Shown: positions 1 to 64,000 of the stretch, one piece after another
Position numbering within the stretch: the first letter of the stretch is position 1
How the letters are laid out: each line of letters opens with the position of its first letter
NCBI GenBank assembly: GCA_039679645.1
Contig: JBDKUO010000067.1
Coordinates: 28,208-92,207, forward strand
Direction of reading: 5' to 3'
DNA: 64,000 bases
Source: Armatimonadota bacterium
Lineage (GTDB): Bacteria; Armatimonadota; UBA5829
Program-made: the position numbers and the translations under genes
Notes under the pieces: generated by a model
Told to the model about the DNA's origin: nothing
Database searches by the model: none
The model's input: only the letters and a program-made list of their open reading frames with translations

Positions 1-959
1 CCGATCATAGATTTGTCGCAGTGTCCACAGCGAATGATGCCCTGCAGGAGCGACTTGACCTCGTGGGTTTCCTGGCCTTTCTTCCGCGCGGTGCCGCTTG
101 AAAATATCTGCTGGACTTTATCCCAGAGAGACTTCGAAACAATCGCCTCGTGCTCGCCGGGATATGACTTGTCTTTATGGACAGTCTCGCCAAGATAAGT
201 TCGGTTGTTTAGGACACGGTATATGTGTTGAGTGTTCCAAGGCCCACCCTGATGGAACGATCCATTTTTCGTGGTCCATGACTTGGTAGGGATTCCATTT
301 GAATTGAGTTCCCTGGCGATTTCCAGACAGGAGCCAGCCTCGATGAATCTTTTGAAAACCTGCCGGACCAGTTTTGCCTCTTCCTGATTCACGATGAGCT
401 TCGTATTTTTGTAGTCTACATCATAGCCATATGCAGGAGTGCCGCCGAGATACTTACCTTTCTTTTTAGCGGCAGCTATTTTGTCCCTGACTCTTTCGGC
501 ACTTATAGCCCTCTCAAATTCAGCAAAGCTCAGAAGGATGTTCAGAATCAACCGGCCCATCGCCGTCGTACTCGAAAACTGCTGTGTGATAGATACAAAG
601 GTCACATTATGCTGGTCGAAAAACTCCGCGAGTTTTACGAAGTCAAGTAGCGACCGGGAAAGCCTGTCGAGCTTGTAAAACACAACGCAGTCAATTCTGC
701 CGCGCTCGATGTCTCGCATGAGCTTTTTCAGCCCCGGCCGTTCGATGTTGCCTCCAGAAAAACCAGGATCATCATAATGCTCTGTCAGCGCAATCCAACC
801 TTCGTGACGCTGGCTCGCTATGTATGCCTCGCATGCCTCCCGCTGGGCATCAAGCGAATTAAACTCCTGCTCGAGGCCCTTTTCCGTGCTCTTGCGTGTG
901 TATATCGCGCAGCGCATACCTCGACAGGGTTCAGAAGAGCCGTTGCTTTCGTTTATCAT
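1..959 (-). CDS. Large serine recombinase (integrase), 3' part of the gene in window; N-terminus at 959, C-terminal part runs beyond window start
   Basis: Own translation of minus strand: MINESNGSS...AIYTRKSTEKGLEQEFNSLDAQREACEAY (resolvase catalytic Ser region), then recombinase domain and Cys-rich zinc ribbon (IRCGHCDKSM). ORF is open to position 1, so not in supplied track. Confidence 0.85.
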   Translation of the reverse strand, partial: MINESNGSSEPCRGMRCAIYTRKSTEKGLEQEFNSLDAQREACEAYIASQRHEGWIALTEHYDDPGFSGGNIERPGLKKLMRDIERGRIDCVVFYKLDRLSRSLLDFVKLAEFFDQHNVTFVSITQQFSSTTAMGRLILNILLSFAEFERAISAERVRDKIAAAKKKGKYLGGTPAYGYDVDYKNTKLIVNQEEAKLVRQVFKRFIEAGSCLEIARELNSNGIPTKSWTTKNGSFHQGGPWNTQHIYRVLNNRTYLGETVHKDKSYPGEHEAIVSKSLWDKVQQIFSSGTARKKGQETHEVKSLLQGIIRCGHCDKSMI

Positions 960-1417
960 CTCGCATTCCTTCCCGCAAGTCCAAAGAACGCGCGCCCGTT
1001 CCAATGCGTGCCGGTTATCACCTTTGCGATAGCCGACAGTGACCGGTACTTCCGGCCCTCATACTCGAAACCGTCGCGAAGCGTCGTGACCTCATAGCGT
1101 CTGCCGTTCCATTCACGAACGAGCTTGCTTCCGATGACGGGCATGTCTTTCTTACCCTGTGCCCGGCCGGACGTTACCTTGGGCATGCCGAACTCATCAT
1201 AGCCGTGGCGCTTGAGGGCTGCGTCCATCTTGGCGTGCGCTTCCTCGGAAAGCCCACCGTAGGTTATTTCTTGTATGCGGTGTGCTAGCCTCTTTATAAC
1301 GAACCTCCGGTTGCTGGCCGGAGGCTTATTGCCGAAGAGTGTGCGCCACAGAGACACAAGTTCTTCGTGAGTCAGGTTTTGCAGATCCGCAATCTGCTTA
1401 AGTACACTCATAGTCAT
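956..1417 (-). CDS. DUF2924-like small protein paired with serine recombinase (overlaps its start by 4 nt)
   Basis: 153 aa; position immediately upstream and translationally coupled to serine recombinase, as is typical for DUF2924 partners; family assignment from memory only. Confidence 0.45.
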   Translation of the reverse strand: MTMSVLKQIADLQNLTHEELVSLWRTLFGNKPPASNRRFVIKRLAHRIQEITYGGLSEEAHAKMDAALKRHGYDEFGMPKVTSGRAQGKKDMPVIGSKLVREWNGRRYEVTTLRDGFEYEGRKYRSLSAIAKVITGTHWNGRAFFGLAGRNAR

Positions 1418-1467
1418 TTACCTCACCGTCAGTTTCGGGTGAAGATCGGGAGAGGTCGCCATTGGCT

Positions 1468-1875
1468 TCACTTCTTTGATGCGGCAGCTTTTCGCATTTG
1501 GGCGAGCGTCCTGCCTTTTGTCCACTGCACATGCGGCCGGTCGACTATGCTTTTGAAATCGCCGCCCCATTCAAGACCGCACTCACGCGCCGTTTTCCCG
1601 AACACATCCCACGGGCCGTTCCAAGTTACCTTGCCGTTGACTATGAATGCATAATCGGCGGCAAGGGCGAAGTTGTGCCACGAATATCCTCCGCGAGCGT
1701 TGGTTACTCTCTTTCCCGGCGTCGTCCTGCCGATGGCATAAAGCCTGTTCTGTTCGGCTATGGAGCGATACCCGCAGGTCATCATTACCTTGATGCCGCG
1801 CCCGGCAAGCTTCTTCTCGAACAGGTTCAGTTTTGTTACAAACTCGGGATCGAGTCCCTGCTTTGTAGCACTCAT
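1468..1875 (-). CDS. Peptidase M15 family endolysin (L-alanyl-D-glutamate peptidase / VanY-like)
   Basis: Motifs CGYRSIAEQNRLY and SWHNFALAAD, HVQW; typical M15 zinc peptidase signature. Confidence 0.75.
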   Translation of the reverse strand: MSATKQGLDPEFVTKLNLFEKKLAGRGIKVMMTCGYRSIAEQNRLYAIGRTTPGKRVTNARGGYSWHNFALAADYAFIVNGKVTWNGPWDVFGKTARECGLEWGGDFKSIVDRPHVQWTKGRTLAQMRKAAASKK

Positions 1876-2063
1876 CGGCCTCCTCCTTCCGCACCCGGTA
1901 TGTCACCATGAACGCTCACACTTTTAGAAATATCAAGTCCGTGTGCGGTGATTCCGGTGTTAATACCAGCTTGATTCATCGCACGCAGCTTTGCCCGAAG
2001 GAACCCCGCCGCCAGTATCGCGGCTGCTTCGCCTAAGCTGCTGGTTTTCGTAACGTGTTGCAT
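1872..2063 (-). CDS. Hypothetical 63-aa protein, translationally coupled (ATGA) upstream of endolysin
   Basis: ORF overlaps endolysin start by 4 nt; not clearly hydrophobic enough to call holin. Confidence 0.3.
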   Translation of the reverse strand: MQHVTKTSSLGEAAAILAAGFLRAKLRAMNQAGINTGITAHGLDISKSVSVHGDIPGAEGGGR

Positions 2064-2138
2064 CTGTCTACCTCGCTTTTGTGTGATTTGCCCCCACTTG
2101 ATATGTACTTCTGGGAATGGTGCAGTTGTCGAGTTTTT

Positions 2139-2726
2139 TCAGGAGTAATTCTTTATCCCGGCCGCACTCAGGATGTCTCGCAGCCTGCGCATCATCTCGT
2201 AGAGCTTCGAGCGTTTTATGCCGAGTTCCCGCGCGGCGGCTGTCACCGTCGTGTATGAGAGAAGCTTGCAGACCTTTTGCAAGTCTTCGGGAAGCGAAGA
2301 GACCGCCCGCCGCACGTCTATCCGCAGCTCGACCATCTCAATAAGGGTACGGTTTACATTGCCGAGCATTATCTGGTAATCGTCTGTGTCAAGTATGTCG
2401 GCCATGGTGAACTCATCGAATCTCGCGCTTTCGGCGGCAGCATCGATGGAGTAAGCGTGCATACGGACGTCCAGCGTCGAGCAGCTTCTCGACTTGATGA
2501 TCGCCTTCACCCTGTTATCGAGAACACAGTTTATGAAGGTCTTCAGGGACCCTCGTGAGGCATCATGCTTTGGCAGATTCTGTCGCAGGTGGATCGCTAG
2601 GTCCTGCTCGATGTCCTCCCGGTCAGACTCGGTGAGTCCGAGGTAGCCGATAAGTCGTTGAGCCTTGTAGCGAATAAGGTGTACTGAGTAGCCGTCCAGG
2701 CCCTCGAAAGCGTTTGTGTTTCCCAA
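2139..2726 (-). CDS. Sigma-70 family (ECF-like) RNA polymerase sigma factor
   Basis: 195 aa; region-2-like DREDIEQDLAIHLRQNL and region-4 HTH LPEDLQKVCKLLSYTTVTAAARELGIKRSKLYEMMRRLRDIL. Confidence 0.7.
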   Translation of the reverse strand: MGNTNAFEGLDGYSVHLIRYKAQRLIGYLGLTESDREDIEQDLAIHLRQNLPKHDASRGSLKTFINCVLDNRVKAIIKSRSCSTLDVRMHAYSIDAAAESARFDEFTMADILDTDDYQIMLGNVNRTLIEMVELRIDVRRAVSSLPEDLQKVCKLLSYTTVTAAARELGIKRSKLYEMMRRLRDILSAAGIKNYS

Positions 2727-2927
2727 TGTCTCCTCCGAATCTGGAGGAGATCGCCGTGGGCGTCACACGTTTTCGGGGACAACACGTGCCCAAACGCAAA
2801 GGCGGAGGCATTGTGATGCCGCCGTAATTGGCGACACCCACAACGACCTCCGCCTTGCGGTCAGTCTGTTGTCTGGTGATGTAAAATTTTGTGATTAGCG
2901 CTGCAGCATTAGCTGCAGCGCCTGGCG

Positions 2928-3260
2928 CTATTCCCAGTCCACAAGGACCGGCAGTCCATCCTGCACGGTTACGGACTTAATGACACCATTGCCTACCTCG
3001 GCAATTTCGGAAAGCAGCCAGGACATCTGTGCTTTAAGCGCGAAGTCTCTTTCCTGCGGTGTTTGTGTCTCGGTCTTCTTGGTGTACTTTCTGCTGCGGC
3101 GAAACGCAGGCGCTGGATACTGCAGCGGCTTGCCGTCTCTGACATGAAGCGTCTCGACCTTGCCATAGCGCAGCTTCCGCATTGCCTCGACAAGCCAGTC
3201 TTCCGACTCATCGAGCGACGATTTCATTTGGTCCATTCTTTGCCTCCTTCGAGTTCTCAA
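2928..3260 (-). CDS. Hypothetical protein, first gene of leftward operon at divergent control region
   Basis: 110-aa ORF, position only. Confidence 0.35.
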   Translation of the reverse strand: MRTRRRQRMDQMKSSLDESEDWLVEAMRKLRYGKVETLHVRDGKPLQYPAPAFRRSRKYTKKTETQTPQERDFALKAQMSWLLSEIAEVGNGVIKSVTVQDGLPVLVDWE

Positions 3261-3571
3261 GTGATTTGTAATCCATCAGCACATGGCCATACTGCTCAGT
3301 TCTATATTTACCGGAACCGCATGTGAAGTGGTGAAATTTATTTTTAACGGCCTCAAACCTCGACAAGTTGAGGCCAGATCAGCCTCCGCGAAAATTCCAC
3401 CCCCACTTAGTTATTTACTTCTGTAATCCATGAAGTGTCGGGATTATTTTTTGTGGGGACGGAACATGTGGACGCCTGTCCCCTCGATTATAGCAACCGA
3501 ACAAGTGTTCGGTCAACACCAACAAATCTACTCCCACACAGGCGCGAGCCAACCAGCCCTCGCAGAGTTTT

Positions 3572-3610
3572 CCGACACATCCTGGTTTTCGGAAGTACAT
3601 ATCAAGTGGG
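3572..3610 (+). promoter_or_regulatory. Conserved ~40-bp phage promoter-like motif, copy 1 (core AGTACATATCAA 3593-3604)
   Basis: ccgacacatcctggttttcggaagtacatatcaagtggg; near-identical to three other copies, each in front of a + strand operon. Confidence 0.6.
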
Positions 3611-3661
3611 AGCGAAACCACGGGGATTCTCTTCCAGGCGCGCCATTTTACCCCGCACCAG

Positions 3662-4000
3662 ATGATCCTTTGGAGGACGGATGTGAACAGAACAGTCTAC
3701 AAAATCCAGTTCGCTAAAAGGCTGCCTGTCGGAATGGTGGACTACCACCTTATGACGGCAGCGCTCGCGGCTGAGAGCCTTTACGGAAGAAACGCGGTGC
3801 GCCTGGACGCGGTGGCGCGGCTTAACTCGAAGAATCGCACAGTAATTATCGATGCTGAGACCCAGGTCGGAGTCGACCTCGCCAAGATGTTCATGGGCTT
3901 CATGACTAACGAGTACGGCGAGAAGAGCTTTGCCGTTACGAAGGCAGAGGAGTTTATGCGCTTTGACGACCAAGAGCTTTTAGCGAGGGTCATTCTGTGA
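3662..4000 (+). CDS. Hypothetical protein, first gene of rightward early operon
   Basis: 112-aa ORF directly downstream of motif copy 1; overlaps next gene by 4 nt. Confidence 0.4.
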   Translation: MILWRTDVNRTVYKIQFAKRLPVGMVDYHLMTAALAAESLYGRNAVRLDAVARLNSKNRTVIIDAETQVGVDLAKMFMGFMTNEYGEKSFAVTKAEEFMRFDDQELLARVIL

Positions 4001-5016
4001 GCAAGCGGTTCCTCACTACCTATTCATTCTGGAACTCGTTTCGTAATTGCCGGAAGGCGTGCGAGTGGCGGTATTTGGAAGAGTTGGTTCCCATCAGTCG
4101 GGACCAGGCTCTCTCATTCGGGACGCTTATCCACTCATGCCTTGAGATGTGGCACGGTGGCAGCGGATTGGATGCGGTGCTTGACTTCATCGACAAGTCA
4201 CTACCGAACCGCTCGCAGGATGAATCCCAGAAGTCCGACTGGCACCTGGCGACGGCAATGATGACGGGTTACGCCGCGCGCTACCCGGTTGAAGAATTCG
4301 AGATTGTTGCTCTTGAGAAGATCTTCGAGGGCAGGATCATAAATCCCGCGACAGGAGCGTGCTCACGGAGTCTTATCATTGCTGGGAAAGTCGACGGCAT
4401 TGTAAGAATCGGCCGGGATTACTACATCCTGGAGCACAAGACTGCCTCGCAGCTAGACGCCGACTATCTTGAGCGACTGTGGACCGACCTACAAATAAGC
4501 CTCTATGCGCATTACGTCGAGCAGGCATTTGGTATCAAGATCGTGGGTGTCATCTACAACGTGCTCGTGAAGGCGAAGCTCCAGCAGAGCAAGGGCGAGA
4601 CCCAGGCCGAGTTTGATACCCGCCGCGCGGAGTTGCTTGCAAAGTCCAAGACCGGCAAGACGACGGCGGCGCGCAAGCTGCCGGAGACCGACGAAACGTT
4701 CCAGGAACGACTGGCCGCGAAGTATGCCGAGCCAGGCATGCTTCATCGTGAGATGCTCTACATCTCGCGTGATCAGTTCGACGCCATGAGAGCCGACCTC
4801 TGGGAGCTTGCCCGGCAGTTCCTCGACTGCCGCCGCCGTGGTGCATTCTATCGCAACACGGCATTCTGCTTTGCCAACCACAGGCAATGCGCCTATTTCC
4901 CGCTGTGCCGTGCAAACGGCAACGAGAATGTGATCGCCAACTTCTACGAGGTAAAACCGCCGCACGAGGAACTGCGGTCGGACGATACTGCTGACCAGGA
5001 TAAGGAGACATTCTAA
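3997..5016 (+). CDS. PD-(D/E)XK nuclease, Cas4/RecB-like exonuclease with C-terminal Cys cluster
   Basis: GKVDGIVRIGRDYYILEHKT (D...ExK), C-terminal FCFANHRQCAYFPLC cysteine cluster, N-terminal CRKACEWRY. Confidence 0.75.
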   Translation: MSKRFLTTYSFWNSFRNCRKACEWRYLEELVPISRDQALSFGTLIHSCLEMWHGGSGLDAVLDFIDKSLPNRSQDESQKSDWHLATAMMTGYAARYPVEEFEIVALEKIFEGRIINPATGACSRSLIIAGKVDGIVRIGRDYYILEHKTASQLDADYLERLWTDLQISLYAHYVEQAFGIKIVGVIYNVLVKAKLQQSKGETQAEFDTRRAELLAKSKTGKTTAARKLPETDETFQERLAAKYAEPGMLHREMLYISRDQFDAMRADLWELARQFLDCRRRGAFYRNTAFCFANHRQCAYFPLCRANGNENVIANFYEVKPPHEELRSDDTADQDKETF

Positions 5017-5750
5017 TGCTGCTTCCAACTGCAAAGACGCCGCCAAAACCCAATCTGGCGGACCTGACGGTGTTATGTTACGGAGCCACGAAGATAGGCA
5101 AGAGCACATGGTGCTCTTATTCCGATAACGCGATCTTCCTATCGACCGAACCGGGTCTCAATTCCCTGGAAGTGTTCCAGGTCCCGATCCGGTCGTGGGA
5201 CGAGCTGCTCACAACCTGCGGCGAGATCGCCGAGGGCAACCATGAGTTCAAGACAGTCATCATCGACACCGTGGACAATGCCTATCGTATGTGCGCGGAC
5301 TACGTCTGCCGGAAGTTTAAGGTCGAGCACGAGTCCGACCTCGGTTACGGAAAGGGATTCTCGCTGACAAATAATGAATTTCAGCGAGTACTGAACAAGC
5401 TTGCATTCATGCCCTACGGCTTGTATCTCGTCTCGCACTCTCAAGAAGTAGAGATCGAGACGAGGACCGGCAAGTACAACAAGACCGTCCCCACATTGCC
5501 GGAGAAGGCACGGAAGATCGTGCTCGGCCTTGTCGACATGGTCCTCTTCTGCGACATCGAGGCCGTTACCGGGCCGGACAACAAGGTCGTGGGGCGGCGG
5601 GTCATGCGCACCAAGCCGAGCATCTATTATGAAGCCGGTGATCGCACCGGCAGGCTTCCCGATATCATCGACCTCGACTATGGCAAGTTCGTCGAGGCGT
5701 TCAATGCCACTGCAGGCGGCAAACAAGCTGCAAAGGAGAAGACAACATGA
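5016..5750 (+). CDS. AAA_24 / Sak4-like RecA-fold ATPase (phage recombination)
   Basis: Walker A CYGATKIGKST; hhhhD Walker B VIIDTVDN; size and neighbourhood (after Cas4-like nuclease) typical of Sak4 module. Confidence 0.7.
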   Translation: MLLPTAKTPPKPNLADLTVLCYGATKIGKSTWCSYSDNAIFLSTEPGLNSLEVFQVPIRSWDELLTTCGEIAEGNHEFKTVIIDTVDNAYRMCADYVCRKFKVEHESDLGYGKGFSLTNNEFQRVLNKLAFMPYGLYLVSHSQEVEIETRTGKYNKTVPTLPEKARKIVLGLVDMVLFCDIEAVTGPDNKVVGRRVMRTKPSIYYEAGDRTGRLPDIIDLDYGKFVEAFNATAGGKQAAKEKTT

Positions 5751-6220
5751 GTACGGACTACTGCCCTAATCAGGATTCGAGTGTCGAAGACTTCGACCTC
5801 GCTCAGTTCGACGGAAGTTATGACGAAGCGCCCATAGAAGAGCGCGAATTCGAGGATGTCCCGGATGGCAAGTATCAGGTAAACGTGGAGAATGTTGAAC
5901 TCACCCGCTCTCAGACATCCGGGAATCCAATGCTCAAGTGGACCCTGAAAATCCTCGGGCCCAAGTATGCCGGAAGACTGTTGTGGCGCAACAACGTCAT
6001 TACCAACGACAGCCTCAAGTGGCTCAAGACCGACCTACATACCTGCGGGGTCACCCTTGGCAAGCTATCTGAACTTCCATCCAGGCTCAACGATCTTTTG
6101 GACGTGAAGCTGGAAGTGACCAAGCGCACCCGGGGCGAGAGCGAAAGCATCTACCTAAACCGCCGCATAGTGGTAGACGACACCAGGGCGGTCGATGAGT
6201 CTGCTCTGGCTCCGTTCTAG
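5747..6220 (+). CDS. Hypothetical protein, possibly DUF669-like ssDNA-binding partner of Sak4
   Basis: 157 aa, acidic N-terminus, gene position after AAA_24 gene; family assignment is by synteny only. Confidence 0.35.
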   Translation: MSTDYCPNQDSSVEDFDLAQFDGSYDEAPIEEREFEDVPDGKYQVNVENVELTRSQTSGNPMLKWTLKILGPKYAGRLLWRNNVITNDSLKWLKTDLHTCGVTLGKLSELPSRLNDLLDVKLEVTKRTRGESESIYLNRRIVVDDTRAVDESALAPF

Positions 6221-6690
6221 TGAAGGCGAAGCCTGTCGTAGTAGTCGACACGCGGGAAAAAGAGCCTTACACGTTCGATCCGGCCCGAGTAGAAGTCGTT
6301 CGCCGTGCGCTTGCTGCTGGTGACTATTCTCTGCTCGGGTTGGAAAGCTCTGTGGCGGTAGAACGCAAGAGCATGGAGGACTTCGTGGGAACCGTGATTC
6401 GTGGGCGGGAGCGGTTCGCAAACGAGCTTGCCAAACTCCGAGGATGCGAATTCGCCTGCGTGGTCGTGGAAGGCAGCCTGATGGACGTTCTCTCCGGCAA
6501 CTACCGGTCCGACGCCCATCCCAATGCCGTGCTCGGCTCTGCGCTTTCCATCATTGTCGACTACCGCATCCCGGTATTCTTTTGCTCAAACAGGCAAGCG
6601 GCGCGTCTGTTTGTCGAGCAGTTGCTTTTGAGACTCAGTGAGAAGGTAGATGCTACATGCCAAAACCAGGAGGTGCCACGACAAAGCTAA
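6220..6690 (+). CDS. ERCC4-type (XPF/Mus81/Hef-like) nuclease domain protein
   Basis: VVVDTREKE ... GDYSL ... VAVERKSMEDFV matches ERCC4 signature (DxRE, GDY, ERK). Confidence 0.5.
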   Translation: MKAKPVVVVDTREKEPYTFDPARVEVVRRALAAGDYSLLGLESSVAVERKSMEDFVGTVIRGRERFANELAKLRGCEFACVVVEGSLMDVLSGNYRSDAHPNAVLGSALSIIVDYRIPVFFCSNRQAARLFVEQLLLRLSEKVDATCQNQEVPRQS

Positions 6691-8867
6691 GAGGCCGGGT
6701 CGTGGCAGTGTTCTACGCCAGCCCGACGTTTTCGGCCGGGAAACTCAAGACAGAGGCTGGTGATAAGGTGTCGTTCGCGGGTCCCGTGTTCGTTCAAGAC
6801 GGGGACCGACTCATTCTGATCGGCAGGTGGGTCAAGCACCCGAAGTTCGGTCGGCAGCTTGAAGTCGAGAGCATGGAATATGACCAGGACCTCGATGCTG
6901 AGGGGCTTGCCAACTATATAGCAAAGCACCCGGACATCAAGGGTATCGGTCCCGCGAAGGCTCGCGTCATAGCAGAGAGGTTCGGAGGTGACTTCGACCG
7001 CTGCCTTGTCGAGGAAGCAGAGCAGATAGCGCAGGCGGCCCATCTTCCGCTTGAGGCAGTCGAGCATCTGCGCGATGTCTGGCAGGAGACCGGCAAGGTA
7101 AACCAGGCAATGACCGCACTTTCGGCTTTCGGCCTCACGCATCTTCAGGTGGTAAGCCTGGTGAAGAAGTTCGGCGGCGCGGCGGTCGGGCTTTTGAAAA
7201 GCGATCCATATTCTATCGTCCGGCTTGTGCCTGGCTTCGGCTTCAAGCGGATCGACCAGATCGCCCGCGAGAAGATGAACGTGCCGAAGGAAACACCGGG
7301 ACGAATTTGTGCTGGCGTCGCATTCTGTGTGGAAGATGCGCTTGAGCAGGGGCACTGCTGGGTGGAATATGAAGAACTCATAGACCGTGCAAATACCCTG
7401 CTGGTAATGGACTGTCTGGACAGCAGGGAACGGATCGAGCACGCCCTCGAAGAGCTTATCAGCGAAAGACAGCTTACATGCTTTGGAACCAGCGGCAGGT
7501 TCCTCGTCGCCATTCCACGTATCCGGGAAATGGAAGAGTATCTTGCGCAAATACTCCGGCGTGGCGATGGTCCCAATCCAAGGTTTCCGAAACTGGCTCC
7601 TGATGCTTTGGATGCTGTCGTGCGCCAAAGTGCTCCGAGTCTTAAGCCCTGGCAGCATAACGCGGTAGCTGCGGCGCTCAGGCATTCCATCACGCTCATA
7701 TCGGGAGGCGCTGGCAGCGGCAAGACATACACCATATCCGCGCTTGTCGGTATCTGCCAGGAATATGACCTGTCCGTCATCCTTGCGGCCCCTACGGGCA
7801 AAGCGGCGAAGCGTATGGAGCAGGTTGTCGGTATGGAAGCGCAGACAATCCATAGGCTTCTCGGCTACGACGGGCATGCGTTCACGCGCGAAAGTGTCGA
7901 CGCCGATGTGGTAGTGATCGACGAGCTTTCCATGGTTGATGTGCCGCTTGCGTGGCATCTTTTCAAGGCCATAGACCTTTCCAAAACGGCTGTTGTGCTG
8001 GTGGGAGATCACAACCAACTCCCGCCCGTGGGACCGGGCAATCTGCTGCGGGACCTTGTGCGCTCACGTGTCGTGCCGACCGTCATACTTGATGGTGTTC
8101 AACGGCAGGCTGGAGTCCTTAAAGAAAACAGCATAGCGATCCTTTCGGGCGAGGTGCGAAAGACGTCAGAAAAGAAACCCGACGGCAGGCGCGCGTGGTA
8201 TGTGATAGACCAGTTCACCGACCCGATGCAGGCTCAGACATTTATCCTTGAGCTGTTCGACAAAGTTCTTTCAGAGAGGCTCAACTTCGACATCATAAAC
8301 GACGTGCAGGTGCTCACACCGACGCACAAGGGTCCGCTCGGCACCCGGGAACTGAATACTCTGCTGCAGAGTCTTGTGCAGCGTAAGCTCTGGGACCGGT
8401 ATGTGGAGCCGACGCCTCCAGGCAAGCGTCCGAAGCTTATGCCCGGCGACAAGGTCATCCAGACCCGCAACAACTACACCACAGGCGTCATGAACGGGGC
8501 TGTTGGAACGGTTGTCGATGCGGACGAGGCCGGAGGGTTGACCATCGACTTCGACGGCACGCTATTGAACTTCGAGAATGGCGCTCCTGAACTCGCCCAC
8601 ATCCAGCTTGCCTTCGCGCTCACGTTTCATAAAGCCCAAGGCTCGGAATATCCCTGCTCGATAGTGGTCGTGCATAAGTCGCACTCATTTATGCATCATC
8701 GTAACTTGCTCTACACGGGAGTCACTCGCGCCTCCGAGTCCGCCATTATCGTAGGCGACCACTGGGGGATCGGGCACTGCGCCAAGGTGAAACAGGTGGA
8801 GGAACGCAAGACATTCCTCTCGCTGCTTTTGGGTCAAACCCTGGATTCGGACAAATGGGGCAAGTAG
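6657..8867 (+). CDS. RecD2-like ATP-dependent DNA helicase (SF1) with helix-hairpin-helix region
   Basis: HhH IKGIGPAKARVIAERFGG; Walker A GGAGSGKT; Walker B VVVIDELSMVD; C-terminal SH3-like/helicase motifs QTRNNY...GDHWG. Confidence 0.85.
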   Translation: MPKPGGATTKLRGRVVAVFYASPTFSAGKLKTEAGDKVSFAGPVFVQDGDRLILIGRWVKHPKFGRQLEVESMEYDQDLDAEGLANYIAKHPDIKGIGPAKARVIAERFGGDFDRCLVEEAEQIAQAAHLPLEAVEHLRDVWQETGKVNQAMTALSAFGLTHLQVVSLVKKFGGAAVGLLKSDPYSIVRLVPGFGFKRIDQIAREKMNVPKETPGRICAGVAFCVEDALEQGHCWVEYEELIDRANTLLVMDCLDSRERIEHALEELISERQLTCFGTSGRFLVAIPRIREMEEYLAQILRRGDGPNPRFPKLAPDALDAVVRQSAPSLKPWQHNAVAAALRHSITLISGGAGSGKTYTISALVGICQEYDLSVILAAPTGKAAKRMEQVVGMEAQTIHRLLGYDGHAFTRESVDADVVVIDELSMVDVPLAWHLFKAIDLSKTAVVLVGDHNQLPPVGPGNLLRDLVRSRVVPTVILDGVQRQAGVLKENSIAILSGEVRKTSEKKPDGRRAWYVIDQFTDPMQAQTFILELFDKVLSERLNFDIINDVQVLTPTHKGPLGTRELNTLLQSLVQRKLWDRYVEPTPPGKRPKLMPGDKVIQTRNNYTTGVMNGAVGTVVDADEAGGLTIDFDGTLLNFENGAPELAHIQLAFALTFHKAQGSEYPCSIVVVHKSHSFMHHRNLLYTGVTRASESAIIVGDHWGIGHCAKVKQVEERKTFLSLLLGQTLDSDKWGK

Positions 8868-8868
8868 C

Positions 8869-11800
8869 ATGGTGGAGGCGGGATTCGACAATGTAAGAGA
8901 GTACTACCAGATCGTAACCGACATCGACATCGGGCTTGTCGCAAGGGAGCTTCTTGCCGGACGGATCACCCAGCAGTCCGAGAAGCTGCTTCAGTGCGAC
9001 TGCCCGAACCACAAGAGCCAGTCCCATCGTTCTCTGCATATACAAATCGACAAACAGTGCTGGTTCTGCTTTGGCTGTGGAATCGGCGGCGACGTGCTGC
9101 AGCTTGCCGAGTTCGTGCAGTCCGGGCGCATCACTGTGGGTGTGACCGGTCCAATGCCTGAGTCTCACCGGCAGGCGCGGGACTACCTTGCCGAAAAAGC
9201 CGGACTTCCACCGCTCGCAAACTACGGACTCTCGCCGGAAAAGATAGCCCAGACCGAGGCCGCCCGCGCGTTCGGGCTTCGTGTCCAGTCTGCGCTCACG
9301 GCTGTCGCCCGCTATTATAACGAACGTCTGAAAGCATCACCCAAGGTGCTGGAGTGGTTCACGCGGCACTATGGCATATCGCTTGAGACAATAGACTCGC
9401 TTCTCATTGGGTATTCTGACGGGACGCCATATACTGACGGCCAGGGCGGTAAGCATCCAGGAATAATATCCGCGCTCACCAGTGGTGATGACCCATTTAC
9501 ATTTCGGGAACTCGCTGCGACCGGCGCTTTCAATCCGACCAGCAATGACGATCTGGTTCCCGCATTCAATAATCGGATCACATTTCCTTACTGGAGCCGT
9601 GGGCGCGTTGTATTTATGATAGGGCGCAAGACTCCATGGACGCCGGAGAGTAATTGGGAGCAGGGCAAGTACAAGAAGCTCAAGTGCCGCGACGAACACT
9701 CCCGCAAGCACATAGCACCGTGCATCAGCAACAGCTTTCTCTACAACGAGGACTGTCTGACGGCGCGGCCGGAGCGCGTAATCATCACCGAGGGTGTGAC
9801 TGACTGTATTTCCCTGATGGAGCGCGATTTCGCCACGGTTTCTCCGGTCACTGTCCAGATAAAGGAGGACGACTGGAAACGGATACTGCCGAAACTCGCG
9901 GGAGTAAAGACGGTCTACATCTGCCAGGACAATGAAGTGTCTGAGGTCGGCCTGAAAGGATCGCTCCGCACGGCGCGTCATCTTGCTTCAGCCGGAATAG
10001 AGACTCGCTTGGTGGTCCTTCCGCTTGAAGAAAAGCACACGACGGCACGCAGCGCCCTGAAGGAGCGGTTCGGTCTGGACTCGGCTGTCGGTCCTCGCGA
10101 GCTTGCAAAGCGCCTTGCCGGGAAGCCGCCGGAGCAGGTCAAGGAAGCCGAGGGTCTGTTCGCCGATGCCAAAGTGGATGTCAATGAGTTCTTTGTCGCC
10201 GGTCATTCAGCGGAGGACTTCGAGTCCCTGCTTGCATCCGCGGTCACGCCGCTCGAATATAGCATCGATAGGATTCCATCGGGGCTACCGGAAACCGAGC
10301 GCAACCGGCTCCTTACCCCAATCCTGTGTGAAGTGGCGGATCTGCCACCACTGGATCAGTCTCGAGAACTGCGGCGAATAGTCGAACGCTGCGGCAGAGA
10401 CGGGCTGTCGATCGGGGTCCTAAAAGAACAGATGAAGGCTCTGCAAAAAGACAAGCAGGCACGGCTGCGCCAGGAGCGCAGGCAAGAGAAGCGGATAAGC
10501 ACCGCCCCAGCAGGTTCCTGCAGGGCGTGTGTTGAACAGGTTTTGCTGGATTCCGAAGCCGAAACGGGAAGCGCCGATTATTCCAAGGCTGCAGAGGCGA
10601 CGTATGATTGGTTTATGTCTCATGGCGCGCGCTTTTTCAAGACTCGTCACGGTGAACCATTCATGTTCTATGATGATGTCATGCTTTGGATGGACTCGTC
10701 CGAGCGGGCGCGCAAACGCGTGTATTCTTCTGTTATTTTCAACGCGACCGGCCTGGTGTCAGCTACCACTGGCGGGCGCATCTTCTTGGAAGTGCTTGCC
10801 AATCTTGCCGCTATTCGCGGTGAGGTTCGGGATCAGTTGTCCTGGCTGCACACCGATGTTGCCAATAACACAGTGTATTTCAACCTGAACAACGAGCGCC
10901 GCGAGATCGCTAAGATAACGCCCGATGGTGTAGAAATAATGAAGAATGGGAGTAACACTGACGGGATTATTCTGGAAGCGTCCGACAAAATCGACCCGAT
11001 AACTTTTATTCCAGATATGGACAACGACGAGGCAGACCGACTTATCATGGAATTGGTGGGCGAGAATCTCACCTGCTCGCCGTCGAACAGGTTCCTTATA
11101 CTTGCCTGGCTTTCCTGTTTCTTGCTTATCGACTTTGCAGGCACACGTCCCATGATTCGGTTCGAGGGCAGTTCGGCGTCGGGCAAGACATCGGCCGCCA
11201 AGCTTATAACTGCCCTTTTGTACGGCCAGCCGCAGCAAAAGAAGGCCACTGATGCTGCCAATTACTCTGATGCTGCACGCAACCCGTTGATTTCACTCGA
11301 TAATGTGGAGTCCAATGATGTAACGGAGGATTTCGTGAACTTCTTGCTCACTAGTATCACTGGGATTGCCAAGGAAAAACGCAAGGCAGGTTCGGATACC
11401 GAGACAGTGATAGAGCGTCCGCGCTGTCTGATAAACACGACCGGCATAGAACCGCTTGCGACCGACCTGACAGAGATTCTTTCACGCTCATTCATCCTGA
11501 AGTTCGAACTCGGAGAAGCGACAGGCAATTGTTTTCTTGAGGCCAAGGTACTCGCGAAAATCCGGCAACACAGAGACGAGATGCTTTCAGTCATAATGAA
11601 ACGCACGAGTTGGGTCTTGAGAATGCTTCAGGATGGTGGTCAGGAACGGGTAATGACATTGCTTCACCGAAACCTGGGAAACCACAGCAAACGGCGCTGC
11701 AACGACTATTTGAGCTTGATGTATCTGATGGGTATTGCCGGAATGCCGGAGGCGGACGTCAAGGTCGCGATGGAATCCATAGACTCCAGGTTTGCGGACA

Positions 11801-12204
11801 TAGTAACGTCTCTAAACGCCATAACGGAAGATGCTGCCCGGGATTCCAACCCAATCGCAACCGCACTTGTGGGCCTGTTTAAAGCATACGCAAGCGCAGT
11901 ACGGGCTGACGAGCAGTCTTACGGGTTTCCGCCGTCGCGGTCTGCGAAAACCGTGTTTCTGGAGCGCTATCAGATCGAGTTTGCCGATGAGAATTCGCTC
12001 AAGGGAGTGCTTGCCAGAGATTTGTTCATCGCCTTGAAGCGCGTTGCCAAGGAATATGGTCTTGCTTTCAATATGATCTCGGTGCAGCAGTTCGCTCAGC
12101 GGTTTGCCAACGATATGGACACGGTACGGACAGCAGGCTTTGAGATAACCGTGAATCAGCTTGCGCATAGGGTGAGGACGTATGATATTGCGCTATTGCG
12201 TTAA
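8869..12204 (+). CDS. DNA primase (CHC2 zinc finger + TOPRIM) fused to C-terminal P-loop NTPase, primase-helicase-like replication protein
   Basis: CPNHKSQSHRSLHIQIDKQCWFCFGCGIGGDVLQLAE (DnaG-type CHC2 Zn finger); TOPRIM IITEGVTDCISLMER...YICQDNEVSEVG; Walker A GSSASGKTSAAK near residue 770. Confidence 0.8.
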   Translation: MVEAGFDNVREYYQIVTDIDIGLVARELLAGRITQQSEKLLQCDCPNHKSQSHRSLHIQIDKQCWFCFGCGIGGDVLQLAEFVQSGRITVGVTGPMPESHRQARDYLAEKAGLPPLANYGLSPEKIAQTEAARAFGLRVQSALTAVARYYNERLKASPKVLEWFTRHYGISLETIDSLLIGYSDGTPYTDGQGGKHPGIISALTSGDDPFTFRELAATGAFNPTSNDDLVPAFNNRITFPYWSRGRVVFMIGRKTPWTPESNWEQGKYKKLKCRDEHSRKHIAPCISNSFLYNEDCLTARPERVIITEGVTDCISLMERDFATVSPVTVQIKEDDWKRILPKLAGVKTVYICQDNEVSEVGLKGSLRTARHLASAGIETRLVVLPLEEKHTTARSALKERFGLDSAVGPRELAKRLAGKPPEQVKEAEGLFADAKVDVNEFFVAGHSAEDFESLLASAVTPLEYSIDRIPSGLPETERNRLLTPILCEVADLPPLDQSRELRRIVERCGRDGLSIGVLKEQMKALQKDKQARLRQERRQEKRISTAPAGSCRACVEQVLLDSEAETGSADYSKAAEATYDWFMSHGARFFKTRHGEPFMFYDDVMLWMDSSERARKRVYSSVIFNATGLVSATTGGRIFLEVLANLAAIRGEVRDQLSWLHTDVANNTVYFNLNNERREIAKITPDGVEIMKNGSNTDGIILEASDKIDPITFIPDMDNDEADRLIMELVGENLTCSPSNRFLILAWLSCFLLIDFAGTRPMIRFEGSSASGKTSAAKLITALLYGQPQQKKATDAANYSDAARNPLISLDNVESNDVTEDFVNFLLTSITGIAKEKRKAGSDTETVIERPRCLINTTGIEPLATDLTEILSRSFILKFELGEATGNCFLEAKVLAKIRQHRDEMLSVIMKRTSWVLRMLQDGGQERVMTLLHRNLGNHSKRRCNDYLSLMYLMGIAGMPEADVKVAMESIDSRFADIVTSLNAITEDAARDSNPIATALVGLFKAYASAVRADEQSYGFPPSRSAKTVFLERYQIEFADENSLKGVLARDLFIALKRVAKEYGLAFNMISVQQFAQRFANDMDTVRTAGFEITVNQLAHRVRTYDIALLR

Positions 12205-12275
12205 TGTTGCTCTGGACATCCCAGGGCAGAATTGGTGCCATTCCGACCTTTTCAAATGAAAGCTCTCTTCTATAC

Positions 12276-15098
12276 CTAGAAGCGATTACGGCGGTTAAAT
12301 GTGCCTTTTACCCACGAAATGTCCTCAAGATCTTTCCAAAGCCATTCGTAGGCGATGTCGGTTGCCGGCCTAGCGCCAAAGACCTTCAATATCTCTTGAT
12401 GCGAAGAGGCACGAAGCCAGTCTATTCCAGGGCGATTCTTCTGAATACTGCCTCTTATCGCTTCGTGATTGCTAAACGGATGTGAAGGCCGAGGCCCGTA
12501 GTCAATGCAAACCTGATTGTCATCACCTTCAGGCAAAGCTTCGAAATGCCAAGATAGGACGGGAGAGCCTTCGAACCCTTTGCCAAGGCGAGGGGCGTTT
12601 AAAATCCCCACTAAGCGCATTGGCATAAGAACATAGGACTTGAGGCGACTGGAAAACATTGGAAACCATTGCTCAACGATCATCTTGTACATTTCTAGAG
12701 CTGCTGTGTACACCTGTCTAGTACGCTTCAAGAGTGCTTCCTCGCTGTAGAATTGCCAAGGATAACCAGTAATAATCTTGCTTTCAGGAATTAGGTCGGG
12801 ACCTTGCCAAGGAGCATTTATTTGAGTCTTACCTAGGCCACGCAAACGAGCAACCTCTGATTTGAGAGGTTCTATTATATGGGGAACATTCATTGAGCCC
12901 AAAACGACCATTTTGTGGCCAGAATCACGTGTCGTGCAAATCCAAGTTTCTATATCTGACAGTTCTCTTTCAATATCCGATAGCGATATGGGCTGCTCCA
13001 ACCCCTTATAGGAGGCACACAAATTGGCTGCAGTATCCCAAGCTGCTTCATATGCCATAGGGCCTATTACAACCGGCAGCTTCCTTGCCTGTAATATTTC
13101 CGCCAGTTTTTCCACAAGCTCATCGTATGTCCATCGCCACGCCCAAGTCGGCTGGTCGCTTGTGCTCGAACATGTTATTGACTGATAACCTTTGGGCATC
13201 GATTCAGAAAACAATGCTTTAGTGTCCGCCTCAAACACATACTCAGATATGTCATTGCCGCAATACCATCCAACAGTCAGCATATCGTTGTCAGTACAAA
13301 TGCCAACACGATAGACAATGCCCTTTTCATTTACAGGGGCAACCAATTTTGCCAATCCTCCCAGGCCGTTTGCCCACGCCTGCATAGCTGTTCGTATTCT
13401 CTTGCCGCACTCAATTGGCGGAGGCAGCTTGGCAGTTCTGAACCCGTCCCGTTCGGCGACCCCGTTTCGAACGATTGCTGCTGCTAAACGAGGATGTTTC
13501 TCAGCAATCGAAACGAGATAATGTGATGCGGTATCGTTGTCCGCAGACGCGGTCAATACGGTTAGAGGCGCTTGCCAATTATCTACGCTGGTGCTGTCGG
13601 ACAAATCTTCGGGTGATATCCTCCTTTGAGCGAGAGCCTGGAAAGCAAACCAGTCGTGAAACAGAGGCAATGCAAAGCCAAGCATTCCTGAATCTTCAAC
13701 GACTAGGCGAGAATCAAGCAGAGGCTGAATTTGAGTAAGGCTGCCAAACTCTGCGGCAGGTATTCGCCCGTTTCGTTTTACGCATTCACAGCCAAGCCGT
13801 GACAGAAGATGGAGCGCTTCTCCCAAATCTGCGCTAACGCCGCGTAATGCACGTTTCACTACAAAAGAAATCATTTCGCCTTCTGACTTTGGCTGCATGA
13901 TATTATTATTTCGTATGAATGTACCAAGAAGAAGGGCAAAAAGTGGAAAATGCACGGCATCTCGCACTGATTTATCGAGACCGTAAAGATTGTGTTCATG
14001 ATATTCCCAGTCAACGCATCTATTGATCAGTGCTGCGGCTTCATCATCGGTTAAAGGTGGTACGTCGACCCTGGCTTCCTCTTCCGTCAGATGTTTTAAC
14101 TCTGGGATTGTTGAACGGCTCGTCATAATGATTTGAGAGTCTGACCACATCAGGCTCATTTCTCTAGCCGCATCAATAAGTCGGATGGCAGTATCGTTGC
14201 CGCATTCGTCCAGACCATCAAGAATAAGCGAAATACCAGAGATTCCAGGTTCTCCCAGACCTCTTGAAAAATCGCGGACGGCGGCCTTAAGATCGATTGC
14301 AGCTGTTTTCAATGCAGCCTCGGTGAGATAGATTGGAATTGGGGCGTTCGGATCACTTATGGCGGCATTTACTGCAACTTGATGCAAACGTTCTGCAACT
14401 AGCGATTTTCCAGATCCAATATCACCTGTGATAATAATCCGCTTGTCTTGCATGTGTTTGTACAACCACGGGCCTGGAAGCCCAAAGCTAACATCATCAA
14501 TCCATAGCTTAGCTTGTTCTTCTGGCAATCCTGTTGCAATCAACCTTCTTACACACCGAGCATGAGATGCGCTCAGCAAATCATTTAAGGTCCTATTTCT
14601 GAGATCGATGTCAATTCCACTGCGCTTTTCGTTTTCCATATCCAAGAGTGCTTTGCAAACTGCTCTTACAAGCTCATCTGGGCTATTGAACGTTGCACGT
14701 ATTTGCTCGTTTTCCACGCGTGCTCTGAGCTGTTTTAGCTTTGCTTGCTTTTCGATGTTATTCTCCATCAGATTAGCAGGCACTAAGAAATCATTTGGAG
14801 CCAAGAACATTAGACGCGGCTTCTTCAATTCAACAGCGGTGTTGTACTCTCGTTCGGTATATGATTGTCCATTGGAAAAGCAGCTTCCATATACATGGCC
14901 AATTATTCCTACGAAGATATCGGACTCAGCTACTTTAGCCCTGCAGAATTCATCCGAATCCCGATCACGTGCATTAAATTTCTCCATGCAAATGCACTTA
15001 TAGCTGTCCAAACCATCGAAGAACTCTATGAGCTTCTTGCGGTGTTCCTGCAAGTCCTTAAATGTAGAACTCAGGAAGACAGTCGTGATTTCAGACAC
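12276..15098 (-). CDS. DUF4062 (TIR-like) - NACHT NTPase - C-terminal sensor-like domain protein; candidate STAND/NLR-like antiphage defence gene
   Basis: N-terminus VFLSSTFKDLQEHRKKLIEFF (DUF4062-like); Walker A ITGDIGSGKS; NACHT-type Walker B ILDGLDECGN; ~500-aa C-terminal region; visibly AT-richer than flanks; opposite strand to flanking phage operons. Confidence 0.6.
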   Translation of the reverse strand: MSEITTVFLSSTFKDLQEHRKKLIEFFDGLDSYKCICMEKFNARDRDSDEFCRAKVAESDIFVGIIGHVYGSCFSNGQSYTEREYNTAVELKKPRLMFLAPNDFLVPANLMENNIEKQAKLKQLRARVENEQIRATFNSPDELVRAVCKALLDMENEKRSGIDIDLRNRTLNDLLSASHARCVRRLIATGLPEEQAKLWIDDVSFGLPGPWLYKHMQDKRIIITGDIGSGKSLVAERLHQVAVNAAISDPNAPIPIYLTEAALKTAAIDLKAAVRDFSRGLGEPGISGISLILDGLDECGNDTAIRLIDAAREMSLMWSDSQIIMTSRSTIPELKHLTEEEARVDVPPLTDDEAAALINRCVDWEYHEHNLYGLDKSVRDAVHFPLFALLLGTFIRNNNIMQPKSEGEMISFVVKRALRGVSADLGEALHLLSRLGCECVKRNGRIPAAEFGSLTQIQPLLDSRLVVEDSGMLGFALPLFHDWFAFQALAQRRISPEDLSDSTSVDNWQAPLTVLTASADNDTASHYLVSIAEKHPRLAAAIVRNGVAERDGFRTAKLPPPIECGKRIRTAMQAWANGLGGLAKLVAPVNEKGIVYRVGICTDNDMLTVGWYCGNDISEYVFEADTKALFSESMPKGYQSITCSSTSDQPTWAWRWTYDELVEKLAEILQARKLPVVIGPMAYEAAWDTAANLCASYKGLEQPISLSDIERELSDIETWICTTRDSGHKMVVLGSMNVPHIIEPLKSEVARLRGLGKTQINAPWQGPDLIPESKIITGYPWQFYSEEALLKRTRQVYTAALEMYKMIVEQWFPMFSSRLKSYVLMPMRLVGILNAPRLGKGFEGSPVLSWHFEALPEGDDNQVCIDYGPRPSHPFSNHEAIRGSIQKNRPGIDWLRASSHQEILKVFGARPATDIAYEWLWKDLEDISWVKGTFNRRNRF

Positions 15099-15264
15099 AG
15101 TGGCACCTCAGCGCGTTTCAAGTCTCTGGCGCGATTATACTCCTTGTTTACGTTAATTGTAAAAGTGAGTATAAAACCAGGTGGACGAATCAGATGATTC
15201 GTGTAGTCTGGTACCGTTAGCATTGGTCTGACGGTCTGCACGAGTTTCGGACATATAACTCGAT

Positions 15265-15615
15265 GATGACCTTTCACCTGGATACGATAAGTTACGCAAG
15301 GTCCAAAACACACCTTTCACCCTCCGAATTCCAGGGATTTCACGCTCAAATCCGGTCCAAAACCGGCCGCGCGGTGAAAGGGTGAAAGGTTTCCGGCATG
15401 TCCGCCCCCATGTTTTTTCATGCATGTATATTACACGCATGTAATCCACTCACGCGCATGCGTGCGCACATGTATCATACATGCACGCGCGCGCATACAC
15501 ACGTATACATATATAACCTTTCACCCTTTCACCTTTATATAGTTATAAGATAAGAAATCAATCTCAAATAGAGTTAAATAGACCATGTGAAAGGGTCCGG
15601 TGAAAGGTCTGTTCA
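15265..15615. repeat. Repeat-rich non-coding region: GGTGAAAGG direct/inverted repeats flanking a ~110-bp alternating purine-pyrimidine tract
   Basis: GGTGAAAGGGTGAAAGG at 15373-15389; inverse copy CCTTTCACCCTTTCACCTTT at 15527-15546; half sites at 15271, 15314, 15588-15608; CA/CG/TG alternation 15410-15520 (catgcatgtatattacacgcatg...cacgcgcgcgcatacacacgtatacatatata). Confidence 0.6.
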
Positions 15616-15668
15616 AGACTCAAGAGCATTCACCCATTCACCTCCGCTGATTGATTTCCCAAGGAAAC

Positions 15669-15707
15669 CCCGACACTTTCTGGTTTCCAGGAGTACATAT
15701 CAATTGG
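15669..15707 (+). promoter_or_regulatory. Conserved phage promoter-like motif, copy 2
   Basis: ccgacactttctggtttccaggagtacatatcaattggg, 26 nt upstream of GTG start at 15733. Confidence 0.6.
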
Positions 15708-15732
15708 GGGACATTTCCAGCGGAGGTATACT

Positions 15733-16566
15733 GTGAGCTTGCTGAATTGCTTGCCGCCAGTCGAACAAGCAAGTCGACCAGAGACCATAAATGCAGACTC
15801 TACAAATTCAGTTTTCAAGGGCCGCGACGCTCCGAACCCCTTCGCACGCGACATTCTGTTTGTCGCCACCAACCTCGATTCCTGGGCGGCCGATGATATC
15901 CGGTTCGGGCATGAAGTTATGCTCGATGTCTGCTACCGCCAGTTCGACGCGTCCTATTATGCCTGGCTGCGCGACAAGATGACCCAGGTGAAACAGGCGC
16001 ATGATTCAGGCAAGATGAAGCCCGAACTCTTCCAGGGACTCCGCTATCAGTTCAACACTATCCACGAATGGGCCGTAAAGCATATTGGCGAGGAAGCTCT
16101 ACTTCAGGCTGTGCAGACCACGAGCGCGAAATCCTTTGTCCCTCCGTCCGAGCGGACATTTACCGCCTACCGAAAGGCACAAGATGATGCATGGGAGGCA
16201 CATCAGCGGCAGACAGCGCAGAGTGGTTCCTCCCAATCCGAGCAAGCTCAAAAACTGGAATACGTGCTTGCAACTCGGGGTTACGCCTGCATCAAATCTT
16301 CCATAGTTGAAGACATTGTGGTGTTCGTCCGCGACGACTCGGTAGTCGTGCCTGATAAGTGGACCGATAAAGTTCGTTTCATGATGGACGAGTTGAGCCT
16401 GATGATAGGTTCCTCGTCGGAAGCCGTTAAGCAGATTTACGAGGTCAAGCACGTGTTTGGTGGAAAAGTAGTGCCTGCGGGCGACGACCCGTTCGGAAGC
16501 GATACTCAATCGACAGTATCGGCGGCTCAGCAGACGTTATTTCCGGCTGCGGCAGGTACAAAATGA
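15733..16566 (+). CDS. Hypothetical protein (277 aa) preceding small terminase
   Basis: ORF with RBS ggagg upstream; no recognisable motifs. Confidence 0.4.
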   Translation: MSLLNCLPPVEQASRPETINADSTNSVFKGRDAPNPFARDILFVATNLDSWAADDIRFGHEVMLDVCYRQFDASYYAWLRDKMTQVKQAHDSGKMKPELFQGLRYQFNTIHEWAVKHIGEEALLQAVQTTSAKSFVPPSERTFTAYRKAQDDAWEAHQRQTAQSGSSQSEQAQKLEYVLATRGYACIKSSIVEDIVVFVRDDSVVVPDKWTDKVRFMMDELSLMIGSSSEAVKQIYEVKHVFGGKVVPAGDDPFGSDTQSTVSAAQQTLFPAAAGTK

Positions 16567-16569
16567 GGC

Positions 16570-17145
16570 TTGATGCGCCTCTCTCGCCCGACTCCGACTT
16601 GCCGTAACAACATAAGCGATAGGAACACACTGATGACTAACGACAAGCAAATCGAACAGACTGAGACTGAGGTCGGCGTCAGAGATCACGACGGAATGGA
16701 CCGTTGGAAAAGGAATGCCGAGCCTATAAATAAGGGCGGCGCTCCCGAAGGCAACACCAATGCGCTGAAGCACGGCATCTACGCGGACCGGTTCCTTACG
16801 CCGGAGGAGAAACCCATCTTCGAGGCAATCATAGCGCAGCTTTACGAGGACTTTGTGTTCAACAAAAGCTCGGACTTCATTCAAGTCGAACTGGTGGCCG
16901 TATACTTCCTTAAGCTGGGCCGCGCGCAGGAGGCTGGCGACTGGGACGCCGCCGAAAGGCTCGACCGGATGATCCGATGCCACATGAAAGACCTGAAGAC
17001 GACTAAGATCAGCCGCGAGGGAGCAGATGCTCGAGGTGACGAGACCACGCCTGCCGAATGGGCGACTGCACTCTTGGAGAAGTACGCCGAGGCCGAGAAA
17101 GCAAAAGCCGATAATCCCACTCCTGATTCGGAAGAAGCGAAATAG
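16570..17145 (+). CDS. Terminase small subunit (true start possibly ATG 16633)
   Basis: GGAPEGNTNALKHGIYA motif characteristic of a terminase small subunit family; position directly before packaging genes. Confidence 0.55.
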   Translation: MMRLSRPTPTCRNNISDRNTLMTNDKQIEQTETEVGVRDHDGMDRWKRNAEPINKGGAPEGNTNALKHGIYADRFLTPEEKPIFEAIIAQLYEDFVFNKSSDFIQVELVAVYFLKLGRAQEAGDWDAAERLDRMIRCHMKDLKTTKISREGADARGDETTPAEWATALLEKYAEAEKAKADNPTPDSEEAK

Positions 17146-17148
17146 TGA

Positions 17149-17556
17149 CTATTGCGTTGACTTGCGGCTGTTCAGGTACTGTGCGGGTGTGAGTACTAGA
17201 ACGCCGTGCACGGAGGTTCCGAAAAAAACTCCAAAGTGCTGGCAGTCGCCGGTGACGAGGTGCGAACATTGCGCGTGCAGGGCGGCAGCCAAAATGGGAG
17301 CGTCTTTGTCTGCAATGTCTATCTCATCGGGCAGCGATGATTCTGAGATGTTTATAATCGTAATTACGTTGCAGAGTTCTTCCAGGCGAAGCAGGGCGCT
17401 TGGTCTATGCGCGGCAAGGTTGCGGCGTGCTTCTTCCAGTGCCAGACGTGATGTCACTAGTTCGACTTGGTCCAGTGACCACAAGTCCGTAAGGCGTGAG
17501 TCCTGACGATATGCAGCTGAAAAAAGGACGTTGGCGTCCAGAAAGACCTTGTCCAT
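17149..17556 (-). CDS. vapC: PIN-domain toxin (VapC-like)
   Basis: MDKVFLDANVL... acidic residues D7, E42-ish, D98-ish; 135 aa; downstream of AbrB-type antitoxin gene. Confidence 0.7.
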   Translation of the reverse strand: MDKVFLDANVLFSAAYRQDSRLTDLWSLDQVELVTSRLALEEARRNLAAHRPSALLRLEELCNVITIINISESSLPDEIDIADKDAPILAAALHAQCSHLVTGDCQHFGVFFGTSVHGVLVLTPAQYLNSRKSTQ

Positions 17557-17562
17557 ACGACT

Positions 17563-17898
17563 TTACTCCGGCTTTTTGTGAGGTATGTTTTCAGGGTCAA
17601 GGCGCATTCGCTTTACCTCTTCAACAGCCGATGCATAGTCAGCCGAGTCAATCGCATTGGACAAAATGAACTCAGCGATCCTTTCAGGGGAATAGCTCTC
17701 TATGGGAAGCGCAACAGCCGGGCGTATCAGAACGCCGTCGCCGGTTTCTTCGGCAATAACTAGTGAGCCTTCGGTGATCCCGAAGCGCTTCCTCAGCTTT
17801 GCCGGAATAACAACTGTGCCACGTTTGCCGACTTTACTGGTTTCTTGAGTCTGTAGTTTGCTCATAATAACCTGCCGGAATATCAGATATTCTAACAT
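17563..17898 (-). CDS. vapB: AbrB/SpoVT/MazE-type antitoxin (VapB-like); likely start at 17865
   Basis: GTVVIPAKLRKRFGITEGSLVIAEE swapped-hairpin motif; 6 nt upstream of PIN toxin gene. Confidence 0.6.
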   Translation of the reverse strand: MLEYLIFRQVIMSKLQTQETSKVGKRGTVVIPAKLRKRFGITEGSLVIAEETGDGVLIRPAVALPIESYSPERIAEFILSNAIDSADYASAVEEVKRMRLDPENIPHKKPE

Positions 17899-18127
17899 TC
17901 AAATTATACCCCTGAACCGGGCTATTTGCAACAACAATCTTGTGAGGAAGTCTGTGAAAACGCGAAAAACAGTTCAGATAACACCGGCGCGACCCTGTAA
18001 AACCGGGTGAAATCACGCGTGAAAAACAGGGGGACTGCAGACGCAATGTCAGATAACACTCATTATCGGAACAAGCGGCGGCCGGGAAATGCCTCGGTGC
18101 TGAAGTTCTTCCCGGCACGGCGCGAGG

Positions 18128-19051
18128 TCAGAGTCGCTCTATCGCGTCTTCGAGTGGTTCGTTCGCAAGGTGAGTGTAGACTTCGGTGCTGCCGATGCAT
18201 AGGTGGCCGAGGGCTTCCTTGACCAGCCGCACATCGGAAGTAGCGGCATAGAGGTGAGTAGCGAAGGTGTGCCGCAGTCCGTGCGGCGTGACGTTCTTCT
18301 GGATTCCGGCTTTGCCGAGCCAGTAAGCAAGGCGCTGGGCGATCTGTCGGCAGCAGAGCCTCGTTCCGCGAGAGGAAACAAACAGTGCGGTGACCTCGGA
18401 GCCTGTCAGTCGGTGGCGCTCTTTGAGGTAACTGCGCAGTAGCGTCCGCAGGGACGATTTCAGGAACTTGGCCTGCGGGATGCCGCCCTTGCCTGTGATG
18501 TAGATGTGTTTGCCGTCAAGATCGACGTCGTCGATGTCGAGGCTCACAAGTTCGGCTATGCGAATTCCGGTGCCGAGGAAGAGTTCAAAGATGACCCGGT
18601 CGCGGCGTGCGAGCGGACTGGTTCGGTCGTGCAGTTCCTTAATAAGCCTGCGCTTCTCGTGTTCGGTGAGGAACTTCGGCAGCTTACGGGAGAGTCGTCT
18701 GGACGTGATCGACCTGCCCGGGTTGGATTCCACCAGGCCGCTTTCGGCAGCCCAGGTGAAGAAGGCTCGCAGCGTGGCCTTCAGCCGATACATTGTCGCA
18801 GGGGACTTCAGCGAGCCATTTTCGGAGCAGATCAGTGCGGGATCGGCGAGCGCCGTGTCCATTATCGTAGGCGTCACTTCGTATATTCCAATGCCCGGTA
18901 TGGCTCTGGCAAAGCAGTGCAGGTCGCGCAGGTAGGCGGAAACGGTAAGCTCCGAGCGACCTTGTGCCCGGAGCCTTACCGCGAAGTCATCTATTGCCTG
19001 TTCGAGACTGCTGCTAGGCTGCAGCAGCCGGATCGATGTGTTCGTCGGCAT
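18128..19051 (-). CDS. Tyrosine recombinase (XerC/D-like) located inside the packaging module
   Basis: N-terminal SAM-like LTVSAYLRDLHCFARA; catalytic R (ARRDRV), HGLRHTFATHL, terminal Tyr in GSTEVYTHL. Confidence 0.85.
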   Translation of the reverse strand: MPTNTSIRLLQPSSSLEQAIDDFAVRLRAQGRSELTVSAYLRDLHCFARAIPGIGIYEVTPTIMDTALADPALICSENGSLKSPATMYRLKATLRAFFTWAAESGLVESNPGRSITSRRLSRKLPKFLTEHEKRRLIKELHDRTSPLARRDRVIFELFLGTGIRIAELVSLDIDDVDLDGKHIYITGKGGIPQAKFLKSSLRTLLRSYLKERHRLTGSEVTALFVSSRGTRLCCRQIAQRLAYWLGKAGIQKNVTPHGLRHTFATHLYAATSDVRLVKEALGHLCIGSTEVYTHLANEPLEDAIERL

Positions 19052-19451
19052 TTGTCACCTCGTCTGTAGTCTTGAGACTGTGGCCAAGTGGGACGTCCTT
19101 TGGTAGCGGGAGCTTGCTGATGTAGCCCCGCTCCAAACACCAGGCAAGGAAAACTCGGAAGACGCGGATGGTCTTCTTGATCGTGATTTCCGAACGGTCT
19201 TTGTCGCCGTGCATTTTGAGAAGTATGTCCGACTTGAGAAAGCCGGAGACGTGGGGAATGAGGATCGAGCGGAGCTTCTTGTCAGGGCCGAAGTAAGCTT
19301 CAACCTGCTCGAAGTCCTTTCCATACGTGTAAAGGGTGCGCTCGCTCTTGCCTTGGCTCTTGAGGTATTCAACGTGTTCCTCAATGGCCTCGTGTAGTGT
19401 TTTCTGTTCCATTTCACTACCTCCAGTGGTTGTGTTGTTCACATGGATCAC
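19014..19451 (-). CDS. Integrase N-terminal (SAM-like core-binding) domain protein, separate ORF overlapping recombinase start
   Basis: 145 aa; TLYTYGKDFEQVEAYF...IRVFRVFLAWCLERGYI pattern of phage integrase N-terminal domain. Confidence 0.4.
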   Translation of the reverse strand: MIHVNNTTTGGSEMEQKTLHEAIEEHVEYLKSQGKSERTLYTYGKDFEQVEAYFGPDKKLRSILIPHVSGFLKSDILLKMHGDKDRSEITIKKTIRVFRVFLAWCLERGYISKLPLPKDVPLGHSLKTTDEVTNADEHIDPAAAA

Positions 19452-21043
19452 TCATATCGCGTTTGAAGTCAAGGGTTCTTGCCTCGAATGTGCGAGAAAA
19501 AGCGGAGGAAAAACAGTTGGTTGAGATAACGTCGGAAGAAGAAAGACTGGGAATGTCGCTGCGGGACCCGGTGCTCTGGGGTGAGAAGTACCTGCGCAAT
19601 CGGGACGGTTCCGCGCGCAGTTATTGGCCACACCAGATCGACGACCTCAAGTGCGAGGATCGGAACATCATCCACCTCGACGGCCGTGATTGCGGAAAGT
19701 CGATATCGCTTACGACTGATGCTCTGCACTTCGCCTTTACCAAACGCGGCGGCCAGGGGCTCATCGCTGCTCCCCACCAGGGACACCTCGATACGCTCAT
19801 TGAGGAGATTGAGTTTCAACTCGATTCCAACTCCGAGCTTATGAGAAGCATTGCCCTCACCAAATACGGTAAGCCGAAGATCACACGCAAGCCGTACTTC
19901 AGACTGGAGTTCACCAACGGCGCGGTCCTCTATTTCCGACCTGCCGGGGCCTACGGCGACGCCTTCAGATCATTGCACGTCGAGCGTGTCTGGGTAGACG
20001 AAGGCGCATGGCTCACCGAAAAGGCATGGAAGGCTCTCCGGCAGTGCCTCAAGGCCGGAGGACGACTGCGTATATACTCGACTCCGAACGGCCTGCGGAA
20101 CACCACCTACTACCGGCTCACGACGTCGCCGCAGTTTGAGGTATTCAGGTGGCCGTCGTGGATAAACCCGGACTGGAGTGAGGAGCGCGAACGCGAACTC
20201 CTTGAGTTCTACGGTGGACGCGACACTGCGGGCTGGCAGCACGAGGTCGCCGGTGAACACGGCAAGCCGTCCTACGGTGCGTTCAACGTCGAGCACTTGA
20301 ACCTCTGCCGACAGGAAATGCCGGAGTATTTGAAGGTCGTGATAACTGGCGAGGGCATGCGCGACTGCGTAACTGAAGAAGAATCATACGACCGCCTGGA
20401 GATGCTCCTGAACCTGATGCCGCAGACCGGCGTCTTCTGGATAGGCGGCGACCTGGGTTACACCAATGACCCGACAGAGATCGTCGTCTTTCAGGAGATA
20501 GAGGTCGGGGACCGCTCGGTCGTGAAACTCGCGCTGCGAATCCACATGGAGCACGTTTCATACCCGCACATTGCTCAGACGATCAGCCTGCTTGAGCGAT
20601 ATTTCACTCCGGTCGGGATCGGTGTGGACAATGGCGGCAACGGTCTGGCGGTCGTGCAGGAACTACTCACACTCGACAAATATAAACCTCTCCAGCTTGA
20701 AGGTCGACTGCGCGGTTACGACTTCGGCGGTATGACAACACTTGCCGTGCGCGAAGGCCAGGAGGTGAAGAAGCGTACCAAGGAGCTTATGACCAGTCTT
20801 ATTAACGGCGTGCTCCAGCGCAGGCAGCTAGTCCTGCCTGCCGACGATCTTGAGATAGAGGACCAGTTCACCACTCACACATATACTCTCTCGAACGGCA
20901 ATGTCATCTACTCCAAAGGCAACGACCACATAATCGACGCCGTGCGCTGCGCGATGCTGGTGCGGGAACAGAGAAGCCTGGACCATGTAACCGAGGAGAC
21001 GGTCTGTGTCATGCCGGTGCTTACCGACCCGATATTTTTCTGA
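19397..21043 (+). CDS. Terminase large subunit (real start probably near 19553)
   Basis: ATPase Walker A-like HLDGRDCGKS, Walker B-like VWVDEGAW; C-terminal nuclease-like acidic motifs (GIGVDNGGNG, NDHIIDAV). Confidence 0.8.
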   Translation: MFSVPFHYLQWLCCSHGSLISRLKSRVLASNVREKAEEKQLVEITSEEERLGMSLRDPVLWGEKYLRNRDGSARSYWPHQIDDLKCEDRNIIHLDGRDCGKSISLTTDALHFAFTKRGGQGLIAAPHQGHLDTLIEEIEFQLDSNSELMRSIALTKYGKPKITRKPYFRLEFTNGAVLYFRPAGAYGDAFRSLHVERVWVDEGAWLTEKAWKALRQCLKAGGRLRIYSTPNGLRNTTYYRLTTSPQFEVFRWPSWINPDWSEERERELLEFYGGRDTAGWQHEVAGEHGKPSYGAFNVEHLNLCRQEMPEYLKVVITGEGMRDCVTEEESYDRLEMLLNLMPQTGVFWIGGDLGYTNDPTEIVVFQEIEVGDRSVVKLALRIHMEHVSYPHIAQTISLLERYFTPVGIGVDNGGNGLAVVQELLTLDKYKPLQLEGRLRGYDFGGMTTLAVREGQEVKKRTKELMTSLINGVLQRRQLVLPADDLEIEDQFTTHTYTLSNGNVIYSKGNDHIIDAVRCAMLVREQRSLDHVTEETVCVMPVLTDPIFF

Positions 21044-21413
21044 GGCAGTCTATGTTTCCGGCAGCGCCGATTCCACAAGTGCAAGAAGTGTCGCAAGTGG
21101 AATACGCAGCGCCCATGCTATGACGATTATCTCGGAAAGCTCCGGGTCGTGCTTGCCATTCGAGGCACTCAAGGACAACCCTTGACACCAAAGCGCTCGC
21201 TGCATAGATCAATTGTGTTTTGATGTGTTTTATACTTATCACCTCTGCGCTTTAGTCAGGGGATTTTGTCGCTTCATTTCCCTGCAATGGTGCTCATGCC
21301 TCTTGTTGTGCTACTTATATGATTCGACAAACACCAGTATTTACGATGGGTTTGCAAGCTCGTTGCCACCCGTGCGGAAACCAGGGGTATCGTCAGGCCG
21401 TTTGCGGATTACT

Positions 21414-21454
21414 CCGACACTTCCCGGTTTTGGCGAGTACATATCAAGTAGAGG
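21414..21454 (+). promoter_or_regulatory. Conserved phage promoter-like motif, copy 3
   Basis: ccgacacttcccggttttggcgagtacatatcaagtagagg, 47 nt upstream of portal ATG 21501. Confidence 0.6.
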
Positions 21455-21500
21455 CACTCTTGTGTGCCATTACCGACTTCAAGACAGCGAGTATCCTATA

Positions 21501-23012
21501 ATGAAAAACTCCAGACGACGATCAGGGCCACGAAAAGCTGTGTCCGACCAGCCGGGCATGCGGACCGACGGTATTGTCGTTGCGCCGCTTGCGTCAGCGG
21601 CGGCACTAGACTCCTCCACGTTTGCCGGTGTGAATGCAATTGATGTCATCCCAAAGACCTGGGAAGAGCGCGCTAAGAAAGCCTGGGATTACTACGTCGA
21701 GGAGCCGCTTGTCAAAAACTGCATCAACTCCTGGCGGACGTTTGCCGTTGGAGACGAGATACGGATATCCAGCAACGACGACACCGTCAAGACCGAGGCA
21801 AACGATCTTGCCGACAAGCTCGGCATCTCTGAGTTCGTAAAAGACATGGTCCTCCAACTTCTCGTTAAAGGCGACGCAGTAGGCTTCAAGCATTACGCAA
21901 AAGATGGCAGAGACATCGAAGAGCTGACGTGCGTGAACCCGATCTCGATTAAGGTCAAATACGCTCAGTGCCAGCTAATCGAAATTCAGCAGTTTCCCGG
22001 TGATGGTCTGGCTGTAGGCGACGGCCTGAAGCTGCCCATTGAGCAGACCCTGCACCTTAAGTGGGACGCGCCGTCGTTTTCCCCTCGCGGCAACTCACTC
22101 GTGCTTCCGGCCTTCCAGTCCATCGAGTTGCTGCGTGACTACCGAAGGGCTGAACAGGCCATAGCTAAGCGCTGGGCGACACCGTTTCGCCTGCTCAAAG
22201 TCGGCGGTGCATTCGGTCAGAAGATGATAATGCCCGACCAGAAGATGCTCGAACAGACACGCGACATGGTCAACAGAATGGATATGAAAAGCGGCCTGGT
22301 CGTGCCGTTCTACATCACCGTCGAGACCCACGGTACTGAAGGCCAGGTTCTCAATGTCGAGGACAAAGTCAAGGATGTCAAGGAAGACATCGTCGTCGCT
22401 CTCGGCCTGTCGCGTTCTCTTGTGGCTGGCGACGGCCCCAACTTTGCCACGGCATCAGTCTCTATGCAGAAGATGCTCATCATGATCCGCGAGATTAAGC
22501 ATGCGGCGAAAACCATACTCGACTGGGTGTTCGACGACTGGCTGGAGATCGCGGGGCATCAGGGCAAAAGCGTCCAGTTCGTCTTCAACGACCTCGATCC
22601 GACCGATGCGGTAGACTTCAAGAAGCTCCTTATCGAGCTATACGACCGGAAACTCATAAGCCGATCAAGTCTGCAATTGAAGATGGACCTTGACCCGGAT
22701 ACCGAGACGGCAAATCGGCAGCACGAGGGTCAGTCGGTCGACTTGCTCGATGAGAAGCAGGTCAAGCCAATCGTGGACATGGTCGTGGCCGGGATAATGA
22801 GTATAGAGACCGCGCAGCAGATGCTCGGCCTCGATCCGGCGAAGAACCGACCGGATGGCCAGACAGCCGCGTCCCTCTATTCCAGCGTGGGTGTCGGCGA
22901 GATGTGCGACTCCTGTGCCTACTTTGGCGAGGATCACAACTGCTGCGGAGTCACGCAAGCCGAGACAACTTTCGATTCCCCGGCATGCCGCTTCTTCGTG
23001 CGACAAAGATGA
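21501..23012 (+). CDS. Portal protein (ORF open from 21213; start chosen at ATG 21501 after promoter motif)
   Basis: ~500 aa between TerL and MuF-like gene; C-terminal Cys cluster CDSCAYFGEDHNCCG...ACRFF. Confidence 0.65.
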   Translation: MKNSRRRSGPRKAVSDQPGMRTDGIVVAPLASAAALDSSTFAGVNAIDVIPKTWEERAKKAWDYYVEEPLVKNCINSWRTFAVGDEIRISSNDDTVKTEANDLADKLGISEFVKDMVLQLLVKGDAVGFKHYAKDGRDIEELTCVNPISIKVKYAQCQLIEIQQFPGDGLAVGDGLKLPIEQTLHLKWDAPSFSPRGNSLVLPAFQSIELLRDYRRAEQAIAKRWATPFRLLKVGGAFGQKMIMPDQKMLEQTRDMVNRMDMKSGLVVPFYITVETHGTEGQVLNVEDKVKDVKEDIVVALGLSRSLVAGDGPNFATASVSMQKMLIMIREIKHAAKTILDWVFDDWLEIAGHQGKSVQFVFNDLDPTDAVDFKKLLIELYDRKLISRSSLQLKMDLDPDTETANRQHEGQSVDLLDEKQVKPIVDMVVAGIMSIETAQQMLGLDPAKNRPDGQTAASLYSSVGVGEMCDSCAYFGEDHNCCGVTQAETTFDSPACRFFVRQR

Positions 23013-24574
23013 TCTGCACTATTGCATCGGATTTAACTCCGCAGGCTCAGGCGATCCGCGAAGCCACGCTCAAGAGTCTACATGCCCGTGACCTATACTC
23101 CGAGCAGATCGCGCACGAACTGACACAGTCCTTAAAGACCGCGCAGGAACAGGTACGCAAAGTGCTCCTCAACTATAAGAGCCTGGGGTCACTGCCCGAC
23201 AACAAACTCGCCGCCTTGAAAGGTCTTGAGAAGCTGGACGCGGAGATAGGCGACCTGATGAAGACGCTCAAGAAAGAGCAGACTCTGGTGTTCCGCAAGG
23301 CTTCCCGCGCGTCGTTCAGGTCTGGCATATATCACGGCATCGGGGAATTCGTCGCGGCGCAGTTGCCTTTCTACCGTGATCTTGCACCAGACGGGATAGA
23401 CAAGCTCACCACGTCTATGTTTACCCTTATCGACACCGACGCGCTCGATTTTATTGTCAACTACAACCTCGTGCTTGCAGCCGATGTGCATCGGGAGCTT
23501 TCAGACGGCATCAAGCGCACGATCCTCTCCGGGATTGCCACAGGCAAAGGGGTAGACGACATCGTCCGCGACCTGGGCAGGGTCATCGAGAACAAGGAAT
23601 CATTCCGCAACGCGGGAAGCAAGGTGTTCAGCCGGGCGCAGTATCGCATGGAGATGATTGCCCGCACCGAAGTCCTGCGCGCTCACAACCAGGGTCGCAT
23701 CAAGTTTTACCAGCAGGTCGGCGTTCAGAAGCTCGAATGGATGGCTGTGGAAGACGAGCGGATGTGCCCTGTCTGCGGCGGTCTCGACGGCCAAGTATTC
23801 GACATTGACAAATTCCCCAACATCCCGGCACATCCTCTATGCCGCTGCCAGTCTCTGCCAGCATGGCCGCTGGTTGTAAGCGGCGGCGAACTCGGCGCTG
23901 CGGCTACCAAGGATAAGCCCGCCTGCATTCTATCTCCGCAGGCGATCCAGGAGCAGGCAAGACGGAAGATAGAGGAAGAGAAGATGCTCAAGGGCGCATT
24001 CGAGTCAGGCCAGATCGCGGATTTGAGCGCCCTTACGGTAAAACAGCTACAGACGCTGGCAAAACAAAACGGCATATCAATCGCGCGCACCAAGTCCGAC
24101 TTCATCAAGCTGCTTGATCTGGTGGAGCCGGGGGTTCACCACAGTGATCTATCGGGAGCGGTGCTGCAGGCGAAGATAGGGCAGTACAACATCGCGGCGT
24201 TACGGGGTAAAGACGAACTCGTGAAGCTGTTGGCCGAAAAGCAGGCTGCAATCAGGAAGGCGAAGGCTCTTGAGGAAGCCGCGAAGAACGCGATCTCTCA
24301 GGAAGGTCTTGCCGCTCTCAGCGTGGCCAAACTCAGGGAGATGGCCAAAGATCAAGGTATTCCTCTGAGCCTTACGAAGAGCGAGGTTATTGAAATGCTG
24401 GATACGCTCGAACCCGGAGTGGATCACTCAGGTCTTGCCGGAAAAGCGCTCGCTGCTGCGAAAGCCAGGCATAACATCGGGTCCATCAAGAATAAGGATC
24501 AGCTCATAAATGCTTTGGAGAAGGTCGCCGGTCAAAAGATGGCGCTTCGTGTTCTCCGAGATAAGCAGCCCTGA
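23009..24574 (+). CDS. Head morphogenesis protein, MuF/SPP1 gp7 family, with duplicated C-terminal SAP/Rho-N-like domain
   Basis: MCPVCGGLDGQVF...AHPLCRCQ motif; ATGA overlap with portal stop; two ~70-aa repeats LTVKQLQTLAKQNGISIARTKSDFIKLLDLVEPGV / LSVAKLREMAKDQGIPLSLTKSEVIEMLDTLEPGV. Confidence 0.8.
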   Translation: MICTIASDLTPQAQAIREATLKSLHARDLYSEQIAHELTQSLKTAQEQVRKVLLNYKSLGSLPDNKLAALKGLEKLDAEIGDLMKTLKKEQTLVFRKASRASFRSGIYHGIGEFVAAQLPFYRDLAPDGIDKLTTSMFTLIDTDALDFIVNYNLVLAADVHRELSDGIKRTILSGIATGKGVDDIVRDLGRVIENKESFRNAGSKVFSRAQYRMEMIARTEVLRAHNQGRIKFYQQVGVQKLEWMAVEDERMCPVCGGLDGQVFDIDKFPNIPAHPLCRCQSLPAWPLVVSGGELGAAATKDKPACILSPQAIQEQARRKIEEEKMLKGAFESGQIADLSALTVKQLQTLAKQNGISIARTKSDFIKLLDLVEPGVHHSDLSGAVLQAKIGQYNIAALRGKDELVKLLAEKQAAIRKAKALEEAAKNAISQEGLAALSVAKLREMAKDQGIPLSLTKSEVIEMLDTLEPGVDHSGLAGKALAAAKARHNIGSIKNKDQLINALEKVAGQKMALRVLRDKQP

Positions 24575-24859
24575 TTGCTGCTGCGTGCCGATTCGCCGAT
24601 AGGCTTTATAATTGTTATCCCGCTGACCGCCGCAAACCGGGCGCGCGCTTTACTTTGAGCATCCCTTGCAAAGCTCGTCTATCTTTTCCAGCGCGGTCCT
24701 CACGTGTCGAGCCGACACCGTTTTGTGGCCCGAATCACCCGAGTGGTCCGTGTAGTCTTGTCAGTGATTCTCGGAGCTATTATACGGAGAACCACCAGAT
24801 CGCTAAAGTCAACGCACTTGCCCTATCCAACTTCCAGCATCGCACACCACAAAATTATT

Positions 24860-24900
24860 TCGACACTTTCTGGATTTCAGAAGTACATATCAAATAGAGG
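24860..24900 (+). promoter_or_regulatory. Conserved phage promoter-like motif, copy 4
   Basis: tcgacactttctggatttcagaagtacatatcaaatagagg, 39 nt upstream of ATG 24939. Confidence 0.6.
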
Positions 24901-24938
24901 GCCTTTTTGTTTTGGCCTGTTGAATGTCGGAGTGATAC

Positions 24939-27900
24939 ATGCAGCTTTTCGCCACAGACCTGGATCGGCTGGCATTTCTTCTTGAGACGGATGCTTCGCG
25001 CCACCTTGAGCTTCTTCTCGCACAGGCGGCCGAGCTTATTACCGAGGAACTGCCGGAAGATAAGCGGCCAAAATACATAACAAACTACATCGGCTCGAAA
25101 CAGAAACTCGTCGATTGGATCTGGAAGAACACGCCGGAAGATGTCGGCTCCGTTCTTGATGCGTTCTGCGGCTCGGCTGTTGTGGCGTATATGTATAAGA
25201 CCAAGGGTCTGTGCGTTCTGGCTAACGACCGGCTCCACTACTCATATCATGCCGCGCGTGCAATCATCGAAAATGACAGTGTACGCATAAGCCAGGATGA
25301 ACTGGACGGGCTTCTGGCAGACAATCCGAAAGCTGGAACCTTCGTCCGCGACAACTTCAAGGGACTCTTCTTCGCCAGCGGCGTCCACGCAATTATCGAT
25401 ACCATCCGAGCCAACATCAACAAACTCGATGGCTTCAAAAAAGACATCGCGCTGTTTGCTCTGGGTAAGACCTGCCTCTCGGGTAAGGGCGGGTTCGGGC
25501 ACTTCTCTTCGTCTACGAATTATGGCAAGTTCCAGGACTCGCCGGAGGAGTTCCGCAATCGATTCGCGGACAACATCGCCCGCATAAACGCCCTCATATT
25601 CAACAACGGCAAAGAGTGCAAGGCGTATCGGAAAGATATCAATGACGTGCTTTCCGATGCAAGGGTCGAACTGGCCTACTTCGATCCTCCTTACGCGACA
25701 GAGTTCTCGACAACCAACTACGAGAAAAGCTATCACTTCATCGAAGGCCTGATGACTTACTGGGATGGCCTTGAGATCAATACAGACTCGAAAACCCGTC
25801 ATTACGAGACCGACCACAAGTCGGTCACGAAGGCAAATGCCAACGAGTTCTTCGGTACGTTTCTGGCCAACGCTAGGCACATTCCGAACTGGCTCATTTC
25901 ATATCGTGACCATGCCTATCCCAACGAGAGCGAGATGAAAGGGATCATCTCGGTAAACGGCATGTCCAGCCGGATGCAGTCTCAGAAGCATCGTTACAGC
26001 ATTTCATCGAAATATTCTGAGAACTCAGATGCGGTGGAGCGGTTGTTTATCTGTAGCCGCGCGAAAGAGATGAAACAGGCAGCGTCTGTACGTCCGGCAT
26101 GCTCACAAATGCAGACACAGGCAGAATGGGATGAGACTGCAAACGAGATTCGCTATCGCGTGCGCGATCCCGAGCAGTTCCAGCCGGATAGTATTAGACG
26201 AAAAGCCCTCGAAGGCGTTGATGGCATCTCCATCATTACCGGCAGGCTTAAGGAAGAATTCGTTCCTGATGGCCACGACCCAAAATCCATGGTCCTTCAG
26301 TCTTACAGGTTCGCAAAGAAAACGGATGATAACGCCTATGGCTGGACGATGGAGAAGGCAAAGCAGTGGATTACCGAACACGAACTGGAAGCATCAAAGG
26401 CCGAGGTCCGCATCGAGGACAATATGCAGGCTCTGGCGGATGCGCCGTTTGCCGAAAGCCTTGATCTGCTTTCCTGCCAGGCAGGAACCGATGACCCCGT
26501 CAAAGTCACAGGCTTCATGGGAAACAAATACGTAATGCTCGGCTGGATTGAACGACAGGTTCCCAAGGATGCAAAGACCGTGCTTGATGCCTTCTCCGGT
26601 GGAGCCAATGTTGCATATCATTTGAAGCGCAGGGGCATGAAGGTCATCGCCAATGACCTGCTGCTCTATCCGTACCATATTGCGCGCGCCGTAGTGGAGA
26701 ACTCTCACGAGACTCTTTCGAATGAGGATATCGAACGCATCCTTGCACCAAATTCCAATGCAGGCACGTTCATAGTCGACAATTTCCACGGCTACTACTA
26801 CACCAAGAAAGTCCTGGCGTGGCTGGATCAGGTATGGTCGAACATCCAGAAGCTCTCCGGTTACAAGAAAGATTTGGCTCTTGCCGCACTCGGCAACACG
26901 GTGAAGGCGAAATCCATGTTCGGGCAGTTCCACCGCTCGAAGATCAACCTCAAAGCAGATATGGATGCTGACGCAGGTATCAAGGAAAACCAACTCGTAA
27001 GCATTCCAGTAACGCATATGGTCGAGAGCTTCAGGCGCTACGCCAGCCAGCTCAACAAGCTCGTTTTCGATAACGGTCAGGAATGCAAGGCATTCTGCGG
27101 GGATGCAGTGGAGGCAGTGCGCAAGTACGGTGCCGATGTGCTGTACCTCGACCCGCCTTACATCACGGAGTTTTCTAACAACGATTACGAATTTTCGCTG
27201 CACTTTGTCGAGGGTCTCATGAACCGCTGGGCGGATAAGGAACTCCTGAACGACAACCGCCGCAGCTACAAATCGCGCACGCATTACGACCGTGACAGTA
27301 TCCGCTCCCTCATAGACAACCTTGCTTCCGAAGCGCGCGGCAAGTATGAGACCGTGATTATGTCCTACCGGGACCGCGCATTTCCCACAGAGAAAGAAAT
27401 CAAGGACATGTTCGCCCAGCGATTTGGGCATGTCCGGGTCAGAGGAATGGACGTCGAATATGGCATTGTTCTGGGAAAAGGCAGCGAGGGAAAGACTGCC
27501 CGTGAACTGCTCTTCGTGGCGTCGAACAGTGGCCGTGTTCCGAAATCTACAGCAGCGTCGCTTGCAGCGAATTGTCACACATCCATTCCTGTGGAAGTGG
27601 CCATCTCCGGTGACAGTAGTCTTTCAGCGTCGGCCGTGGACATCAATCCCAACGCCGGTGATCCACAATTCGGCTTTATTATGTGCCGAGCGGGGACGAA
27701 CAAGAATGGCGATCACTTTACAGCAGATGAACTAGCGTCACGCTACACAACGGCCATCAACAAGAAAATTGATCTAAAACACTCTCAGGATTTGACGGAT
27801 ATTGTCGGCGGCATCATTGCTTCCGAGTTTGTGGAGGATGAGACCGGCGGTCGGGTCGAGTGTGCTGGGGAGTTATATGTGGCCGACTCTCCCACTGCCG

Positions 27901-28772
27901 CCCTCGCTTACAAACTCATGAAACGCGGGATCATCGCGCAGGTCTCTATGGAATGCGACTACGAATCGGGCGAGTGTTCCGTCTGTGGCAAGAAGGTGAC
28001 AAACAAAAGCGACTACTGCATCCATCTCCGAAAATCCAAGGGCGGCGAGTATCAGGGTAAGCCGGTCTTCGAGATTTTGCACGGTGTCACATTTACTGGC
28101 CTTGGACTTTTGGATCGTAAGGGTGCGGATGAGAACGCACGCATAACACAAGTTGCCTCGGACATGACGGGGCACACAACTTCAGGAGGCGACTCAGTGG
28201 ACGATGATAAGAAAGACCAGTTGACAGACGAGCAGCGCGAAGAGGCTGCCAAGAAGAAGGACTCCGGCGGCGGGGGTGCTTCGATGGATGACAAGGCTCG
28301 GATAAAAGAGCTTGAAGACGAAAACAAGCAGCTCAAGCAGCAGGTTTCAGACATGCAGAAGCAGATTGCTGAACTTGAAGCCGAAAGCAAGGCTGTCGCA
28401 AACAAGTCTCGCGCCGCGAAACTCATAGACAAGCTCGAAAAGTCAGGCATGAGCTTCGCCTCTGACGATGAGCGCGAGAAGGAGCTGGGTCGCCTTTCTG
28501 AACTTTCGGACGATGCATTCGCTGCAACCGAAGCTGCATATGATCGTGCTATCAGCACAAAACCGGCTGATTCAAAGTCGTCTGAGGCAGACGGCGCGGG
28601 CGACAAAGGCAAATCTGAATCCAAATCGGATCAGACTGACAAGCAGATGCGGACTGACGCAGGTGTGCGCCCTCTTGATGTGGACGACAAAAAGACCAGC
28701 CTTGAGGACAAGCTGCGCGACGGGTTCATGGTCGCATATCGAGATCGCGTAGGCGCGGGTCAGAGCAAATAA
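24939..28772 (+). CDS. 1277-aa protein: two tandem Dam-like (D12 class) N6-adenine DNA methyltransferase domains plus C-terminal Cys-cluster, coiled-coil and acidic tail (protease/scaffold-like) region
   Basis: Domain 1: YIGSKQKLVDWI, DAFCGSA (motif I), YFDPPYATEF (motif IV). Domain 2: FMGNKYVMLGWI, DAFSGGA, YLDPPYITEF. C-terminus: SMECDYESGECSVCGKKV, coiled coil KELEDENKQLKQQVSDMQKQIAELEAE, acidic/lysine-rich tail. Sits between MuF and capsid genes where scaffold/protease is expected. Confidence 0.7.
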   Translation: MQLFATDLDRLAFLLETDASRHLELLLAQAAELITEELPEDKRPKYITNYIGSKQKLVDWIWKNTPEDVGSVLDAFCGSAVVAYMYKTKGLCVLANDRLHYSYHAARAIIENDSVRISQDELDGLLADNPKAGTFVRDNFKGLFFASGVHAIIDTIRANINKLDGFKKDIALFALGKTCLSGKGGFGHFSSSTNYGKFQDSPEEFRNRFADNIARINALIFNNGKECKAYRKDINDVLSDARVELAYFDPPYATEFSTTNYEKSYHFIEGLMTYWDGLEINTDSKTRHYETDHKSVTKANANEFFGTFLANARHIPNWLISYRDHAYPNESEMKGIISVNGMSSRMQSQKHRYSISSKYSENSDAVERLFICSRAKEMKQAASVRPACSQMQTQAEWDETANEIRYRVRDPEQFQPDSIRRKALEGVDGISIITGRLKEEFVPDGHDPKSMVLQSYRFAKKTDDNAYGWTMEKAKQWITEHELEASKAEVRIEDNMQALADAPFAESLDLLSCQAGTDDPVKVTGFMGNKYVMLGWIERQVPKDAKTVLDAFSGGANVAYHLKRRGMKVIANDLLLYPYHIARAVVENSHETLSNEDIERILAPNSNAGTFIVDNFHGYYYTKKVLAWLDQVWSNIQKLSGYKKDLALAALGNTVKAKSMFGQFHRSKINLKADMDADAGIKENQLVSIPVTHMVESFRRYASQLNKLVFDNGQECKAFCGDAVEAVRKYGADVLYLDPPYITEFSNNDYEFSLHFVEGLMNRWADKELLNDNRRSYKSRTHYDRDSIRSLIDNLASEARGKYETVIMSYRDRAFPTEKEIKDMFAQRFGHVRVRGMDVEYGIVLGKGSEGKTARELLFVASNSGRVPKSTAASLAANCHTSIPVEVAISGDSSLSASAVDINPNAGDPQFGFIMCRAGTNKNGDHFTADELASRYTTAINKKIDLKHSQDLTDIVGGIIASEFVEDETGGRVECAGELYVADSPTAALAYKLMKRGIIAQVSMECDYESGECSVCGKKVTNKSDYCIHLRKSKGGEYQGKPVFEILHGVTFTGLGLLDRKGADENARITQVASDMTGHTTSGGDSVDDDKKDQLTDEQREEAAKKKDSGGGGASMDDKARIKELEDENKQLKQQVSDMQKQIAELEAESKAVANKSRAAKLIDKLEKSGMSFASDDEREKELGRLSELSDDAFAATEAAYDRAISTKPADSKSSEADGAGDKGKSESKSDQTDKQMRTDAGVRPLDVDDKKTSLEDKLRDGFMVAYRDRVGAGQSK

Positions 28773-28791
28773 ACACTGGAGGTGTTGTAAA

Positions 28792-29154
28792 GTGTCGTTT
28801 CTTAATCCAAATCATCGTGGTCTCGCGTATGGCGATGGCTATTTGCAGGGCGTGGGTTCGTGCGGCCAGTTCGTGAAACTGGTCGGGAACGACTTGTTCG
28901 CCGTCAATACAGACCCGCAGGCCAAAAGCTTTGGCACGCTGGCGAAGGATTATAAAGCGGGCGATATGCCCGGCATTTTCTGCATGGGTGGCGTGTACGA
29001 AACCGACGTCTACGAAGGCACCATCAATGCAAATGACGATCTTAAGGTTTCGGCGAACGGCAAGCTCACCTCGGGTGTCGCAGAGGGCGATGAGGTCGTG
29101 GCCAGGGCGATATCAATGTCGGCGGGGACACTGAAGTTCCGCCTGCTTATCTAG
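28792..29154 (+). CDS. Small capsid-associated protein (DUF2190-like, possible decoration/head fibre)
   Basis: 120 aa Gly-rich beta-type protein directly upstream of major capsid gene; family call from memory. Confidence 0.35.
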   Translation: MSFLNPNHRGLAYGDGYLQGVGSCGQFVKLVGNDLFAVNTDPQAKSFGTLAKDYKAGDMPGIFCMGGVYETDVYEGTINANDDLKVSANGKLTSGVAEGDEVVARAISMSAGTLKFRLLI

Positions 29155-29168
29155 GAAGAGGAGAAGAC

Positions 29169-30029
29169 GTGGAAACGAAAATAGATGTGCATAGCCAGCA
29201 ATATATGGAGGCCATGGCTCGCCTCATGAGCGAGGCATTGGAGTCTCCTGATGGGATGCGTGCTCTTGCAGCGGCAATTGCCGATCCAATCGAGCAGGAA
29301 ATAAAGCGTAAGGAGATTACGTCGCTCCTCCTCACTCAGCACACTTTGCCTAAGGGCGAACGGCCAATCTATCAGAAAAAGCCCAAGGTTAAGGCTTATT
29401 GGATAAGCACAGAAGGTGAGGCGCGAGAGCAGGAGCTTGGGCTTGAGGAAGTCGAGTTCCCTACAAATCGACTTCATTCTACGCCTATGGTTGACATTGG
29501 CGTGCTCAAGAATGGCAACATCGGCACGCTTATGGACATCCAGACATCTGCAGCCGACCAGATTCGAAAAGAGCTGGACAGGCGCACGCTCACCGTGCTT
29601 TCGGCTGCGGTTCCTGCCGCAAACACCATTGAGGTCACGGGCGGCAAGCTCACCGATGATGCCTTGAACGAAGCCATTTCGATAATCGAGGACCTTGAGC
29701 TCTCGGTTAAATACATCGTCATGCGAGGACGGCTGTTCAACGATATGCGCGACTGGGACCTCGACCCGGAGACCCGTGCAGAACTGCGGACCAAGGGTGT
29801 CATTAAGAACTACGGCACCGGTGGCATTATGCTTACCGCGTCGGCTGAGATGGACGAGATTCTGCTTGTGCCGGATGAGGAGATCGGAAAGATGCCTGTG
29901 CGTGAGTCACTTAAGACTGAGGCAATCGAGCAGAAGACGCGCTTTAAGACCGGGTGGCTCGTATGGTCTGAAATCGGTCAGGGAGTAACTCGGCCCGACA
30001 TTCTCGCCAAAATCAAGATTCTTGCGTAA
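29169..30029 (+). CDS. Major capsid protein (probable)
   Basis: 286-aa ORF after scaffold-position gene and decoration-like gene; no motif-level proof. Confidence 0.5.
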   Translation: METKIDVHSQQYMEAMARLMSEALESPDGMRALAAAIADPIEQEIKRKEITSLLLTQHTLPKGERPIYQKKPKVKAYWISTEGEAREQELGLEEVEFPTNRLHSTPMVDIGVLKNGNIGTLMDIQTSAADQIRKELDRRTLTVLSAAVPAANTIEVTGGKLTDDALNEAISIIEDLELSVKYIVMRGRLFNDMRDWDLDPETRAELRTKGVIKNYGTGGIMLTASAEMDEILLVPDEEIGKMPVRESLKTEAIEQKTRFKTGWLVWSEIGQGVTRPDILAKIKILA

Positions 30030-30031
30030 GT

Positions 30032-30394
30032 ATGGTTGCTTGGGAGGTAGCCGTGATTAAAGTTAAAAATGTGAGACCAGGGACACTTATACTCGCTGAC
30101 GCAAAGCTCAAGCTCGCGCCAGGCGAGACTGCTGAAGTGGAGAACCTTACTGCTCAGATGCAGAGGTGCATCGATGATGGTCTGCTTGCACGGATAGACC
30201 CTGAGCCGGAGGCCAAATCTAAGCCCAAGCCAAGTTCGCGTAGTTCAGCGGCAAAGACCGAGGCTAAGGAGCGTGCGCCCAGGACCAGTGGCAACGACGG
30301 CAGCGGTATTGCTGATTCAAATGCCGGGACCAATGGCGATAAGGCGACAACTGCGAGTGGAAGTTCATCAGAACTTCCGGGAGCCAATGAATGA
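30032..30394 (+). CDS. Hypothetical protein with low-complexity Ser/Gly/Ala-rich C-terminus
   Basis: ORF only. Confidence 0.3.
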   Translation: MVAWEVAVIKVKNVRPGTLILADAKLKLAPGETAEVENLTAQMQRCIDDGLLARIDPEPEAKSKPKPSSRSSAAKTEAKERAPRTSGNDGSGIADSNAGTNGDKATTASGSSSELPGANE

Positions 30395-30837
30395 CAATAG
30401 CGGATCTCGCCGTCCTGCTGCGCACGGATCTGGCCGACCCGAATGCTGAGAGGTTCAGCGATGAAGTGCTTACTCGATGTGTTCTGAGAAGCATTTATCC
30501 TGTTGGTTGGGACCTTGAAGTGAAGATGGTTGTGGTGGAAGGAGTAATCGACCCCACGCCGGACGACATCACTCAGGAGATGATTCTCCTTCAGGCCAGG
30601 ATCGAAGCGTGCCGATTTATGCGGGCGGCCACGGCTAACGCGTTCTCGTTCTCCTCCGGCGATAAAAAGGTCGACAAGACAAGCCGGCCCGAGCATTGGG
30701 CGAAGCTTGAGGAGGACTTGAACGCGGCATACCGTGAGCGGCTAAACGATATCCGACCGGGTGCAGGCGATGATGATATTCTCACTCCCGACCTCACGCC
30801 GGTCATCTATGGGCACAGGCATAGACATTGTCACTGA
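30391..30837 (+). CDS. Head-tail connector (gp6-like) protein
   Basis: MTIADLAVLLRTDLADPNAE...LTRCVLRSI pattern typical of gp6-like connector; position. Confidence 0.45.
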   Translation: MTIADLAVLLRTDLADPNAERFSDEVLTRCVLRSIYPVGWDLEVKMVVVEGVIDPTPDDITQEMILLQARIEACRFMRAATANAFSFSSGDKKVDKTSRPEHWAKLEEDLNAAYRERLNDIRPGAGDDDILTPDLTPVIYGHRHRHCH

Positions 30838-31190
30838 TGTCGGACTCTGAAAAGATATCTGCCGCAGCGGATGTTCGTGAGCTTATTGAGTCGTGTGGCC
30901 AGGAAGCAATTCTCCTGCGTAAGCAGGCTGGCGAGCAGCTTTATGGCTCTGACGACGAATCCTTTTCGGAGTTGTGCGCTTTCAAGCTGGAGTTCGTGCG
31001 CACACCCCCTGAGGATATCGCAAACAGAATAGACGCTGTATCCAGTGTTCTTCCGGACCTGGATGTGAGATCAGGGGATCGTGTTCAGATAGGCAGCGGC
31101 AATTTCCGGGTGCAGACAGTTGTTGAGCAGTTACTGTTTGGTGTCGTTACGCACAAGACCTTGAAACTGGTGAGACTGCATGGGAGTTAA
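30828..31190 (+). CDS. Head-tail joining/neck protein (hypothetical)
   Basis: Position in neck region only. Confidence 0.3.
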   Translation: MSLMSDSEKISAAADVRELIESCGQEAILLRKQAGEQLYGSDDESFSELCAFKLEFVRTPPEDIANRIDAVSSVLPDLDVRSGDRVQIGSGNFRVQTVVEQLLFGVVTHKTLKLVRLHGS

Positions 31191-31668
31191 GCGATTCGGT
31201 GATTGGGAGAAAGCAAAGGCTAGACTCGCCGGTAATCCGGGAATGCGTCTCACTCTGGCCATCCGGCAGGCTACTATCAAAAATGCCTTGCTTCTTGTTC
31301 GGGAGATTAAGCGAGGGATACGCGACCAGGCACCGGGCGGCAAGCAGTTCACTCCGCTTGCACAGGTTACTATCGAGCGCAAGGGGTCTTCGAAGGCTTT
31401 GATAGATACTGGATTTCTAATTAATAGCATCACTCAGAAGATTATGGCCGACCAGGCGTTTATCGGCCTGCTGCGGACCAGTGCTTACAAGAACGGAGAA
31501 AGTCTGGCCAATGTTGCAGCGGTGATGGAATATGGAGCGACGATCCAGCAGCCCAATGGTGCGGTAATAGTGATTCCTCCAAGGCCGTTTCTGCACCCGA
31601 CGATGGAGAAGTATCGGGATGATGTGATCGAGAACTACCGGCAGGTGCTGGCTTCAGTTTTCAACTGA
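31180..31668 (+). CDS. Neck/tail completion protein (hypothetical)
   Basis: Position only. Confidence 0.3.
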   Translation: MGVKRFGDWEKAKARLAGNPGMRLTLAIRQATIKNALLLVREIKRGIRDQAPGGKQFTPLAQVTIERKGSSKALIDTGFLINSITQKIMADQAFIGLLRTSAYKNGESLANVAAVMEYGATIQQPNGAVIVIPPRPFLHPTMEKYRDDVIENYRQVLASVFN

Positions 31669-31683
31669 AAGGAAGATTAAGCA

Positions 31684-32118
31684 ATGAAATACATACTCTC
31701 AATAATCCTGATCATTACATTGACCGGGATCGGGCAAGCAGATTCGCTGCAGGTACGGACTACATCGGCACCGGTGGTCGTAAAGCGCGGCGAGGTTATC
31801 GCGATGAGCGTGAACCTGAAGAACATCCTCACCCCGCGCGAACCTGTCACCATTAATGCCCAAATCGAGTGGGAAGACGAATATGGAGCCGCACAGACAT
31901 CTTCGGATAGCGCGACCATAAACATAGTGCAGCCTGTGAATGTCACGAGATACAAGGTGGCTATCCCCGCTCTTTTTGATTTTGTGGCTGGCAGTGCGGT
32001 AGTAGACGGCCAGTCGATCACTCCTACATACAGTAGTGGTTCTTTGGTTTTGGAAGTAGGTCGAACACTGCTCGAAGGTGAATCGATGATACTCGGATAC
32101 GCAGTAAAGGCTCAATAG
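31684..32118 (+). CDS. Secreted small protein with N-terminal signal peptide, embedded in structural module
   Basis: MKYILSIILIITLTGIGQA followed by D; 144 aa; beta-rich. Confidence 0.5.
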   Translation: MKYILSIILIITLTGIGQADSLQVRTTSAPVVVKRGEVIAMSVNLKNILTPREPVTINAQIEWEDEYGAAQTSSDSATINIVQPVNVTRYKVAIPALFDFVAGSAVVDGQSITPTYSSGSLVLEVGRTLLEGESMILGYAVKAQ

Positions 32119-32651
32119 TGGATATTCTGCGCGAAGTGGTGGAAGCGCTCATTCGGCTCGCAAAGTCAGAGGTCGACCCCAGCGTGGTGCTGATCTCCGC
32201 TGATGATATGTTCGAGGTGACAAAGACACCCAGCGTGGTATTGCAGGGTCCGACACTTACAGAAGACAGCGACCGTCGAACACAAACGTCGTTGGTCAAT
32301 CGCAATGAAACGGACCTGACCTTTGAGCAGTGCAGGTATCCGAGGTTATATCATCTCGACTTTGACATTATCGTTACGACGGCCAGGGAAAGCGAGCTGT
32401 TGGATCTGACTGAGAAGATTGCCAGGTTCTATCAGCTTCATCCATTACTTTCAGTTGGGGATCACTGGACTGTGAACCTGACAGAGCTTACTGCGCTTGG
32501 CGGTCTCAAGCGAGTAAACCTGTCGAACCTGCGGCAGGCATCGGGTAGGTGCCGGATCGAGGACTTCCCTGTGTATGACAGCCGCGTCCAGTCCGGCAAG
32601 CTCGTGGCCGAAGTCACGATAGAGACTATTCCAATGGAGGACGAACAGTGA
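32118..32651 (+). CDS. Hypothetical tail protein
   Basis: Position upstream of sheath. Confidence 0.3.
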   Translation: MDILREVVEALIRLAKSEVDPSVVLISADDMFEVTKTPSVVLQGPTLTEDSDRRTQTSLVNRNETDLTFEQCRYPRLYHLDFDIIVTTARESELLDLTEKIARFYQLHPLLSVGDHWTVNLTELTALGGLKRVNLSNLRQASGRCRIEDFPVYDSRVQSGKLVAEVTIETIPMEDEQ

Positions 32652-32920
32652 TTGAAATACGTAACCTGACATTCCAGCCTCTTGCGCTTCATCTGGCTGG
32701 TGACGCCGGTGGCATTCATTTGAGATCGCGGGAGATAAAGGCTATCGCAGCCGAACAGTTTTCGGACGAGATACGCATGGCTGCGGAGCGTGGGTTCGTG
32801 TCGATTTCTGATGTCCCTGTAAGAACACAACCCGATCCACGCGTGGAAACGGCGAATAACGAACACATAGCTGAACCAATGGTCGACCAGGCCAAGCCCA
32901 GAAAGCGGAGGGAACGATGA
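32648..32920 (+). CDS. Hypothetical protein
   Basis: ORF coupled to neighbours by 4-nt overlaps. Confidence 0.25.
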   Translation: MIEIRNLTFQPLALHLAGDAGGIHLRSREIKAIAAEQFSDEIRMAAERGFVSISDVPVRTQPDPRVETANNEHIAEPMVDQAKPRKRRER

Positions 32921-34752
32921 CATCATACCTTTCACCCGGGGTTTACACTCGGGAAACGGATTTCAGCTTCTACGTGAAGCAAATCTCGACATCCTCGTGT
33001 GGGATGGTCGGTATCGCTCAGAAAGGTCCCATCAACCAGCCTATACTGGTCACAAGTTGGGAGCAGTTCGTGCGCAGCTTTGGTTCATACATTCAGGATG
33101 GATACCTCGCCTATGCTGCGCGGCTCTTCTTCGATAACGGTGGGCAGGTTCTTTACGTGAACCGTGTGGCTCATTACGAGAGCGGCAGTCTGGCTGCGAA
33201 GAAGTCGTTGGTCACGCTCAAGAATAGACGATCCGTCGCCGGAACACTTTCTACCGGCGCACTCGGAATTGACAGAATTGTCTGGACTGCGAAAACGGCT
33301 GGCGCAGCGGGGAACAACATAACCATTGCGCTGGTCGCAACCGGCAATGATACACCGCTTTCGGTCGAGGTAACCGGCCAGGCAATCACAGTTCATCTTG
33401 CCACGGATAGTTCCGGGGATGTTACAAGCACAGCCGCAGACGTAATCACGGCTGTCACCGAACATATCGGCGCTTCGGCTCTGGCTGGAGCGGTGTCGAC
33501 AGATAGTGGGATTGTTACCCCGGCCGCCGTCTCCAATCTCACTGGCGGACAGGATTCACAGGATACTCTGACAATCAGTGCGATAAACGAGGGTGCCTGG
33601 GGCGATGATATAAGCATCGAGGTTCTGGATGGAACGGTCGACCCAGCCGCAGAGTTCGACATCATAGTTCGATACAAGGGCGAGGCTGTCGAAATGTTCA
33701 GAAACCTTGGCGTGGATGAGTCAAAGTCCAATCACATTGAACTTATCGTGAATGAACGCTCCGATTACATCACTGTGGAGGACCTTGCACCGGCATCCAA
33801 TGGCGCGATGGATCGTCCTGCGGTAGGCTCGTCAGTTCTTACTGGTGGTGATGACGGTCTCACTGGTATCAGCGATACCGACTACATCGGTGAATCGTCC
33901 AGGCATACCGGGGTCTATGCTTTTGATGAAATAGATGCTCTCAATATTCTGGCAATCCCCGGTGTCACAACCGCACCTGTGATAGCAGGTGGAATCTCCT
34001 ACGCCGAGTCTAGAAAAGACCTGCTGTTTATAGCAGAAACTCCAATACATCTCGAACCTGCCGAAGCAGTGGAGTTTCGCAAGGGCGAGGGAACTTACAC
34101 TCACGCGGCGTTCGACTCTTCGTACGCCGCGCTTTATTATCCCTGGCTGGAAATAACTGACCCACTCACAAGTAAGAGTAAGGTCATACCTCCGACCGGC
34201 GCTGTCGCAGGATGCATCGCCCGCTCTGACCAAAAGAGCGACGTATGGAATGCACCGGCTGGAATAGACCGTGGCCGGATATATGGAGTGGTTTCTCTCT
34301 CGTATAACACCAGCCGTGCCGAACGCGACGTGCTGTATCCAGAGGGAATCAATGTCATAGCATCCTTCCCAGATACCGGAATCGACATCTGGGGACAAAA
34401 GACTCTGCAGTCTCAATCGTCGGCAACAGATCGTATCAACGTTCGCCGCCTGATGATGTATATCGAAGAGGCTATCTCGCAGTCTGCACGATTCGTAGTC
34501 TTTGAACCCAACAACTCCTTCACGTGGCGGGCGCTGGTCAGGTTCATTACTCCATTCCTGCAGAATATCAAGAGCAGGGGTGGATTCTACGATTTTCGTG
34601 TTCAGTGCGATGGTGAGACCAACACTGCCGCGATGATTGACCAGAACCAACTGGTCTGCCGGATATTTGTGAAGCCAACCAGGACTGCCGAGTTCGTGGA
34701 ACTCAGTTTCGTTCTTACCGCCACCGGCGCGAACTTCACGGAGGTGCTCTAG
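32917..34752 (+). CDS. Contractile tail sheath protein
   Basis: N-terminus MTSYLSPGVYTRETDFSF...GMVGIAQKGPINQPILVTSWEQF typical of phage sheath; 611 aa; followed by tube gene. Confidence 0.85.
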   Translation: MTSYLSPGVYTRETDFSFYVKQISTSSCGMVGIAQKGPINQPILVTSWEQFVRSFGSYIQDGYLAYAARLFFDNGGQVLYVNRVAHYESGSLAAKKSLVTLKNRRSVAGTLSTGALGIDRIVWTAKTAGAAGNNITIALVATGNDTPLSVEVTGQAITVHLATDSSGDVTSTAADVITAVTEHIGASALAGAVSTDSGIVTPAAVSNLTGGQDSQDTLTISAINEGAWGDDISIEVLDGTVDPAAEFDIIVRYKGEAVEMFRNLGVDESKSNHIELIVNERSDYITVEDLAPASNGAMDRPAVGSSVLTGGDDGLTGISDTDYIGESSRHTGVYAFDEIDALNILAIPGVTTAPVIAGGISYAESRKDLLFIAETPIHLEPAEAVEFRKGEGTYTHAAFDSSYAALYYPWLEITDPLTSKSKVIPPTGAVAGCIARSDQKSDVWNAPAGIDRGRIYGVVSLSYNTSRAERDVLYPEGINVIASFPDTGIDIWGQKTLQSQSSATDRINVRRLMMYIEEAISQSARFVVFEPNNSFTWRALVRFITPFLQNIKSRGGFYDFRVQCDGETNTAAMIDQNQLVCRIFVKPTRTAEFVELSFVLTATGANFTEVL

Positions 34753-35210
34753 TGGATGTGACTATGCCTCAAAGCCTTTACCAGAACTGGCAGTTTGCAA
34801 TTGAGATAAACGGCTTTGATGTCGCTCTTTTTCGAAAAGGCCAGGAACCCAAGACTGAGTTCGAGGAAGTTGCATTTTCACCCGCTGGCTCGATGTTCGA
34901 CCAGAAAGTCGCGGGCCGAGTGAAGTTCGACGATATTACCCTCGAAAAGGGCGTGCTTGCAAACGGCTCAGACGAAGCTGCGCGCGACTGGGTGAAGCTT
35001 CAGACCAATGTGAACCTCAATACCGGTGCGCTGCCGGATCAGTATATGAGGGATATCGACATCGTTCGCTACGACCGGTCCGGAAACGAGACCCGCCGCT
35101 GGACTCTGCATGGTGCGTGGATTAAGACTCTCGAATATGACGAACTCGAGGGCGGCAGTTCTGACAACACTATCGAGAAGATCAGCATAACCTATCAATA
35201 TTGGAGTTAG
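34752..35210 (+). CDS. Tail tube protein
   Basis: 152 aa immediately after sheath; tube-like size and composition. Confidence 0.7.
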   Translation: MDVTMPQSLYQNWQFAIEINGFDVALFRKGQEPKTEFEEVAFSPAGSMFDQKVAGRVKFDDITLEKGVLANGSDEAARDWVKLQTNVNLNTGALPDQYMRDIDIVRYDRSGNETRRWTLHGAWIKTLEYDELEGGSSDNTIEKISITYQYWS

Positions 35211-35214
35211 CGAT

Positions 35215-35892
35215 ATGTATACATTTACTATACCAAGCAGGTCAGATATTGATATTCGAGAGATGACCGGCGTCGAAGAAGAACTACTGACGAACCAAAA
35301 GCTCATTCGATCCGGTGACGCCGTAAACCAGGTACTTGCTAATTGTATATTACGCATCGGTGAAAGTGACGACGTTTCGACCAAACAGGTGCTGGATATG
35401 CTCTCGGGCGACAGGCTGTTCGTGTTGGTGAAGCTCCGGCAGATATCACTCGGCGACGAAGTCGAGCTGGAACTCACTTGTCCCAATCCTGCGTGCCGCG
35501 CAAAGAATCGGGCTGTGGTCAATCTGGACGATTTGACCGTCAATCCTTATCCGGACGAGAGAGAGTTTGTGTTCACACTCCCGTCGTCTGGAGCAAAGGT
35601 GCGTTTCTGCTATCTCGATGGCCATAAAGAAAAGCGCCTGTCTCAAATGCAGGAGCCATCTATTACTGCTGCTATGCTTATCCGTATTTTGGATGTCGAC
35701 GGCAACCCGCCATCCAAAAAGGTTCTGGCCGAGATGTCTATGCGCGACCGCAGTGCGCTCAGGGCTGAAATGCTTCGTGTAGACGCTGGTATAGACACAT
35801 CCATTGAGTGCGACTGTGATTCGTGTGGCGCTCGAATCCGGAGTCGCCTGGAGGCTGAACCCTCTTTTTTATTCCCAGGAGTTCGGTTGTGA
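35215..35892 (+). CDS. Tail assembly chaperone (upstream ORF of frameshift pair); frameshift product would extend to 36032
   Basis: Position between tube and tape measure; slippery heptamer T_TTT_TTA at 35865-35871 in correct register; -1 frame open to 36032. Confidence 0.5.
   Translation: MYTFTIPSRSDIDIREMTGVEEELLTNQKLIRSGDAVNQVLANCILRIGESDDVSTKQVLDMLSGDRLFVLVKLRQISLGDEVELELTCPNPACRAKNRAVVNLDDLTVNPYPDEREFVFTLPSSGAKVRFCYLDGHKEKRLSQMQEPSITAAMLIRILDVDGNPPSKKVLAEMSMRDRSALRAEMLRVDAGIDTSIECDCDSCGARIRSRLEAEPSFLFPGVRL
35865..35871 (+). other. Candidate -1 programmed ribosomal frameshift site (T_TTT_TTA)
   Basis: Zero-frame codons TTT(35866-68) TTA(35869-71) preceded by T35865; -1 frame IPRSSVVRDAFF...QELRK* open to stop at 36030-36032 which overlaps tape measure ATG 36029. 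Confidence 0.5.
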
Positions 35893-36028
35893 GAGATGCG
35901 TTCTTCCTTGCTTACGGCGGTCTGCACTGGGAATACGCGCAGGTCGCGGGGCTGCCATTGCGTATCCGGCATGAATTTGTCGAGGCTCTGGAAAAGCAGT
36001 TGGATTTTGAAAGGCAGGAACTGCGCAA

Positions 36029-38959
36029 ATGATGGGTGATCTGGGCCTGGGGATAATTGTCACCTTGAAGGATGCATTCAGCCGTAATGCTGCACGGGTG
36101 CAGTCATCGATGCAGTCTCTGGATGCATCCGTCGAAGCTGCAAGTGAGAATATGACACGCAATATGGGCTTCATCGAAAAGGGAACTATGATGATCGGGG
36201 CGGGTCTTGCGCTGCTCGCACTTCCCGCTGGTCTTGTTGCATCGACCGCAGCAACTCAAAAGGCTCTGGGTGAACTTGCATCCGTTGGCGTCAGAGATTT
36301 CAGAGCGATGGAAGATGCAGCCGAATCGTTTACTAACAAGTGGTCAGGGACTCAGAAAGCCGAGTTCATATCGGCGGCATATGATGTGAAGTCAGCGCTG
36401 TCGAACTTGAGTGATGAAGCAGTAGGCATATTTGCGTCAATGGCTGCGCTGACTGCCAAAGCGACCAAAGCCACAACCCAGGAGATGGTCGGGACATTCA
36501 CCACGGCATACGGCATCTTTAAGCCTATGATGGCCGACATGTCCGATATGGACTGGGCGAAAATGTTTTCCGGTGCTCTTTCCCAGACTGTAGCATCATT
36601 CAAGACCACCGGCCCCCAGATGGCGGAGGCAATAAAGAACATCGGTGCGATTGCGGCAGCATCCAATGTGCCTTTGCAGGAACAGCTTGCAATACTCGGA
36701 CAGCTTCAGACTACTATGCCTGGTTCTGAGGCAGGAACACTATACAAAGCGTTTATGATGAAAGTCGCCGAGGCAGGGGACGAACTGGGCCTCAGCTTTG
36801 TAGATGCAAGTGGCACACTCAAGGGGATTGTGCCGATACTTCAGGAACTCAAGACCAGGTTCCCAGACCTGTCGCAGGCTGCAGCACAGGTAAAGCTCAA
36901 GAAAGCATTCGGGTCCGATGAGGCTGTGCGGTTCCTGCTGCAGATGTCGGCAGGTATGGGCCAACTCGAAAGCAATATCCACACTGTCGAGGAGGCGATG
37001 GAATCCGGCACCGTGGTGACCGAGAAAATGGCGCAGGCAATGAATATAGATATCGGTTCGCAGTACGGACTCATACGCCAGCAGTTCACGAATCTTCTGG
37101 AGATTCTCGGACGCACATTTCTGCCGGTAGTGCTGCCGATTATGCATGGAGTTTCAATGTTTATTTTGTATCTTCAGAACCTGGCGAGGTCCGCTCCAGG
37201 CGTGACACGCGTAATGCTGACACTATGCGCCGTGCTGGGTCTGCTGCTGGTGGCAGTTGGAAGTGTTGTATCCGTGATAGGGACAGTTGGATTACTGCTT
37301 CCGGCTGTCCAGGCTGGAATTGCCGCGATAGGGCCGGTTTTCGCCGGAGTCTGTGCGGCGATATCCGCGTCGTTCTGGCCGGTGGTTGCCGTAATAGCAG
37401 CCGTTGTACTTGCAATCGTGTTGTTGAAGCGTGCATGGGAGACCAACTTCGCCGGTATCAGGACTGTGGTTCTCGGTACGTGGAGCAAAGTAAGTCTTGT
37501 ATTTCAAGGCGTTCTGGCTCTAATCGGCTCACTTCGGAATGGTGCAGGTCAGATGTCTGCGGATCTTGCCCAAAAGCTTCAAGCCGAAGGATTGATGGGG
37601 TTCGTGACCACTGTTTTCCAGGTCTATTTCCGCGTGCGGCAGTTTCTTACTGGACTGTGGCAGGCGTTCTCATCGGCGTTTAGCAAGGTTCGCGCGATTC
37701 TTGAGCCTGCGGTACGCGTCCTGATCGGTGCCTTTTCCGAACTTGGAAAGGCTCTGTTTTCTGTCTTTGGCGCTTTTGGAAAAGCCGGAACTGCTGTGAA
37801 TGCATCGTCGTTCCAGAATGTTGGAGTCGTACTCGGCAGGATTCTCGGAGTGATAGTGCAGATTACAGCCTATGTTTTGAAGTTCGTTATTTCCCCGCTT
37901 GTGTTCATCATCAGGACTGTGGCCCTGGTTGTGCGGGCTGTCGTGTGGCTTGGTCGAACCATTGTTAGTGCATTTATTGCCGCTGCGCCGGTGGTCTACA
38001 AGTTCTATCTGCCGCTTCGGATGCTGGTGCAGGGACTCCTGATGGTCGGCCGGGTTGCATGGTCGGTATGGCAAATACTTACTGGTCAAATATCAGTGGT
38101 CGATGGCCTGAAATCCATCGGCAGCGCAATTTATCAGTTTCTCACGACTCCATTTCTATGGGTTCGGGACGTGGCATCATCTTTGTGGACGGCGATTCAA
38201 AGCGGGGCGGCAACGACAATGGGTGCACTCAGGACATTCTTTGGTGGCATTGTCGGCTCAGCATCCACAGCATGGATATCTATTCGTGGCGCGGCCGTGA
38301 GCGCTTTTGCCAATATAGTCAGTGGTCTGCGCAGCTTGGTTACGAACGCATTCCAAAGCGGACGGTCCATTATGACCGCTGTAGCTTCAGGAATCCGCAG
38401 TGCGATCACCGCGCCGTATGAAGCTGCGAAATCGGCACTTGCGAAAATAAGAAGACTGCTGCCGCACTCGGATGCTTTGGAAGGGCCTCTTTCCACACTT
38501 ACGAGAAGTGGATCGGCGATGTTGGAAGCATTCAGCTCAGGGATCTCAAAGGCATCCAGTTTGCCATCGCAGGCTTTGCAGCAGGCATTTGAGTTTGCAA
38601 GGTCGGCTGCACTGCCAACGGCAATTGCTGGAACTATGGCTCTCACACCGTCTATTGCTGGTGCTGTGCCCGAATCGCACATGCCAGTGGCTGTTACTCA
38701 CAGAGAAAGTGGAGCGATGAACACCAGGCAGGCGACGTTACTTTCCGGCGTGCGTGGAACATCCGGCTTTGGTCGGAATGCGGATTACGACGCTCAGAAC
38801 CTGCAGCCATTACTTCAGGCTATCCTGGCAAAGTTGGATGCTTTGGGTGACAGGCCAATAGATGTCTCGGTGACTACGAATCTTGACGGCCGAAAGATAG
38901 CTCAGGCTGTTTACAACGACATTCGCGATAGAAAGGTCAGGAATTATGAGCAAGCCTGA
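36029..38959 (+). CDS. Tail tape measure protein
   Basis: 976 aa, long helical N-part, multiple hydrophobic segments, Ala/Gly-rich repeats; follows chaperone pair. Confidence 0.8.
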   Translation: MMGDLGLGIIVTLKDAFSRNAARVQSSMQSLDASVEAASENMTRNMGFIEKGTMMIGAGLALLALPAGLVASTAATQKALGELASVGVRDFRAMEDAAESFTNKWSGTQKAEFISAAYDVKSALSNLSDEAVGIFASMAALTAKATKATTQEMVGTFTTAYGIFKPMMADMSDMDWAKMFSGALSQTVASFKTTGPQMAEAIKNIGAIAAASNVPLQEQLAILGQLQTTMPGSEAGTLYKAFMMKVAEAGDELGLSFVDASGTLKGIVPILQELKTRFPDLSQAAAQVKLKKAFGSDEAVRFLLQMSAGMGQLESNIHTVEEAMESGTVVTEKMAQAMNIDIGSQYGLIRQQFTNLLEILGRTFLPVVLPIMHGVSMFILYLQNLARSAPGVTRVMLTLCAVLGLLLVAVGSVVSVIGTVGLLLPAVQAGIAAIGPVFAGVCAAISASFWPVVAVIAAVVLAIVLLKRAWETNFAGIRTVVLGTWSKVSLVFQGVLALIGSLRNGAGQMSADLAQKLQAEGLMGFVTTVFQVYFRVRQFLTGLWQAFSSAFSKVRAILEPAVRVLIGAFSELGKALFSVFGAFGKAGTAVNASSFQNVGVVLGRILGVIVQITAYVLKFVISPLVFIIRTVALVVRAVVWLGRTIVSAFIAAAPVVYKFYLPLRMLVQGLLMVGRVAWSVWQILTGQISVVDGLKSIGSAIYQFLTTPFLWVRDVASSLWTAIQSGAATTMGALRTFFGGIVGSASTAWISIRGAAVSAFANIVSGLRSLVTNAFQSGRSIMTAVASGIRSAITAPYEAAKSALAKIRRLLPHSDALEGPLSTLTRSGSAMLEAFSSGISKASSLPSQALQQAFEFARSAALPTAIAGTMALTPSIAGAVPESHMPVAVTHRESGAMNTRQATLLSGVRGTSGFGRNADYDAQNLQPLLQAILAKLDALGDRPIDVSVTTNLDGRKIAQAVYNDIRDRKVRNYEQA

Positions 38960-38968
38960 ACTTAAGCC

Positions 38969-39436
38969 GTGAGTTCCGAGTTGAGGAAGATAACGGGCTA
39001 TCTGGTTGATGTGGTAACCCGGGAGTCTCTGGAGTTTCAGTATAACCCGGACGATATCACTGACGAGAAGAGCACGGATTTCGCAACGATAAAGATTCCT
39101 GGGATGAGCCACCCGAGGTACCAGTTTGTTTCCGGCGAGGCAAGGAAGATTGCATTCACTGTTGTGTTTTTCAAAGGTTCGGTGAAACAGAAAGTCGCCT
39201 GGCTGCAGTCACTTTTGTATCCGCAGCACGACAAGACGATACTCAAAAGCGCGCCGCATAAGGTGCTGTTCTTTCTGGGTGACTTGTATCCCGGTGTGCT
39301 TTGCATTGTGCGAAGCGTCCGCGCCAGATACTCATATATGTTCGACGAGAATAGCCTGCTGCCGCAGCATGCCGAGGTAGAGATGCAGTTGGAAGAGGTT
39401 GTGGTCAAATCGGTGAGTTATAGCGAGGTTCGATGA
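38969..39436 (+). CDS. Hypothetical tail protein
   Basis: Position after tape measure. Confidence 0.3.
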   Translation: MSSELRKITGYLVDVVTRESLEFQYNPDDITDEKSTDFATIKIPGMSHPRYQFVSGEARKIAFTVVFFKGSVKQKVAWLQSLLYPQHDKTILKSAPHKVLFFLGDLYPGVLCIVRSVRARYSYMFDENSLLPQHAEVEMQLEEVVVKSVSYSEVR

Positions 39437-39726
39437 TGATTGGTGTGGATTCCCGATATGCCGGTTGCGTGCTCTATGTCGACGGCAGCGATGAGTATAT
39501 CGGCAGCAGGGAGCGTATAGACGCAGCGGCCCAGCCGGATGATATCTTTCACACCGTAGTCGAGGGCGACCGTGTCGACCTCATTGCTCACAGATATTAC
39601 GGACGGGCGGAGTTGTGGTGGGTCATCTGCGATTACAACGACATTTTCTTTCCGTTGGCGATTGATGCAGGGACTGTGCTGAGATTACCTTCTGTTGAGC
39701 AGGTGGAGATGAGAGTACTGAGCTAA
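39433..39726 (+). CDS. LysM-like tail protein X (P2 gpX-like)
   Basis: HTVVEGDRVDLIAHRYYGRAELWWVICDYNDI...GTVLRLP LysM-like motif; 97 aa. Confidence 0.6.
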   Translation: MMIGVDSRYAGCVLYVDGSDEYIGSRERIDAAAQPDDIFHTVVEGDRVDLIAHRYYGRAELWWVICDYNDIFFPLAIDAGTVLRLPSVEQVEMRVLS

Positions 39727-39992
39727 TCATAGACTTCTCGTCTGTGTCGAACACGGGTTATTATGATCTGGCGTGAGGCATCATCGACATTATACACAAC
39801 GCGGTAAACGCCGACACGGACGCGGTAAAGGCTCCCTCCTCCTTTGAGTTTGAGAGAACCTCTCGGACGAGGATCATAGCACAAGGAATCGATAGTCTTA
39901 ATTACACGCTGCTTGACATCTGAAGGAAGGGAGCGGATTTCTTTGGCCACGGCCTCACGAACTACTATCAGGTATTCAGGCTTGTTGGGCAT
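39723..39992 (-). CDS. RelE/ParE family toxin
   Basis: LYRVRVGVYRVVYNVDDASRQIIITRVRHRREVY typical RelE/ParE C-terminal pattern; 89 aa. Confidence 0.7.
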   Translation of the reverse strand: MPNKPEYLIVVREAVAKEIRSLPSDVKQRVIKTIDSLCYDPRPRGSLKLKGGGSLYRVRVGVYRVVYNVDDASRQIIITRVRHRREVYD

Positions 39993-40167
39993 TCTCGTTT
40001 TCCAACTCGGCCTTCAGCGTTTCCCAGGGAATTGTGGGTTCATCCTTGCGAGATTCGGAGACTATGACGTCCTGGAAGTCTTCCCAAAGCTTGCCCCAGT
40101 TTCCGAGGTCTATCATAACGGCTTTTTTCTTGCCGCTGTCATCGATAAGGTAGCTTATGCCGCGCAT
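39976..40167 (-). CDS. Putative antitoxin of RelE/ParE pair
   Basis: 63-aa ORF overlapping toxin start by 17 nt, upstream position. Confidence 0.45.
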   Translation of the reverse strand: MRGISYLIDDSGKKKAVMIDLGNWGKLWEDFQDVIVSESRKDEPTIPWETLKAELENENAQQA

Positions 40168-40226
40168 AGGCGAGCCTCCTTTGATTCGGTAATTACACTA
40201 CCATTATAGCCTATTTCGCAGAGCAA

Positions 40227-41552
40227 ATGAACAACGACATTTACCAACCAACATTCCTTGTAGAAATCGAGGGCCACAGGCTCTCGAAAGACATAACGCA
40301 CGAGATAACCTCTTTTGTCTTTGAGGACAACGAAGAAGAGATGGATATGATGGAGATCGCAGTAACGGACAGAAACCTGCAGTTTGTGGATGATCCACTG
40401 TTTCAGGAGGGCAACGAGATTGTTGCCCGCTTTGGTTATGCCGGTGATCTATCCGGCCTAAGAATCGCCGTCATAAAGGAAATAGAATACGACTTTCCGG
40501 ATGGTGGTGACCCTACAATCCAGCTTAAGGCATATGATAAGGGTCATAAACTGGCCGGCAAACAGATTCAGCGGGTCTGGCAAAAGGCTGCTCCAGGTAT
40601 TCTTTTTTCGGAGATCGCCGAGCAGATTGCCGGTGAACACGGCTTGACTCCCGTAGTGACAAAGACTATCGGCAGACATTTGCGAGTAGCACAGGGGAGT
40701 TTGTCCGACGCGCAGTTCCTGAAACAACTGGCAGCAAAGAGTCGCGATAGGGATGGGAAAGGAGCGGCAGGCTATGTTTTCTATGTTCAGGATAATGAAC
40801 TTCACTTTCATCCCAGACACCTCGAAAAGAGGCCCGCCCTGATATTGGAGTATTTCGCTGACCGTGAAGGAGTGCTGCGTTCGTTCAAACCGTCGACTCA
40901 ATCGCAGGGTGTAAAAGGAGCAGGCACGGAGACTAAAGTGGTGGGAGTCGACCCTCGGAAGAAAGGCCGAATCGAGCATGTTGCCAATAATACAAGCACT
41001 TCTGACAGGACATCACTCGGCGGGAAAACATACCTTGTGGACGGAAATTCCGGTGACAGCAAATATCGCAAGCAGGAATCAGGCAAAATTGTTCCAAGCT
41101 GCGACCGATCCGAGAGTTTCCACGAGGAACCGCACCAGGAACCGGCGCAGGATATGGCCGAGAGCCGGTTCAAGGAGGCTGAACTCAGACAAGTCGAAGC
41201 TACCGCCGTGACAATCGGCATCCCCACTTTGGTCGCAAAGCAGAACATAGAAGTTCGCGGTGTCGGTCGAAAATTCTCCGGTGTATATTACTGCACATCT
41301 GTGCGCCACATTTTTAGCGGCGGCTATTCCTGTGAACTAAAACTCAAACGAAACGCTCTCGGCAAGGGTGCCGGTGCAAAATCGGTTGACTCTGGCGGCA
41401 AGAAGAATGAACTTGCAGCACCCAGGCAGCCCAAACGAGCCGTGGCAAAAGGAGGCAAACAGACCAGACAGCCGACTGCCCCGCAGCCGGTGAAGCCGAG
41501 GCCAAAAATGGTGAAAGTGAACGCAAATACTGGCCAGATCATTAAGAGCTGA
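40227..41552 (+). CDS. Late control protein D-like (P2 gpD / baseplate hub family) with Lys/Pro-rich C-terminal tail
   Basis: 441 aa; N-terminal YQPTFLVEIEG...; size and position before spike gene. Confidence 0.6.
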   Translation: MNNDIYQPTFLVEIEGHRLSKDITHEITSFVFEDNEEEMDMMEIAVTDRNLQFVDDPLFQEGNEIVARFGYAGDLSGLRIAVIKEIEYDFPDGGDPTIQLKAYDKGHKLAGKQIQRVWQKAAPGILFSEIAEQIAGEHGLTPVVTKTIGRHLRVAQGSLSDAQFLKQLAAKSRDRDGKGAAGYVFYVQDNELHFHPRHLEKRPALILEYFADREGVLRSFKPSTQSQGVKGAGTETKVVGVDPRKKGRIEHVANNTSTSDRTSLGGKTYLVDGNSGDSKYRKQESGKIVPSCDRSESFHEEPHQEPAQDMAESRFKEAELRQVEATAVTIGIPTLVAKQNIEVRGVGRKFSGVYYCTSVRHIFSGGYSCELKLKRNALGKGAGAKSVDSGGKKNELAAPRQPKRAVAKGGKQTRQPTAPQPVKPRPKMVKVNANTGQIIKS

Positions 41553-41572
41553 CGATTGGAGAAGCGGAAAAG

Positions 41573-41875
41573 ATGAACGATGTTTACAGACTCATAGTTG
41601 AAAACAAAGATGTGCTCATTACATTTGTTGTCGCGCTCGTGGCGGTGATAAAGCTCACGGCCTGGGGCAAAGCTCGGGCTGCCGCACTCGACACGGTGGT
41701 TGGAATTATAGAGAAACTCGGCGCAGGCAGCGTAAAACTTGGCGTTGCTACATCTATGGTCAAATTGTCCGAAGGCGCTCAGGATGCAATCACTGATTCC
41801 GTGGCCAAGGCCGACCCTAAGAAGACGCAGCCGAATATCATCATTCGGTTTCTGCGAGAACTCTTCAGGTTATAG
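41573..41875 (+). CDS. Hypothetical small protein
   Basis: ORF only. Confidence 0.25.
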   Translation: MNDVYRLIVENKDVLITFVVALVAVIKLTAWGKARAAALDTVVGIIEKLGAGSVKLGVATSMVKLSEGAQDAITDSVAKADPKKTQPNIIIRFLRELFRL

Positions 41876-41878
41876 GCA

Positions 41879-42556
41879 ATGCTCCCATTCGAGGACGAGG
41901 AACACAAAGATCGCTACGCCGGAAAGTGGTACGGCAAGTACAGGGCATTTGTCAGAGACCATCATGATCCAGAACGATTGGGCAGGTGCAGACTGGAAAT
42001 TCCGGCAGTGCTTGGTGTGGGTGAGGAGAACTGGTCTGACTGGGCGTCGCCATGCTTTCCCTATGGCGGAACCGACAACTGTGGCATGTTCCTCGTCCCT
42101 GAAGAAGGTGCATCGGTATGGGCTGAGTTCGAAGGCGGCGACGCGCAATTTCCAATATGGTCCGGTGTATGGCTTGCCGGGAGCAATCCCGGCGAGCAGC
42201 CTGATGAGTCAAAACGTCTATGCGATTCGGATATGTGCGCGGATTGCGGGGATATGACGGATCATGCGTCGAATCGGACAGATAATCTGGAGCATGCCAA
42301 GTTCCACGGCCACCCGCCGTTCTACTGCCCAAAGATGAAAGTGCTTGCCAAGACGCCGCTGGGTCACACGATACTGCTGGATGATAAAGACGATACAGCC
42401 TGTGTGCGAATTATAGATTCGTCTGGCCAGTCCATAACCTTGGAATCTGGCCGAAGAGTACAAATCGCCGACAAGGCTGGTAGCACCATTACGATGGATG
42501 CCGTGTCTGGTGATATCACAATCATATCTGCAGGTAATGTCCTGATTAACCCGTGA
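41879..42556 (+). CDS. Baseplate spike protein (gpV / gp5-like)
   Basis: GRCRLEIPAV...ENWSDWASPCFPYGG...VPEEGASVWAEFEGGD...PIWSG, gpV/VgrG OB-fold signature. Confidence 0.7.
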   Translation: MLPFEDEEHKDRYAGKWYGKYRAFVRDHHDPERLGRCRLEIPAVLGVGEENWSDWASPCFPYGGTDNCGMFLVPEEGASVWAEFEGGDAQFPIWSGVWLAGSNPGEQPDESKRLCDSDMCADCGDMTDHASNRTDNLEHAKFHGHPPFYCPKMKVLAKTPLGHTILLDDKDDTACVRIIDSSGQSITLESGRRVQIADKAGSTITMDAVSGDITIISAGNVLINP

Positions 42557-42565
42557 GGTAATGAC

Positions 42566-42940
42566 ATGAACGAGAATGAATGCAAAGGTCCGTCGGGCTG
42601 CGGTTGGGTGGAGAGCGAGCGATTACTCGCCCAGACATTCGACAAATGGCGTGCCGAGTTTCGGGAGATCCTTGAAAACCATCGGCGTGACATTCAGGAT
42701 CGCTTGGAGGCCATCGAGCGGCGAATCGAGACCAAGTCGGATAGAGAGTCGGTAGACATCCTGGTTCGCGGTCTCAACGATGATCTCACCCGTCACGCTG
42801 AAGAAATACGCTCCCTCAAGTCTGAGGTCAAAACCAAAGTCAGCAGCGATACTCTGTGGAAGACTGCCGGGGTCGTAATTGCGCTGGGTGGAGTCATCAG
42901 CGGGATAGTGAGTGCTATTATAAGCCACTTCGGGAGGTAG
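42566..42940 (+). CDS. Hypothetical protein with C-terminal transmembrane helix
   Basis: C-terminus WKTAGVVIALGGVISGIVSAIISHF. Confidence 0.3.
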   Translation: MNENECKGPSGCGWVESERLLAQTFDKWRAEFREILENHRRDIQDRLEAIERRIETKSDRESVDILVRGLNDDLTRHAEEIRSLKSEVKTKVSSDTLWKTAGVVIALGGVISGIVSAIISHFGR

Positions 42941-42942
42941 AT

Positions 42943-43203
42943 ATGACAAGTTCAATTGCGCGGTTGGGCGACGGATCTGACCACAATGGAGTCATCATCA
43001 CCGCAGCAAGCCGCACGTTCATAAATGGGAAACCGGCTGCGCGCAAAGGTGACTTGCACTCTTGCCCGATGCACGGGATAACACCCATTATTTCCGGCAG
43101 CGACCGGCTCCTCATAGAAGGTCAGCCAGCCGCACGCGTGGGCGACTCGGCTGCATGCGGGGCAGTAATAACCTCCGGCAGTCCGGATACCAGTGCCGGT
43201 TAG
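42943..43203 (+). CDS. PAAR-repeat spike tip protein
   Basis: ARLGDGSDHNGVIITAASRTFINGKPAARKGDLHSCPMHGITPII...GQPAARVGDSAACGAVI. Confidence 0.8.
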   Translation: MTSSIARLGDGSDHNGVIITAASRTFINGKPAARKGDLHSCPMHGITPIISGSDRLLIEGQPAARVGDSAACGAVITSGSPDTSAG

Positions 43204-43220
43204 CATGAAAGGATAATAGA

Positions 43221-43811
43221 TTGTCCATACATTTATATATAGACGCGCAGCTTTCGCAACAGATTTCAGAGGGCGATCTGACAAATCCCGATTCCGATAC
43301 GTTCGATGGCTCGAACGGAGATAATAAAGATCGCCAGCTTTTTGTGGCAAACGAGCAGACAACTCTTGCCGAAGTATTGGATGCTGTTCAGTCAGCGATG
43401 GTTCTGGCAGTTCCACGCTTTAGTGACGGTGAAGTGATTATGATTGACTCGGAAGAAATGCGAGTCGTCTCTGGCGGAGGAACTACAACATTAATGGTCC
43501 AGCGTGCGCTCTACGGAACCCAGCCAGCGGCTCATGCGCAGGATGCGATAGTCTACAGCGCATGCAATTATTCCAGCCTGTTATTGGAACCGGTCGATAC
43601 CTCTGGAACAGACGAGTCCTCCTGGTGCAAACTGGCATTGACACAGGCCGGACTGGATGCAGCCGTGCCGGGTGGGGGTATTTTTCTGAGCGACAAAAGC
43701 TTCAACGAAACCATATCATTTTGGCGTCGGATCAGCGTCCCTGCAGGCATAAGCGCTCAGAAAAAGACGGACATCAAACTCAGGCTGACCGGGACAATGA
43801 GCCTGGCGTAA
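43221..43811 (+). CDS. Hypothetical baseplate/tail protein
   Basis: Position only. Confidence 0.3.
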   Translation: MSIHLYIDAQLSQQISEGDLTNPDSDTFDGSNGDNKDRQLFVANEQTTLAEVLDAVQSAMVLAVPRFSDGEVIMIDSEEMRVVSGGGTTTLMVQRALYGTQPAAHAQDAIVYSACNYSSLLLEPVDTSGTDESSWCKLALTQAGLDAAVPGGGIFLSDKSFNETISFWRRISVPAGISAQKKTDIKLRLTGTMSLA

Positions 43812-43826
43812 TCGAGGAGAAAAACT

Positions 43827-44813
43827 TTGGCAAATCACAGTTCATATCAGACGGCGAGCAATACCGCCGACCTGCTTGCAAAACTCAAGGATTTTTTAAC
43901 GAATACTTGCGGGTGGACCCTGCACGACGACGGCATGGGTCAGGCGCAGCCCTACTTCGTCGCATACTCAGCCGGAGAGTCAGGACAGGAAGATATATAT
44001 CTGCAGTTTATCGATGACTCCAGCACAAACATGATCTCCATCCGAGGAGCGCTTTACTGGGACGCAGCCAGTCATACAGCAGTGAAACCCGTTTATTCCG
44101 CATCGAACACCGGAATCGTCACGTCAGACTCTGCATCTTTCAACTGTTGGTTGTTTGGAAGTCTCGACAGAGTGTTTATCGTGACACGGATCGGCGCAAT
44201 TTACAACCCTCATTACAGCGGGCTTATCAAGCGATTCTGGTCGGAGCAGATTGCCGTAACACAGGAAGCAGCAGGAGTCGGAAGCGACATCACTGTTTCG
44301 GTAAATGACGCGTCGATTCTCACGCCCGGCAAGTATTATATTATAAAAGACAACACCAACATCACGCGGGTTCAGATCACTGCAACGGACCTGGTTTCCA
44401 ATCCAAACACAGTTACGATAGCCAATCTTTCGGCCGGTTACTCGGCAGGTGCAAAGATCGGGGAGGATCCGCAGCCCGTGATTATCGGCTACAGCAATCT
44501 GCCAGGCTGCCTTCTGCTGAACCGATATGATGGGTATGCCGGGCAATCGACCCACGTAGCATACGCCCGCGACTTTCAAAATTATCAGCTAAACAACTCT
44601 GACCCCGACAATAGATACGGCATGGTTGCAATGTTCCCGGTCTTCGTGACTTGTGAGGCGTCTAATTACAACGAACTGCGCGGTGAACTCATCGAGGTGT
44701 ACTGCATTGGGCCGGGCGCTGGAGCGTCCGAGGATGTCATAGACCTTGGAACATCTACTTATAAGATGTTCAACAACTCAGGCGGCAGCAGTTGGCTTGC
44801 AGTAAAAGAGTAG
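43827..44813 (+). CDS. Hypothetical structural protein
   Basis: Position only. Confidence 0.3.
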   Translation: MANHSSYQTASNTADLLAKLKDFLTNTCGWTLHDDGMGQAQPYFVAYSAGESGQEDIYLQFIDDSSTNMISIRGALYWDAASHTAVKPVYSASNTGIVTSDSASFNCWLFGSLDRVFIVTRIGAIYNPHYSGLIKRFWSEQIAVTQEAAGVGSDITVSVNDASILTPGKYYIIKDNTNITRVQITATDLVSNPNTVTIANLSAGYSAGAKIGEDPQPVIIGYSNLPGCLLLNRYDGYAGQSTHVAYARDFQNYQLNNSDPDNRYGMVAMFPVFVTCEASNYNELRGELIEVYCIGPGAGASEDVIDLGTSTYKMFNNSGGSSWLAVKE

Positions 44814-44935
44814 CGATATGGCAGCAAAACCCGGTAAACCTGTCAAAGTCTCTATCCCACGCGGCGCGTATGGTGTTCGTCAAAAGCTCTTTATACACAA
44901 TGGCAAAGCCATAAAGCTGAAAGGAATCATTTGGC

Positions 44936-45724
44936 GTGGCAACGCATAATGGCAAAAAGGCGGCTGTCCAAACTGCTGCAGGGGCTGTTACCCCCAGATT
45001 TCGATTTGCGGGGCTGCACAAGCCTGGAGTGCTCTACACATTTGAGGAAGCCGCAGGCGACGAGTTCGGCGTTCTTGGGGACATCTCGATTTTCGTTGCA
45101 GGCGGACACAGTACAGACTCGGATGTGCGCGTTGACGTGACTAACGCTGTGGTGATTGATGCTGACCTTGAGTTCACGATCACAAACGCTTTTGCCGCTC
45201 TTTGCGATCTGGAACTCATAGTAACAGAGCCGCTCACGATTACTGCCGATGTATCAATTCTGGTCATGTGGCCTGCAACTTCAAACGGCGGCGGTTCTAC
45301 AGGCGAGACCAATAATCCGGCATTGGAGTTTCTTGGCAAGGGTCTGAAGTATCCGTTCACTTTTCAGAAGCGGTCCGGCGGTGCACAGATATCGACCGCG
45401 ACATCATCAGATCACGCTCACATTCATGAGAGCATCCGACAGATACTTGGTACAAAAAAAGGCGAGCGGTTTATGAGACCTGACTTTGGAACTCGCCTTC
45501 ACGAACTGGTTTTCGAGCCAAATGACCAGCTCCTGTATGGTCTCATTCGACATGATGTTATCGAGGCTCTGTATGCATGGGAGCCGAGGATTATTGTCAC
45601 CGATGTTACTGTAGCAGCCGATGGCAGTGATGAGCACTTGGTGATTGTAAATATCAGTTACAGGCTTATATCTTCGCAGGTCGAGGGAAATATGGTCATC
45701 CCCTTCTGGCGCGAATTGGAGTAA
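44936..45724 (+). CDS. Baseplate wedge protein (GpW / gp25-like) with N-terminal extension
   Basis: C-terminal GERFMRPDFGTRLHELVFEPND...LYAWEPRIIVTDVTV matches gp25/GpW signature. Confidence 0.65.
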   Translation: MATHNGKKAAVQTAAGAVTPRFRFAGLHKPGVLYTFEEAAGDEFGVLGDISIFVAGGHSTDSDVRVDVTNAVVIDADLEFTITNAFAALCDLELIVTEPLTITADVSILVMWPATSNGGGSTGETNNPALEFLGKGLKYPFTFQKRSGGAQISTATSSDHAHIHESIRQILGTKKGERFMRPDFGTRLHELVFEPNDQLLYGLIRHDVIEALYAWEPRIIVTDVTVAADGSDEHLVIVNISYRLISSQVEGNMVIPFWRELE

Positions 45725-45727
45725 AGT

Positions 45728-47146
45728 ATGACAACCCGACGCGGCAGACTGCCGTATGTAGATAAAGATTATGATTCTATCCGTGAGGAGCTTATATCTC
45801 GGATTCCTCAACTCACTGAACGCTGGACTGACTTCAACTCGAGTGACCTGGGTGTAGTGCTCCTCGAGTTGTTCTCAGGGATCGCGGATATGCTCACATA
45901 CTATATCGACTCCCAGGCGGCCGAATGCTATCTTCCGACAGCACGGCAGCGGCAGAACATCATAAATCTGTGCTCACTGATAAGCTACAAGCTCCATGGA
46001 CCAATTGCTGCAAGCACTCAAGTTCAGTTCACACTGGATCAGGCGTTGACATGCGGCATCCTGATTCCATCCGGCACGGCGCTCCTGGCGCCGGACGAGG
46101 CCCTCGAGGTGCCCTTCATCACCGTTCAGGATGTGAGCATCCCCGCTGGTCAGACTCAGTGTGATGTGGATGCAATCCAGGGTCAACTCGTGATAGAAGA
46201 GTTTGTAAGCACCGGTATCGCCTGCTCAAGTATAAAACTGGCCCGCACGGATGTGGCACACGGCTCTATTCAAGTGTCGGTATCCGGCGTTGAGTGGACA
46301 CAGGTCGAACACTTCGTCGAAAGCAGTTCTGACGATACGCACTACGTTCTTGCTACAGACGGATTGGACAATGTGTCTATCATATTCGGCGACGGCAAGA
46401 ATGGAGCTTTCCCTGGTAATGGAAAACAGATACAGGTAACGTATCTGGCGACGTTTGGTTCCGACGGCAATCTCGCGCCTCACCGGATTACGAAGATGCT
46501 GTCTACCATATATATGCAAAGCGGCGAGAGCGTGCGTTTTACAATTGACAACCCCATCGCGGCAACGGGTGGGGCGGACAGGGAATCGCAGGAGCATGCA
46601 AAGCTCGTGGCCCCGGCTACCGTGAAGTCCACCTGGAAAGCTGTGACAAGGGATGACTACATTGCTCTGTGTCTTGCGTTCCCAGGCGTGGCTAAGGCTA
46701 AGATTCAGGACATAAATGATGATCCCGGCCTGCTGATCTACAGCGTCAGGATTTGTATCGCGCCGGAGGGCGGCGGGCTGCCGTCGCCTCTCTTGAAGTC
46801 TCAGATCCTCGACTATCTTGATTCGAGGCGGCTTCTGACGATAGATGCTGGTATAGTCGATCCGGTCTACATTGCGGTCGATGTCAGTGCCGATCTCTAC
46901 ATATACCCAGGTGAGGTTATTGAAACAGTCCGTGAGCGGGCACAACAGGCACTGGAAAATTACTTCGACTTCGATAACCAGGACTTCGGACAAAAGCTTT
47001 ATCTGTCCGACCTGATAGTGCTTCTGGACGGAGTGCAAGGTGTGAGCCATGTGGTCCTTCGTGAGCCATTCGCGGATGTTCTTCCAGGAATACGCGAGAT
47101 ACCGGTTCTAGGCAGCGTGGCGCTCACCATAGCGGAGGTGCAGTGA
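45728..47146 (+). CDS. Baseplate J-like protein
   Basis: 472 aa following gpW-like gene; Baseplate_J-like layout. Confidence 0.7.
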   Translation: MTTRRGRLPYVDKDYDSIREELISRIPQLTERWTDFNSSDLGVVLLELFSGIADMLTYYIDSQAAECYLPTARQRQNIINLCSLISYKLHGPIAASTQVQFTLDQALTCGILIPSGTALLAPDEALEVPFITVQDVSIPAGQTQCDVDAIQGQLVIEEFVSTGIACSSIKLARTDVAHGSIQVSVSGVEWTQVEHFVESSSDDTHYVLATDGLDNVSIIFGDGKNGAFPGNGKQIQVTYLATFGSDGNLAPHRITKMLSTIYMQSGESVRFTIDNPIAATGGADRESQEHAKLVAPATVKSTWKAVTRDDYIALCLAFPGVAKAKIQDINDDPGLLIYSVRICIAPEGGGLPSPLLKSQILDYLDSRRLLTIDAGIVDPVYIAVDVSADLYIYPGEVIETVRERAQQALENYFDFDNQDFGQKLYLSDLIVLLDGVQGVSHVVLREPFADVLPGIREIPVLGSVALTIAEVQ

Positions 47147-47685
47147 TGAAGCCATTTGCCGAGAGATTGTTGGAAATGCTGCCTGACATATATGCGGAAT
47201 GCGATACCTCCGGGGATTTAAAGGCGCTGCTTGCAGTAATAGGGCCAACACTTGATGAACTGAAATCCCGCATAGACGGCATTACCAGTCTTGCGTCACC
47301 TGTCGATTGTCTGCCGGATTTCCTGGCGTATCTTGCTGCCTTAATCGGTGCAACGTTTGACACGACGACGAGCCCGACGCCTCAGCGCAGGAGTATTCAG
47401 GAAGCCATAGAGAGATACAGGCGCACCGGCACTACAGCCGCGCTTGTCCGAGACCTTGCCAGGCTAGGCTGGGCAGGCGAAATAGTCGAGACTTACCATT
47501 CGGTTCTACGCCTGAATTACAACGCGAAACTCAATCACCAGAAACTGCCGGGCATAAAATACAACCACGGGATTTATGGAATTACTCAGCCACTGGAGGA
47601 TAGTGAGTTCCTGGAGATAGCCGCCAGGCACCAGCCGGCAGGAACAATTTGTTGGATCGAAGAGGAGGAGATTGAAATATCATGA
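47143..47685 (+). CDS. Tail protein I (P2 gpI-like)
   Basis: LLEMLPDIYAECDTSGDL...LPDFLAYLAALIG pattern; 180 aa; position. Confidence 0.55.
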   Translation: MMKPFAERLLEMLPDIYAECDTSGDLKALLAVIGPTLDELKSRIDGITSLASPVDCLPDFLAYLAALIGATFDTTTSPTPQRRSIQEAIERYRRTGTTAALVRDLARLGWAGEIVETYHSVLRLNYNAKLNHQKLPGIKYNHGIYGITQPLEDSEFLEIAARHQPAGTICWIEEEEIEIS

Positions 47686-49397
47686 CCGACAGTACATTCG
47701 ACGCGGCTAGAAACTACAAGAAAATCTGCTACAGGGTGGACAGGGACCTCTTGAATACCGAACTCAACGAAGCCCAAGACATAGCGGCTCACGAAAGAAT
47801 GGCCCTCCTCGATAAGATTCTAGCGCCGGGGACGATCCTTTCGGGCTTGGTGGGAACTGTAGCTGGCAGCGATGTGACAATTGCCGATGGTATCGTCTAT
47901 ATCGACGGCTGCGCTGTGAATGTTCCTGGCGCAGCGCTGTCGTTTCCAGCGTCCGGCGACTACATTATATATGTGGATGTGTTCCGCAGAGAGGTCACGG
48001 CATCAGAAGATGCGTCCCTCGTGAATCCGCTCACCGGAGAGCCGACAGCAGAACGAGAGAAATGGATCGCCGCGCTGCAGACACGCGATACGTCAGGTGA
48101 TCCGCTCCCAGAGGGAGCGCTGTCCAGAACAGTTGTGCCGGTGTACACCTTTGATGTCGACACAGGAGAACTTCGACCATATGTCTGCATCTCCAGTCAA
48201 GGCAGCGACATCCTTTCGATACTGGCGGATCACATCGGTCATGCCGGACTGGAACGCCACCCGGCTGTAAGTTCAGAATCCGCTGGTTTCATGACACCGA
48301 CCCAGCTTGCCGATCTTGAATCCAAGGCTGAGAATACCGACCTGACAGCCCTATCGAGCGCTCTGAACACACACAAATCATCATCCGATCACGACGGCAG
48401 GTATTTTACCGAGACCGAGTCCAATGCGAACTTCGCTCCGAAATCCCATGTCGGTTCGGGCGGCACAGCTCACTCGAATGCAACTACTTCAACTGCGGGA
48501 TTTATGGCACCTGCTGATAAGACTCAAATTGGCGACCACGAGACACGTATCGATACAATAGAGGCTGCACTGCCCGGAAAAGCTGATAATGCGGACGTGA
48601 CCGCTGTCTCCAATGCCTTGAGCGCACACAAATCGTCATCAGATCATGATGGCCGATATTACACAGAAACCGAATCCAATGCCAACTTTGCTCCACACTC
48701 ACACATCGGTTCCGGCGGCACGGCTCACTCAGATGCAACCACATCCGACGCTGGTTTTATGGCACCGGCGGACAAGACCCAGCTTGCAGATCATGAGACC
48801 AGGATAGACGCAGTTGAGGCTGCGCTCCCTGAGAAGGCCACAGAAGTTGAACTGCAGGTGCTTGCGACTGCATTTACCTGGCACAGGACATCTAATGACC
48901 ACGATGGGACATATTACCCTAAAACAGAGTCCAATGCCAGATATTCGCCCCTGCGCTACTTCCAGGACCAGATGAAATGGTACTGCGGATACAGCTATGA
49001 TGGCGTCAGTTTGTTGGAATATGGAGTAATGTCCGCGAATAACGGCATGATCTGGCAGGGCAAGTGCGACGCCAACTCCGAGCATAAATTAATGACTCAC
49101 CTGAAAGCTACGTCATACACGATAACAGCGCTTTTCGAGTTCTATCACATAACCGGCACCCTGACAATGGAAACCGGCAGCAGGGTAACCCTCGGTGACC
49201 CCGGCACGTATCCGCCGAAGGTTCCGGGAGGCAAAATATATCTGGTGCAAATCTATCCCGACAGCTACACAAATGCGATTATCCATGTGTCCGGATCGGG
49301 GGATGTAGGGTTCAGTCTGAATATTTTCCCGGGCGATAACCGCCAGCTTTGCCGTGCATTCGATCCCGGCCATGAAGACGACCAGTCGTATACATAG
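47682..49397 (+). CDS. Tail fibre protein with three tandem ~67-aa repeats
   Basis: Repeats SSDHDGRY(F/Y)TETESNANFAP(K/H)SH(V/I)GSGGTAHS(N/D)ATTS.AGFMAPADKTQ..DHETRID..EAALP x3 (approx nt 48370-48960). Confidence 0.65.
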   Translation: MTDSTFDAARNYKKICYRVDRDLLNTELNEAQDIAAHERMALLDKILAPGTILSGLVGTVAGSDVTIADGIVYIDGCAVNVPGAALSFPASGDYIIYVDVFRREVTASEDASLVNPLTGEPTAEREKWIAALQTRDTSGDPLPEGALSRTVVPVYTFDVDTGELRPYVCISSQGSDILSILADHIGHAGLERHPAVSSESAGFMTPTQLADLESKAENTDLTALSSALNTHKSSSDHDGRYFTETESNANFAPKSHVGSGGTAHSNATTSTAGFMAPADKTQIGDHETRIDTIEAALPGKADNADVTAVSNALSAHKSSSDHDGRYYTETESNANFAPHSHIGSGGTAHSDATTSDAGFMAPADKTQLADHETRIDAVEAALPEKATEVELQVLATAFTWHRTSNDHDGTYYPKTESNARYSPLRYFQDQMKWYCGYSYDGVSLLEYGVMSANNGMIWQGKCDANSEHKLMTHLKATSYTITALFEFYHITGTLTMETGSRVTLGDPGTYPPKVPGGKIYLVQIYPDSYTNAIIHVSGSGDVGFSLNIFPGDNRQLCRAFDPGHEDDQSYT

Positions 49398-49540
49398 AAT
49401 AACAAACACACTCTGACTGGATAATCCGCGTGTCAATACCAGTTTCTCGCTGAACACTCTCAATTGACTTGACATCCCTGCGTGTTCGAGGTAATTCATC
49501 ATTGGTGATGAACACTACCAGATCAATACGGAGGTATCAA

Positions 49541-50217
49541 GTGATAGATTTTCGTGAACTGAAATTCGGAGTGGAGATAGAGACTACCGGCAAGTCGCGC
49601 GGAGCCGTGGCTAAGGGGATCCAGTCCGTGGTCGGCGGCACCATTGAGCATACAGGTCAGCCCGCTGCCTACGATCCTCACACGGTAACAGATCCAAATA
49701 GCAGACAATGGAAAGTGGTTGCCGACGCGTCACTATCCGATGCACCTGCCAACCTTAGAGCTGAGATAGTAACGCCTATTCTTACATATCGGGACATACC
49801 TGTGCTGCAGGATGTTGTCAGAGCCGTGCGCAGAACAGGCGCGCAGGCCACACAGACCTGCGGGTGCCATATACTGTAGATGGTTCGCATTTCGATGGCC
49901 GTACCCTCGCCAACCTCATGAAGATCTTCTATAAGCAGCAGGAGCTTATCATCCAGGCACTCGGTGTTAGAGCGGACAGGCTGGCTAAATATACCAAGCG
50001 GATCGATCCTGACCTGATAAGGAGAATAGACTGCAAGCGCCCCAAGACGCTCGATGAGATGAATAAGCTGTGGTATGGCGCATTCAATTCCTCACCACAG
50101 CACTATGATAGCCAACGCTATTATGTTGCGGCTCGAATTATGTTGCGCCGGGCCGCGATTCGTGCGGCCCGACTGCGGATTGCGCTACATAATATATCAC
50201 CCTGCCGTATTTGGTAA
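49541..50217 (+). pseudogene. Amidoligase_2-like (glutamine synthetase-fold COOH-NH2 ligase) gene, frameshifted near 49864-49879 and C-terminally truncated by RIT insertion
   Basis: N-terminus VIDFRELKFGVEIETTGKSRG (FGxExE); ...TQTCGCHIL* then -1 frame continues VDGSHFDGRTL...; last ~36 codons are encoded by the RIT-1 terminal inverted repeat. Confidence 0.5.
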
Positions 50218-50266
50218 TGGAGCTTCGGATTGGTTCCGGGGCTTACATTAACCAAGAGGTGTTTCT

Positions 50267-51523
50267 ATGTTGGAATATTACTTTAGCGATCCCACTCGGC
50301 TGCGCCAGCTTCGTCGTGGGCCGCTCGTCCAGTATCTGGACGGCATGGCTGCCGAATTGCGACGGCACGGCTATCAGAAGACCACCGGAGTCAACATCCT
50401 GGGATTGGCCGGACAGTTCAGTCGGTTCCTTTCCACCTGCGGGATCTCCGATGCCAGCGAAATCAGCGAGGAACTGGGACAGAAGTTCGTTGATGAGGAA
50501 CTTGTGCCCATGGGAGTTTTTCGCGGAGCAGCCAATGCAATCGTCCACGTTCTCAGGTATCTCAGACAGTCCGGCATCATAGCAGAGGTCGAGAAACCGC
50601 ATGTAGATGACCCTTGCGCGGATATCATCAAGCGCTACATCACCTATCTACGCGATATTCGTGGTCTGAGCTTTGCTACCTGCGATGGCTACACACGATC
50701 CGTACGACGCTTCCTCGCTTTTCATATCGAGCGCCATAAGAAGTTGGAATTCTCGGCTCTCGATGGCCCCGAGGTACTCGACTATATAACCACTTGGGCA
50801 AACTACGCCTCCAGCCGGTCCTGGGTACACAACCTTGCAACCAACACACGCTCGTTCCTGGGATTCTTACGCTGGGAAAACCTCATTGACCGCGATCTTG
50901 AGCGTGTTGTGCCGTCACTACGCCGGTGGCGACTGGCCACGGTTCCCAGCCATCTACCTTGGGAACAGGTTCGCGAGATAATTGACGGCGTGAATGCCGC
51001 TTCGCCCGAAGGCATGCGCGACCGGGCTATTCTGCTCTTGCTTGCCACGCTTGGGCTGCGAAACTACGACGTGCGCACGATGGAATTCTCACACATCGAC
51101 TGGCGTGAAAGCGTGATTCGCCTGCCGAAAACCAAGAACTTGCGCGCTCGCGTTCTACCGATGTCGCAGGAGCTGGGCGAAGCCATTGCCGACTACATTC
51201 TCAATGGCCGCCCACACACCGATTTGCCCTTCGTATTTATCCGCCACAAGGCGCCTGTCAGTGCGTTCACCACATCCCCCGCCATAACGGGTATTGTGCA
51301 AAGACATGTAAAGCGTCTTGGTATTCCGACATGGGCCGGTCATCGCGGTTCTCACCTGCTGCGCCACAGCTTGGCGAGCAAGATGGTCAACTCAGGCTCT
51401 TCCATAAAGGGAGTCGCCGACATGCTCGGCCACGCCTGTATAGACACCACGGCCATATACACGAAAGTCGATACCGTTCACTTGATGGAGGTTGCATTGC
51501 CGCTACCCGGAGGAGTGAAATGA
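50267..51523 (+). CDS. Tyrosine recombinase RitA-like (element 1)
   Basis: 418 aa; RDRAILLLL, HLLRHSLASK, TAIYTKV catalytic motifs. Confidence 0.8.
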   Translation: MLEYYFSDPTRLRQLRRGPLVQYLDGMAAELRRHGYQKTTGVNILGLAGQFSRFLSTCGISDASEISEELGQKFVDEELVPMGVFRGAANAIVHVLRYLRQSGIIAEVEKPHVDDPCADIIKRYITYLRDIRGLSFATCDGYTRSVRRFLAFHIERHKKLEFSALDGPEVLDYITTWANYASSRSWVHNLATNTRSFLGFLRWENLIDRDLERVVPSLRRWRLATVPSHLPWEQVREIIDGVNAASPEGMRDRAILLLLATLGLRNYDVRTMEFSHIDWRESVIRLPKTKNLRARVLPMSQELGEAIADYILNGRPHTDLPFVFIRHKAPVSAFTTSPAITGIVQRHVKRLGIPTWAGHRGSHLLRHSLASKMVNSGSSIKGVADMLGHACIDTTAIYTKVDTVHLMEVALPLPGGVK

Positions 51524-52485
51524 GCAACTATTGCTTTCGAAGCATCTTTGCCGAATACCTGATAAGATACATCAACCTGCGGCGCAGCTTCGGTTTGAAG
51601 TTCGCCAGTCAGTCAGGCATCCTACATAAGTTCGACGGCTACGTTTATGACCTTAGCCACACTGGGCTGCTTACACAAGAGTTAGCGATTGGGTTTGCCA
51701 CTGCCAACCCGAATGTTACTGCTCAGGAATGCGCTCGTCGCTATGCTACCATACGTAACTTCTCGGACTTCCTTGCCACGTTCGAGCCGCAGACACCACT
51801 TCTGGATCCCAAGGCTCTGTATGCGCGGCGGGTGCGTCCGCCTGCACATATCTATTCGGAAGAAGAACTCGTTCGCCTGCTCGAACTTGCCAAGCGGATC
51901 GCGCCAAAGAATCCTATGAGAGGGTTTGCCTTACATGCAATGGTCGGTCTGGCCGCAGGAACCGGTCTGAGGATTAGCGAAGTGGTTGCTCTTGACCGTG
52001 CGGATGTGGACATGAAATCGGGTGTCATAATGGTGCGGCGCACGAAGTTTTTCAAGGACCGCCTGGTGCCGGTGCATTCAACTGTTCTGGCAGTTCTTAA
52101 TCAGTATGCTCGCCTGCGCGACGCGGCACATCCCCAGTCGCAGAGCCCGGCGTTCTTTCTTCACCAATGGGGACGACGCTTCTCGAAGCATACTCTGCAG
52201 ATGACCTACTGGGATCTTACTCGACGTGCAGGGTTGCGGGGTGACAGCGGAGACGGCCCCACATTCCATGATCTTCGCCACACCTTCGCTGTCAGGAGAT
52301 TGGCCGCATGGTATCGAGAAGGCAAGGATGTGAATGCCATGCTGCCCATGCTGGCGACATACATGGGCCACGCTCATTACACCGATACCGCCTACTATAT
52401 TACGGCGATCCCCGAACTGATGGAACTTGCTGCCCAGCGCGCACGAACAAGCCAAACAAGTTCGGACAAGGAGGCAACTCGATGA
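51520..52485 (+). CDS. Tyrosine recombinase RitB-like (element 1)
   Basis: 321 aa; ATGA overlap with previous; HDLRHTFAV, TAYYITA. Confidence 0.8.
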   Translation: MSNYCFRSIFAEYLIRYINLRRSFGLKFASQSGILHKFDGYVYDLSHTGLLTQELAIGFATANPNVTAQECARRYATIRNFSDFLATFEPQTPLLDPKALYARRVRPPAHIYSEEELVRLLELAKRIAPKNPMRGFALHAMVGLAAGTGLRISEVVALDRADVDMKSGVIMVRRTKFFKDRLVPVHSTVLAVLNQYARLRDAAHPQSQSPAFFLHQWGRRFSKHTLQMTYWDLTRRAGLRGDSGDGPTFHDLRHTFAVRRLAAWYREGKDVNAMLPMLATYMGHAHYTDTAYYITAIPELMELAAQRARTSQTSSDKEATR

Positions 52486-53492
52486 GCGCAAAGCCTCAAA
52501 CTCTAGCAACCCTCATCGAAAGCTACTTCAAACAGCGACTGATAGCTCAACGGCACTCAAGCCGAGAGACGATTGCCTCTTACCGGGAGAGTTTACGGCT
52601 TCTTGCCGTATTTGCATCCGAGTGTTTACATACGGCTCCAGAGAAGCTGACCATTGAGAATCTCGACCGAGAGGTAGTCCTTGCTTTCCTAGATTACCTT
52701 GAACAGACACGCTGCAACTGTATTCGCACCCGCAACAGTCGTCTAGCCGCAATCCGCTCGTTCCTTAAGTATGTGGCGTATTTGGACCCAACTGCAATGG
52801 GCGTGGTTCAGCGAGTATTGGCAATACCGAGTAAGAGAACGGTCAAGCCGATACTTGGATATCTTACCCGAGAAGAACTCGATGTTCTTCTCAGCGTTCC
52901 GGACCGCAACAGCAGACAAGGACGCCGTGACTATGCGCTGTTGCTCTTTATGGCTCGCACCGGCGCGCGAGTATCGGAAGCTGTTGGGGTCAACGCGAGT
53001 GACCTGCGTTTGAATCATCCATGTCAGGTGCTTCTGCGTGGAAAAGGCGGAAAGGAGCGTGTTACGCCGATGAAATCTGACATTTCGGATATCTTGAACA
53101 CACTTTGCGGGGAAATGAATATTGCGCCAAACACAAATGCCGCTGTCTTCGTCAGCATGGCCGGCAAACGGCTCACGCGTCACGGAGTCACACATTTGAT
53201 GCGGCGCACCGTACCCATAGCGGTTGCGAACATGCCGATACTGGCAAGGAAGACGATCACGCCTCACACCCTTCGTCATACTACAGCAATGCACCTGCTG
53301 CAGGATGGAATCGATCTGAATATGATTCGTTCATGGCTGGGACATGTCAGCCTCGACACGACTCATCAGTACGTTGAGGCTGACGTGGAGATGAAACGTT
53401 GTATATTAGAGCAGTGCGGGGTAGTTGAAGCCGGGCAGATGCGCTACCAACCAACGGACAAATTGTTGGCACTACTGGAGAGCCTGTGCTGA
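52482..53492 (+). CDS. Tyrosine recombinase RitC-like (element 1)
   Basis: 336 aa; ATGA overlap; HTLRHTTAMHL, THQYVEAD. Confidence 0.8.
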   Translation: MSAKPQTLATLIESYFKQRLIAQRHSSRETIASYRESLRLLAVFASECLHTAPEKLTIENLDREVVLAFLDYLEQTRCNCIRTRNSRLAAIRSFLKYVAYLDPTAMGVVQRVLAIPSKRTVKPILGYLTREELDVLLSVPDRNSRQGRRDYALLLFMARTGARVSEAVGVNASDLRLNHPCQVLLRGKGGKERVTPMKSDISDILNTLCGEMNIAPNTNAAVFVSMAGKRLTRHGVTHLMRRTVPIAVANMPILARKTITPHTLRHTTAMHLLQDGIDLNMIRSWLGHVSLDTTHQYVEADVEMKRCILEQCGVVEAGQMRYQPTDKLLALLESLC

Positions 53493-53569
53493 TTATTATG
53501 TGACGCAAATCGAGTGCCGGGCCGCACGAATCGCGGCCCGGCGCAACATAATTCGAGCCGCAACATAAT

Positions 53570-53599
53570 AGCGTTTATGTAGCGCGCTACATAAACGCT
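53570..53599. repeat. Perfect 30-bp palindrome agcgtttatgtagcgcgctacataaacgct at outer edge of RIT-1; related palindrome ttatgtggcgcgccacataa at 53859-53879
   Basis: Read directly; both lie in the 310-bp spacer between the two RIT elements. Confidence 0.8.
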
Positions 53600-54112
53600 A
53601 CTGTGTTTTGAACCTTTCCTCTATGTTCTATAGAGGCAGCATAGAGATGAGGGCTGCGAATTCCACACTGCACGCTGGAGTAATCCGAGGTTATGTGACA
53701 TTCGTGCTTGCACTCGCCGCGAAGGCTCTAAACAATCGCTGCGCATCCGGACGACCCAGAGAATACAATCCCCAGAGTGCTAAGTATGACTTTCGGGTCT
53801 TTGCATGCATCAATCTCGGGCTTATAGGCGATGAGTTCAAAAATGTGAGAAAGCACCTGTTATGTGGCGCGCCACATAGCAAGTGTTATGCGTCGCGTGC
53901 GATTATGTGGCGTCGGGTGCTTTTTCAGGCTCCCCGACGCCGGTTTTGCGATACATAACAATCCCTACCAGATGATTCACGCTTGGTTCGGCAAATAAGT
54001 CAAGTGCAATCTGAAAGGGATGGGGCTGTATATGAAAGCTTATGCAGAGCCGTATTCCTTGTGGAGGCTCGGATTCGCCCGGGTCTTACATTGTTTCTCT
54101 AGGAGACAAAAC

Positions 54113-55357
54113 ATGCTGGAGTATTACTTCAAATCACCAATCAGAATTCGTCAGTTGCGTTGCGGCCCCATCGCACCTTATCTGGACGGACTTGCTGCGC
54201 GCCTGCATCAGCGGGGTTACTGCTATGGTCAGGCTCACACCATTTTGGGACTTGCTGGCGACTTCAGTCGCTACCTGTCACTAATAGGCATCGGCGACGT
54301 TCACAAGATCACAGAGGACCTTGCCCATCGCTTTTCCGGTGATTTTGCCTCGCACGGTGACTACGAGAAGACCGGTAATATGTTGACCCATCTATTGAAC
54401 CACCTGCGTGACGAGGGTATTGTGCCGGTTCTGGAACAAGAGAGTTCTGCGGATGATCCATTTACAGACATCATCTCACGATATGAGGATTACTTGGCAA
54501 ATGTGCGCGGAGTCGTCGTTAAGACCAGGATATACAGTCGGTCCGCCAGGCGTTTTCTGGATTTCCATCTCAGGCGCCATGGCTGCTTGGATCTTAGAAA
54601 AGTGGACGGTCCACAGATATTGGATTACATTGCCTACTGGGCAAATGTCTCTCAAAGTCGGACCTGGGGACAAATGCTGACCACATGTACCCGGTCATTC
54701 CTGCGGTTTTTGCGCTGGGAAAGCATTGTCGAACAAGACCTAGACCGAGTCGTACCATCCATATTTCGCTACCGACTAGACACGATTCCCAAACACCTGC
54801 CCTGGCAACAGGTGCGAGCGTTAATCGACGGTATGGAGACGCTTTCGCCGCGGGGAAGGCGTGATAAGGCAATCCTGCTGCTACTTGCGACACTCGGACT
54901 CCGCTGTATGGACGTTCGAGATCTCCAACTGGACAATATCATATGGCGCAAGTCCGAGATACACCTGCCGAAGACTAAAAGCATGCGCGCTCGTGTTCTG
55001 CCGCTTACTCAGGAAGTCGGTGATGCCCTGACCGACTATGTCATCCATGGGCGTCCCGCACACAATTCGCGGTATGTATTTCTTACTCACAATGCCCCCA
55101 TAGTGCCCATATCTTGTGAGGCAGTCACGGCCATTGTGTCAAGGAACATCAAACGCGCAGGCATACCAGCCCCTCATTATGGCGCCCACATGCTTAGACA
55201 CAGTCTTGCGGCCAAGATGGTGAATGAGTCAAGACCAATCAAGGAGATAGCAGACATGCTTGGGCACGTCAGCATCGACACTACGGCCATTTATGCCAAG
55301 GTTGACACTACTCATCTGGCGACCGTGGCTCTGCCTTTTCCAGGAGGTGCAAGATGA
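54113..55357 (+). CDS. Tyrosine recombinase RitA-like (element 2)
   Basis: Paralog of 50267-51523 (MLEYYF.. N-terminus, HMLRHSLAAK, TAIYAKV). Confidence 0.8.
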   Translation: MLEYYFKSPIRIRQLRCGPIAPYLDGLAARLHQRGYCYGQAHTILGLAGDFSRYLSLIGIGDVHKITEDLAHRFSGDFASHGDYEKTGNMLTHLLNHLRDEGIVPVLEQESSADDPFTDIISRYEDYLANVRGVVVKTRIYSRSARRFLDFHLRRHGCLDLRKVDGPQILDYIAYWANVSQSRTWGQMLTTCTRSFLRFLRWESIVEQDLDRVVPSIFRYRLDTIPKHLPWQQVRALIDGMETLSPRGRRDKAILLLLATLGLRCMDVRDLQLDNIIWRKSEIHLPKTKSMRARVLPLTQEVGDALTDYVIHGRPAHNSRYVFLTHNAPIVPISCEAVTAIVSRNIKRAGIPAPHYGAHMLRHSLAAKMVNESRPIKEIADMLGHVSIDTTAIYAKVDTTHLATVALPFPGGAR

Positions 55358-56319
55358 GCTACAAATGTCGCAGTTTCCTTGCAGCTTATCTAGAATCCTA
55401 CATCAACCTGCGGCGCAAGCTCGGATGCCAGTTCAGGCAGCAGGCAAATACTCTGCACGAGTTCGACCGATACCTGTGTAAGCACGAATCAGTCGCTAAG
55501 CTGACGCAGGATTTGGCTGTGGATTTCGCCACGTACCGCCCTGAGCTAAGTTCGAAGCATTGTGCTAATCGCTACAACTTTGTACGCAACTTCTCCAGGT
55601 ATCTGGCTGCATTTGAGCCTGAGACTCCACCTTTGAGTCCGAAAGTCCTTTGTCCTCAAAACACTCAGCCTCCGGCCCACATCTATACCGAGTCTGAACT
55701 CGCGCTGCTTCTTCAGTCGACCATGAAATTGACTCCCCAGCACCCAATGCGAGGGCTGACGTTCAGAACAATTATTGGCCTCGCGGCCAGCACGGGGCTG
55801 CGAAACGTGGAGGTAGTCAATCTTGACAAGGCAGACGTGGATTTGGGGTCTGGAGTTCTCCTGGTGCGCGGGACCAAATTCCACAAAGAACGAATTGTGC
55901 CGGTCCATCCTACCACGCTTGTTGAACTGACGAGCTATGCTCGTCTGCGTGATGTTTCGTTTCCCGAGCCGCAAACCCCTGCCTTTTTCCTTAATATGAG
56001 AGGCTGTCGTATTCAGACCCACACAATACAGTGCACATTCTGGAGGCTTACCCAGATCGCCGGACTGCGAGATGAAAGCGGCAAAGGTCCGAGATTTCAC
56101 GACTTGCGCCACACATTCGCGGTTAAAAGGATGGCGAGATGGTATCGCGAGGGAGTTGACGTCCAAGGATTGCTACCTCTGCTTGCCACCTACATGGGAC
56201 ATGTCCACTACAGCAATACCGCATATTATATCACCGCCGTCCCCGAACTGATGGAGCTTGCTACTCAGAGATATCAGACCGCACAGAATACAAGCGGCGA
56301 TGTGGAGGCAAGCAAATGA
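55354..56319 (+). CDS. Tyrosine recombinase RitB-like (element 2)
   Basis: Paralog of 51520-52485; ATGA overlap. Confidence 0.8.
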   Translation: MSYKCRSFLAAYLESYINLRRKLGCQFRQQANTLHEFDRYLCKHESVAKLTQDLAVDFATYRPELSSKHCANRYNFVRNFSRYLAAFEPETPPLSPKVLCPQNTQPPAHIYTESELALLLQSTMKLTPQHPMRGLTFRTIIGLAASTGLRNVEVVNLDKADVDLGSGVLLVRGTKFHKERIVPVHPTTLVELTSYARLRDVSFPEPQTPAFFLNMRGCRIQTHTIQCTFWRLTQIAGLRDESGKGPRFHDLRHTFAVKRMARWYREGVDVQGLLPLLATYMGHVHYSNTAYYITAVPELMELATQRYQTAQNTSGDVEASK

Positions 56320-57323
56320 GCAAAGTTTCTCCGACACTAGGCGACATGCTCGAAAGCTACTTTCGCCGTCGACTGATAACACAGCAACGAGCCAGCATCG
56401 AGACTATTCGCGGGTATCGTGACGCTCTTCGACTGCTAGTAATTTTTGTCGCCGAGCAGCTACAGACGGCTCCCGAGCGCTTGAGTATTCAAGACCTGGA
56501 CCGCGACGTGATTCTGGCATTCCTCGACCACTTGGAGGATTTTCGGCATAATTGCGTACGCACGCGCAATAACAGGCTGGCCGCAATCCGAGCGTTCATG
56601 CAGTATGTGGCCTACATGGACCCGGGAGCGCTGGGTGTGGTACAGCGGGTACTAGCCATTCCCAATAAGAAGTACGTCAAACCAATTCTTGGCTATCTCA
56701 CCCGCGAAGAACTGGACGTTCTGCTCAATGTGCCGGATCAGGCAACAAGACAGGGGCGGCGGGATCATGCCTTGCTTCTGTTTTTCGCGCGGACTGGCGC
56801 ACGTGTTTCAGAGGCTGTCAGGGTGAATGCGGTGGATATCTGCTTGAACTCACCTTGCCAGGTTCTGCTGCACGGAAAGGGTATGCGGGACAGGTCGACT
56901 CCAGTTGCTACAGACTTGGTGGCCGCGCTTCGCTCATTGTACGAGGAACGCCGTATTACCACAAGCGACAATGTGCCGGTATTCGTCAGTGCGACCGGAC
57001 AGAGGCTGACCAGATACGGGGTCACGCATATGATCCGACGGATGGTCGCCACAGCGGCTGAGCGGAATTCAAGCATTGCCGGACGCAAGATAACGCCACA
57101 TACTTTGAGGCACACGACGGCCATGCATATGCTCCAGTCAGGTGTAGATTTGAACATGATCCGATGCTGGCTTGGACACGTCAGCCTCGATACCACCCAC
57201 CATTACATAGAAGCCGATGTTGAAATGAAACGTCGAGCACTGGAACAAAGCGGCGTGGTTGCACCACGGCAGGCGCGCTACCAGCAGACGGACAGGATAC
57301 TGACAATACTGGAAAACCTGTGA
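56316..57323 (+). CDS. Tyrosine recombinase RitC-like (element 2)
   Basis: Paralog of 52482-53492; ATGA overlap. Confidence 0.8.
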   Translation: MSKVSPTLGDMLESYFRRRLITQQRASIETIRGYRDALRLLVIFVAEQLQTAPERLSIQDLDRDVILAFLDHLEDFRHNCVRTRNNRLAAIRAFMQYVAYMDPGALGVVQRVLAIPNKKYVKPILGYLTREELDVLLNVPDQATRQGRRDHALLLFFARTGARVSEAVRVNAVDICLNSPCQVLLHGKGMRDRSTPVATDLVAALRSLYEERRITTSDNVPVFVSATGQRLTRYGVTHMIRRMVATAAERNSSIAGRKITPHTLRHTTAMHMLQSGVDLNMIRCWLGHVSLDTTHHYIEADVEMKRRALEQSGVVAPRQARYQQTDRILTILENL

Positions 57324-57478
57324 GGATTATGTAGCGCAAAACCGGCGTCGGGGAGCCTGAAAAAGCACCCGACGCCACATAATCGCACGCGACGCATAAC
57401 ATCTGCTTGCTAACCTCCAGGGCGACTCGGCATTCAAGTATGGCCGCAAATCCAAAAAAGCTAAGGAGGCGGCAGTCA

Positions 57479-57694
57479 ATGCATAACATCAGGGTCCTAG
57501 TTCCGAAAGCAGTTATGGACGGCATGCTGGCTATTCGTAGCTCAGGCAGAACTAATATGTTCGACTTATCTGAAGTAGTGCGCATCGCGGTTGAACTCGA
57601 TTATATAGAAACTGCGATGCGGATAGAGAACAATCGCGCCAAATTCTGCCTTGGGATATTTCACGGATTCAAAGTAATGGAAGGAGAGCGCTGA
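57479..57694 (+). CDS. Small hypothetical protein upstream of amidotransferase (ORF open from 57407)
   Basis: 72-95 aa ORF; could alternatively be displaced C-terminal remnant of the disrupted operon. Confidence 0.25.
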   Translation: MHNIRVLVPKAVMDGMLAIRSSGRTNMFDLSEVVRIAVELDYIETAMRIENNRAKFCLGIFHGFKVMEGER

Positions 57695-58488
57695 TGTGTG
57701 GACAGACTGGGGTCATCTATGGACCAAAAAAGAGACAGTCGGAGGAGCAGACATATCTGAAGTGGCTTTTTATACATTTGCTGCTATTGAGTGAGAGGCG
57801 AGGACCTTTCGCGACCGGTCTTGCCTGGCTGAAAAAAGATGGCAGTCACTGCATTTTCAAACGTCCGATGCGCGCAGTTGAGTTTGTGAAGATGAAACAG
57901 TTTGTTGATGCGATAGCCTATGTTGACAACTCAACGACCTGGCTTGCCGGACATACCCGCTGGCCTACACGCGGTTCGATAGAGAGAATTGAAAATGCAC
58001 ATCCCATTCGCTCGGGATATGTCTTGGGCACTCATAACGGCACTATTGCAAATGCAGACGAATTGTTCAAAGAGTTTGACCTGCCAAGGTTTGCTGAGGT
58101 AGACAGCGAGATAATCTTCAGAATGACCGATGCTGATATGAAGAACGGTCGTATCGATACCGATGTGCTCAAGAGCCGACTCGCCCTTTGCAGTGGGCAG
58201 ATAAGCGCGGTAATGGCATCTAAGCTCGATCCCCAAATTGTAGTCGTGGTAAAGGGCAATATGCCCCTGGAATTGAGATATCATCCGGAGCACAGGGTAG
58301 TAGTATATGCCTCAGATTCCACGTATCTCAATACCGCGCTTTCTCGTGAGAAGGGCTGGCGACGGATAGCAGCGAAACCTATGAGCATAATGACTTTTCA
58401 CATTGACAACCTGCCGAATTTTGAAAGCGTGCCGTTTCGGTTAGCCGGAGTGTCTGTTGCTAACTTCGAGCGTTTTACAGGTCGGTAG
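57694..58488 (+). CDS. Class II (Ntn) glutamine amidotransferase domain protein
   Basis: N-terminal MCGQ (Cys2 nucleophile after Met removal), GHTRWPTRGS (HxRxxTxG), HNGTIAN; 264 aa. Confidence 0.7.
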   Translation: MCGQTGVIYGPKKRQSEEQTYLKWLFIHLLLLSERRGPFATGLAWLKKDGSHCIFKRPMRAVEFVKMKQFVDAIAYVDNSTTWLAGHTRWPTRGSIERIENAHPIRSGYVLGTHNGTIANADELFKEFDLPRFAEVDSEIIFRMTDADMKNGRIDTDVLKSRLALCSGQISAVMASKLDPQIVVVVKGNMPLELRYHPEHRVVVYASDSTYLNTALSREKGWRRIAAKPMSIMTFHIDNLPNFESVPFRLAGVSVANFERFTGR

Positions 58489-58586
58489 GCTCGAAAATAT
58501 GAATATTGTCTGTGAGTCCCCAGGAGAAATCCGTATGAATCTGTCTGCCTTCTGGGGACAAGAATTTATCACAGAGAGTGATACTT

Positions 58587-59672
58587 CTACAGTCCGAGAG
58601 CATCCGCGCTGTTTTCTTCGAACAGACGGCCCAGACGGATATATCTCTTCAATGAACTGATGGATTTATGCCCGGTCTGTTGAGCAATAATGTGCTCAGC
58701 CACACCGGCTCTGCTTGCCTGAGTGCAGTGACCGGACCTCAGTGAGTGCCCGCTGTATTTCTCAGGGTCCAGCCCTGCTGCATTTGCAGCTCTTTTGACA
58801 ACCGTCCCTATCGCTCTTCTTGAAAGCCTGTCGGACACTAGATTGTTATATCTATCGAGTCCTCGGAAGATTGCACCCTCTGTAATCTGAGATATCTCCA
58901 ACCAGCGCTCGAGTGCAGCTACCGGGCAGGTATCGAAATTCTTGCCACGGGGGATACCCACTAATCGACCCTCTCCCTGCTGGTCGGTTTTACTTCGCCT
59001 CAGAAGAATAACAATACCTTCATCCCGATAGTTGATGTCAGCGACATTCAATCCAACGATTTCTGAGCGCCTGAATGCTCCGGCGAAACCTATGAGGATT
59101 ATTGCTTTGTCACGTATACCGAGAAATGTATCCGGCAGTGCCTCTACCATCCGCTTGATATCTTCCGACAGCAGAGCATCCACCGGCTTTGGCGGGCTGC
59201 CTATCTTCCTCGTCATTCCGTGCAGCAATTCTTTTATTGCCGGGTGACTTGTCGGGGTTGGATATCCGGCCTCACGATGAGCTGCGGCTATTGCGGCACA
59301 GTGTCTGCGGATAGTTGTAATGCGGAAGTTCTTCATCGCTAGTGATGTGAAGTAACAGCCGACAACATCCGGTGATGAAGGCATATAAGGAAGAGCGTGA
59401 CTTATACACCACCGCTCAAAGCCCTTCCAGTCACGCGCATATATCTCTTTCGTGGAATCGGCAATGGTGGTTGTGAGGAAGTTTTGAGCGTTTTCGAGGA
59501 GTTCAAGAAGCTCGGAATCAGCCCCCTCCGCAGCTTCCTGGAACACAATATTTCTGGTAGTCAGTGTAGCATGAGAATCTGTCATTTGCAAGCATTTTCT
59601 TCGCATTTCGGCAATTTTTCGGCCCGATAGTGCGATGAAAGGAGTTGCCGTGACCCTGAAGCATAAACGCAA
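58587..59672 (-). CDS. Tyrosine recombinase / phage integrase (likely start at 59585)
   Basis: RRSEIVGLNV, GHSLRSGHCTQASRAG, GHKSISSLKRYIR catalytic motifs. Confidence 0.8.
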   Translation of the reverse strand: MRLCFRVTATPFIALSGRKIAEMRRKCLQMTDSHATLTTRNIVFQEAAEGADSELLELLENAQNFLTTTIADSTKEIYARDWKGFERWCISHALPYMPSSPDVVGCYFTSLAMKNFRITTIRRHCAAIAAAHREAGYPTPTSHPAIKELLHGMTRKIGSPPKPVDALLSEDIKRMVEALPDTFLGIRDKAIILIGFAGAFRRSEIVGLNVADINYRDEGIVILLRRSKTDQQGEGRLVGIPRGKNFDTCPVAALERWLEISQITEGAIFRGLDRYNNLVSDRLSRRAIGTVVKRAANAAGLDPEKYSGHSLRSGHCTQASRAGVAEHIIAQQTGHKSISSLKRYIRLGRLFEENSADALGL

Positions 59673-59797
59673 ACCGGTGATAAGTCAAGGCGTTGGCAGC
59701 GAAAAGCGAAGAAATGATCTTCTGGCTTCCACGAATATTGTGTTATCGGTTTTTTACCCGTCTGATGGTCGATCTATGTGGTTGATGGAGGCTGTTC

Positions 59798-60043
59798 GTG
59801 AAGTTATATCGTCTGGTTGCAGTGATTCTGCTGGGTGGGCTTATCCTCGGCGCCGTAGGATATTGCTTGTGCAGCAGTATTGTTCCAATTCAGACACCGG
59901 CTTACATCGGAAATGTGCGGACCGGTATCTTTCATCGCAGGACATGCAGCTATCTGCCACATGAAAAGAACAGGTCGTATTTCGAGTCCAGAGAGGAGGC
60001 GATCGATGCAGGATACAGACCGTGCCGGAAATGCAGGCCGTAG
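59798..60043 (+). CDS. Membrane-anchored Ada-like zinc-binding domain protein
   Basis: N-terminal TM LYRLVAVILLGGLILGAVGYCLC; C-terminal TGIFHRRTCSYL...SREEAIDAGYRPCRKCRP closely matches Ada N-terminal Zn-binding motif. Confidence 0.55.
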   Translation: MKLYRLVAVILLGGLILGAVGYCLCSSIVPIQTPAYIGNVRTGIFHRRTCSYLPHEKNRSYFESREEAIDAGYRPCRKCRP

Positions 60044-60474
60044 TCTGCAGTTACTGTGGCCGGAACTGCTTGCCTTTGGGGGCTGTGTTTCCGGTTGCGG
60101 TCTTCCTGCAAAGAGAATGTTCTGTATGATTGAGTATAAGCTCGTCGGTTCCCAGAAGACGGTATTTCTGGATTTCAGTGTAGCATGGCAATCAAGCATT
60201 TGCAAATATATTTTCGCCTTATTGTTGATTTAAGCACACTTTCGGCTTTATCTAGTATTCAGTGCCTTAGCTCATATGCTTGTTCCTTCATTAACTTAAT
60301 AATCTCAGAACATTGAGTCTAATAGCTTCATCCCTGGTTCCAAGAATACCGTCTTATCGCATCTGGCACATTGTTAGAATGGTTGATTGACACCGGTATT
60401 GATAGATTTATTGATTTGCACAGAACAAAGAAATAAGACAAGAGATCATATTCATAACTTTATGCATTGAAGTG

Positions 60475-60503
60475 TTGACTTACTCTAGCTTGCCTGCTAT
60501 ATT
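60475..60503 (+). promoter_or_regulatory. Sigma-70-like promoter (TTGACT - 17 nt - TATATT) upstream of first secreted paralog
   Basis: ttgacttactctagcttgcctgctatatt read directly. Confidence 0.4.
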
Positions 60504-60539
60504 ATCCAAGGTGAAATTTGACTGTATGGAGGCAGTAAG

Positions 60540-61214
60540 ATGAAAATATTGATTATTGCACTTGTGCTGATAGTTATGGCAAGCGGTTTTGTTGTTGCAG
60601 ACAGCGTCACATATGATGTATATGAGGGGTGGAACCTTATAGCTGCGCCATTAGTTCCTTACAATTCCACTCCATCAAGTGCTTTCAGTGGTATTACGGT
60701 AATGAATCGTATTACTCGCTTTGATGCTGTTTCTGGCGGCGACGTTGCACTGACAATATATACTGAAGATGAATTCGGCAACATTCTGCTCGGTGATGGT
60801 TATTGGCTTTCCCAAAGCCAGGATGGATCAGTTACTATTGATGGCATTGCCGATGGTGTTCCCACTAATGGTGTGATAACAGATATGTGCATATCATTAC
60901 CAGGTGTTACGGATGGTGAAGGTGGATGGCATCTTATCAGCAATCCATATAACCATGAAGTTCCGGTTGGAGAAGACGGTGTAAACATCAAGTTTACTGA
61001 CGGCATAACACTTAAAACATGGAAAGAGGCTGCTGAGAGTGAATGGGTGTCAAATAATATGATCGGCTTCGATGGTTGTCTGGGTAGTGATCTTGATACA
61101 AGTTACACGGTATATGCCTCTATGAACAGCTTGCTTCCATTCCATGGTTATTGGTTGGCTACCTCTAGGAGCAACCTTTGCATGATCATCAGTGGAACTG
61201 CTGTTGCTGAATAA
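60540..61214 (+). CDS. Secreted hypothetical protein, paralog A (signal peptide)
   Basis: MKILIIALVLIVMASGFVVA; VTYDVYEGWNLIAAPLVP...; AT-rich region. Confidence 0.5.
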   Translation: MKILIIALVLIVMASGFVVADSVTYDVYEGWNLIAAPLVPYNSTPSSAFSGITVMNRITRFDAVSGGDVALTIYTEDEFGNILLGDGYWLSQSQDGSVTIDGIADGVPTNGVITDMCISLPGVTDGEGGWHLISNPYNHEVPVGEDGVNIKFTDGITLKTWKEAAESEWVSNNMIGFDGCLGSDLDTSYTVYASMNSLLPFHGYWLATSRSNLCMIISGTAVAE

Positions 61215-61410
61215 TGCTGAACTGCAGTTCTAAGAGGATAGCTCTATAGTCCGAGCACTTATTGTTTATATGATTCAGAAGCAGTCTAGTCACTTACAGG
61301 TTTCAGACCCTAGTTCTGGTTGTAACGATGTCAGTCATGGATGAGTATTGTGTATGAGTAAATTGCATTTCAATTTAATACACAAATTATAATCTTGAAT
61401 GGGTGAGTGA

Positions 61411-62085
61411 ATGAAATTAATAAGTGTGGTGCTTGCATTAGTTATTGTAGTATCCTGTTCAGCGCTTGCAGACGGCGTTACTTATGATGTCTATGATGAG
61501 TGGAATTGTATCAGCGCACCGCTTGTTCCGCTAAATTCCGATCCGTTGAATGTGTTCGATGGCATTCCAATTATTAATAATCTAACAAGATTTGATGCCC
61601 AAACTCAGGGTAATGTTGGATATGATGACCTTGATCCTACTGGATTTGGTAATGTCTTGCTCGGCGATGGTTTGTGGCTGCTTTCGAATGACGAATATAC
61701 AGTCAGTTACGAAGGAGTTGCAGATGGTATCCCTTCTGGTAGTGTAATGACTGACATATGTATATCGCTGCCTGGCGATTCGCTAGATGGTGAGGATGTT
61801 GGGGGTTATCAGCTAATCGGAACACCGTTCAATCATGATGTTCCTATGACTGTAAGCTCTCCTGGCGATAACATAAAAATAACAGATGGAACGCGGTTAC
61901 TCACATTGAAAGAAGCTGCTGATTCAGGATGGTGCGAAGCCTTTATGACTGGATATGATGCTACCATAGGGTCCCAGTTCTCATGCGGATACGATCTTTG
62001 TGATCGTGAAGAGATGGAGCCAGGATATGGTTATTGGTTCCTCACATATAAAGACAATCTCATAATGATTATTCCGGGCAGCTAG
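61411..62085 (+). CDS. Secreted hypothetical protein, paralog B (signal peptide)
   Basis: MKLISVVLALVIVVSCSALA; VTYDVYDEWNCISAPLVP...; same length (224 aa) and conserved blocks as paralog A. Confidence 0.5.
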   Translation: MKLISVVLALVIVVSCSALADGVTYDVYDEWNCISAPLVPLNSDPLNVFDGIPIINNLTRFDAQTQGNVGYDDLDPTGFGNVLLGDGLWLLSNDEYTVSYEGVADGIPSGSVMTDICISLPGDSLDGEDVGGYQLIGTPFNHDVPMTVSSPGDNIKITDGTRLLTLKEAADSGWCEAFMTGYDATIGSQFSCGYDLCDREEMEPGYGYWFLTYKDNLIMIIPGS

Positions 62086-62408
62086 TAATCCAACTGCTTA
62101 TTAGTTCCATACTCAGGTATCATATGTGGTTAGTATGCTTCCTTTGTTGATGAAATAAAAGGAACAAAGGTATCTAGCAGGGGGTCATACAAAGAAAACA
62201 ACGTCCATCTGGCCGGACAAGTTGGTGTGATTTTGTATGCAATTGATGAGCCTGATAAATTATACGGACATAGGTAATATAGCTCGCTTGGCACAATCCT
62301 TGCAGATAAGTTAGGTAAGGATAGCTGTGAGTATATGAATGCCAAAGTAATATGCACTTGATTCAGAAATCATCAAAATCGTAAACACAGAAGGAGACGA
62401 GGGCGATA

Positions 62409-64000
62409 ATGTATCGAAGATGGGCGTTTATACTGCTATTCGTAATTTTTACACTGGCAATACTGTTTACGGCTTCCACTGCCCGGGCAAGTCAGCCTTT
62501 TGACTGGTATACGGGCAGCGGGACAATATATAATGCGAAAACACTTCCAGACGGCAGCCATGTAGACTTGATTCTGGAAGACATCATTAAGATAAAGGAT
62601 AACTACATTGTAATTGCCGAACCGTTCAGGCCGAAAGACAGACTAATTGTACTCACCACTCCTGATACAGAACTCCGGCTGGGTCAAGTTATTGACTGTT
62701 CAGGAACACTTACCACTCTATCATCCGGCGAGCGTGCTCTTCAAAACGTTACAGTTCGAGGTTATGCTTCTGAAAACGGTGAACTGCTGTATCACCCCAA
62801 TATTATCAAGGCATTCCCTGGTGCTGCTCAGCAGACATGGCCATGGAAGACCGATCTGACAGTATATTATGTTGAGTCGGGCACAGCTTCATCGGCATCC
62901 ACATCGGATTCATCTGAGGTACCTAACTCTGATCCGGCTGAGGGGCCGACTTTTTATTCTAAGATATCCGACACGGATACCAGTACATCTACATCTGTCC
63001 AGACTCAAGGTGTGCACACACAGTCATATTACAGCAATATTCCTGGTCTGAAGACAAGTGCATCGATCGGTGATCCTGTGGAACTGCAGTGCAAGCAGAT
63101 TCTGGCTGTCGGCACCGAAACAATAAACAGCGTCACTTATAACTACGTTGATATTGCAGAGGACTCGTCCATTACGGACTCGATAAGGTGCTACTATAGT
63201 GACGGCAGCCCTACAACAAGCGACAGAATCAACAAAGTCACCGGGCAAGTTCAATATACGACTGAAATGGTGATCTGTGTAGATGATGGTCCAGACTACA
63301 ATCCTCAGATACTTGTTGGCCGATTGAGTATAGTTAACTCGAACACAATACCTTACGTTTTGAGCCAGGCTGATGGTGCATCTGCAAGTTTGACTGGCAA
63401 GGTCGTCACTGCGAACCAGACGGATTTCCCAGGGTCGATCTATATCCAGGAGCCATCCAGTTCCGGCAGCTTTGGTGGAATCCGCGTAAGCTATTCCGGC
63501 AGCACAATTGCTCGCGGCAGCCTTGTGAGTGTCACCGGAACGGTTGCGCTTGATTCTGATGGTGAACGCAAGATTTCGAGTGCATCTGTAACTGTAACCG
63601 ACACAGGTACGGTGCCGGGTGCATTGGGGATGCCGAACAAGATACTTGGCGGCGGCGAGTTTAACGTCAATACTCCCGGTGTGGATTATCCGACCGACAG
63701 CGGCACAGGACTCTATAACAAGGGTTTGCTTGTAAAGAGCTGGGGCAGAATAACTGCTGTAGATGCAACAAACAAGTTTTTCTACATCAACGATGGTACC
63801 GGCTTTGAAGATGGGTCAGGTAACACCGGCGTGAAGGTCAGTTGGGACTGGGCAACAAGCGGCAAGGCGGACATTATCGCACCATCTGTTGGTTGGTATG
63901 TATCTGTTGCGGGAATATCGAGCAGTGAAACGGATGCCAGTAGCAATGTGATTCGAGTCCTGCGTCTGAGAAGCTATGATGATATACTCGCATTCGATCC
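62409..64000 (+). CDS. Large secreted/surface protein, 5' portion (ORF runs off window end)
   Basis: Own translation: MYRRWAFILLFVIFTLAILFTASTARASQ... Ser/Thr-rich, >530 aa open to end of window; not in supplied track because no stop in window. Confidence 0.5.
   Translation, partial: MYRRWAFILLFVIFTLAILFTASTARASQPFDWYTGSGTIYNAKTLPDGSHVDLILEDIIKIKDNYIVIAEPFRPKDRLIVLTTPDTELRLGQVIDCSGTLTTLSSGERALQNVTVRGYASENGELLYHPNIIKAFPGAAQQTWPWKTDLTVYYVESGTASSASTSDSSEVPNSDPAEGPTFYSKISDTDTSTSTSVQTQGVHTQSYYSNIPGLKTSASIGDPVELQCKQILAVGTETINSVTYNYVDIAEDSSITDSIRCYYSDGSPTTSDRINKVTGQVQYTTEMVICVDDGPDYNPQILVGRLSIVNSNTIPYVLSQADGASASLTGKVVTANQTDFPGSIYIQEPSSSGSFGGIRVSYSGSTIARGSLVSVTGTVALDSDGERKISSASVTVTDTGTVPGALGMPNKILGGGEFNVNTPGVDYPTDSGTGLYNKGLLVKSWGRITAVDATNKFFYINDGTGFEDGSGNTGVKVSWDWATSGKADIIAPSVGWYVSVAGISSSETDASSNVIRVLRLRSYDDILAFD

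Follow-up and report, generated by a model that had tools for sequence, protein, structure and literature searches.

Six copies of a bipartite promoter-like motif in an Armatimonadota prophage, with a phage-encoded ECF-like sigma factor as their probable reader

Several operons of an Armatimonadota prophage, carried on a stretch of 64,000 nt (the window, meaning the whole of the DNA analysed), are headed by a motif of about 40 bp, which raises the question of how many such units the phage contains, what they do and which protein reads them. The host itself is an uncultured MAG. An earlier note on this DNA had listed four copies, each upstream of a plus-strand operon, and had given a consensus that is borne out on inspection of the four. 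All four positions were confirmed, but the count was incomplete, as two further copies lie on the minus strand and face minus-strand operons, giving six in the window (five consensus copies and one conserved variant). The layout is bipartite: a -35-like block, yCGACA(C), is followed by a spacer of 17 nt (18 nt in the lysis copy) and by a -10-like block of the form GTAnnTA, which here reads GTACATA and is embedded in the 12-mer AGTACATATCAA, invariant in the window's consensus copies.

Copy 1 (P-early, 3572-3611, plus strand) is made up of CCGACA at 3572-3577, the 17-nt spacer and GTACATA at 3595-3601, with the core AGTACATATCAA at 3594-3605 and GTGGGA directly after it. It serves the early operon (3683-12485, plus strand), which comprises a 105-aa gene, a PD-(D/E)XK nuclease, AAA_24, DUF669, ERCC4, a RecD2-like helicase, a primase-helicase and a 93-aa ORF, and its ortholog is kept in the relatives L029, L063, L066 and L068. 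Copy 2 (15670-15709, plus strand, core 15692-15703), again CCGACA-17-GTACATA, precedes a 277-aa gene (GTG 15733) and TerS (16570-17145) and has an ortholog at L053:1397, while copy 3 (21414-21453, plus strand, core 21436-21447), of identical layout, precedes the portal gene (ATG 21501) and a head-morphogenesis gene that ends at 24574. Copy 4 (24860-24899, plus strand, TCGACA-17-GTACATA, core 24882-24893; ortholog at L050:3578) stands before the gene of a 1277-aa methyltransferase (ATG 24939), after which major capsid, sheath, tape-measure, baseplate and fibre genes follow to about 49.4 kb. By a position weight matrix (PWM) scan of the window, TerL and the tail genes downstream of the minus-strand insertions are without a motif copy of their own.

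The two copies overlooked earlier flank the gene of a sigma-like protein (2139-2726, minus strand). Copy 5, the lysis copy (2092-2132, minus strand, TCGACA-18-GTACATA, exact core at 2109-2098), begins about 7 nt past the sigma stop codon, and a minus-strand ATG at 2063 follows the end of its core at 34 nt. Its operon starts with a 63-aa ORF (2063-1872); next come an M15 peptidase/endolysin (1875-1468) and a DUF2924 gene (1417-956), and then a large serine recombinase, which extends beyond the window's left end. In several relatives the -35 block of copy 5 is degenerate. Copy 6 (3401-3441, minus strand) is the variant, CCGACA-17-GTAAATA with the core AGTAAATAACTAA at 3419-3407, recurring at L029:5119 and L063:878. 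It is divergent from copy 1 and lies upstream of a 102-aa gene and the sigma gene, which makes it a candidate autoregulatory promoter of the sigma operon, and in the distant clades L073 and L077 a sigma-type promoter likewise stands directly upstream of the sigma gene. A "late" promoter class was rejected, since copies stand before the early genes and the sigma operon as well.

The number of copies is far above that expected by chance. Allowing at most one mismatch, the core AGTACATATCAA has 5 matches against 0.15 expected, and 5 was reached in none of 100 shuffles; the PWM scan returned exactly six sites and nothing weaker. In it the five consensus copies scored 47-56 and the variant copy 6 scored 24.7, the highest score in shuffles being 15. 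The likeness among the six sites is limited to the unit of about 40 bp, the flanks having nothing in common, and of 24 unique instances, 20 have a spacer of 17 nt and 3 have one of 18 nt. All six sites are intergenic, point in the direction of the next gene and stand at the head of an operon, with none between genes inside operons. From the end of the core to the likely start codon there are 29, 53, 45, 34 and about 170 nt for copies 2 to 6, and 77 nt for copy 1 (GTG 3683; 56 nt if ATG 3662 is used), and the start codons downstream of all six sites are preceded by Shine-Dalgarno sequences.

Outside the phage the motif was not found either at 50-64 kb of the window or in the left flank (L083). 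A pattern search of 185,579 representative genomes showed that the motif is not abundant elsewhere: single matches are scattered at about the chance rate, in 38 stretches against roughly 140 expected by the analyst's estimate, and multiple matches occur only on a contig that carries a related prophage element.

The ORF at 2139-2726, which the earlier note had proposed as the reader of the motif, encodes a protein of 195 aa with a TTG start and with sigma-2 and sigma-4 domains. It matches PHROG 1740 (E 4e-13) and, over residues 18-186, TIGR02937 (E 7e-7), the latter at 29.1 bits and thus under the curated cut-off of 42.9, and its score against Pfam Sigma70_r2 (19.5 bits) is likewise under the cut-off of 24, so that by sequence profiles it is a divergent relative of the ECF sigma factors outside curated family membership. 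In an AF2 model the protein forms a 3-helix and a 4-helix domain (helices 12-81 and 128-188), between which lies a disordered linker of about 40 aa; sigma-2 and sigma-4 are its only sigma domains, regions 1.1 and 3 being absent. The best fold matches are ECF sigma factors (AlgU, sigma-E, L, H, K, W and CnrH), with full-length alignments, while the sequence-only match in the PDB is weak. Among the neighbours of the gene, no known anti-sigma domain was found; these are the lysis genes downstream and, ahead of it and co-transcribed, the 102-aa gene (2928-3236, minus strand), which has weak DUF2292-like repeats and is present in all close relatives. The 102-aa and 105-aa proteins are small conserved neighbours that travel with the sigma factor, and co-occurrence alone does not separate the three. 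The sigma family comprises 501 clusters at E<=1e-30, of about 195 aa and from temperate phages; tblastn against 50,697 phage records returned homologs only in Wolbachia phage WO (22-26% identity, full length), and against 72,556 plasmids it returned no match.

The link between this protein and the motif is seen most clearly among relatives. The core 12-mer is unchanged in relatives of just 70-76% DNA identity and invariant at all sites of eight phage lineages (the window and seven relatives) whose sigma factor is at least 69% identical to that of the window, an invariance that, as read from these alignments, indicates purifying selection. Where the sigma factor is 60% identical the core becomes GGTACATATCAA; at 49% identity (L068) it is AGTAAATATCTAA at both syntenic sites; at 40% (L069/L070) the motif reads CCTCAC...GATAAATATCTA, and at 27-38% CCGAC(A/G)-17-GGTA(G/T/A)GTA. 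The specificity of the motif thus appears to track the sigma clade, as a cognate pair would, the relation being correlative. Alignments between the window and a relative of about 73% identity break off precisely where the motif begins on its 5' side, and upstream of the unit the sequence is not conserved between relatives.

The same arrangement recurs in independent viral loci. A strict pattern is found in 15 of 112 of them, always 2-7 nt past the sigma stop, with 4 matches in 1.4 Mb elsewhere. With a relaxed -10 pattern, counted over non-redundant, newly fetched viral sigma loci, a -10-like element follows the sigma stop in 45 of 81 (56%), against 0.8 +/- 0.9 in controls, and its positions in the 45 loci cluster at +24 to +32 from the stop. 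The family pattern as a whole occurs 16 times in 224 kb, compared with 0.33 in shuffles.

It is therefore probable that the six sites are promoters at which the host's core RNA polymerase works with an ECF-like sigma factor supplied by the phage, the product of ORF 2139-2726. The ORF is favoured as the reader because it encodes a two-domain sigma fold, because the motif is bipartite with a fixed spacer, because the two co-vary by clade, and because the same architecture, tied to the sigma stop codon, is met in independent loci. The earlier note had left the choice among a sigma factor, an activator and a single-subunit RNA polymerase; the first of these is now preferred, with neither a polymerase nor an activator gene found.

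The most serious alternative, itself unlikely, is that the sites are read by a host sigma factor (housekeeping or alternative), perhaps with a phage activator, and that the sigma-like protein acts otherwise. In that case one would point to the agreement of (T/C)CGACA with TTGACA at 4-5 of 6 positions, to the equivalents of T-12 and A-11 kept in TACATA, to the sigma-70-like spacing of 17-18 nt and to the reliance of most phages on the host holoenzyme for their early genes, the early operon here having the motif as well. However, every copy has an A in place of the -7 T, which is second only to A-11 in conservation within the -10 element, and a generic sigma-70 scan rejects all six sites, whereas genes here that are expected to use the host holoenzyme have near-consensus TTGACA/TATAAT elements (in the same scan, canonical matches number 10-11 of 12 for the insertion genes and the entry promoter of the sigma operon). 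Invariance over 12 bp across copies and relatives would not be expected of a host promoter, nor would changes that follow the phage sigma clade or a fixed offset from the sigma stop in unrelated viral contigs; for the variant with an activator, no activator gene was identified.

It is very unlikely that the core 12-mer is instead the binding site of another phage protein, of the "stoperator" type or for a late activator, and not a promoter. The motif is asymmetric, short, invariant, intergenic and of one orientation relative to transcription, as are the stoperators of the mycobacteriophages L5 and Bxb1, and no CI-like repressor gene that would account for lysogeny was found in the phage. But the L5/Bxb1 stoperators are 13-bp repressor sites at 20-30 positions, some inside operons, whereas here about 40 bp are conserved, two blocks stand at a constant distance of 17 nt as -35 and -10 elements do, and the units number just six, all at operon heads and none inside operons; no candidate repressor gene was identified for them, and the linkage is to the sigma gene.

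An action of the unit in RNA, as a 5' leader, processing site or antitermination element of transcripts that start further upstream, is highly improbable, even though the bases after the core tend to pair with downstream sequence (summed duplex energy -185, against -150 +/- 10 for shuffled sequences, with 0 of 2000 reaching it) and a stem in the early leader is conserved in five phages. The hairpins do not include CGACA and the 12-mer, the bases conserved best, and these show no pairing partner; the lack of upstream conservation described above is joined by a failure to find any upstream promoter for copies 2-5, no Rfam match was obtained, and a notable hairpin is present in only 2 of the 6 window leaders. 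To promoters of a phage single-subunit (T7-like) or other non-canonical RNA polymerase we give next to no credence, for although the length of the motif, its near-invariance, its G-rich start and its 5' hairpin recall T7 class III promoters, the 17-nt-spaced bipartite geometry is unlike T7 and no RNA polymerase gene is present among the phage ORFs, those above 700 aa being accounted for as the RecD2 helicase, primase-helicase, NACHT protein, tape measure and methyltransferase, of which the 1277-aa last (ORF 24939-28772) has no RNA polymerase match among PDB sequences.

If the phage sigma factor is the reader, transcription would probably start at the purine of a conserved NTRG, 6-7 nt past the -10 block, which would put TACATA at -12 to -7, and the transcripts would begin G-rich, often with a 5' stem-loop.

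The sigma operon itself has, besides copy 6, a canonical sigma-70-type promoter facing it (3487-3516, minus strand), proposed as the point at which induction enters, with TTGACC, an 18-nt spacer and TATAAT with a TG extension (canonical matches 11/12), and within its spacer lies the palindrome CGAACACTTGTTCG (3498-3511), which is LexA/Cheo-box-like. Promoter and palindrome are kept in the same four relatives as copy 1, the half-sites having 0-1 changes. Its likeness to the Cheo box of Gram-positive bacteria makes the palindrome a putative LexA site. This host-type promoter with its LexA-like box was absent from the earlier note's account. The sigma gene further has a structured leader (2729-2859, minus strand; folding energy -79.3 kcal/mol, z -6.8), in which a hairpin of about 29 bp and a U-rich tract are followed by an 8-bp hairpin that sequesters the ribosome-binding site; 14 nt of it, GTTGTGGGTGTCGC, are invariant in 12 loci, and the leader probably gates expression of the sigma factor.

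We infer binding of the sigma factor to the motif, the start sites, the part of LexA as repressor and the temporal order, and the circuit would run as follows. In the lysogen the sigma operon would be silent, the LexA-box-like palindrome lying in its only host-type promoter (3516-3487, minus strand), and the terminator-like hairpin, the hairpin over the ribosome-binding site and the TTG start would act as extra gates on the sigma gene. DNA damage would remove the repressor and allow the sigma factor to be made, which would then boost its own operon via the variant promoter, copy 6, and activate the five consensus promoters, and with them replication and recombination, lysis and integrase, TerS, portal and head, and methyltransferase, head and tail genes.

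Most likely this is a known type of viral gene control, in which a sigma factor of the phage switches promoters. It is met here in a bacterial phylum that has been little studied, and the sigma family that shares this type of switch is large, uncharacterised and viral. A wider reading, which we offer tentatively and judge somewhat less than even in its chances, is that the motif represents one allele of a cis element common to the whole family and that the sigma factors of about 195 aa are single lytic master switches, gated by LexA and RNA and working without CI. Were this true, the family promoter, yCGrCr-17-(G/A)TAnGTA, would always begin a few bases past the sigma stop, host LexA, acting at one sigma-A promoter, would maintain lysogeny in place of a CI-type repressor, the RNA-level gate would be an attenuator with the invariant 14-nt GTTGTGGGTGTCGC and a hairpin sequestering the ribosome-binding site, and the family would be that of PHROG 1740, with distant relatives in Wolbachia phage WO.

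Among known systems, Wolbachia phage WO is the only deposited phage with a homologous sigma factor, for which we know of no characterised function; WO is also temperate, with a serine recombinase and with the sigma gene beside an AAA_24 replication module, but, unlike the window phage, it gave no convincing match to the motif. With classical ECF factors the protein shares the sigma-2/sigma-4 architecture, a presumed stringent bipartite recognition with a fixed spacer and probable autoregulation, and it differs from them in its unusually long linker (about 40 aa), the lack of a recognised anti-sigma domain among its neighbours, its sub-threshold HMM scores and a motif without the classical signature of AAC at -35 and CGT at -10. 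Sigma-2-like and sigma-4-like domains with cognate phage promoters are also described for phiEco32 gp36 and Salmonella phage 7-11 gp47, whose conserved motifs, tAATGTAtA for gp36 and GTAAtg-16-aCTA at eight sites for gp47, stand before several operons (PMC12276001, PMC8948821). As in 7-11, the promoter here is bipartite and the sigma gene is preceded by a stem-loop; phiEco32 and 7-11, however, are virulent enterobacterial podoviruses that express early genes via host sigma-70 and have another consensus, gp36 requires the co-factor gp79, and neither gp36 nor gp47 was matched by the window's sigma factor in the tblastn search of 50,697 phage records.

Xpf, of the defective prophage PBSX, stands under the phage repressor Xre and drives the late operon only, unlike the six promoters here, which include those of the early genes and the sigma operon and for which no phage repressor was found. 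According to PMC10141391, which cites McDonnell et al. 1994, Xpf is a group IV sigma factor that exerts positive control over a lytic programme induced by DNA damage, and it resembles the present protein as a prophage-encoded two-domain sigma factor. SigN (ZpdN) of Bacillus subtilis pBS32 combines a strong, LexA-repressed sigma-A promoter with an autoactivating, SigN-dependent promoter and a regulon (PMC6751061). That regulon reportedly leaves out the prophage-like structural genes (PMC6751061), whereas the motif here heads replication, lysis/integration, packaging, head and tail operons. There is no detectable sequence homology to SigN and the promoter consensus differs, but the design is alike, an element-borne ECF-like sigma factor with dual promoters and a regulon across the element after DNA damage, the part of LexA being putative here, and by analogy with SigN/pBS32 and PBSX Xpf DNA damage would lead to the sigma factor, and the sigma factor to its self-activation and to the lytic operons.

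The proposed promoter motif occurs in the window as a discrete unit of about 40 bp, present on both strands. The four copies described in the earlier note were confirmed at 3572-3610, 15669-15707, 21414-21454 and 24860-24900 (copies 1-4), with the consensus as it had been written, ahead of the early operon, the 277-aa gene and TerS, the portal gene and the methyltransferase gene, respectively; the claim that all copies precede plus-strand operons holds for these four and fails for two minus-strand sites. The first of these, copy 5, is a fifth exact copy with its core at 2109-2098 (-); it immediately follows the stop codon of the sigma-like ORF, and a minus-strand ATG comes 34 nt after it. The second, copy 6 (CCGACACTTCATGGATTACAGAAGTAAATAACTAAGTGGGGG, 3441-3401, -), faces away from copy 1 and precedes two genes, that of a 102-aa protein and that of the sigma. 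The core AGTACATATCAA, allowing at most one mismatch, occurs 5 times in the window versus 0.15 expected, and none of 100 shuffles held five or more. A weight matrix built from all instances recovered exactly these six sites; the consensus copies score 47-56 and the variant 24.7, whereas no shuffle exceeds 15. When 550-nt oriented regions were compared all-against-all, similarity was confined to positions 400-441, i.e. to the 40-bp unit, which argues for a discrete element and rules out membership in a larger repeat or mobile element. Every copy is at the head of a gene unit and points into it; none was called by a generic sigma-70 scan, and none lies in the part of the window past the right-hand phage boundary. 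For the long gaps that precede copies 3 and 4 the ORF lists contain no convincing ORFs, and a terminator-like hairpin is present at 24704-24718 in the gap upstream of copy 4. Inspection of the six spacers for an N4-like promoter hairpin revealed no consistent pairing, and a search for a known RNA family gave no Rfam match at the gathering score, the sole match at the E-value threshold being a spurious miRNA.

The surrounding genes are those of a myovirus-like temperate phage within an Armatimonadota MAG. The early operon (3683-12485, +) encodes a PD-(D/E)XK nuclease, AAA_24, DUF669 and ERCC4 proteins, a RecD2-like helicase and a primase-helicase, and is followed by TerS (16570-17145), TerL (19397-21043), the portal (21501-23012), a head morphogenesis gene (22904-24574), a 1277-aa Dam-like methyltransferase (24939-28772) and, from 29169 to about 49400, the major capsid protein, sheath, tape measure, baseplate J and fiber genes. 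To the left of the sigma gene, on the minus strand, are a 63-aa ORF, an M15 peptidase, a DUF2924 gene and a large serine recombinase. In the methyltransferase, two D12-class adenine methyltransferase domains are combined with an extended C-terminal part devoid of detectable homologs; the protein may be packaged and act against restriction. For the major capsid protein (29169-30029), the nearest relative on deposit comes from Bacillus jumbo phage G (28% identity). The first 24 kb of the window gave no megablast match to deposited phages, suggesting that the lineage is essentially unsampled among them.

The plus-strand gene flow is broken by minus-strand insertions; where these were scanned, near-consensus sigma-70 promoters turned up (TTTACA-18-TATAAT, TTGCAA-17-TATAAT). 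The early and packaging modules are separated by the gene of a 940-aa protein with DUF4062 and NACHT domains (12276-15098, -), which is served by a near-consensus sigma-70 promoter of its own at 15163-15134 and is probably a defense gene expressed from the prophage. The late region holds an AbrB/PIN pair with a Xer-like tyrosine recombinase in the TerS/TerL gap (17149-19451, -) and a ParE-type toxin pair before a tail gene (39723-40167, -). At the right end, an amidoligase_2 gene (49469-50217) is split across two overlapping ORFs, reflecting either a frameshift or a pseudogene. The phage boundary lies near 50 kb, and beyond it are seven tyrosine recombinase genes (50267-53492, 54020-57323 and 58587-59672(-)), including two back-to-back sets of three overlapping genes, an arrangement typical of recombinase-in-trio elements.

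A pattern scan of 185,579 genomes, one per species, returned scattered single matches at about the chance rate and one contig with four. That contig, JBDKSP010000077.1 from an Armatimonadota MAG, belongs to a related phage whose alignable genes are 66-77% identical to the window and whose motifs occupy the syntenic early, lysis, 277-aa-gene and methyltransferase positions, with the alignments to the window ending exactly at the 5' edge of the motif. The same related phage has one extra copy before a tail gene, after a different insertion (L041:3409); at that place the window has the ParE insertion and no motif. The same synteny was found in contigs with sigma homologs of 83-49% identity, and the core varies along with the sigma. 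Where the sigma is at least 69% identical, AGTACATATCAA is exact in all copies, across eight lineages (the window and seven relatives). At 60% identity the core reads GGTACATATCAA (locus L080), at 49% it reads AGTAAATATCTAA at both the lysis and early positions (L068, promoter allele GTAAATATCTAA), and at 40% two positions carry CCTCAC-15-GATAAATATCTA (L069/L070). The copy 6 variant is itself conserved, as AGTAAATAACTAA in the window and L029 and as AGTAAATAAGTAC in L063, and is therefore a promoter version in its own right, as opposed to a copy in decay.

In more distant sigma loci a search for the exact core found nothing, and the link emerged only when the region directly after the sigma stop was inspected. 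Loci with sigmas 27-38% identical have the same layout immediately 3' of this stop, namely CCGACG...GGTAGGTA in L057, CCGACAC...GGTATGTAA in L073, CCGACAC...GGTAGGTAA in L075 and L060, and CCGACG...GGTATCTA in L058. The pattern CCGAC[AG]-N14-18-[AG]GTAn[ACG]TA has 16 matches in 224 kb versus 0.33 in shuffles. Among 24 unique instances, CGACR and GTAnnTA are 17 nt apart in 20 and 18 nt apart in three. Two conserved blocks at a fixed spacing point to a -35/-10 promoter of the sigma-70 family; a start at the purine of the conserved NTRG would put TACATA at -12 to -7 and CGACA in the -35 region. The layout recurred in part of an independent set of about 150 further viral-contig loci, fetched by two sub-profiles, none of which had been used in defining the pattern. 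There, the strict pattern was present in 15 of 112 unique loci, each time 2-7 nt past the sigma stop, with four matches elsewhere in 1.4 Mb. The relaxed -10 element RTAnVTAH, counted within -25 to +50 of the stop, was found in 45 of 81 non-redundant loci, clustered at +24 to +32, versus 0.8 +/- 0.9 (maximum 5) in control windows. The remaining clades have recognizable variants, such as CCGTCA or GCGTCAAC with GGGTAAGTA or GGCATAGGTAAC. Because independent loci repeat the layout, the sigma gene and the cis element are linked across the family. A counterpart was also sought in phage WO, where a de novo motif search gave AT-rich noise only and the region after the sigma gene misfits the spacing.

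The ORF at 2139-2726, whose product is identical to ABFD83_14325, matches PHROG 1740 ("RNA polymerase sigma factor", E 4e-13) and the whole of the TIGR02937 profile (E 7e-7), with both the TIGR02937 and the Pfam region-2 scores under the curated thresholds. Its AlphaFold model (pLDDT 68) has a three-helix N-terminal domain, a 40-residue disordered linker and a four-helix C-terminal domain, and the top hits in structural comparison, aligned over the full length with a probability of 0.9-1.0, are with few exceptions sigma factors, chiefly of the ECF type. Scores under the curated thresholds and a promoter that lacks the AAC/CGT signature set it apart from the curated ECF sigmas, and the protein is therefore termed ECF-like and not a member of the ECF group. 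Among deposited phages, homologs were found only in Wolbachia phage WO (22-26% identity), and none was found on plasmids. The number of cluster representatives retrieved by an exhaustive profile search was 501 at E<=1e-30, rising to 3,366 at E<=1e-10, and almost all of them are about 195 aa long. Another reader envisaged previously, a single-subunit phage RNA polymerase, had to be abandoned, as no RNA polymerase gene was found in the phage, and a non-canonical polymerase fares no better, the C-terminal part of the methyltransferase giving no polymerase match. On evidence that is comparative throughout, the main source of uncertainty, the sigma of the window would probably be the factor that reads the motif.

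Between copies 1 and 6, on the minus strand and pointing at the sigma operon, is an entry promoter, TTGACC-18-TATAAT with a TG extension (11/12 matches). Its spacer contains a perfect palindrome, CGAACACTTGTTCG, which fits GAAC-N4-GTTC, the Cheo pattern of Gram-positive LexA boxes, and is a candidate LexA box. Promoter and box are conserved in L063, L029, L066 and L068, although in the last of these the box has shifted and lies immediately past the -10 element. The small and minus-strand ORFs were searched for a CI-like repressor, and none came to light. The RNA ahead of the sigma gene is highly structured (-79.3 kcal/mol, z -6.8), with a 29-bp hairpin, a U-rich tract and an RBS-sequestering hairpin, followed by the TTG start codon. 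Within this leader (2721-2870, -), the 14-nt GTTGTGGGTGTCGC does not vary among 12 phages, even though the identity of their sigmas goes down to 38% (range 38-100%); it can form local pairs in the 29-bp hairpin that precedes the U-rich tract or, alternatively, with the conserved CGACACCCAC, about 15 nt before the RBS-sequestering hairpin, and the GTGTCG inside it is the reverse complement of the promoter -35 block. The leader looks like an attenuator or a riboswitch-like element, and no Rfam match was found for it. A leader peptide (GTG GGT GTC GCC ...) was considered and rejected: conservation stops after codon four, and relatives differ by frame-shifting indels, so that what is conserved is the nucleic acid.

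In the leaders, the ~9 nt that follow the core tend to find a complementary partner further downstream, with duplex energies that sum to -185 versus -150 +/- 10 in shuffles (0/2000 as low). Orthologous lysis leaders show compensatory differences (for example CTGGGAG/CTCCCAG, TAGAGG/CCTCTA, GGGGGACGG/CCGTTCCCC), and the early-leader stem is kept in five phages. As only two of the six leaders in the window stand out individually, a stabilizing 5'-terminal stem-loop is plausible but not established. The early leader also has an invariant CCAGGCGCGCC directly after the 5' stem (3634-3644), which is found in L029, L063, L066, L068, L069 and L070 as well, even with an altered promoter core. The first gene behind the early promoter (3683-4000) encodes a 105-aa protein with an N-terminal motif like xVY(K/R)YxF and no Pfam hit. 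The gene stands behind the sigma-linked promoter in distant clades too (L057, L069, L072, L073 and L075), and its product, traveling with the sigma, could be a co-factor.

With these results, the regulation of a temperate Armatimonadota phage is mapped completely and in testable form, in a phylum for which no paper on prophage regulation was found. They also provide a cognate promoter rule for a large viral sigma family that databases at present label merely "sigma factor" or "hypothetical", so that for hundreds of metagenomic phages the sequence by itself suffices to predict both the lytic switch and the points at which operons begin. As orthogonal expression parts, the sigma/promoter pairs particular to each clade (GTACATA, GTAAATA, GTAGGTA and ATAGGTA among them) naturally suggest themselves.

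In the proposed model, loss of the repressor would allow the host holoenzyme to make sigma, which would reinforce its own operon at the variant promoter (copy 6) and then fire the five consensus promoters. A mobile-element sigma that the SOS response sets free and that then sustains itself by autoactivation has a precedent in Bacillus, and for the specialist the present system is a useful extension and not a surprise. The same switch logic has been demonstrated for SigN of pBS32 (PMC6751061), whereas here it is inferred, and the switch also resembles that of Xpf of PBSX (PMC10141391). Together with these two, the closest characterized systems are phiEco32 gp36, with the promoter tAATGTAtA, and gp47 of phage 7-11, which has eight promoters of the form GTAAtg-16-aCTA and whose gene is preceded by a hairpin (both PMC12276001, PMC8948821). 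The element of the window works like all four with no detectable homology to them; it differs in that no phage repressor was found, in its consensus, in the phylum of its host, and in that the motif heads early as well as late operons.

Follow-up and report, generated by a model that had tools for sequence, protein, structure and literature searches.

The repeat-bearing non-coding region upstream of the packaging operon in the window, i.e. the whole 64-kb stretch of DNA that was analysed, is very probably a phage replication origin of the iteron type, of the kind known for SaPI Rep and P4 alpha, and we propose that its repeats are bound by the winged-helix-like domain at the C-terminus of the 1111-aa primase-helicase whose gene lies upstream. 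This reading draws on the repeat array and its conservation, on its co-variation with the C-terminus of the primase-helicase and on the predicted fold of that protein, and from these we infer that initiator binding, melting of the duplex and the start of replication all take place in this region. An origin was among the options raised by the first-pass annotation, and comparison with related phages now speaks for it. A conspicuous non-coding region is hereby given a likely function, and an origin together with its cognate initiator is proposed for a large family of uncultivated temperate phages. The kind of origin is familiar and the kind of mechanism already known; the phage family is widespread and unstudied.

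Organization and conservation of the iteron array

In a re-examination of the repeats, eight exact copies of GGTGAAAGG were found in the 64-kb window against 0.44 expected, a number that was reached in 0 of 100 shuffles. Seven of these copies fall within 338 nt (15270-15607), and the eighth is located at 32928. The array as a whole consists of about ten 8-bp iterons of the unit GGTGAAAG, arranged as two leftward iterons, a rightward dimer, a spacer of ~125 nt, a leftward dimer, an AT-rich stretch of 52 nt, two rightward iterons and a degenerate leftward dimer (Table 1). The two intact dimers together make a perfect 19-nt inverted repeat, whose arms (15373-15391 / 15515-15533) are separated by 123 nt. 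The inverted arrangement of iteron-like repeats that had been noted at first reading is thus confirmed, and the positions given for it are accurate to 1-2 nt, except for the right arm, which had been placed at 15527-15546, about 10-13 nt too far to the right. Open reading frames inside the region had been called probably not real, and as no protein-level conservation of these frames was found in relatives, the region is regarded as non-coding.

Table 1. Coordinates of the iteron array, the proposed initiator and neighbouring features in the window
Feature	Position	Strand	Remarks
Primase-helicase, proposed replication initiator, 1111 aa	8869-12204	+	Pfam and PHROGs matches
Predicted specificity region, residues ~900-1111	11566-12204	+	
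Winged-helix-like domain, residues ~1031-1111	11959-12201	+	wing tip about residues 1098-1100
DUF4062-NACHT gene	12276-15098	-	Pfam
Sigma-70-like promoter TTTACA-18-TATAAT	15134-15163	-	11/12 matches; for the NACHT gene; outside the iteron array
Exact copies of GGTGAAAGG	15270(-), 15313(-), 15373(+), 15381(+), 15517(-), 15525(-), 15599(+)		
Near-copies of GGTGAAAGG	15586(+), 15634(-)		15586 is TGTGAAAGG
Two left-flank iterons, CCTTTCACC	15270-15278 and 15313-15321	-	
Iteron dimer GGTGAAAGGGTGAAAGG	15373-15389	+	8-bp period; left arm of the 19-nt inverted repeat
Central spacer, 127 nt	15390-15516		alternating purine-pyrimidine tract at 15417-15516
Iteron dimer CCTTTCACCCTTTCACC	15517-15533	-	right arm of the inverted repeat
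AT-rich spacer, 79% AT	15534-15585		least stable duplex of the region; predicted DNA unwinding element
Iteron pair, 13 nt apart	15586-15607	+	TGTGAAAGG at 15586, GGTGAAAGG at 15599
Degenerate tandem iteron dimer, CATTCACC x2	15627-15642	-	minus strand GGTGAATG
Promoter-like 30-mer CCGACAC-N17-TACATA	15670-15699	+	'motif copy 2' of the first-pass annotation
p277, 277-aa gene	15733-16566	+	first ~58 codons (15733-15907) are the right edge of the swapped cassette
Small terminase	16570-17145		packaging operon
Tyrosine recombinase, 307 aa	18128-19051	-	conserved nearby across the family
Large terminase	19397-21043		packaging operon

Relatives were retrieved with a 17-mer DNA pattern and with the small terminase, while peptide patterns from the 277-aa protein, p277, yielded none, the chosen patterns being poorly conserved. 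In about 100 related phage and prophage loci the layout between the gene for the 1111-aa primase-helicase and the packaging operon is the same as in the window; about 38 loci with this architecture, taken from metagenomes, MAGs and viral contigs, are designated type A. The conserved gene order is exonuclease, Sak4, SSB, ERCC4 nuclease, RecD helicase, primase, array, p277 and small terminase, and the MAGs carrying these phages are labelled Planctomycetota, Verrucomicrobiota, Acidobacteriota, Armatimonadota and Gemmatimonadota. In most relatives the array directly follows the 3' end of the primase-helicase gene. The window has its origin region 2.9 kb from the stop codon of the initiator gene owing to the NACHT gene, which is absent from L005, L009, L010, L016, L027 and others, where the repeats come directly after the primase stop; judging from this gene order, the NACHT gene is accessory and was inserted between initiator gene and origin rather than being a part of the latter.

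The leftward dimer at 15517-15533 is the most conserved block across the phage family, and the position of the rightward dimer is conserved in all type-A loci. The left-flank iterons are kept in most relatives with variable number and orientation, the spacing of the rightward pair is 12-13 nt in most relatives that retain it, and nearly all relatives have a leftward iteron or dimer at an equivalent place (+72 to +101). The AT-rich stretch is situated between the leftward dimer and the rightward pair, with iterons pointing away from it. Its equivalent has 55-86% AT in all 23 relatives examined, compared to locus means of 33-50%, and in every one of these (n=23) the AT-richest segment is flanked by oppositely oriented iterons.

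The central spacer spans 100-127 nt in relatives, with a poorly conserved sequence and a fixed orientation. In the window it has 53% AT and is not AT-rich. Its alternating purine-pyrimidine tract, a further feature of the first reading, is real and extreme, with an alternation fraction of 0.90 over 100 steps from 15417, about 8 sd above the mean of 0.50 (sd 0.05) in the 64 kb, where the next best window reaches 0.67. The longest unbroken runs are 40 nt (15476-15515, containing GCGCGCGC) and 25 nt (15451-15475), against a maximum of 16 nt elsewhere. Measured over 60 nt, alternation peaks at 0.98 in the window, at 0.88 in L020 and L025, at 0.78 in L021 and at 0.71 in L002, but at only 0.41-0.63 in the other sub-families, which retain the full repeat architecture. 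The tract is thus specific to the window's own sub-lineage and not a defining feature.

An Rfam scan of the whole window gave no match at the gathering threshold, and sub-threshold matches to mir-297 and mir-466 (15438-15511) are an artefact of the CA/TG composition. The iteron dimers did not turn up in any of the papers searched. Cumulative GC skew reaches a local minimum near 16 kb, which is confounded by gene orientation. A 10-nt inverted repeat (15640-15649 / 15718-15727) extends over the ribosome binding site of the gene at 15733, but was rejected as an anti-RBS RNA switch because its left arm is upstream of the predicted promoter and hence outside that transcript. Among the loci retrieved, L011-L013, L018, L019, L023, L035, L045, L046 and L052 contain long inverted (GGGTGAAA)n microsatellite arrays and were treated as unrelated, since tblastn shows no family gene in any of them; in L011, the only one of these that was read, the array lies between convergent genes. 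L001, L003, L004, L006 and L007 hold a single dimer each, and these are probably chance matches.

Co-variation of repeat type and primase-helicase C-terminus

The sub-families differ in their repeat unit, which is GGTGAAAG, GTAGAAAG, GCCGAAAG or TGCGGTGGT, with two more sub-families in which the replication gene itself is replaced. The sister lineages with TGCGGTGGT, GTAGAAAG or GCCGAAAG units retain the array architecture. In L119 and L120 another replication protein takes the place of the primase-helicase and the repeats are changed as well, and in types C and F the repeats are found inside the 3' end of the open reading frame of the replication gene, recalling ori-lambda, which lies inside gene O. 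With at least four iteron types on one conserved architecture, the family represents a natural experiment in the evolution of specificity.

Where near-identical genomes have different units, the differences are confined to a cassette of ~1 kb, which covers the repeats together with the final ~110-240 primase-helicase codons on one side and ~58 poorly conserved p277 codons on the other. Genomes of type E and type B are 96.5% and 94.5-94.9% identical over 14.8 kb, bar one unalignable block of ~1.05 kb that runs from the 3' end of the primase gene through the array into p277, of which it takes in the first ~58 codons, and between L062 (E) and L063 (B) DNA identity resumes at about codon 58 of p277. 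The primases of L130 (type E) and L151 (type B) show 100% identity up to about residue 870, then 73% and finally 30%. An origin-plus-recognition-domain cassette thus appears to be exchanged between otherwise near-identical genomes. When L062 (type E) is compared to L082 (type D), the whole intergenic region is ~90% identical, yet all ~12 units switch in concert between GCCGAAAG and GTAGAAAG.

As evidenced by an analysis of protein segments, the repeat types are separated by the identity of the winged-helix segment and not by N-terminal segments. The minimum identity of this segment within a type is 56% for A, 87% for B, 78% for D and 99% for E, and the maxima between types are 40-54% with the exception of D and E, at 90%. 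Type-specific residues are located in helix and wing of the winged-helix-like domain, and types D and E differ consistently at the wing tip, NHR versus KRY, a difference that tracks the CC/TA difference in the iteron and, correlative as it is, ties one recent two-base iteron switch to three wing residues. Note that type E is represented by three loci that are close relatives of each other, for which reason a count of the alignment columns that fully discriminate D from E, taken over all proteins, proved too noisy; the mosaic and segment analyses were decisive instead.

Within the scope of this comparison, about 10 kb on each side in genomes of ~55-65 kb, exonuclease, Sak4, SSB, ERCC4, RecD, small terminase, the 307-aa recombinase, large terminase and portal reach 98-100% identity across repeat types, and the primase and p277 alone stay below this range, with maxima of 94% and 88%. 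The terminases, the recombinase, RecD and the others were excluded as the binder because of this identity. The first ~58 codons of p277 are poorly conserved and have a linker-like look, and an N-terminus that varies among type-A loci cannot be the reader of an invariant motif. By correlation, the iteron sequence appears matched to a specificity determinant in the C-terminus of the initiator, so that the recognition of iterons by their initiators can be tested directly, as can, possibly, replicon incompatibility between co-infecting relatives.

The same comparison bears on a function in packaging, for which the R-sites of lambda cosB and the hexamer repeats around the cleavage region of P1 pac provide models. 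The array is located immediately upstream of an operon with both terminase genes, and it is reminiscent of P1 pac in having repeats to the left and right of a central segment, so that these repeats might be binding sites of the small terminase within a cos or pac site. However, a repeat-reading terminase would have to differ between repeat types, and the small terminases of L062 (E) and L063/L057 (B) share 99% identity over 185 aa, while the large terminase is 99% identical between types B and D. The repeats follow the replication gene upstream rather than the packaging genes downstream, and the starts of related contigs are scattered, with no pile-up at one position of the array, although assembled contigs are a weak proxy, so that we hold a packaging site to be quite improbable. 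It is unlikely, too, that the array constitutes operators or an enhancer for a transcription factor acting on the packaging promoter at 15670-15699 or on the divergent NACHT gene. It is indeed flanked by divergent transcription units, and its end is ~28 nt short of the promoter-like motif, but among the genes compared only the primase C-terminus, and no regulator, co-varies with repeat type, and 10-12 sites over ~370 bp with an AT-rich core are origin-like rather than operator-like. The repressor operator array considered at first reading loses its footing here, as does a control region for the defence gene: the NACHT gene is an insertion that most array-bearing relatives lack, and its own promoter lies outside the repeats.

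Two further readings focus on the centre of the array. Perfect 19-nt inverted repeats around 123 nt, together with a tyrosine recombinase gene conserved nearby across the family, would suit an invertible switch in which the 307-aa recombinase flips the central segment. This segment nevertheless has one orientation relative to its flanks in 38 of 38 loci, with no inverted copy found, and recombinases from loci that differ in repeat unit share 97-98% identity. Moreover, each arm consists of two direct copies of an 8-bp unit and seems to lack the internal dyad plus spacer expected at the core site of a tyrosine recombinase, and more copies of the unit are found outside the inverted repeats, all of which renders inversion extremely improbable. 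The Z-DNA-prone switch suggested by the first-pass annotation, or a cruciform-prone one, would make structure the primary function and the repeats incidental. The strong alternation with its unbroken 40-nt run fits such a role, but it is confined to the window's sub-lineage, while the repeat architecture is family-wide, and we consider this explanation highly improbable.

The proposed initiator and its known counterparts

The origin reading assigns the central role to the primase-helicase, which combines an N-terminal DnaG-type primase (CHC2 zinc ribbon and Toprim), a P-loop self-loading helicase and a C-terminal winged-helix-like domain. An AF2 model of residues 640-1111 (pLDDT 84, pTM 0.78) has its best Foldseek matches in the PDB, with E-values from 3.5e-7 to about 1e-4, in SCCmec Cch (5dgk, E 3.5e-7), the helicase region of NrS-1, PriRep1 with dsDNA, the SaPI5 primase-helicase, MCM and vaccinia D5. 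A Walker A-like GxxxSGKT motif is invariant. The C-terminal half of the protein thus models as a self-loading initiator helicase with a predicted ATPase of the hexameric-helicase type. The C-terminal domain modelled on its own (pLDDT 91.6) has an H-H-H-beta-hairpin topology, and its top Foldseek matches are winged-helix domains (DnaD-N, IRF, PadR, Orc1/Cdc6), none of them significant (best E 0.13). A PDB sequence search with the primase-helicase returned the zinc ribbon only, and neither tblastn with the helicase part nor megablast with positions 12000-20000 produced a match among phage GenBank records.

In the SaPI origin, 6-12 iterons come directly after rep; the centre is AT-rich, and each side of it carries two or more oppositely oriented iterons. 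The iterons are read by the C-terminal winged helix of Rep, and in SaPI5 primase and Rep are fused (PMC9371898). The layout of the window's array matches this published origin, and SaPI5 PriRep and PriRep1 are among the best structural matches, although there is no detectable sequence homology to the window protein. The units of SaPIs are 5-6 nt in length rather than 8-9 bp, and the arrangement found here is more elaborate, with inverted dimers around a spacer of 100-127 nt and a separate AT-rich core with further iterons. The element belongs to a full-size tailed prophage of uncultivated non-Firmicute hosts and not to a satellite.

P4 alpha unites a DnaG-type primase, a helicase and a C-terminal winged-helix origin-binding domain in a single polypeptide (PMC2777425). 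Three such parts are predicted in the same order in the window protein, but P4 alpha has 777 aa and an SF3 helicase, the window protein shows no sequence match to 1ka8, and P4 has two separated iteron clusters (ori and crr) in place of one compound array. The type I iteron of P4 is the octamer TGTTCACC, which has TTCACC in common with the complement of the window's unit; a literature search for this octamer returned unrelated primer matches only. SCCmec Cch is the best whole-model match (query-normalised TM-score 0.52, 519 aligned columns), but it is without a fused primase, the literature consulted cites no iteron origin for it, and it has 14% sequence identity to the window protein. In iteron plasmids (RepA/pi/TrfA) and in lambda O/ori-lambda, there is likewise an AT-rich unwinding element beside multiple initiator-binding repeats, and initiator and specificity co-evolve. 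The initiators of these systems, however, are not helicases and need to load the host DnaB, whereas the one proposed here carries its own primase and helicase. A Desulfocapsa plasmid encodes a homologue with 30% identity, and right behind this gene lie 8 copies of GGTGCARG as well as an AT-rich tract.

On the model of SaPI Rep/PriRep and P4 alpha, initiator molecules would bind to the oppositely oriented iterons, assemble as hexameric self-loading helicases, melt the adjacent DNA and then prime with their own DnaG-type domain. Melting would most likely occur in the AT-rich stretch 15534-15585 and possibly also in the easily deformed central spacer, which is not AT-rich in the window. A more detailed picture, which we regard as doubtful, has the dimers, 100-127 nt apart, seat two hexamers head-to-head over the spacer in an MCM-like manner, with the ~100-nt alternating tract of this lineage as a supercoil-driven melting element (Z-DNA or easily kinked) that replaces the AT-rich one; separately, the D/E switch (CC to TA, NHR to KRY) would reflect a wing-to-base recognition code. 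The CCGACAC-N17-TACATA motif, with 4 copies in the window versus 0.05 expected, is conserved upstream of the p277 homologue in relatives and probably drives the packaging operon, separate from the origin; a secondary consequence of initiator binding could be a modulation of this promoter.

The stretch that separates the initiator gene from the origin seems to be a hotspot for accessory genes, with the NACHT gene in the window and, elsewhere, a toxin-antitoxin-like pair, recognized from ORF translations only, which occupies the position of the NACHT gene in L063.

Array architecture in the window and its relatives

The window is a tailed prophage, and the gap between its NACHT gene and the p277 gene bears an array of iterons with the unit GGTGAAAGG. 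Exact copies of this unit occur eight times in 64 kb versus an expectation of 0.44, and seven of the eight lie within 15270-15607; note that the order tabulated below also takes in near-copies. The rightward dimer and the leftward one at 15517-15533 are the two arms of an inverted repeat that is perfect over 19 nt. The repeat coordinates of the first-pass annotation were reproduced except for the right arm, which had been set about 10 nt too far to the right. The alternating purine-pyrimidine tract that it described was likewise found, with an alternation of 0.90 over 100 steps from 15417; the window averages 0.50 (sd 0.05), and its next-highest stretch reaches 0.67. The AT-rich stretch is the least stable segment of the window. 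Rfam yielded no match, and the ORFs predicted inside the gap, already doubted in that annotation, did not show conservation at the protein level.

Coordinates of genes, repeats and promoter elements in the window
Feature	Position	Strand or orientation
Exonuclease	3997-5016	+
Sak4-like annealing protein	5016-5750	+
SSB	5747-6220	+
ERCC4-type nuclease	6220-6690	+
RecD-like helicase	6657-8867	+
Primase-helicase ('primase'), 1111 aa	8869-12204	+
DUF4062-NACHT gene	12276-15098	-
Repeat-bearing gap, 634 nt	between NACHT gene and p277	
Sigma-70-like promoter of NACHT gene, strong, outside repeats	15163-15134	-
Two single units	15270, 15313	leftward
Dimer	15373-15389	rightward
Central spacer, 127 nt	between the two inverted dimers	
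Dimer	15517-15533	leftward
AT-rich stretch, 52 nt, 79% AT	15534-15585	
Two single units, 13 nt apart	15586, 15599	rightward
Degenerate dimer	15627-15642	leftward
Inverted repeat, 10 nt, left arm ACCTCCGCTG	15640-15649	
Inverted repeat, 10 nt, right arm CAGCGGAGGT	15718-15727	
30-nt motif	3412-3441	-
30-nt motif	3572-3601	+
30-nt motif, promoter-like, CCGACAC-N17-TACATA	15670-15699	+
30-nt motif	21414-21443	+
p277, 277 aa, function unknown	15733-16566	
Small-terminase-like gene	16570-17145	
Tyrosine recombinase, 307 aa, Xer-like, between the terminase genes	18128-19051	- (antisense)
Large terminase	19397-21043	
Portal	21213-23012	

Relatives were retrieved from viral contigs, metagenomes and MAGs with the 17-mer dimer and a gapped two-dimer pattern, and about 38 loci share both gene order and array architecture with the window. 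Distances are nearly fixed, with 100-127 nt from dimer to dimer, an AT-rich spacer of 36-55 nt that is AT-enriched in every relative examined and, in most cases, a spacing of 12-13 nt in the rightward pair. The central spacer keeps its length but little of its sequence, its orientation is constant among the loci compared, and it shows purine-pyrimidine alternation only in the sub-lineage of the window. As the stop codon of the primase gene is found directly 5' of the array in most relatives, the window's NACHT gene is an insertion. In locus L063, a toxin-antitoxin-like pair occupies this slot (590-1215, minus strand; judged from ORF translations only), and L082, L028 and L040 carry other inserts of ~1.4-1.9 kb between primase gene and array, a position that is an insertion hotspot.

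The array with the window's iterons was also found on MAG contigs (L010-L025) labelled Planctomycetota, Verrucomicrobiota, Acidobacteriota, Armatimonadota, Gemmatimonadota and Hydrogenedentota, host assignments being those of the MAGs. Those loci that include flanking genes are close relatives, and in the three that contain the large terminase it is 68-88% identical. One array under so many labels points either to a very broad host range or to unreliable binning of phage contigs.

Co-variation of iteron type and primase C-terminus

In 64 loci retrieved through the small terminase, the architecture of the window is built from other repeat units, so that besides type A (GGTGAAAGG) there are types B (TGCGGTGGT), C (GGTGTATGT), D (GTAGAAAG[G/T]), E (GCCGAAAG) and F (GGTGAGTYT). 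Over the whole intergenic region, L062 (type E) can be aligned with L082 (type D) at ~90% identity, and all of their ~12 units differ by the identical two bases, CC versus TA, with a few hybrid units. When all copies change in concert, this marks them as sites that a single co-evolving protein reads.

With a repeat type given to each locus, we compared the conserved proteins encoded within ~10 kb on either side of the array, both within and between types, type E comprising three close relatives. Exonuclease, Sak4, SSB, ERCC4, RecD, both terminases, the 307-aa recombinase and the portal protein reach 98-100% identity between types (the small terminases of types E and B are 99% identical over 185 residues), so that none of these nine proteins can set specificity. 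Only the primase, with a maximum of 94%, and p277, with 88%, remain below this range. The N-terminus of p277 is of low complexity and varies within type A itself, whose loci have GGTGAAAGG in common, and therefore cannot read the repeats.

The primases of L130 (type E) and L151 (type B) share every residue (100% identity) as far as position ~870, beyond which identity runs through 73, 63, 66, 53 and 48 to ~30% at the C-terminus. Genomes of types E and B align at 96.5% identity over ~8 kb upstream and at 94.5-94.9% over ~6 kb downstream of a single unalignable block of ~1.05 kb, which consists of the last ~110 primase codons, the array and ~58 codons from the start of p277. Within types, the last 81 primase residues retain at least 56% (A), 87% (B), 78% (D) or 99% (E) identity, versus between-type maxima of 40-54% – the exception being D and E with 90%, a very recent pair – and N-terminal segments of the primase reach up to 100% between types. 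One set of type-specific residues maps to a helix of the prediction, which reads SVQQFAQRF in type A, KPAQLGRRI in B and SSRQFAQRL in both D and E; another is found at the tip of the subsequent beta-hairpin, where types D and E consistently have KRY and NHR, in parallel to TA and CC in the iteron. In two loci the DnaG-type primase-helicase is replaced, in L119 by a protein of 894 aa that contains an NrS-1 polymerase HBD domain and in L120 by a Toprim-like one of 834 aa, and here the repeats differ again and are found at the 3' end of the replacing ORF.

A putative origin and its proposed initiator

Residues 1-390 of the primase comprise the CHC2 zinc ribbon and Toprim domain of a DnaG-type primase. 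The AF2 model of residues 640-1111 (pLDDT 84, pTM 0.78) combines a P-loop ATPase core with a helical domain and, at its end, an H-H-H-beta-hairpin. Its best matches in PDB are without exception helicases of replicative or initiator type: the SCCmec Cch helicase 5dgk (E 3.5e-7, TM-score 0.52 normalised to the query), the helicase region of phage NrS-1, PriRep1 on dsDNA, the SaPI5 primase-helicase, MCMs and vaccinia D5. When the C-terminal 112 residues were modelled alone (pLDDT 91.6), the top Foldseek matches, none of them statistically significant, were winged-helix DNA-binding domains (DnaD-N, IRF, PadR and Orc1/Cdc6 on origin DNA), and the topology suggests a winged-helix-like domain. In the homologue P0042, a different primase module (PriCT_1) at the N-terminus precedes the shared C-terminal 470 residues, so that the helicase-plus-recognition part behaves as a module. 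The Desulfocapsa sulfexigens plasmid NC_020305.1 encodes a homologue with 30% identity, and directly after it (7480-8051) there are eight copies of GGTGCARG within 313 nt, versus 0.8 expected per 13.4 kb, together with an AT-rich tract. A tyrosine recombinase follows this array. As the plasmid also carries a separately annotated replication initiation protein, it may hold two replicons.

In SaPIs, Rep is both helicase and initiator, and its C-terminal winged helix recognises short iterons, 6-12 of which are located immediately downstream of rep around an AT-rich centre, with at least two oppositely pointing iterons on each side; in SaPI5 a primase is fused to Rep (PMC9371898). The features predicted for the window locus fit this description point for point, and the domain order of P4 alpha – DnaG-type primase, helicase, winged helix (PMC2777425) – is that predicted for the window primase. 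In analogy to these systems we read 15270-15642 as the phage origin and the primase as a self-loading initiator that would bind, melt and initiate there. Unwinding would occur at the AT-rich stretch as the predicted element, and the central spacer may provide a second loading or melting zone.

The same arrangement of repeats could be taken for a cos or pac site, but this is disfavoured by terminase subunits that do not co-vary with them. An inverton is at odds with the constant orientation of the central spacer and with a recombinase that again does not follow the repeat type, and an operator array with the lack of any co-varying regulator within ~10 kb on either side and with a dispensable NACHT gene. 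The alternating tract had also suggested a Z-DNA switch; as a core function this is disfavoured, since the tract is lineage-specific. Binding of the putative initiator could conceivably affect the adjacent promoter too, as a secondary effect.

Origins of this kind, with iterons read by an initiator that is a primase-helicase, are already known. We found no relatives of this phage family among deposited phage genomes, and its iteron sequences in no searchable paper. Beyond routine annotation are the naturally occurring series of types of specificity, the ~1-kb cassette of putative origin plus recognition domain swapped between near-identical genomes, and the two-base switch between D and E that is tied to three residues of the predicted wing.

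Predicted promoters and neighbouring elements

The motif CCGACAC-N17-TAnnTA has four copies in the window versus 0.05 expected, ending in TACATA in three of them and in TAAATA at 3412-3441. The one within the gap is evidently what the first-pass annotation called motif copy 2. Two copies precede the replication operon in divergent orientation, relatives keep the motif upstream of the p277 homologue, and it may be read by a phage-encoded sigma factor (2139-2726, minus strand). The right arm of the perfect 10-nt inverted repeat spans the GGAGG ribosome-binding site of the p277 gene; as the left arm is upstream of the predicted promoter, this is probably not an RNA switch.

Long inverted tandem arrays of the same 8-mer as in the iterons, (GGGTGAAA)n facing its complement and with up to ~23 units, are present in L011 (1078-1243), where the array is located between convergent genes in this sole locus that was read, and in L012, L013, L018, L019, L023, L035, L045, L046 and L052. 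These arrays resemble hairpin-forming microsatellites and seem to have no relation to the putative origin; tblastn retrieved no genes of the phage family in such loci.

The 307-aa recombinase has no arm-binding domain and keeps its position family-wide with 50-87% identity; dimer resolution and circularisation are possible roles. Six tyrosine recombinase genes are clustered at 50267-59672, probably marking the prophage end and other mobile elements, and three consecutive, overlapping ones (54020-55357, 55354-56319, 56316-57323) look like a recombinase-in-trio element. A gene at 24939-28772 on the plus strand, located between the portal gene and the late genes downstream of it, encodes a DNA methyltransferase-like protein of 1277 aa (phrog_27806, 1285 bits).

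Follow-up and report, generated by a model that had tools for sequence, protein, structure and literature searches.

A prophage amidoligase-DUF5049-glutamine amidotransferase operon broken by two RIT elements and a 1-nt deletion in an Armatimonadota genome

What might an amidoligase and a glutamine amidotransferase (GATase) do when encoded between the tail fibre and integrase genes of a prophage, and what has become of a copy in which two RIT elements are lodged? We address this in a 64,000-nt stretch of DNA (the window) from an Armatimonadota metagenome-assembled genome (MAG), which holds a myovirus-type prophage. The last structural gene ahead of the cassette is a tail fibre gene with a DUF4815 N-terminal domain (47682 to 49397, forward strand; PF16075, 57.1 bits; phrog tail-fibre matches), and the prophage end is marked by a tyrosine integrase gene on the reverse strand (58587 to 59672; PF00589, phrog_1), with equal position and orientation in the related loci L003, L008, and L014.

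The amidoligase gene is a recent pseudogene

The amidoligase gene starts at a GTG at 49541, 143 nt 3′ of the fibre stop and behind a ribosome-binding site (GGAGG, 49530 to 49534), which agrees with the start just downstream of the fibre gene given in the first-pass annotation. It runs in four forward-strand pieces, all located by tblastn with the stitched protein described below: piece A (49541 to 49873, codons and tblastn residues 1 to 111, ending in TCGCHI), piece B (49876 to 50120, codons 113 to 194, ending in HYDSQRY), piece C (53601 to 53859, codons 195 to 280, CVLNLSSMFYRGSIEMR...NVRKHL), which stands between the two RITs and is colinear with intact homologues, and piece D (57406 to 57486, codons 281 to 306 and the stop, LANLQGDSAFKYGRKSKKAKEAAVNA), which was recognized by frame translation and alignment to proteins P0121 to P0127. 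By HMM search, pieces A to C match Amidoligase_2 (PF12224; cutoff, 22 bits) at profile positions 2 to 115, 117 to 206, and 209 to 244, with 86.9, 43.5, and 16.2 bits, respectively. When both RITs are excised in silico and the missing base is restored, a 306-aa ORF is obtained with all junctions in frame, and this stitched ORF scores 184.9 bits against PF12224 (profile positions 2 to 244 of 245) and 232 bits against phrog_2443, with 77 to 78% identity to the intact proteins P0121 and P0122 across 99 to 100% of the length. These matches of fragments and stitched ORF confirm the earlier Amidoligase_2 assignment. The true C-terminal 112 codons are those at 53601 to 53859 and 57406 to 57486, and what had been taken for the last ~36 codons, in the inverted repeat of RIT-1, is a read-through tail.

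The frame break reported earlier is a 1-nt deletion at 49874/49875 (forward strand), where codon 112, encoding the second His of the CGxHxH motif, reads C-T and homologues have CAT or CAC. At this site the window has TGCCATATAC-TGTAGATGG and the intact homologue L008 has TGCCATATACATGTGGACGG, and Logan assemblies made from two different runs, SRR15035648 and SRR15035647, contain the identical 112-aa truncated product. The empty-site DNA of L008 and L010, relatives without RIT insertions, fixes the deletion and both RIT insertion points. Both RITs lie inside the amidoligase ORF, 260 bp apart, so that the gene is in four pieces; the earlier picture of a gene pair split by RITs was right in naming two elements and wrong in placing them between the genes.

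The amidoligase family invariants are E12, E14, E75, H110, H112, E209, and R211, and an intact ORF with the ExE ... CGxHxH ... ExR arrangement is not present in the window copy, in which the His112 codon is broken and the other invariants are kept. The window amidoligase is therefore a recent pseudogene with three independent lesions, namely, two different RITs and a 1-nt deletion. We consider its inactivation recent because the fragments are without further lesion and the invariant residues are otherwise kept, which upholds the earlier view of recent inactivation by transposition and adds a frameshift to it. The fold is of the GS/GCL type, with glutathione-pathway and glutamine-synthetase enzymes as its nearest neighbors (AlphaFold model of the intact P0122, pLDDT 88), and both glutamate-cysteine ligase and YbdK outscore PafA in this comparison.

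Two different RIT elements in one gene

RIT-1 (50121 to 53594, forward strand, 3474 bp) carries ritA (50267 to 51523), ritB (51520 to 52485), and ritC (52482 to 53492), with Phage_integrase matches in all three ORFs. It has inverted-repeat arms of 58 nt at 100% (50114 to 50171 and 53518 to 53575), a small palindrome, TTATGTAGCG/CGCTACATAA, at its right end (53576 to 53594), and, from junction analysis, the flanking repeat ACGCTA (50115 to 50120 and 53595 to 53600). RIT-2 (53860 to 57399, forward strand, 3540 bp) carries ritA (54113 to 55357), ritB (55354 to 56319), and ritC (56316 to 57323), with arms of 81 nt at 96% (53878 to 53958 and 57327 to 57407), the small palindrome at its left end (53860 to 53878), and the flanks CACCTG (53854 to 53859) and CATCTG (57400 to 57405). 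The rit genes overlap by 4 nt (51520 to 51523, 52482 to 52485, 55354 to 55357, and 56316 to 56319), PF00589 is matched by every rit ORF tested, and all six recombinase ORFs are intact. The three proteins are putative members of the RitA, RitB, and RitC subfamilies (Famint1, 5, and 2), and the A, B, and C recombinases are mutually only 19 to 24% identical. Since RitA, RitB, and RitC of RIT-2 share only 53.5, 56.8, and 64.3% identity with those of RIT-1, the two are different elements.

Both show the RIT hallmarks of a three-gene trio with short overlaps, an inverted-repeat unit of ~3.5 kb, and a palindrome at one end, in keeping with the earlier identification of two RIT elements. Gene order and protein sizes (418/321/336 aa) agree with the published trio of 315 to 410 aa (PMC10214605). 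The amidoligase frame is restored exactly when each RIT is taken out along with one of its two 6-bp repeat copies, giving the predicted rejoined sequences ...CAACGCTACTGTG... and ...CACCTGCTTGCT.... We also observe that the 6-bp flanking repeat of each RIT is encoded by the element itself as well, and that the in silico circle junction of each is a long palindrome.

Upstream region

A -35-like hexamer, TTGACA, is read at 49469 to 49474 (forward strand), not at 49471 to 49476 as annotated before, and a TTGAY block is kept at the matching place in relatives of several phyla. The TAATTC proposed as its partner agrees with TATAAT at only 2 of 6 positions, and a consensus promoter scan did not call the TTGACA/TAATTC pair because of this poor -10. 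The sequence thus makes the putative sigma-70 promoter upstream of the amidoligase only half convincing, its -10 being noncanonical. Comparison with relatives reveals a conserved block in the leader, TAATTCAT (their RTTCAT block), at 49492 to 49512 on the forward strand, running into the dyad TTCATCA-TTGG-TGATGAA (49495 to 49512). Over the leader, 30 nt are identical to L008 and L009, with coding DNA being ~75% identical, and the TTGAY-N17-RTTCAT layout and the dyad recur across phyla. The leader block had no Rfam match, and RNAalifold returned no structure for it.

DUF5049, the glutamine amidotransferase, and the missing GGACT

Downstream of RIT-2, the forward strand encodes an intact 71-aa DUF5049 protein (57479 to 57694; PF16468, 43.7 bits; phrog_8677) and an intact stand-alone class-II (Ntn) GATase domain of 264 aa (57694 to 58488). 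DUF5049 overlaps both of its neighbors, its ATG with the stop of the amidoligase and its TGA with the ATG of the GATase. DUF5049 proteins have variable ends (GER, GGKS, CADK, and others) and an internal conserved core (SG.TNM.D ... W ... Y ... GF); a search across homologues for a conserved C terminus or a terminal Gln, Glu, or GG found none.

The earlier Ntn/class-II assignment of the GATase holds, with a PF13522 (GATase_6) score of 45.7 bits (cutoff, 27 bits) and an MCGQ start that places a Cys right behind the initiator Met. Alignment to the E. coli GlmS glutaminase domain (1xff) shows Cys1, HTRW.T.G, HNG, and E.D.E to be conserved, and the latter three are invariant in 23 homologues. From established GlmS knowledge, we take the Arg of HTRW, the Asn-Gly, and the Asp of E.D.E to serve in glutamine binding and as oxyanion residues, as in enzymes of the GlmS/PurF type. 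Judged by this alignment, the GATase retains the GlmS residues by which free glutamine is bound at its alpha-amino and alpha-carboxylate groups. That it is coupled to the amidoligase as a synthase partner is suggested by the conserved operon.

In a set of 80 related prophage loci drawn from many phyla, the order DUF4815 tail fibre ... amidoligase-DUF5049-GATase-GGACT is nearly invariant. In 63/67 loci with enough sequence, an uninterrupted amidoligase immediately precedes the GATase, with DUF5049 alone between them; DUF5049 is found between the two in 73/79 and has the stop/start overlap in 75/78. GGACT is present in all 68 loci with enough downstream sequence, and the DUF4815 fibre is located at most 9.5 kb upstream of the cassette in 43/51. 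Loci L003 to L005, L008, and L010 read amidoligase-DUF5049-GATase-GGACT(-HTH)-integrase. The amidoligase-DUF5049-GATase operon is part of a widespread, uncharacterised phage gene cassette, for which a PADLOC run gave no match. The pair described in the first-pass annotation does form one operon in relatives, with the overlooked DUF5049 gene between its members, and what was taken for a two-gene system has four genes there.

In the window, GATase and integrase are separated by a 98-nt spacer (58489 to 58586), where relatives have GGACT (PF06094, 51.9 bits in L008) and often also an HTH_3 gene; both are absent here, and a similarity search found neither anywhere in the 64,000 nt. The GGACT loss may have occurred before, and independently of, the amidoligase lesions. 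No ATP-grasp ligase or second amidoligase was found among the called genes of L003, L008, and L006 or the window ORFs.

Proposed function and alternative explanations

We consider it highly probable that this locus is a prophage amidoligase-DUF5049-GATase operon without GGACT, killed by RITs and a frameshift, whose intact form would be a glutamine-dependent ligase moron module. We infer that the intact cassette would work as a carboxylate-amine ligase module that depends on glutamine and is driven by ATP, of the known phage amidoligase/GAT-II/GGCT type. The GATase would bind free L-glutamine and yield ammonia or a gamma-glutamyl-enzyme intermediate, and the amidoligase, which shares its fold with glutamate-cysteine ligase and glutamine synthetase, would activate a (gamma-)glutamyl-type carboxylate at the expense of ATP and join it to the GATase ammonia or to an amine. 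Encoded between these two and translationally coupled to them, DUF5049 is probably a bridging subunit. GGACT would turn the product over, from gamma-glutamyl-amines to 5-oxoproline and amine, a step with which the cassette could run a gamma-glutamyl cycle instead of an amidation. Its own conserved upstream control region and its location at the integrase end of the prophage lead us to regard the intact cassette as a putative moron or lysogenic-conversion module, akin to the predicted envelope-modifying cassettes of lytic podophages.

A different role, raised in the first-pass annotation, would be for the pair to tag tail-fibre or capsid proteins with peptides or otherwise modify them; such a role would be analogous to pupylation. 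We regard this as quite improbable: DUF5049, the sole small-protein candidate, has a variable C terminus without terminal Gln, Glu, or GG, the GATase holds the residues for both alpha groups of free glutamine, PafA scores below glutamate-cysteine ligase and YbdK, upstream of the cassette is a control region of its own, and in Heliusvirales and Taranis phages the amidoligase adjoins terminase or regulatory genes, not tail genes. An auxiliary metabolic role, in which the cassette would enhance the nitrogen, glutamate, or glutathione metabolism of the host, is unlikely too. Such a role has been proposed for Phage-ZRK32 in a study (PMC10945688) that counts amidoligase, GATase, GGCT, and glutathione synthase among phage auxiliary metabolic genes and describes effects on growth in the presence of nitrate or ammonium, and the nearest folds of the amidoligase fit it; the study offers no enzymology, however, glutathione synthase is absent here, the net chemistry of GATase, ligase, and GGACT at face value uses up ATP and glutamine, and the cassette is kept across physiologically very different hosts, including anaerobic Desulfobacterota and Acidobacteriota.

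The lesions themselves could be read in other ways. If the RITs were regulated intervening elements, site-specific excision would rejoin the amidoligase as a reversible switch, like the skin or nifD element, and the exact frame after removal, the six intact recombinase ORFs, and further RIT-type elements breaking the amidoligase of L088 and the integrase of L006 speak for this. Yet the 1-nt deletion, present in two runs, would keep the amidoligase dead even after excision, GGACT is lost, the amidoligase is uninterrupted in 63/67 relatives, and unrelated IS elements have struck other relatives, consistent with ordinary decay, which makes a switch highly improbable. An assembly or sequencing artefact behind the frame break or the RIT arrangement would be conceivable in a MAG, and short-read contigs do end at the RIT inverted repeats. 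We rate its probability as close to negligible, since the truncated product is shared by both Logan assemblies, the deletion is outside any homopolymer, the RIT junctions are precise, with 6-bp repeats and the gene rejoined in frame, and both outer junctions of the MAG are matched by Logan contig ends.

Comparison with known systems

The phiEco32-, LUZ24-, PaP3-, tf-, and RIO-1-type podophages likewise bring together PF12224, PF13522, and an AIG2/GGACT-type cyclotransferase, and in PMC5498523 and PMC10580990 this amidoligase/GAT-II/GGCT cassette figures as a prediction only, credited to Iyer et al. 2009 and Hardies et al. 2013. Relative to the cassettes as outlined there, which include an ATP-grasp ligase, the one described here occurs in temperate myovirus-type prophages between tail fibre and integrase, has a fixed four-gene order including DUF5049, and is without a second amidoligase or an ATP-grasp ligase; the GATase shares only 25 to 31% identity with those of the podophages, and the window copy is a pseudogene without GGACT. 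The amidoligase sequence had no detectable match in the PDB; glutamate-cysteine ligase/YbdK-type ligases and glutamine synthetase (2gwc, 1tt4, and 8oow) are 10 to 15% identical to it, and at ~310 aa it is much smaller than these enzymes. The MurT/GatD peptidoglycan amidotransferase (PMC3267633) offers an analogy, not a homology, in that a stand-alone glutaminase and a separate ATP-dependent ligase are encoded together and amidate a glutamate carboxylate; the folds differ, with a Mur ligase (MurT) and a class-I GATase (GatD) there and a GS/GCL-like ligase and a class-II Ntn GATase here. Unlike PafA/Dop-Pup, the locus has no Pup-like tag.

With respect to the insertions, RIT elements of Cupriavidus metallidurans CH34 and others (PMC3414803, PMC10214605) have the same trio, 4-nt overlaps, length of ~3.5 kb, inverted repeats, and end palindrome, whereas here the host belongs to the Armatimonadota and two dissimilar RITs occupy a single 0.9-kb gene. 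Comparison with intact homologues of this target gene places each insertion point at single-base resolution, a point listed as not tested in that literature. [quoted passage not shown]

Reconstruction of the interrupted amidoligase gene

The window holds, as a pseudogenised copy, a known type of phage accessory cassette, in which genes for an amidoligase (Amidoligase_2, PF12224), a DUF5049 protein, a class-II glutamine amidotransferase (GATase) and a GGACT protein follow one another. ORF listing together with a Pfam scan reveals that the PF12224 profile is tiled consecutively by three ORF fragments, at 49469-49879 (profile positions 2-115), 49864-50217 (117-206) and 53608-53958 (209-244), the last of which lies between the recombinase-in-trio elements RIT-1 (50121-53594) and RIT-2 (53860-57399). 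Frame translation at the junctions has the amidoligase reading continue beyond RIT-1 as ...RYCVLNLSSMFYRGSIEMR... and, in frame beyond RIT-2, as ...LANLQGDSAFKYGRKSKKAKEAAVNA, ending at a stop codon. Stitching together 49541-49873, one restored base, 49875-50121, 53602-53859 and 57406-57486 yields a 306-aa ORF with no further lesion, matching PF12224 over positions 2-244 of 245 (184.9 bits) and phrog_2443 'amidoligase' at 232 bits. This reconstructed protein is colinear with its intact homologues P0121 and P0122 (77-78% identity, 99-100% of length) and, at 33-40% identity, with phage amidoligases too; a sequence search against the PDB returned nothing meaningful for either the amidoligase or DUF5049.

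When the empty sites of both elements are read from the DNA of intact homologues, RIT-1 is placed after Tyr194 and RIT-2 after Leu280, and therefore the last ~36 codons, which the first-pass annotation had attributed to the RIT-1 repeat, are only the read-through tail of the broken ORF. The protein families named in that annotation are borne out by Pfam scans (PF12224 for the amidoligase, GATase_6 for its partner), and its two RIT elements and frame break do exist, as seen from Pfam scans, inverted repeats and homologue DNA. It had the RITs merely separating the amidoligase from the GATase, an anatomy that the third amidoligase fragment between them shows to be incomplete, so that the pair was rightly identified and mis-drawn.

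The reading frame is broken where an A has dropped out of a CAT/CAC His codon (the related prophage locus L008 has TGCCATATACATGTGGACGG, whereas the window has TGCCATATAC-TGTAGATGG), and this codon specifies the second His in the invariant CGxHxH motif. At first pass a read error had been named as something to rule out here; an assembly artefact is very unlikely, as the site is not a homopolymer and the Logan assemblies of two different runs (SRR15035648, SRR15035647) yield an identical truncated 112-aa product. In each of them the contig ends within the left inverted repeat of RIT-1, and a third Logan contig starts within the right repeat of RIT-2 and runs through DUF5049, GATase and integrase. 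A programmed frameshift at 49864-49879 was ruled out, since there is no slippery heptamer and the homologues are uninterrupted there.

Organisation and spread of the cassette

The amidoligase stop codon (57484-57486) overlaps the ATG (57479) of the gene for the 71-aa DUF5049 protein, and the TGA of that gene overlaps the ATG of the GATase ORF (57694-58488, beginning MCGQ), which matches GATase_6 and whose product has a 100% identical counterpart in an Armatimonadota MAG. The intact order in homologue loci is a DUF4815 tail fibre, zero to two small genes, Amidoligase_2 (~312 aa), DUF5049, GATase_6, GGACT and sometimes HTH_3, with an integrase on the opposite strand closing the region. With one genome per species scanned, prophages of no fewer than 258 species-level genomes, spread over about a dozen phyla, carry the cassette, in every case at their tail-fibre/integrase end. 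Cultivable hosts with the cassette include Desulfosarcina, Desulfobulbus, Dichelobacter nodosus and Ectothiorhodospira.

Synteny was counted by tblastn over the best 80 loci of these 258 relatives, the denominators being loci with enough sequence. The amidoligase lies directly upstream of the GATase in 63/67 loci, DUF5049 sits between the two in 73/79, GGACT follows downstream in 68/68, and a DUF4815 fibre is present within 9.5 kb upstream in 43/51. These counts answer the concern that amidoligase and GATase might never be adjacent in related phages, and speak for a real functional unit. In a Bryobacterales genome (CBDFIS010000006.1) we observe at least four separate fibre-amidoligase-DUF5049-GATase-GGACT prophage modules (L017, L023, L026 and L028). 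A 490-aa amidoligase-DUF5049 fusion, P0217, was discounted as Rosetta-stone evidence: it comes from one 1.9-kb contig, and its linker reads like read-through of the normal gene overlap. The cassette offers a clean, compact gene set with which to settle by experiment the product of phage amidoligase/GATase pairs, a matter under discussion since 2009, to which the enzymes of the window add little themselves because this copy is dead.

Decay of the cassette and state of the prophage

Among the loci compared, the window alone is missing GGACT (68/68 others have it), and the stop codons of GATase and integrase are only 98 nt (58489-58586) apart. GGACT or HTH similarity was found nowhere in the 64-kb window, and both GGACT and HTH_3 are present in close relatives. 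The 58489-58586 spacer holds an inverted repeat, CCCCAGGAG...CTTCTGGGG. Elsewhere, 4/67 loci depart from the rule that the amidoligase directly precedes the GATase. In L080 (6450-9100) the amidoligase and DUF5049 are parted by an IS21-type IstA/IstB pair, in L088 (2252-6766) the tail-fibre region holds two IS4-type DDE transposase copies, and in L076 and L078 the region upstream of the GATase is replaced; it is therefore not uncommon for the cassette to decay in resident prophages.

The remaining prophage looks intact, with long ORFs for exonuclease, helicase, primase, terminase, portal and major head protein, as well as for sheath, tube, tape measure and baseplate. The window DUF5049 (57479-57694) has Arg at position 48, where at least 90% of relatives have Trp, and Phe at position 56 where relatives have Tyr, substitutions that may point to selection having relaxed once the amidoligase died. 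Within the prophage, a low-GC stretch (45-49%) carries on the opposite strand (12276-15098, minus) a gene that looks like defence-type cargo; its 940-aa product begins with a DUF4062 domain and weakly matches NACHT/STAND NTPases. Between the head-morphogenesis and major-capsid genes lies a 1277-aa DNA methyltransferase (24939-28772), with an N-terminal D12-class N6-adenine methyltransferase domain and a C-terminal 750 aa matching phrog_27806. Next after the integrase, in the window (59798-60043) as well as in L008 (4492-4725) and L006 (6363-6539), comes a small gene with an Ada_Zn_binding domain; just past it, at ~60000, G+C falls from ~50% to 42%, probably marking the prophage/host boundary.

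Anatomy and possible movement of the RIT elements

Each RIT consists of three tyrosine-recombinase genes, ritA, ritB and ritC, between terminal inverted repeats of 58 nt (100% identical) in RIT-1 and 81 nt (96%) in RIT-2, and all six Rit ORFs are intact, with 4-nt overlaps. The two share 53.5% (RitA), 56.8% (RitB) and 64.3% (RitC) identity and are, judged by their sequences, independent insertions of different elements. RIT-1 is flanked by the hexamer ACGCTA (50115-50120 and 53595-53600), RIT-2 by CACCTG (53854-53859) and CATCTG (57400-57405), that is CAYCTG, and a RIT in the Armatimonadota relative L006 by ACGTAT on both sides (~1615-1620 and 5124-5129). This L006 element (1545-5130) splits the integrase gene of its prophage at the 3' end, between the codons for ..KKYV and RLGRLF... 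Each element also contains the reverse complement of its flanking hexamer, alongside a short palindrome, TTATGTnGCG|CGCnACATAA. Joining the right end, the hexamer and the left end in silico produces a long palindrome, in which complementary positions over the first 60 nt per arm of the junction number 60/60 for RIT-1, 57/60 for RIT-2 and 52/60 for the L006 element; its centre falls on the ritC side for both RIT-1 and L006 and on the ritA side for RIT-2.

A fourth, degraded RIT-like end of the same architecture is present in the acidobacteriotal locus L088 (8529-9135), adjoining the amidoligase codons for RWFEATLH, 17 codons from the RIT-1 site, in an amidoligase that is truncated; its left junction was not found in this region, which is rearranged by IS4-type elements. 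Other copies of RIT-1 were sought with RitC, and the search returned only a 3.4-kb interior contig, because assemblies break at inverted repeats. RIT-type elements have entered the amidoligase gene three times, in two phyla, and the adjacent integrase gene once; more tentatively than the model below, this prophage cassette may be a preferred target for them.

Ricker et al. 2013 (Plasmid), the main RIT reference, may already cover part of RIT movement; other RIT papers state target specificity and movement to be untested (PMC10214605, PMC3414803). We propose a model, to which we give an even chance of being right, in which a tyrosine recombinase would integrate the element through crossing over inside a 6-bp spacer. 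Once excised, the circle would carry a long palindromic junction with two mirror-image core sites, ACATAA-N6-TTATGT, either of which could recombine with a target holding the same hexamer, which would explain the 6-bp direct repeat, the inverted internal copy, and the palindrome lying at the ritC or the ritA end. The predicted circle junctions are ...GCGCTACATAA-ACGCTA-TTATGTTGCGG... for RIT-1 and ...GACGCATAA-CAYCTG-TTATGTGGCG... for RIT-2, and the predicted empty sites in the amidoligase gene ...CCAACGCTACTGTGTT... and ...AAGCACCTGCTTGCTAAC...; all copies of one RIT should share a flanking hexamer that is the reverse complement of the internal one. Since the amidoligase gene is known in uninterrupted form, the two different RITs within it amount to a natural experiment, from which one can read the points of insertion, the 6-bp repeats and the circle junctions to be expected. 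The by-products of the analysis are a sharply defined, widespread four-gene cassette for experiment and a base-level insertion anatomy for RITs.

The leader of the amidoligase gene

Of the sigma-70-like promoter placed ahead of the amidoligase at first pass, the TTGACA and the 17-nt spacer exist, the former at 49469-49474, 2 nt off the position first assigned; the -10 element, TAATTC, is poor, agreeing with TATAAT at 2/6 positions, and a consensus promoter scan did not report the site. The 30-nt leader TTCGAGGTAATTCATCATTGGTGATGAACA is identical in L008 and L009, whereas the coding DNA is only ~75% identical, and Acidobacteriota, Desulfobacterota and others (L005-L090) again show, ahead of the amidoligase, the arrangement TTGAY-N17-RTTCAT with a dyad after it. 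Such conservation across phyla makes a dedicated control region likely, with a plain sigma-70 promoter as a mere candidate. The dyad reads TTCATCA-TTGG-TGATGAA in the window (region 49469-49512) and GAAC-N4-GTTC in L005, L012, L014, L015 and L027, the latter looking like a Gram-positive-type LexA (Cheo) box. A structured RNA or riboswitch was rejected: RNAalifold gave 0 pairs over 37 sequences, and Rfam yielded no family, only a sub-threshold snoRNA match.

Putative activity of the intact cassette and comparison with other phages

The GATase aligns to the glutaminase domain of GlmS (1xff) and keeps Cys1, HTRW.T.G, HNG and E.D.E, all invariant in 23 homologues. In GlmS these residues provide the nucleophile, the contacts to the carboxylate and amino groups of glutamine, and the oxyanion hole, and given their conservation a free-glutamine glutaminase is the best reading of the GATase. 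From the residues and the translational coupling we infer that the module would act as a two-component glutamine-dependent, ATP-driven carboxylate-amine ligase, with DUF5049 as a putative accessory or bridging subunit and GGACT as an enzyme that would be able to cleave gamma-glutamyl-amines. A homologue search with the 71-aa DUF5049, limited by its word index, gave the self match only. Across its relatives, DUF5049 has an internal conserved core, a C-terminus that is not conserved and, in most lineages, an added N-terminal domain of ~100 aa; a Pup-like tag is therefore not supported, and we rejected it. Defence-system membership was likewise rejected, as PADLOC gave no match for amidoligase, DUF5049, GATase or GGACT. 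The literature, which offers no enzymology, presents such cassettes as predicted modules for cell-wall modification or superinfection exclusion, or as auxiliary metabolic genes (PMC5498523, PMC10580990, PMC10945688).

The suggestion that the pair places a peptide tag on tail or capsid proteins keeps its positional part, as the genes do stand beside the fibre gene in this lineage, but loses ground on the lack of a tag-like C-terminus in DUF5049 and on comparison with other phage families. In Heliusvirales the amidoligase adjoins GGCT near the terminase, in FP_Taranis it is found among regulatory genes, and in podophages the amidoligase/GATase pair is located in the early region; the gene order in these families therefore argues that the tail-fibre link is a positional feature of the present lineage and not functional evidence.
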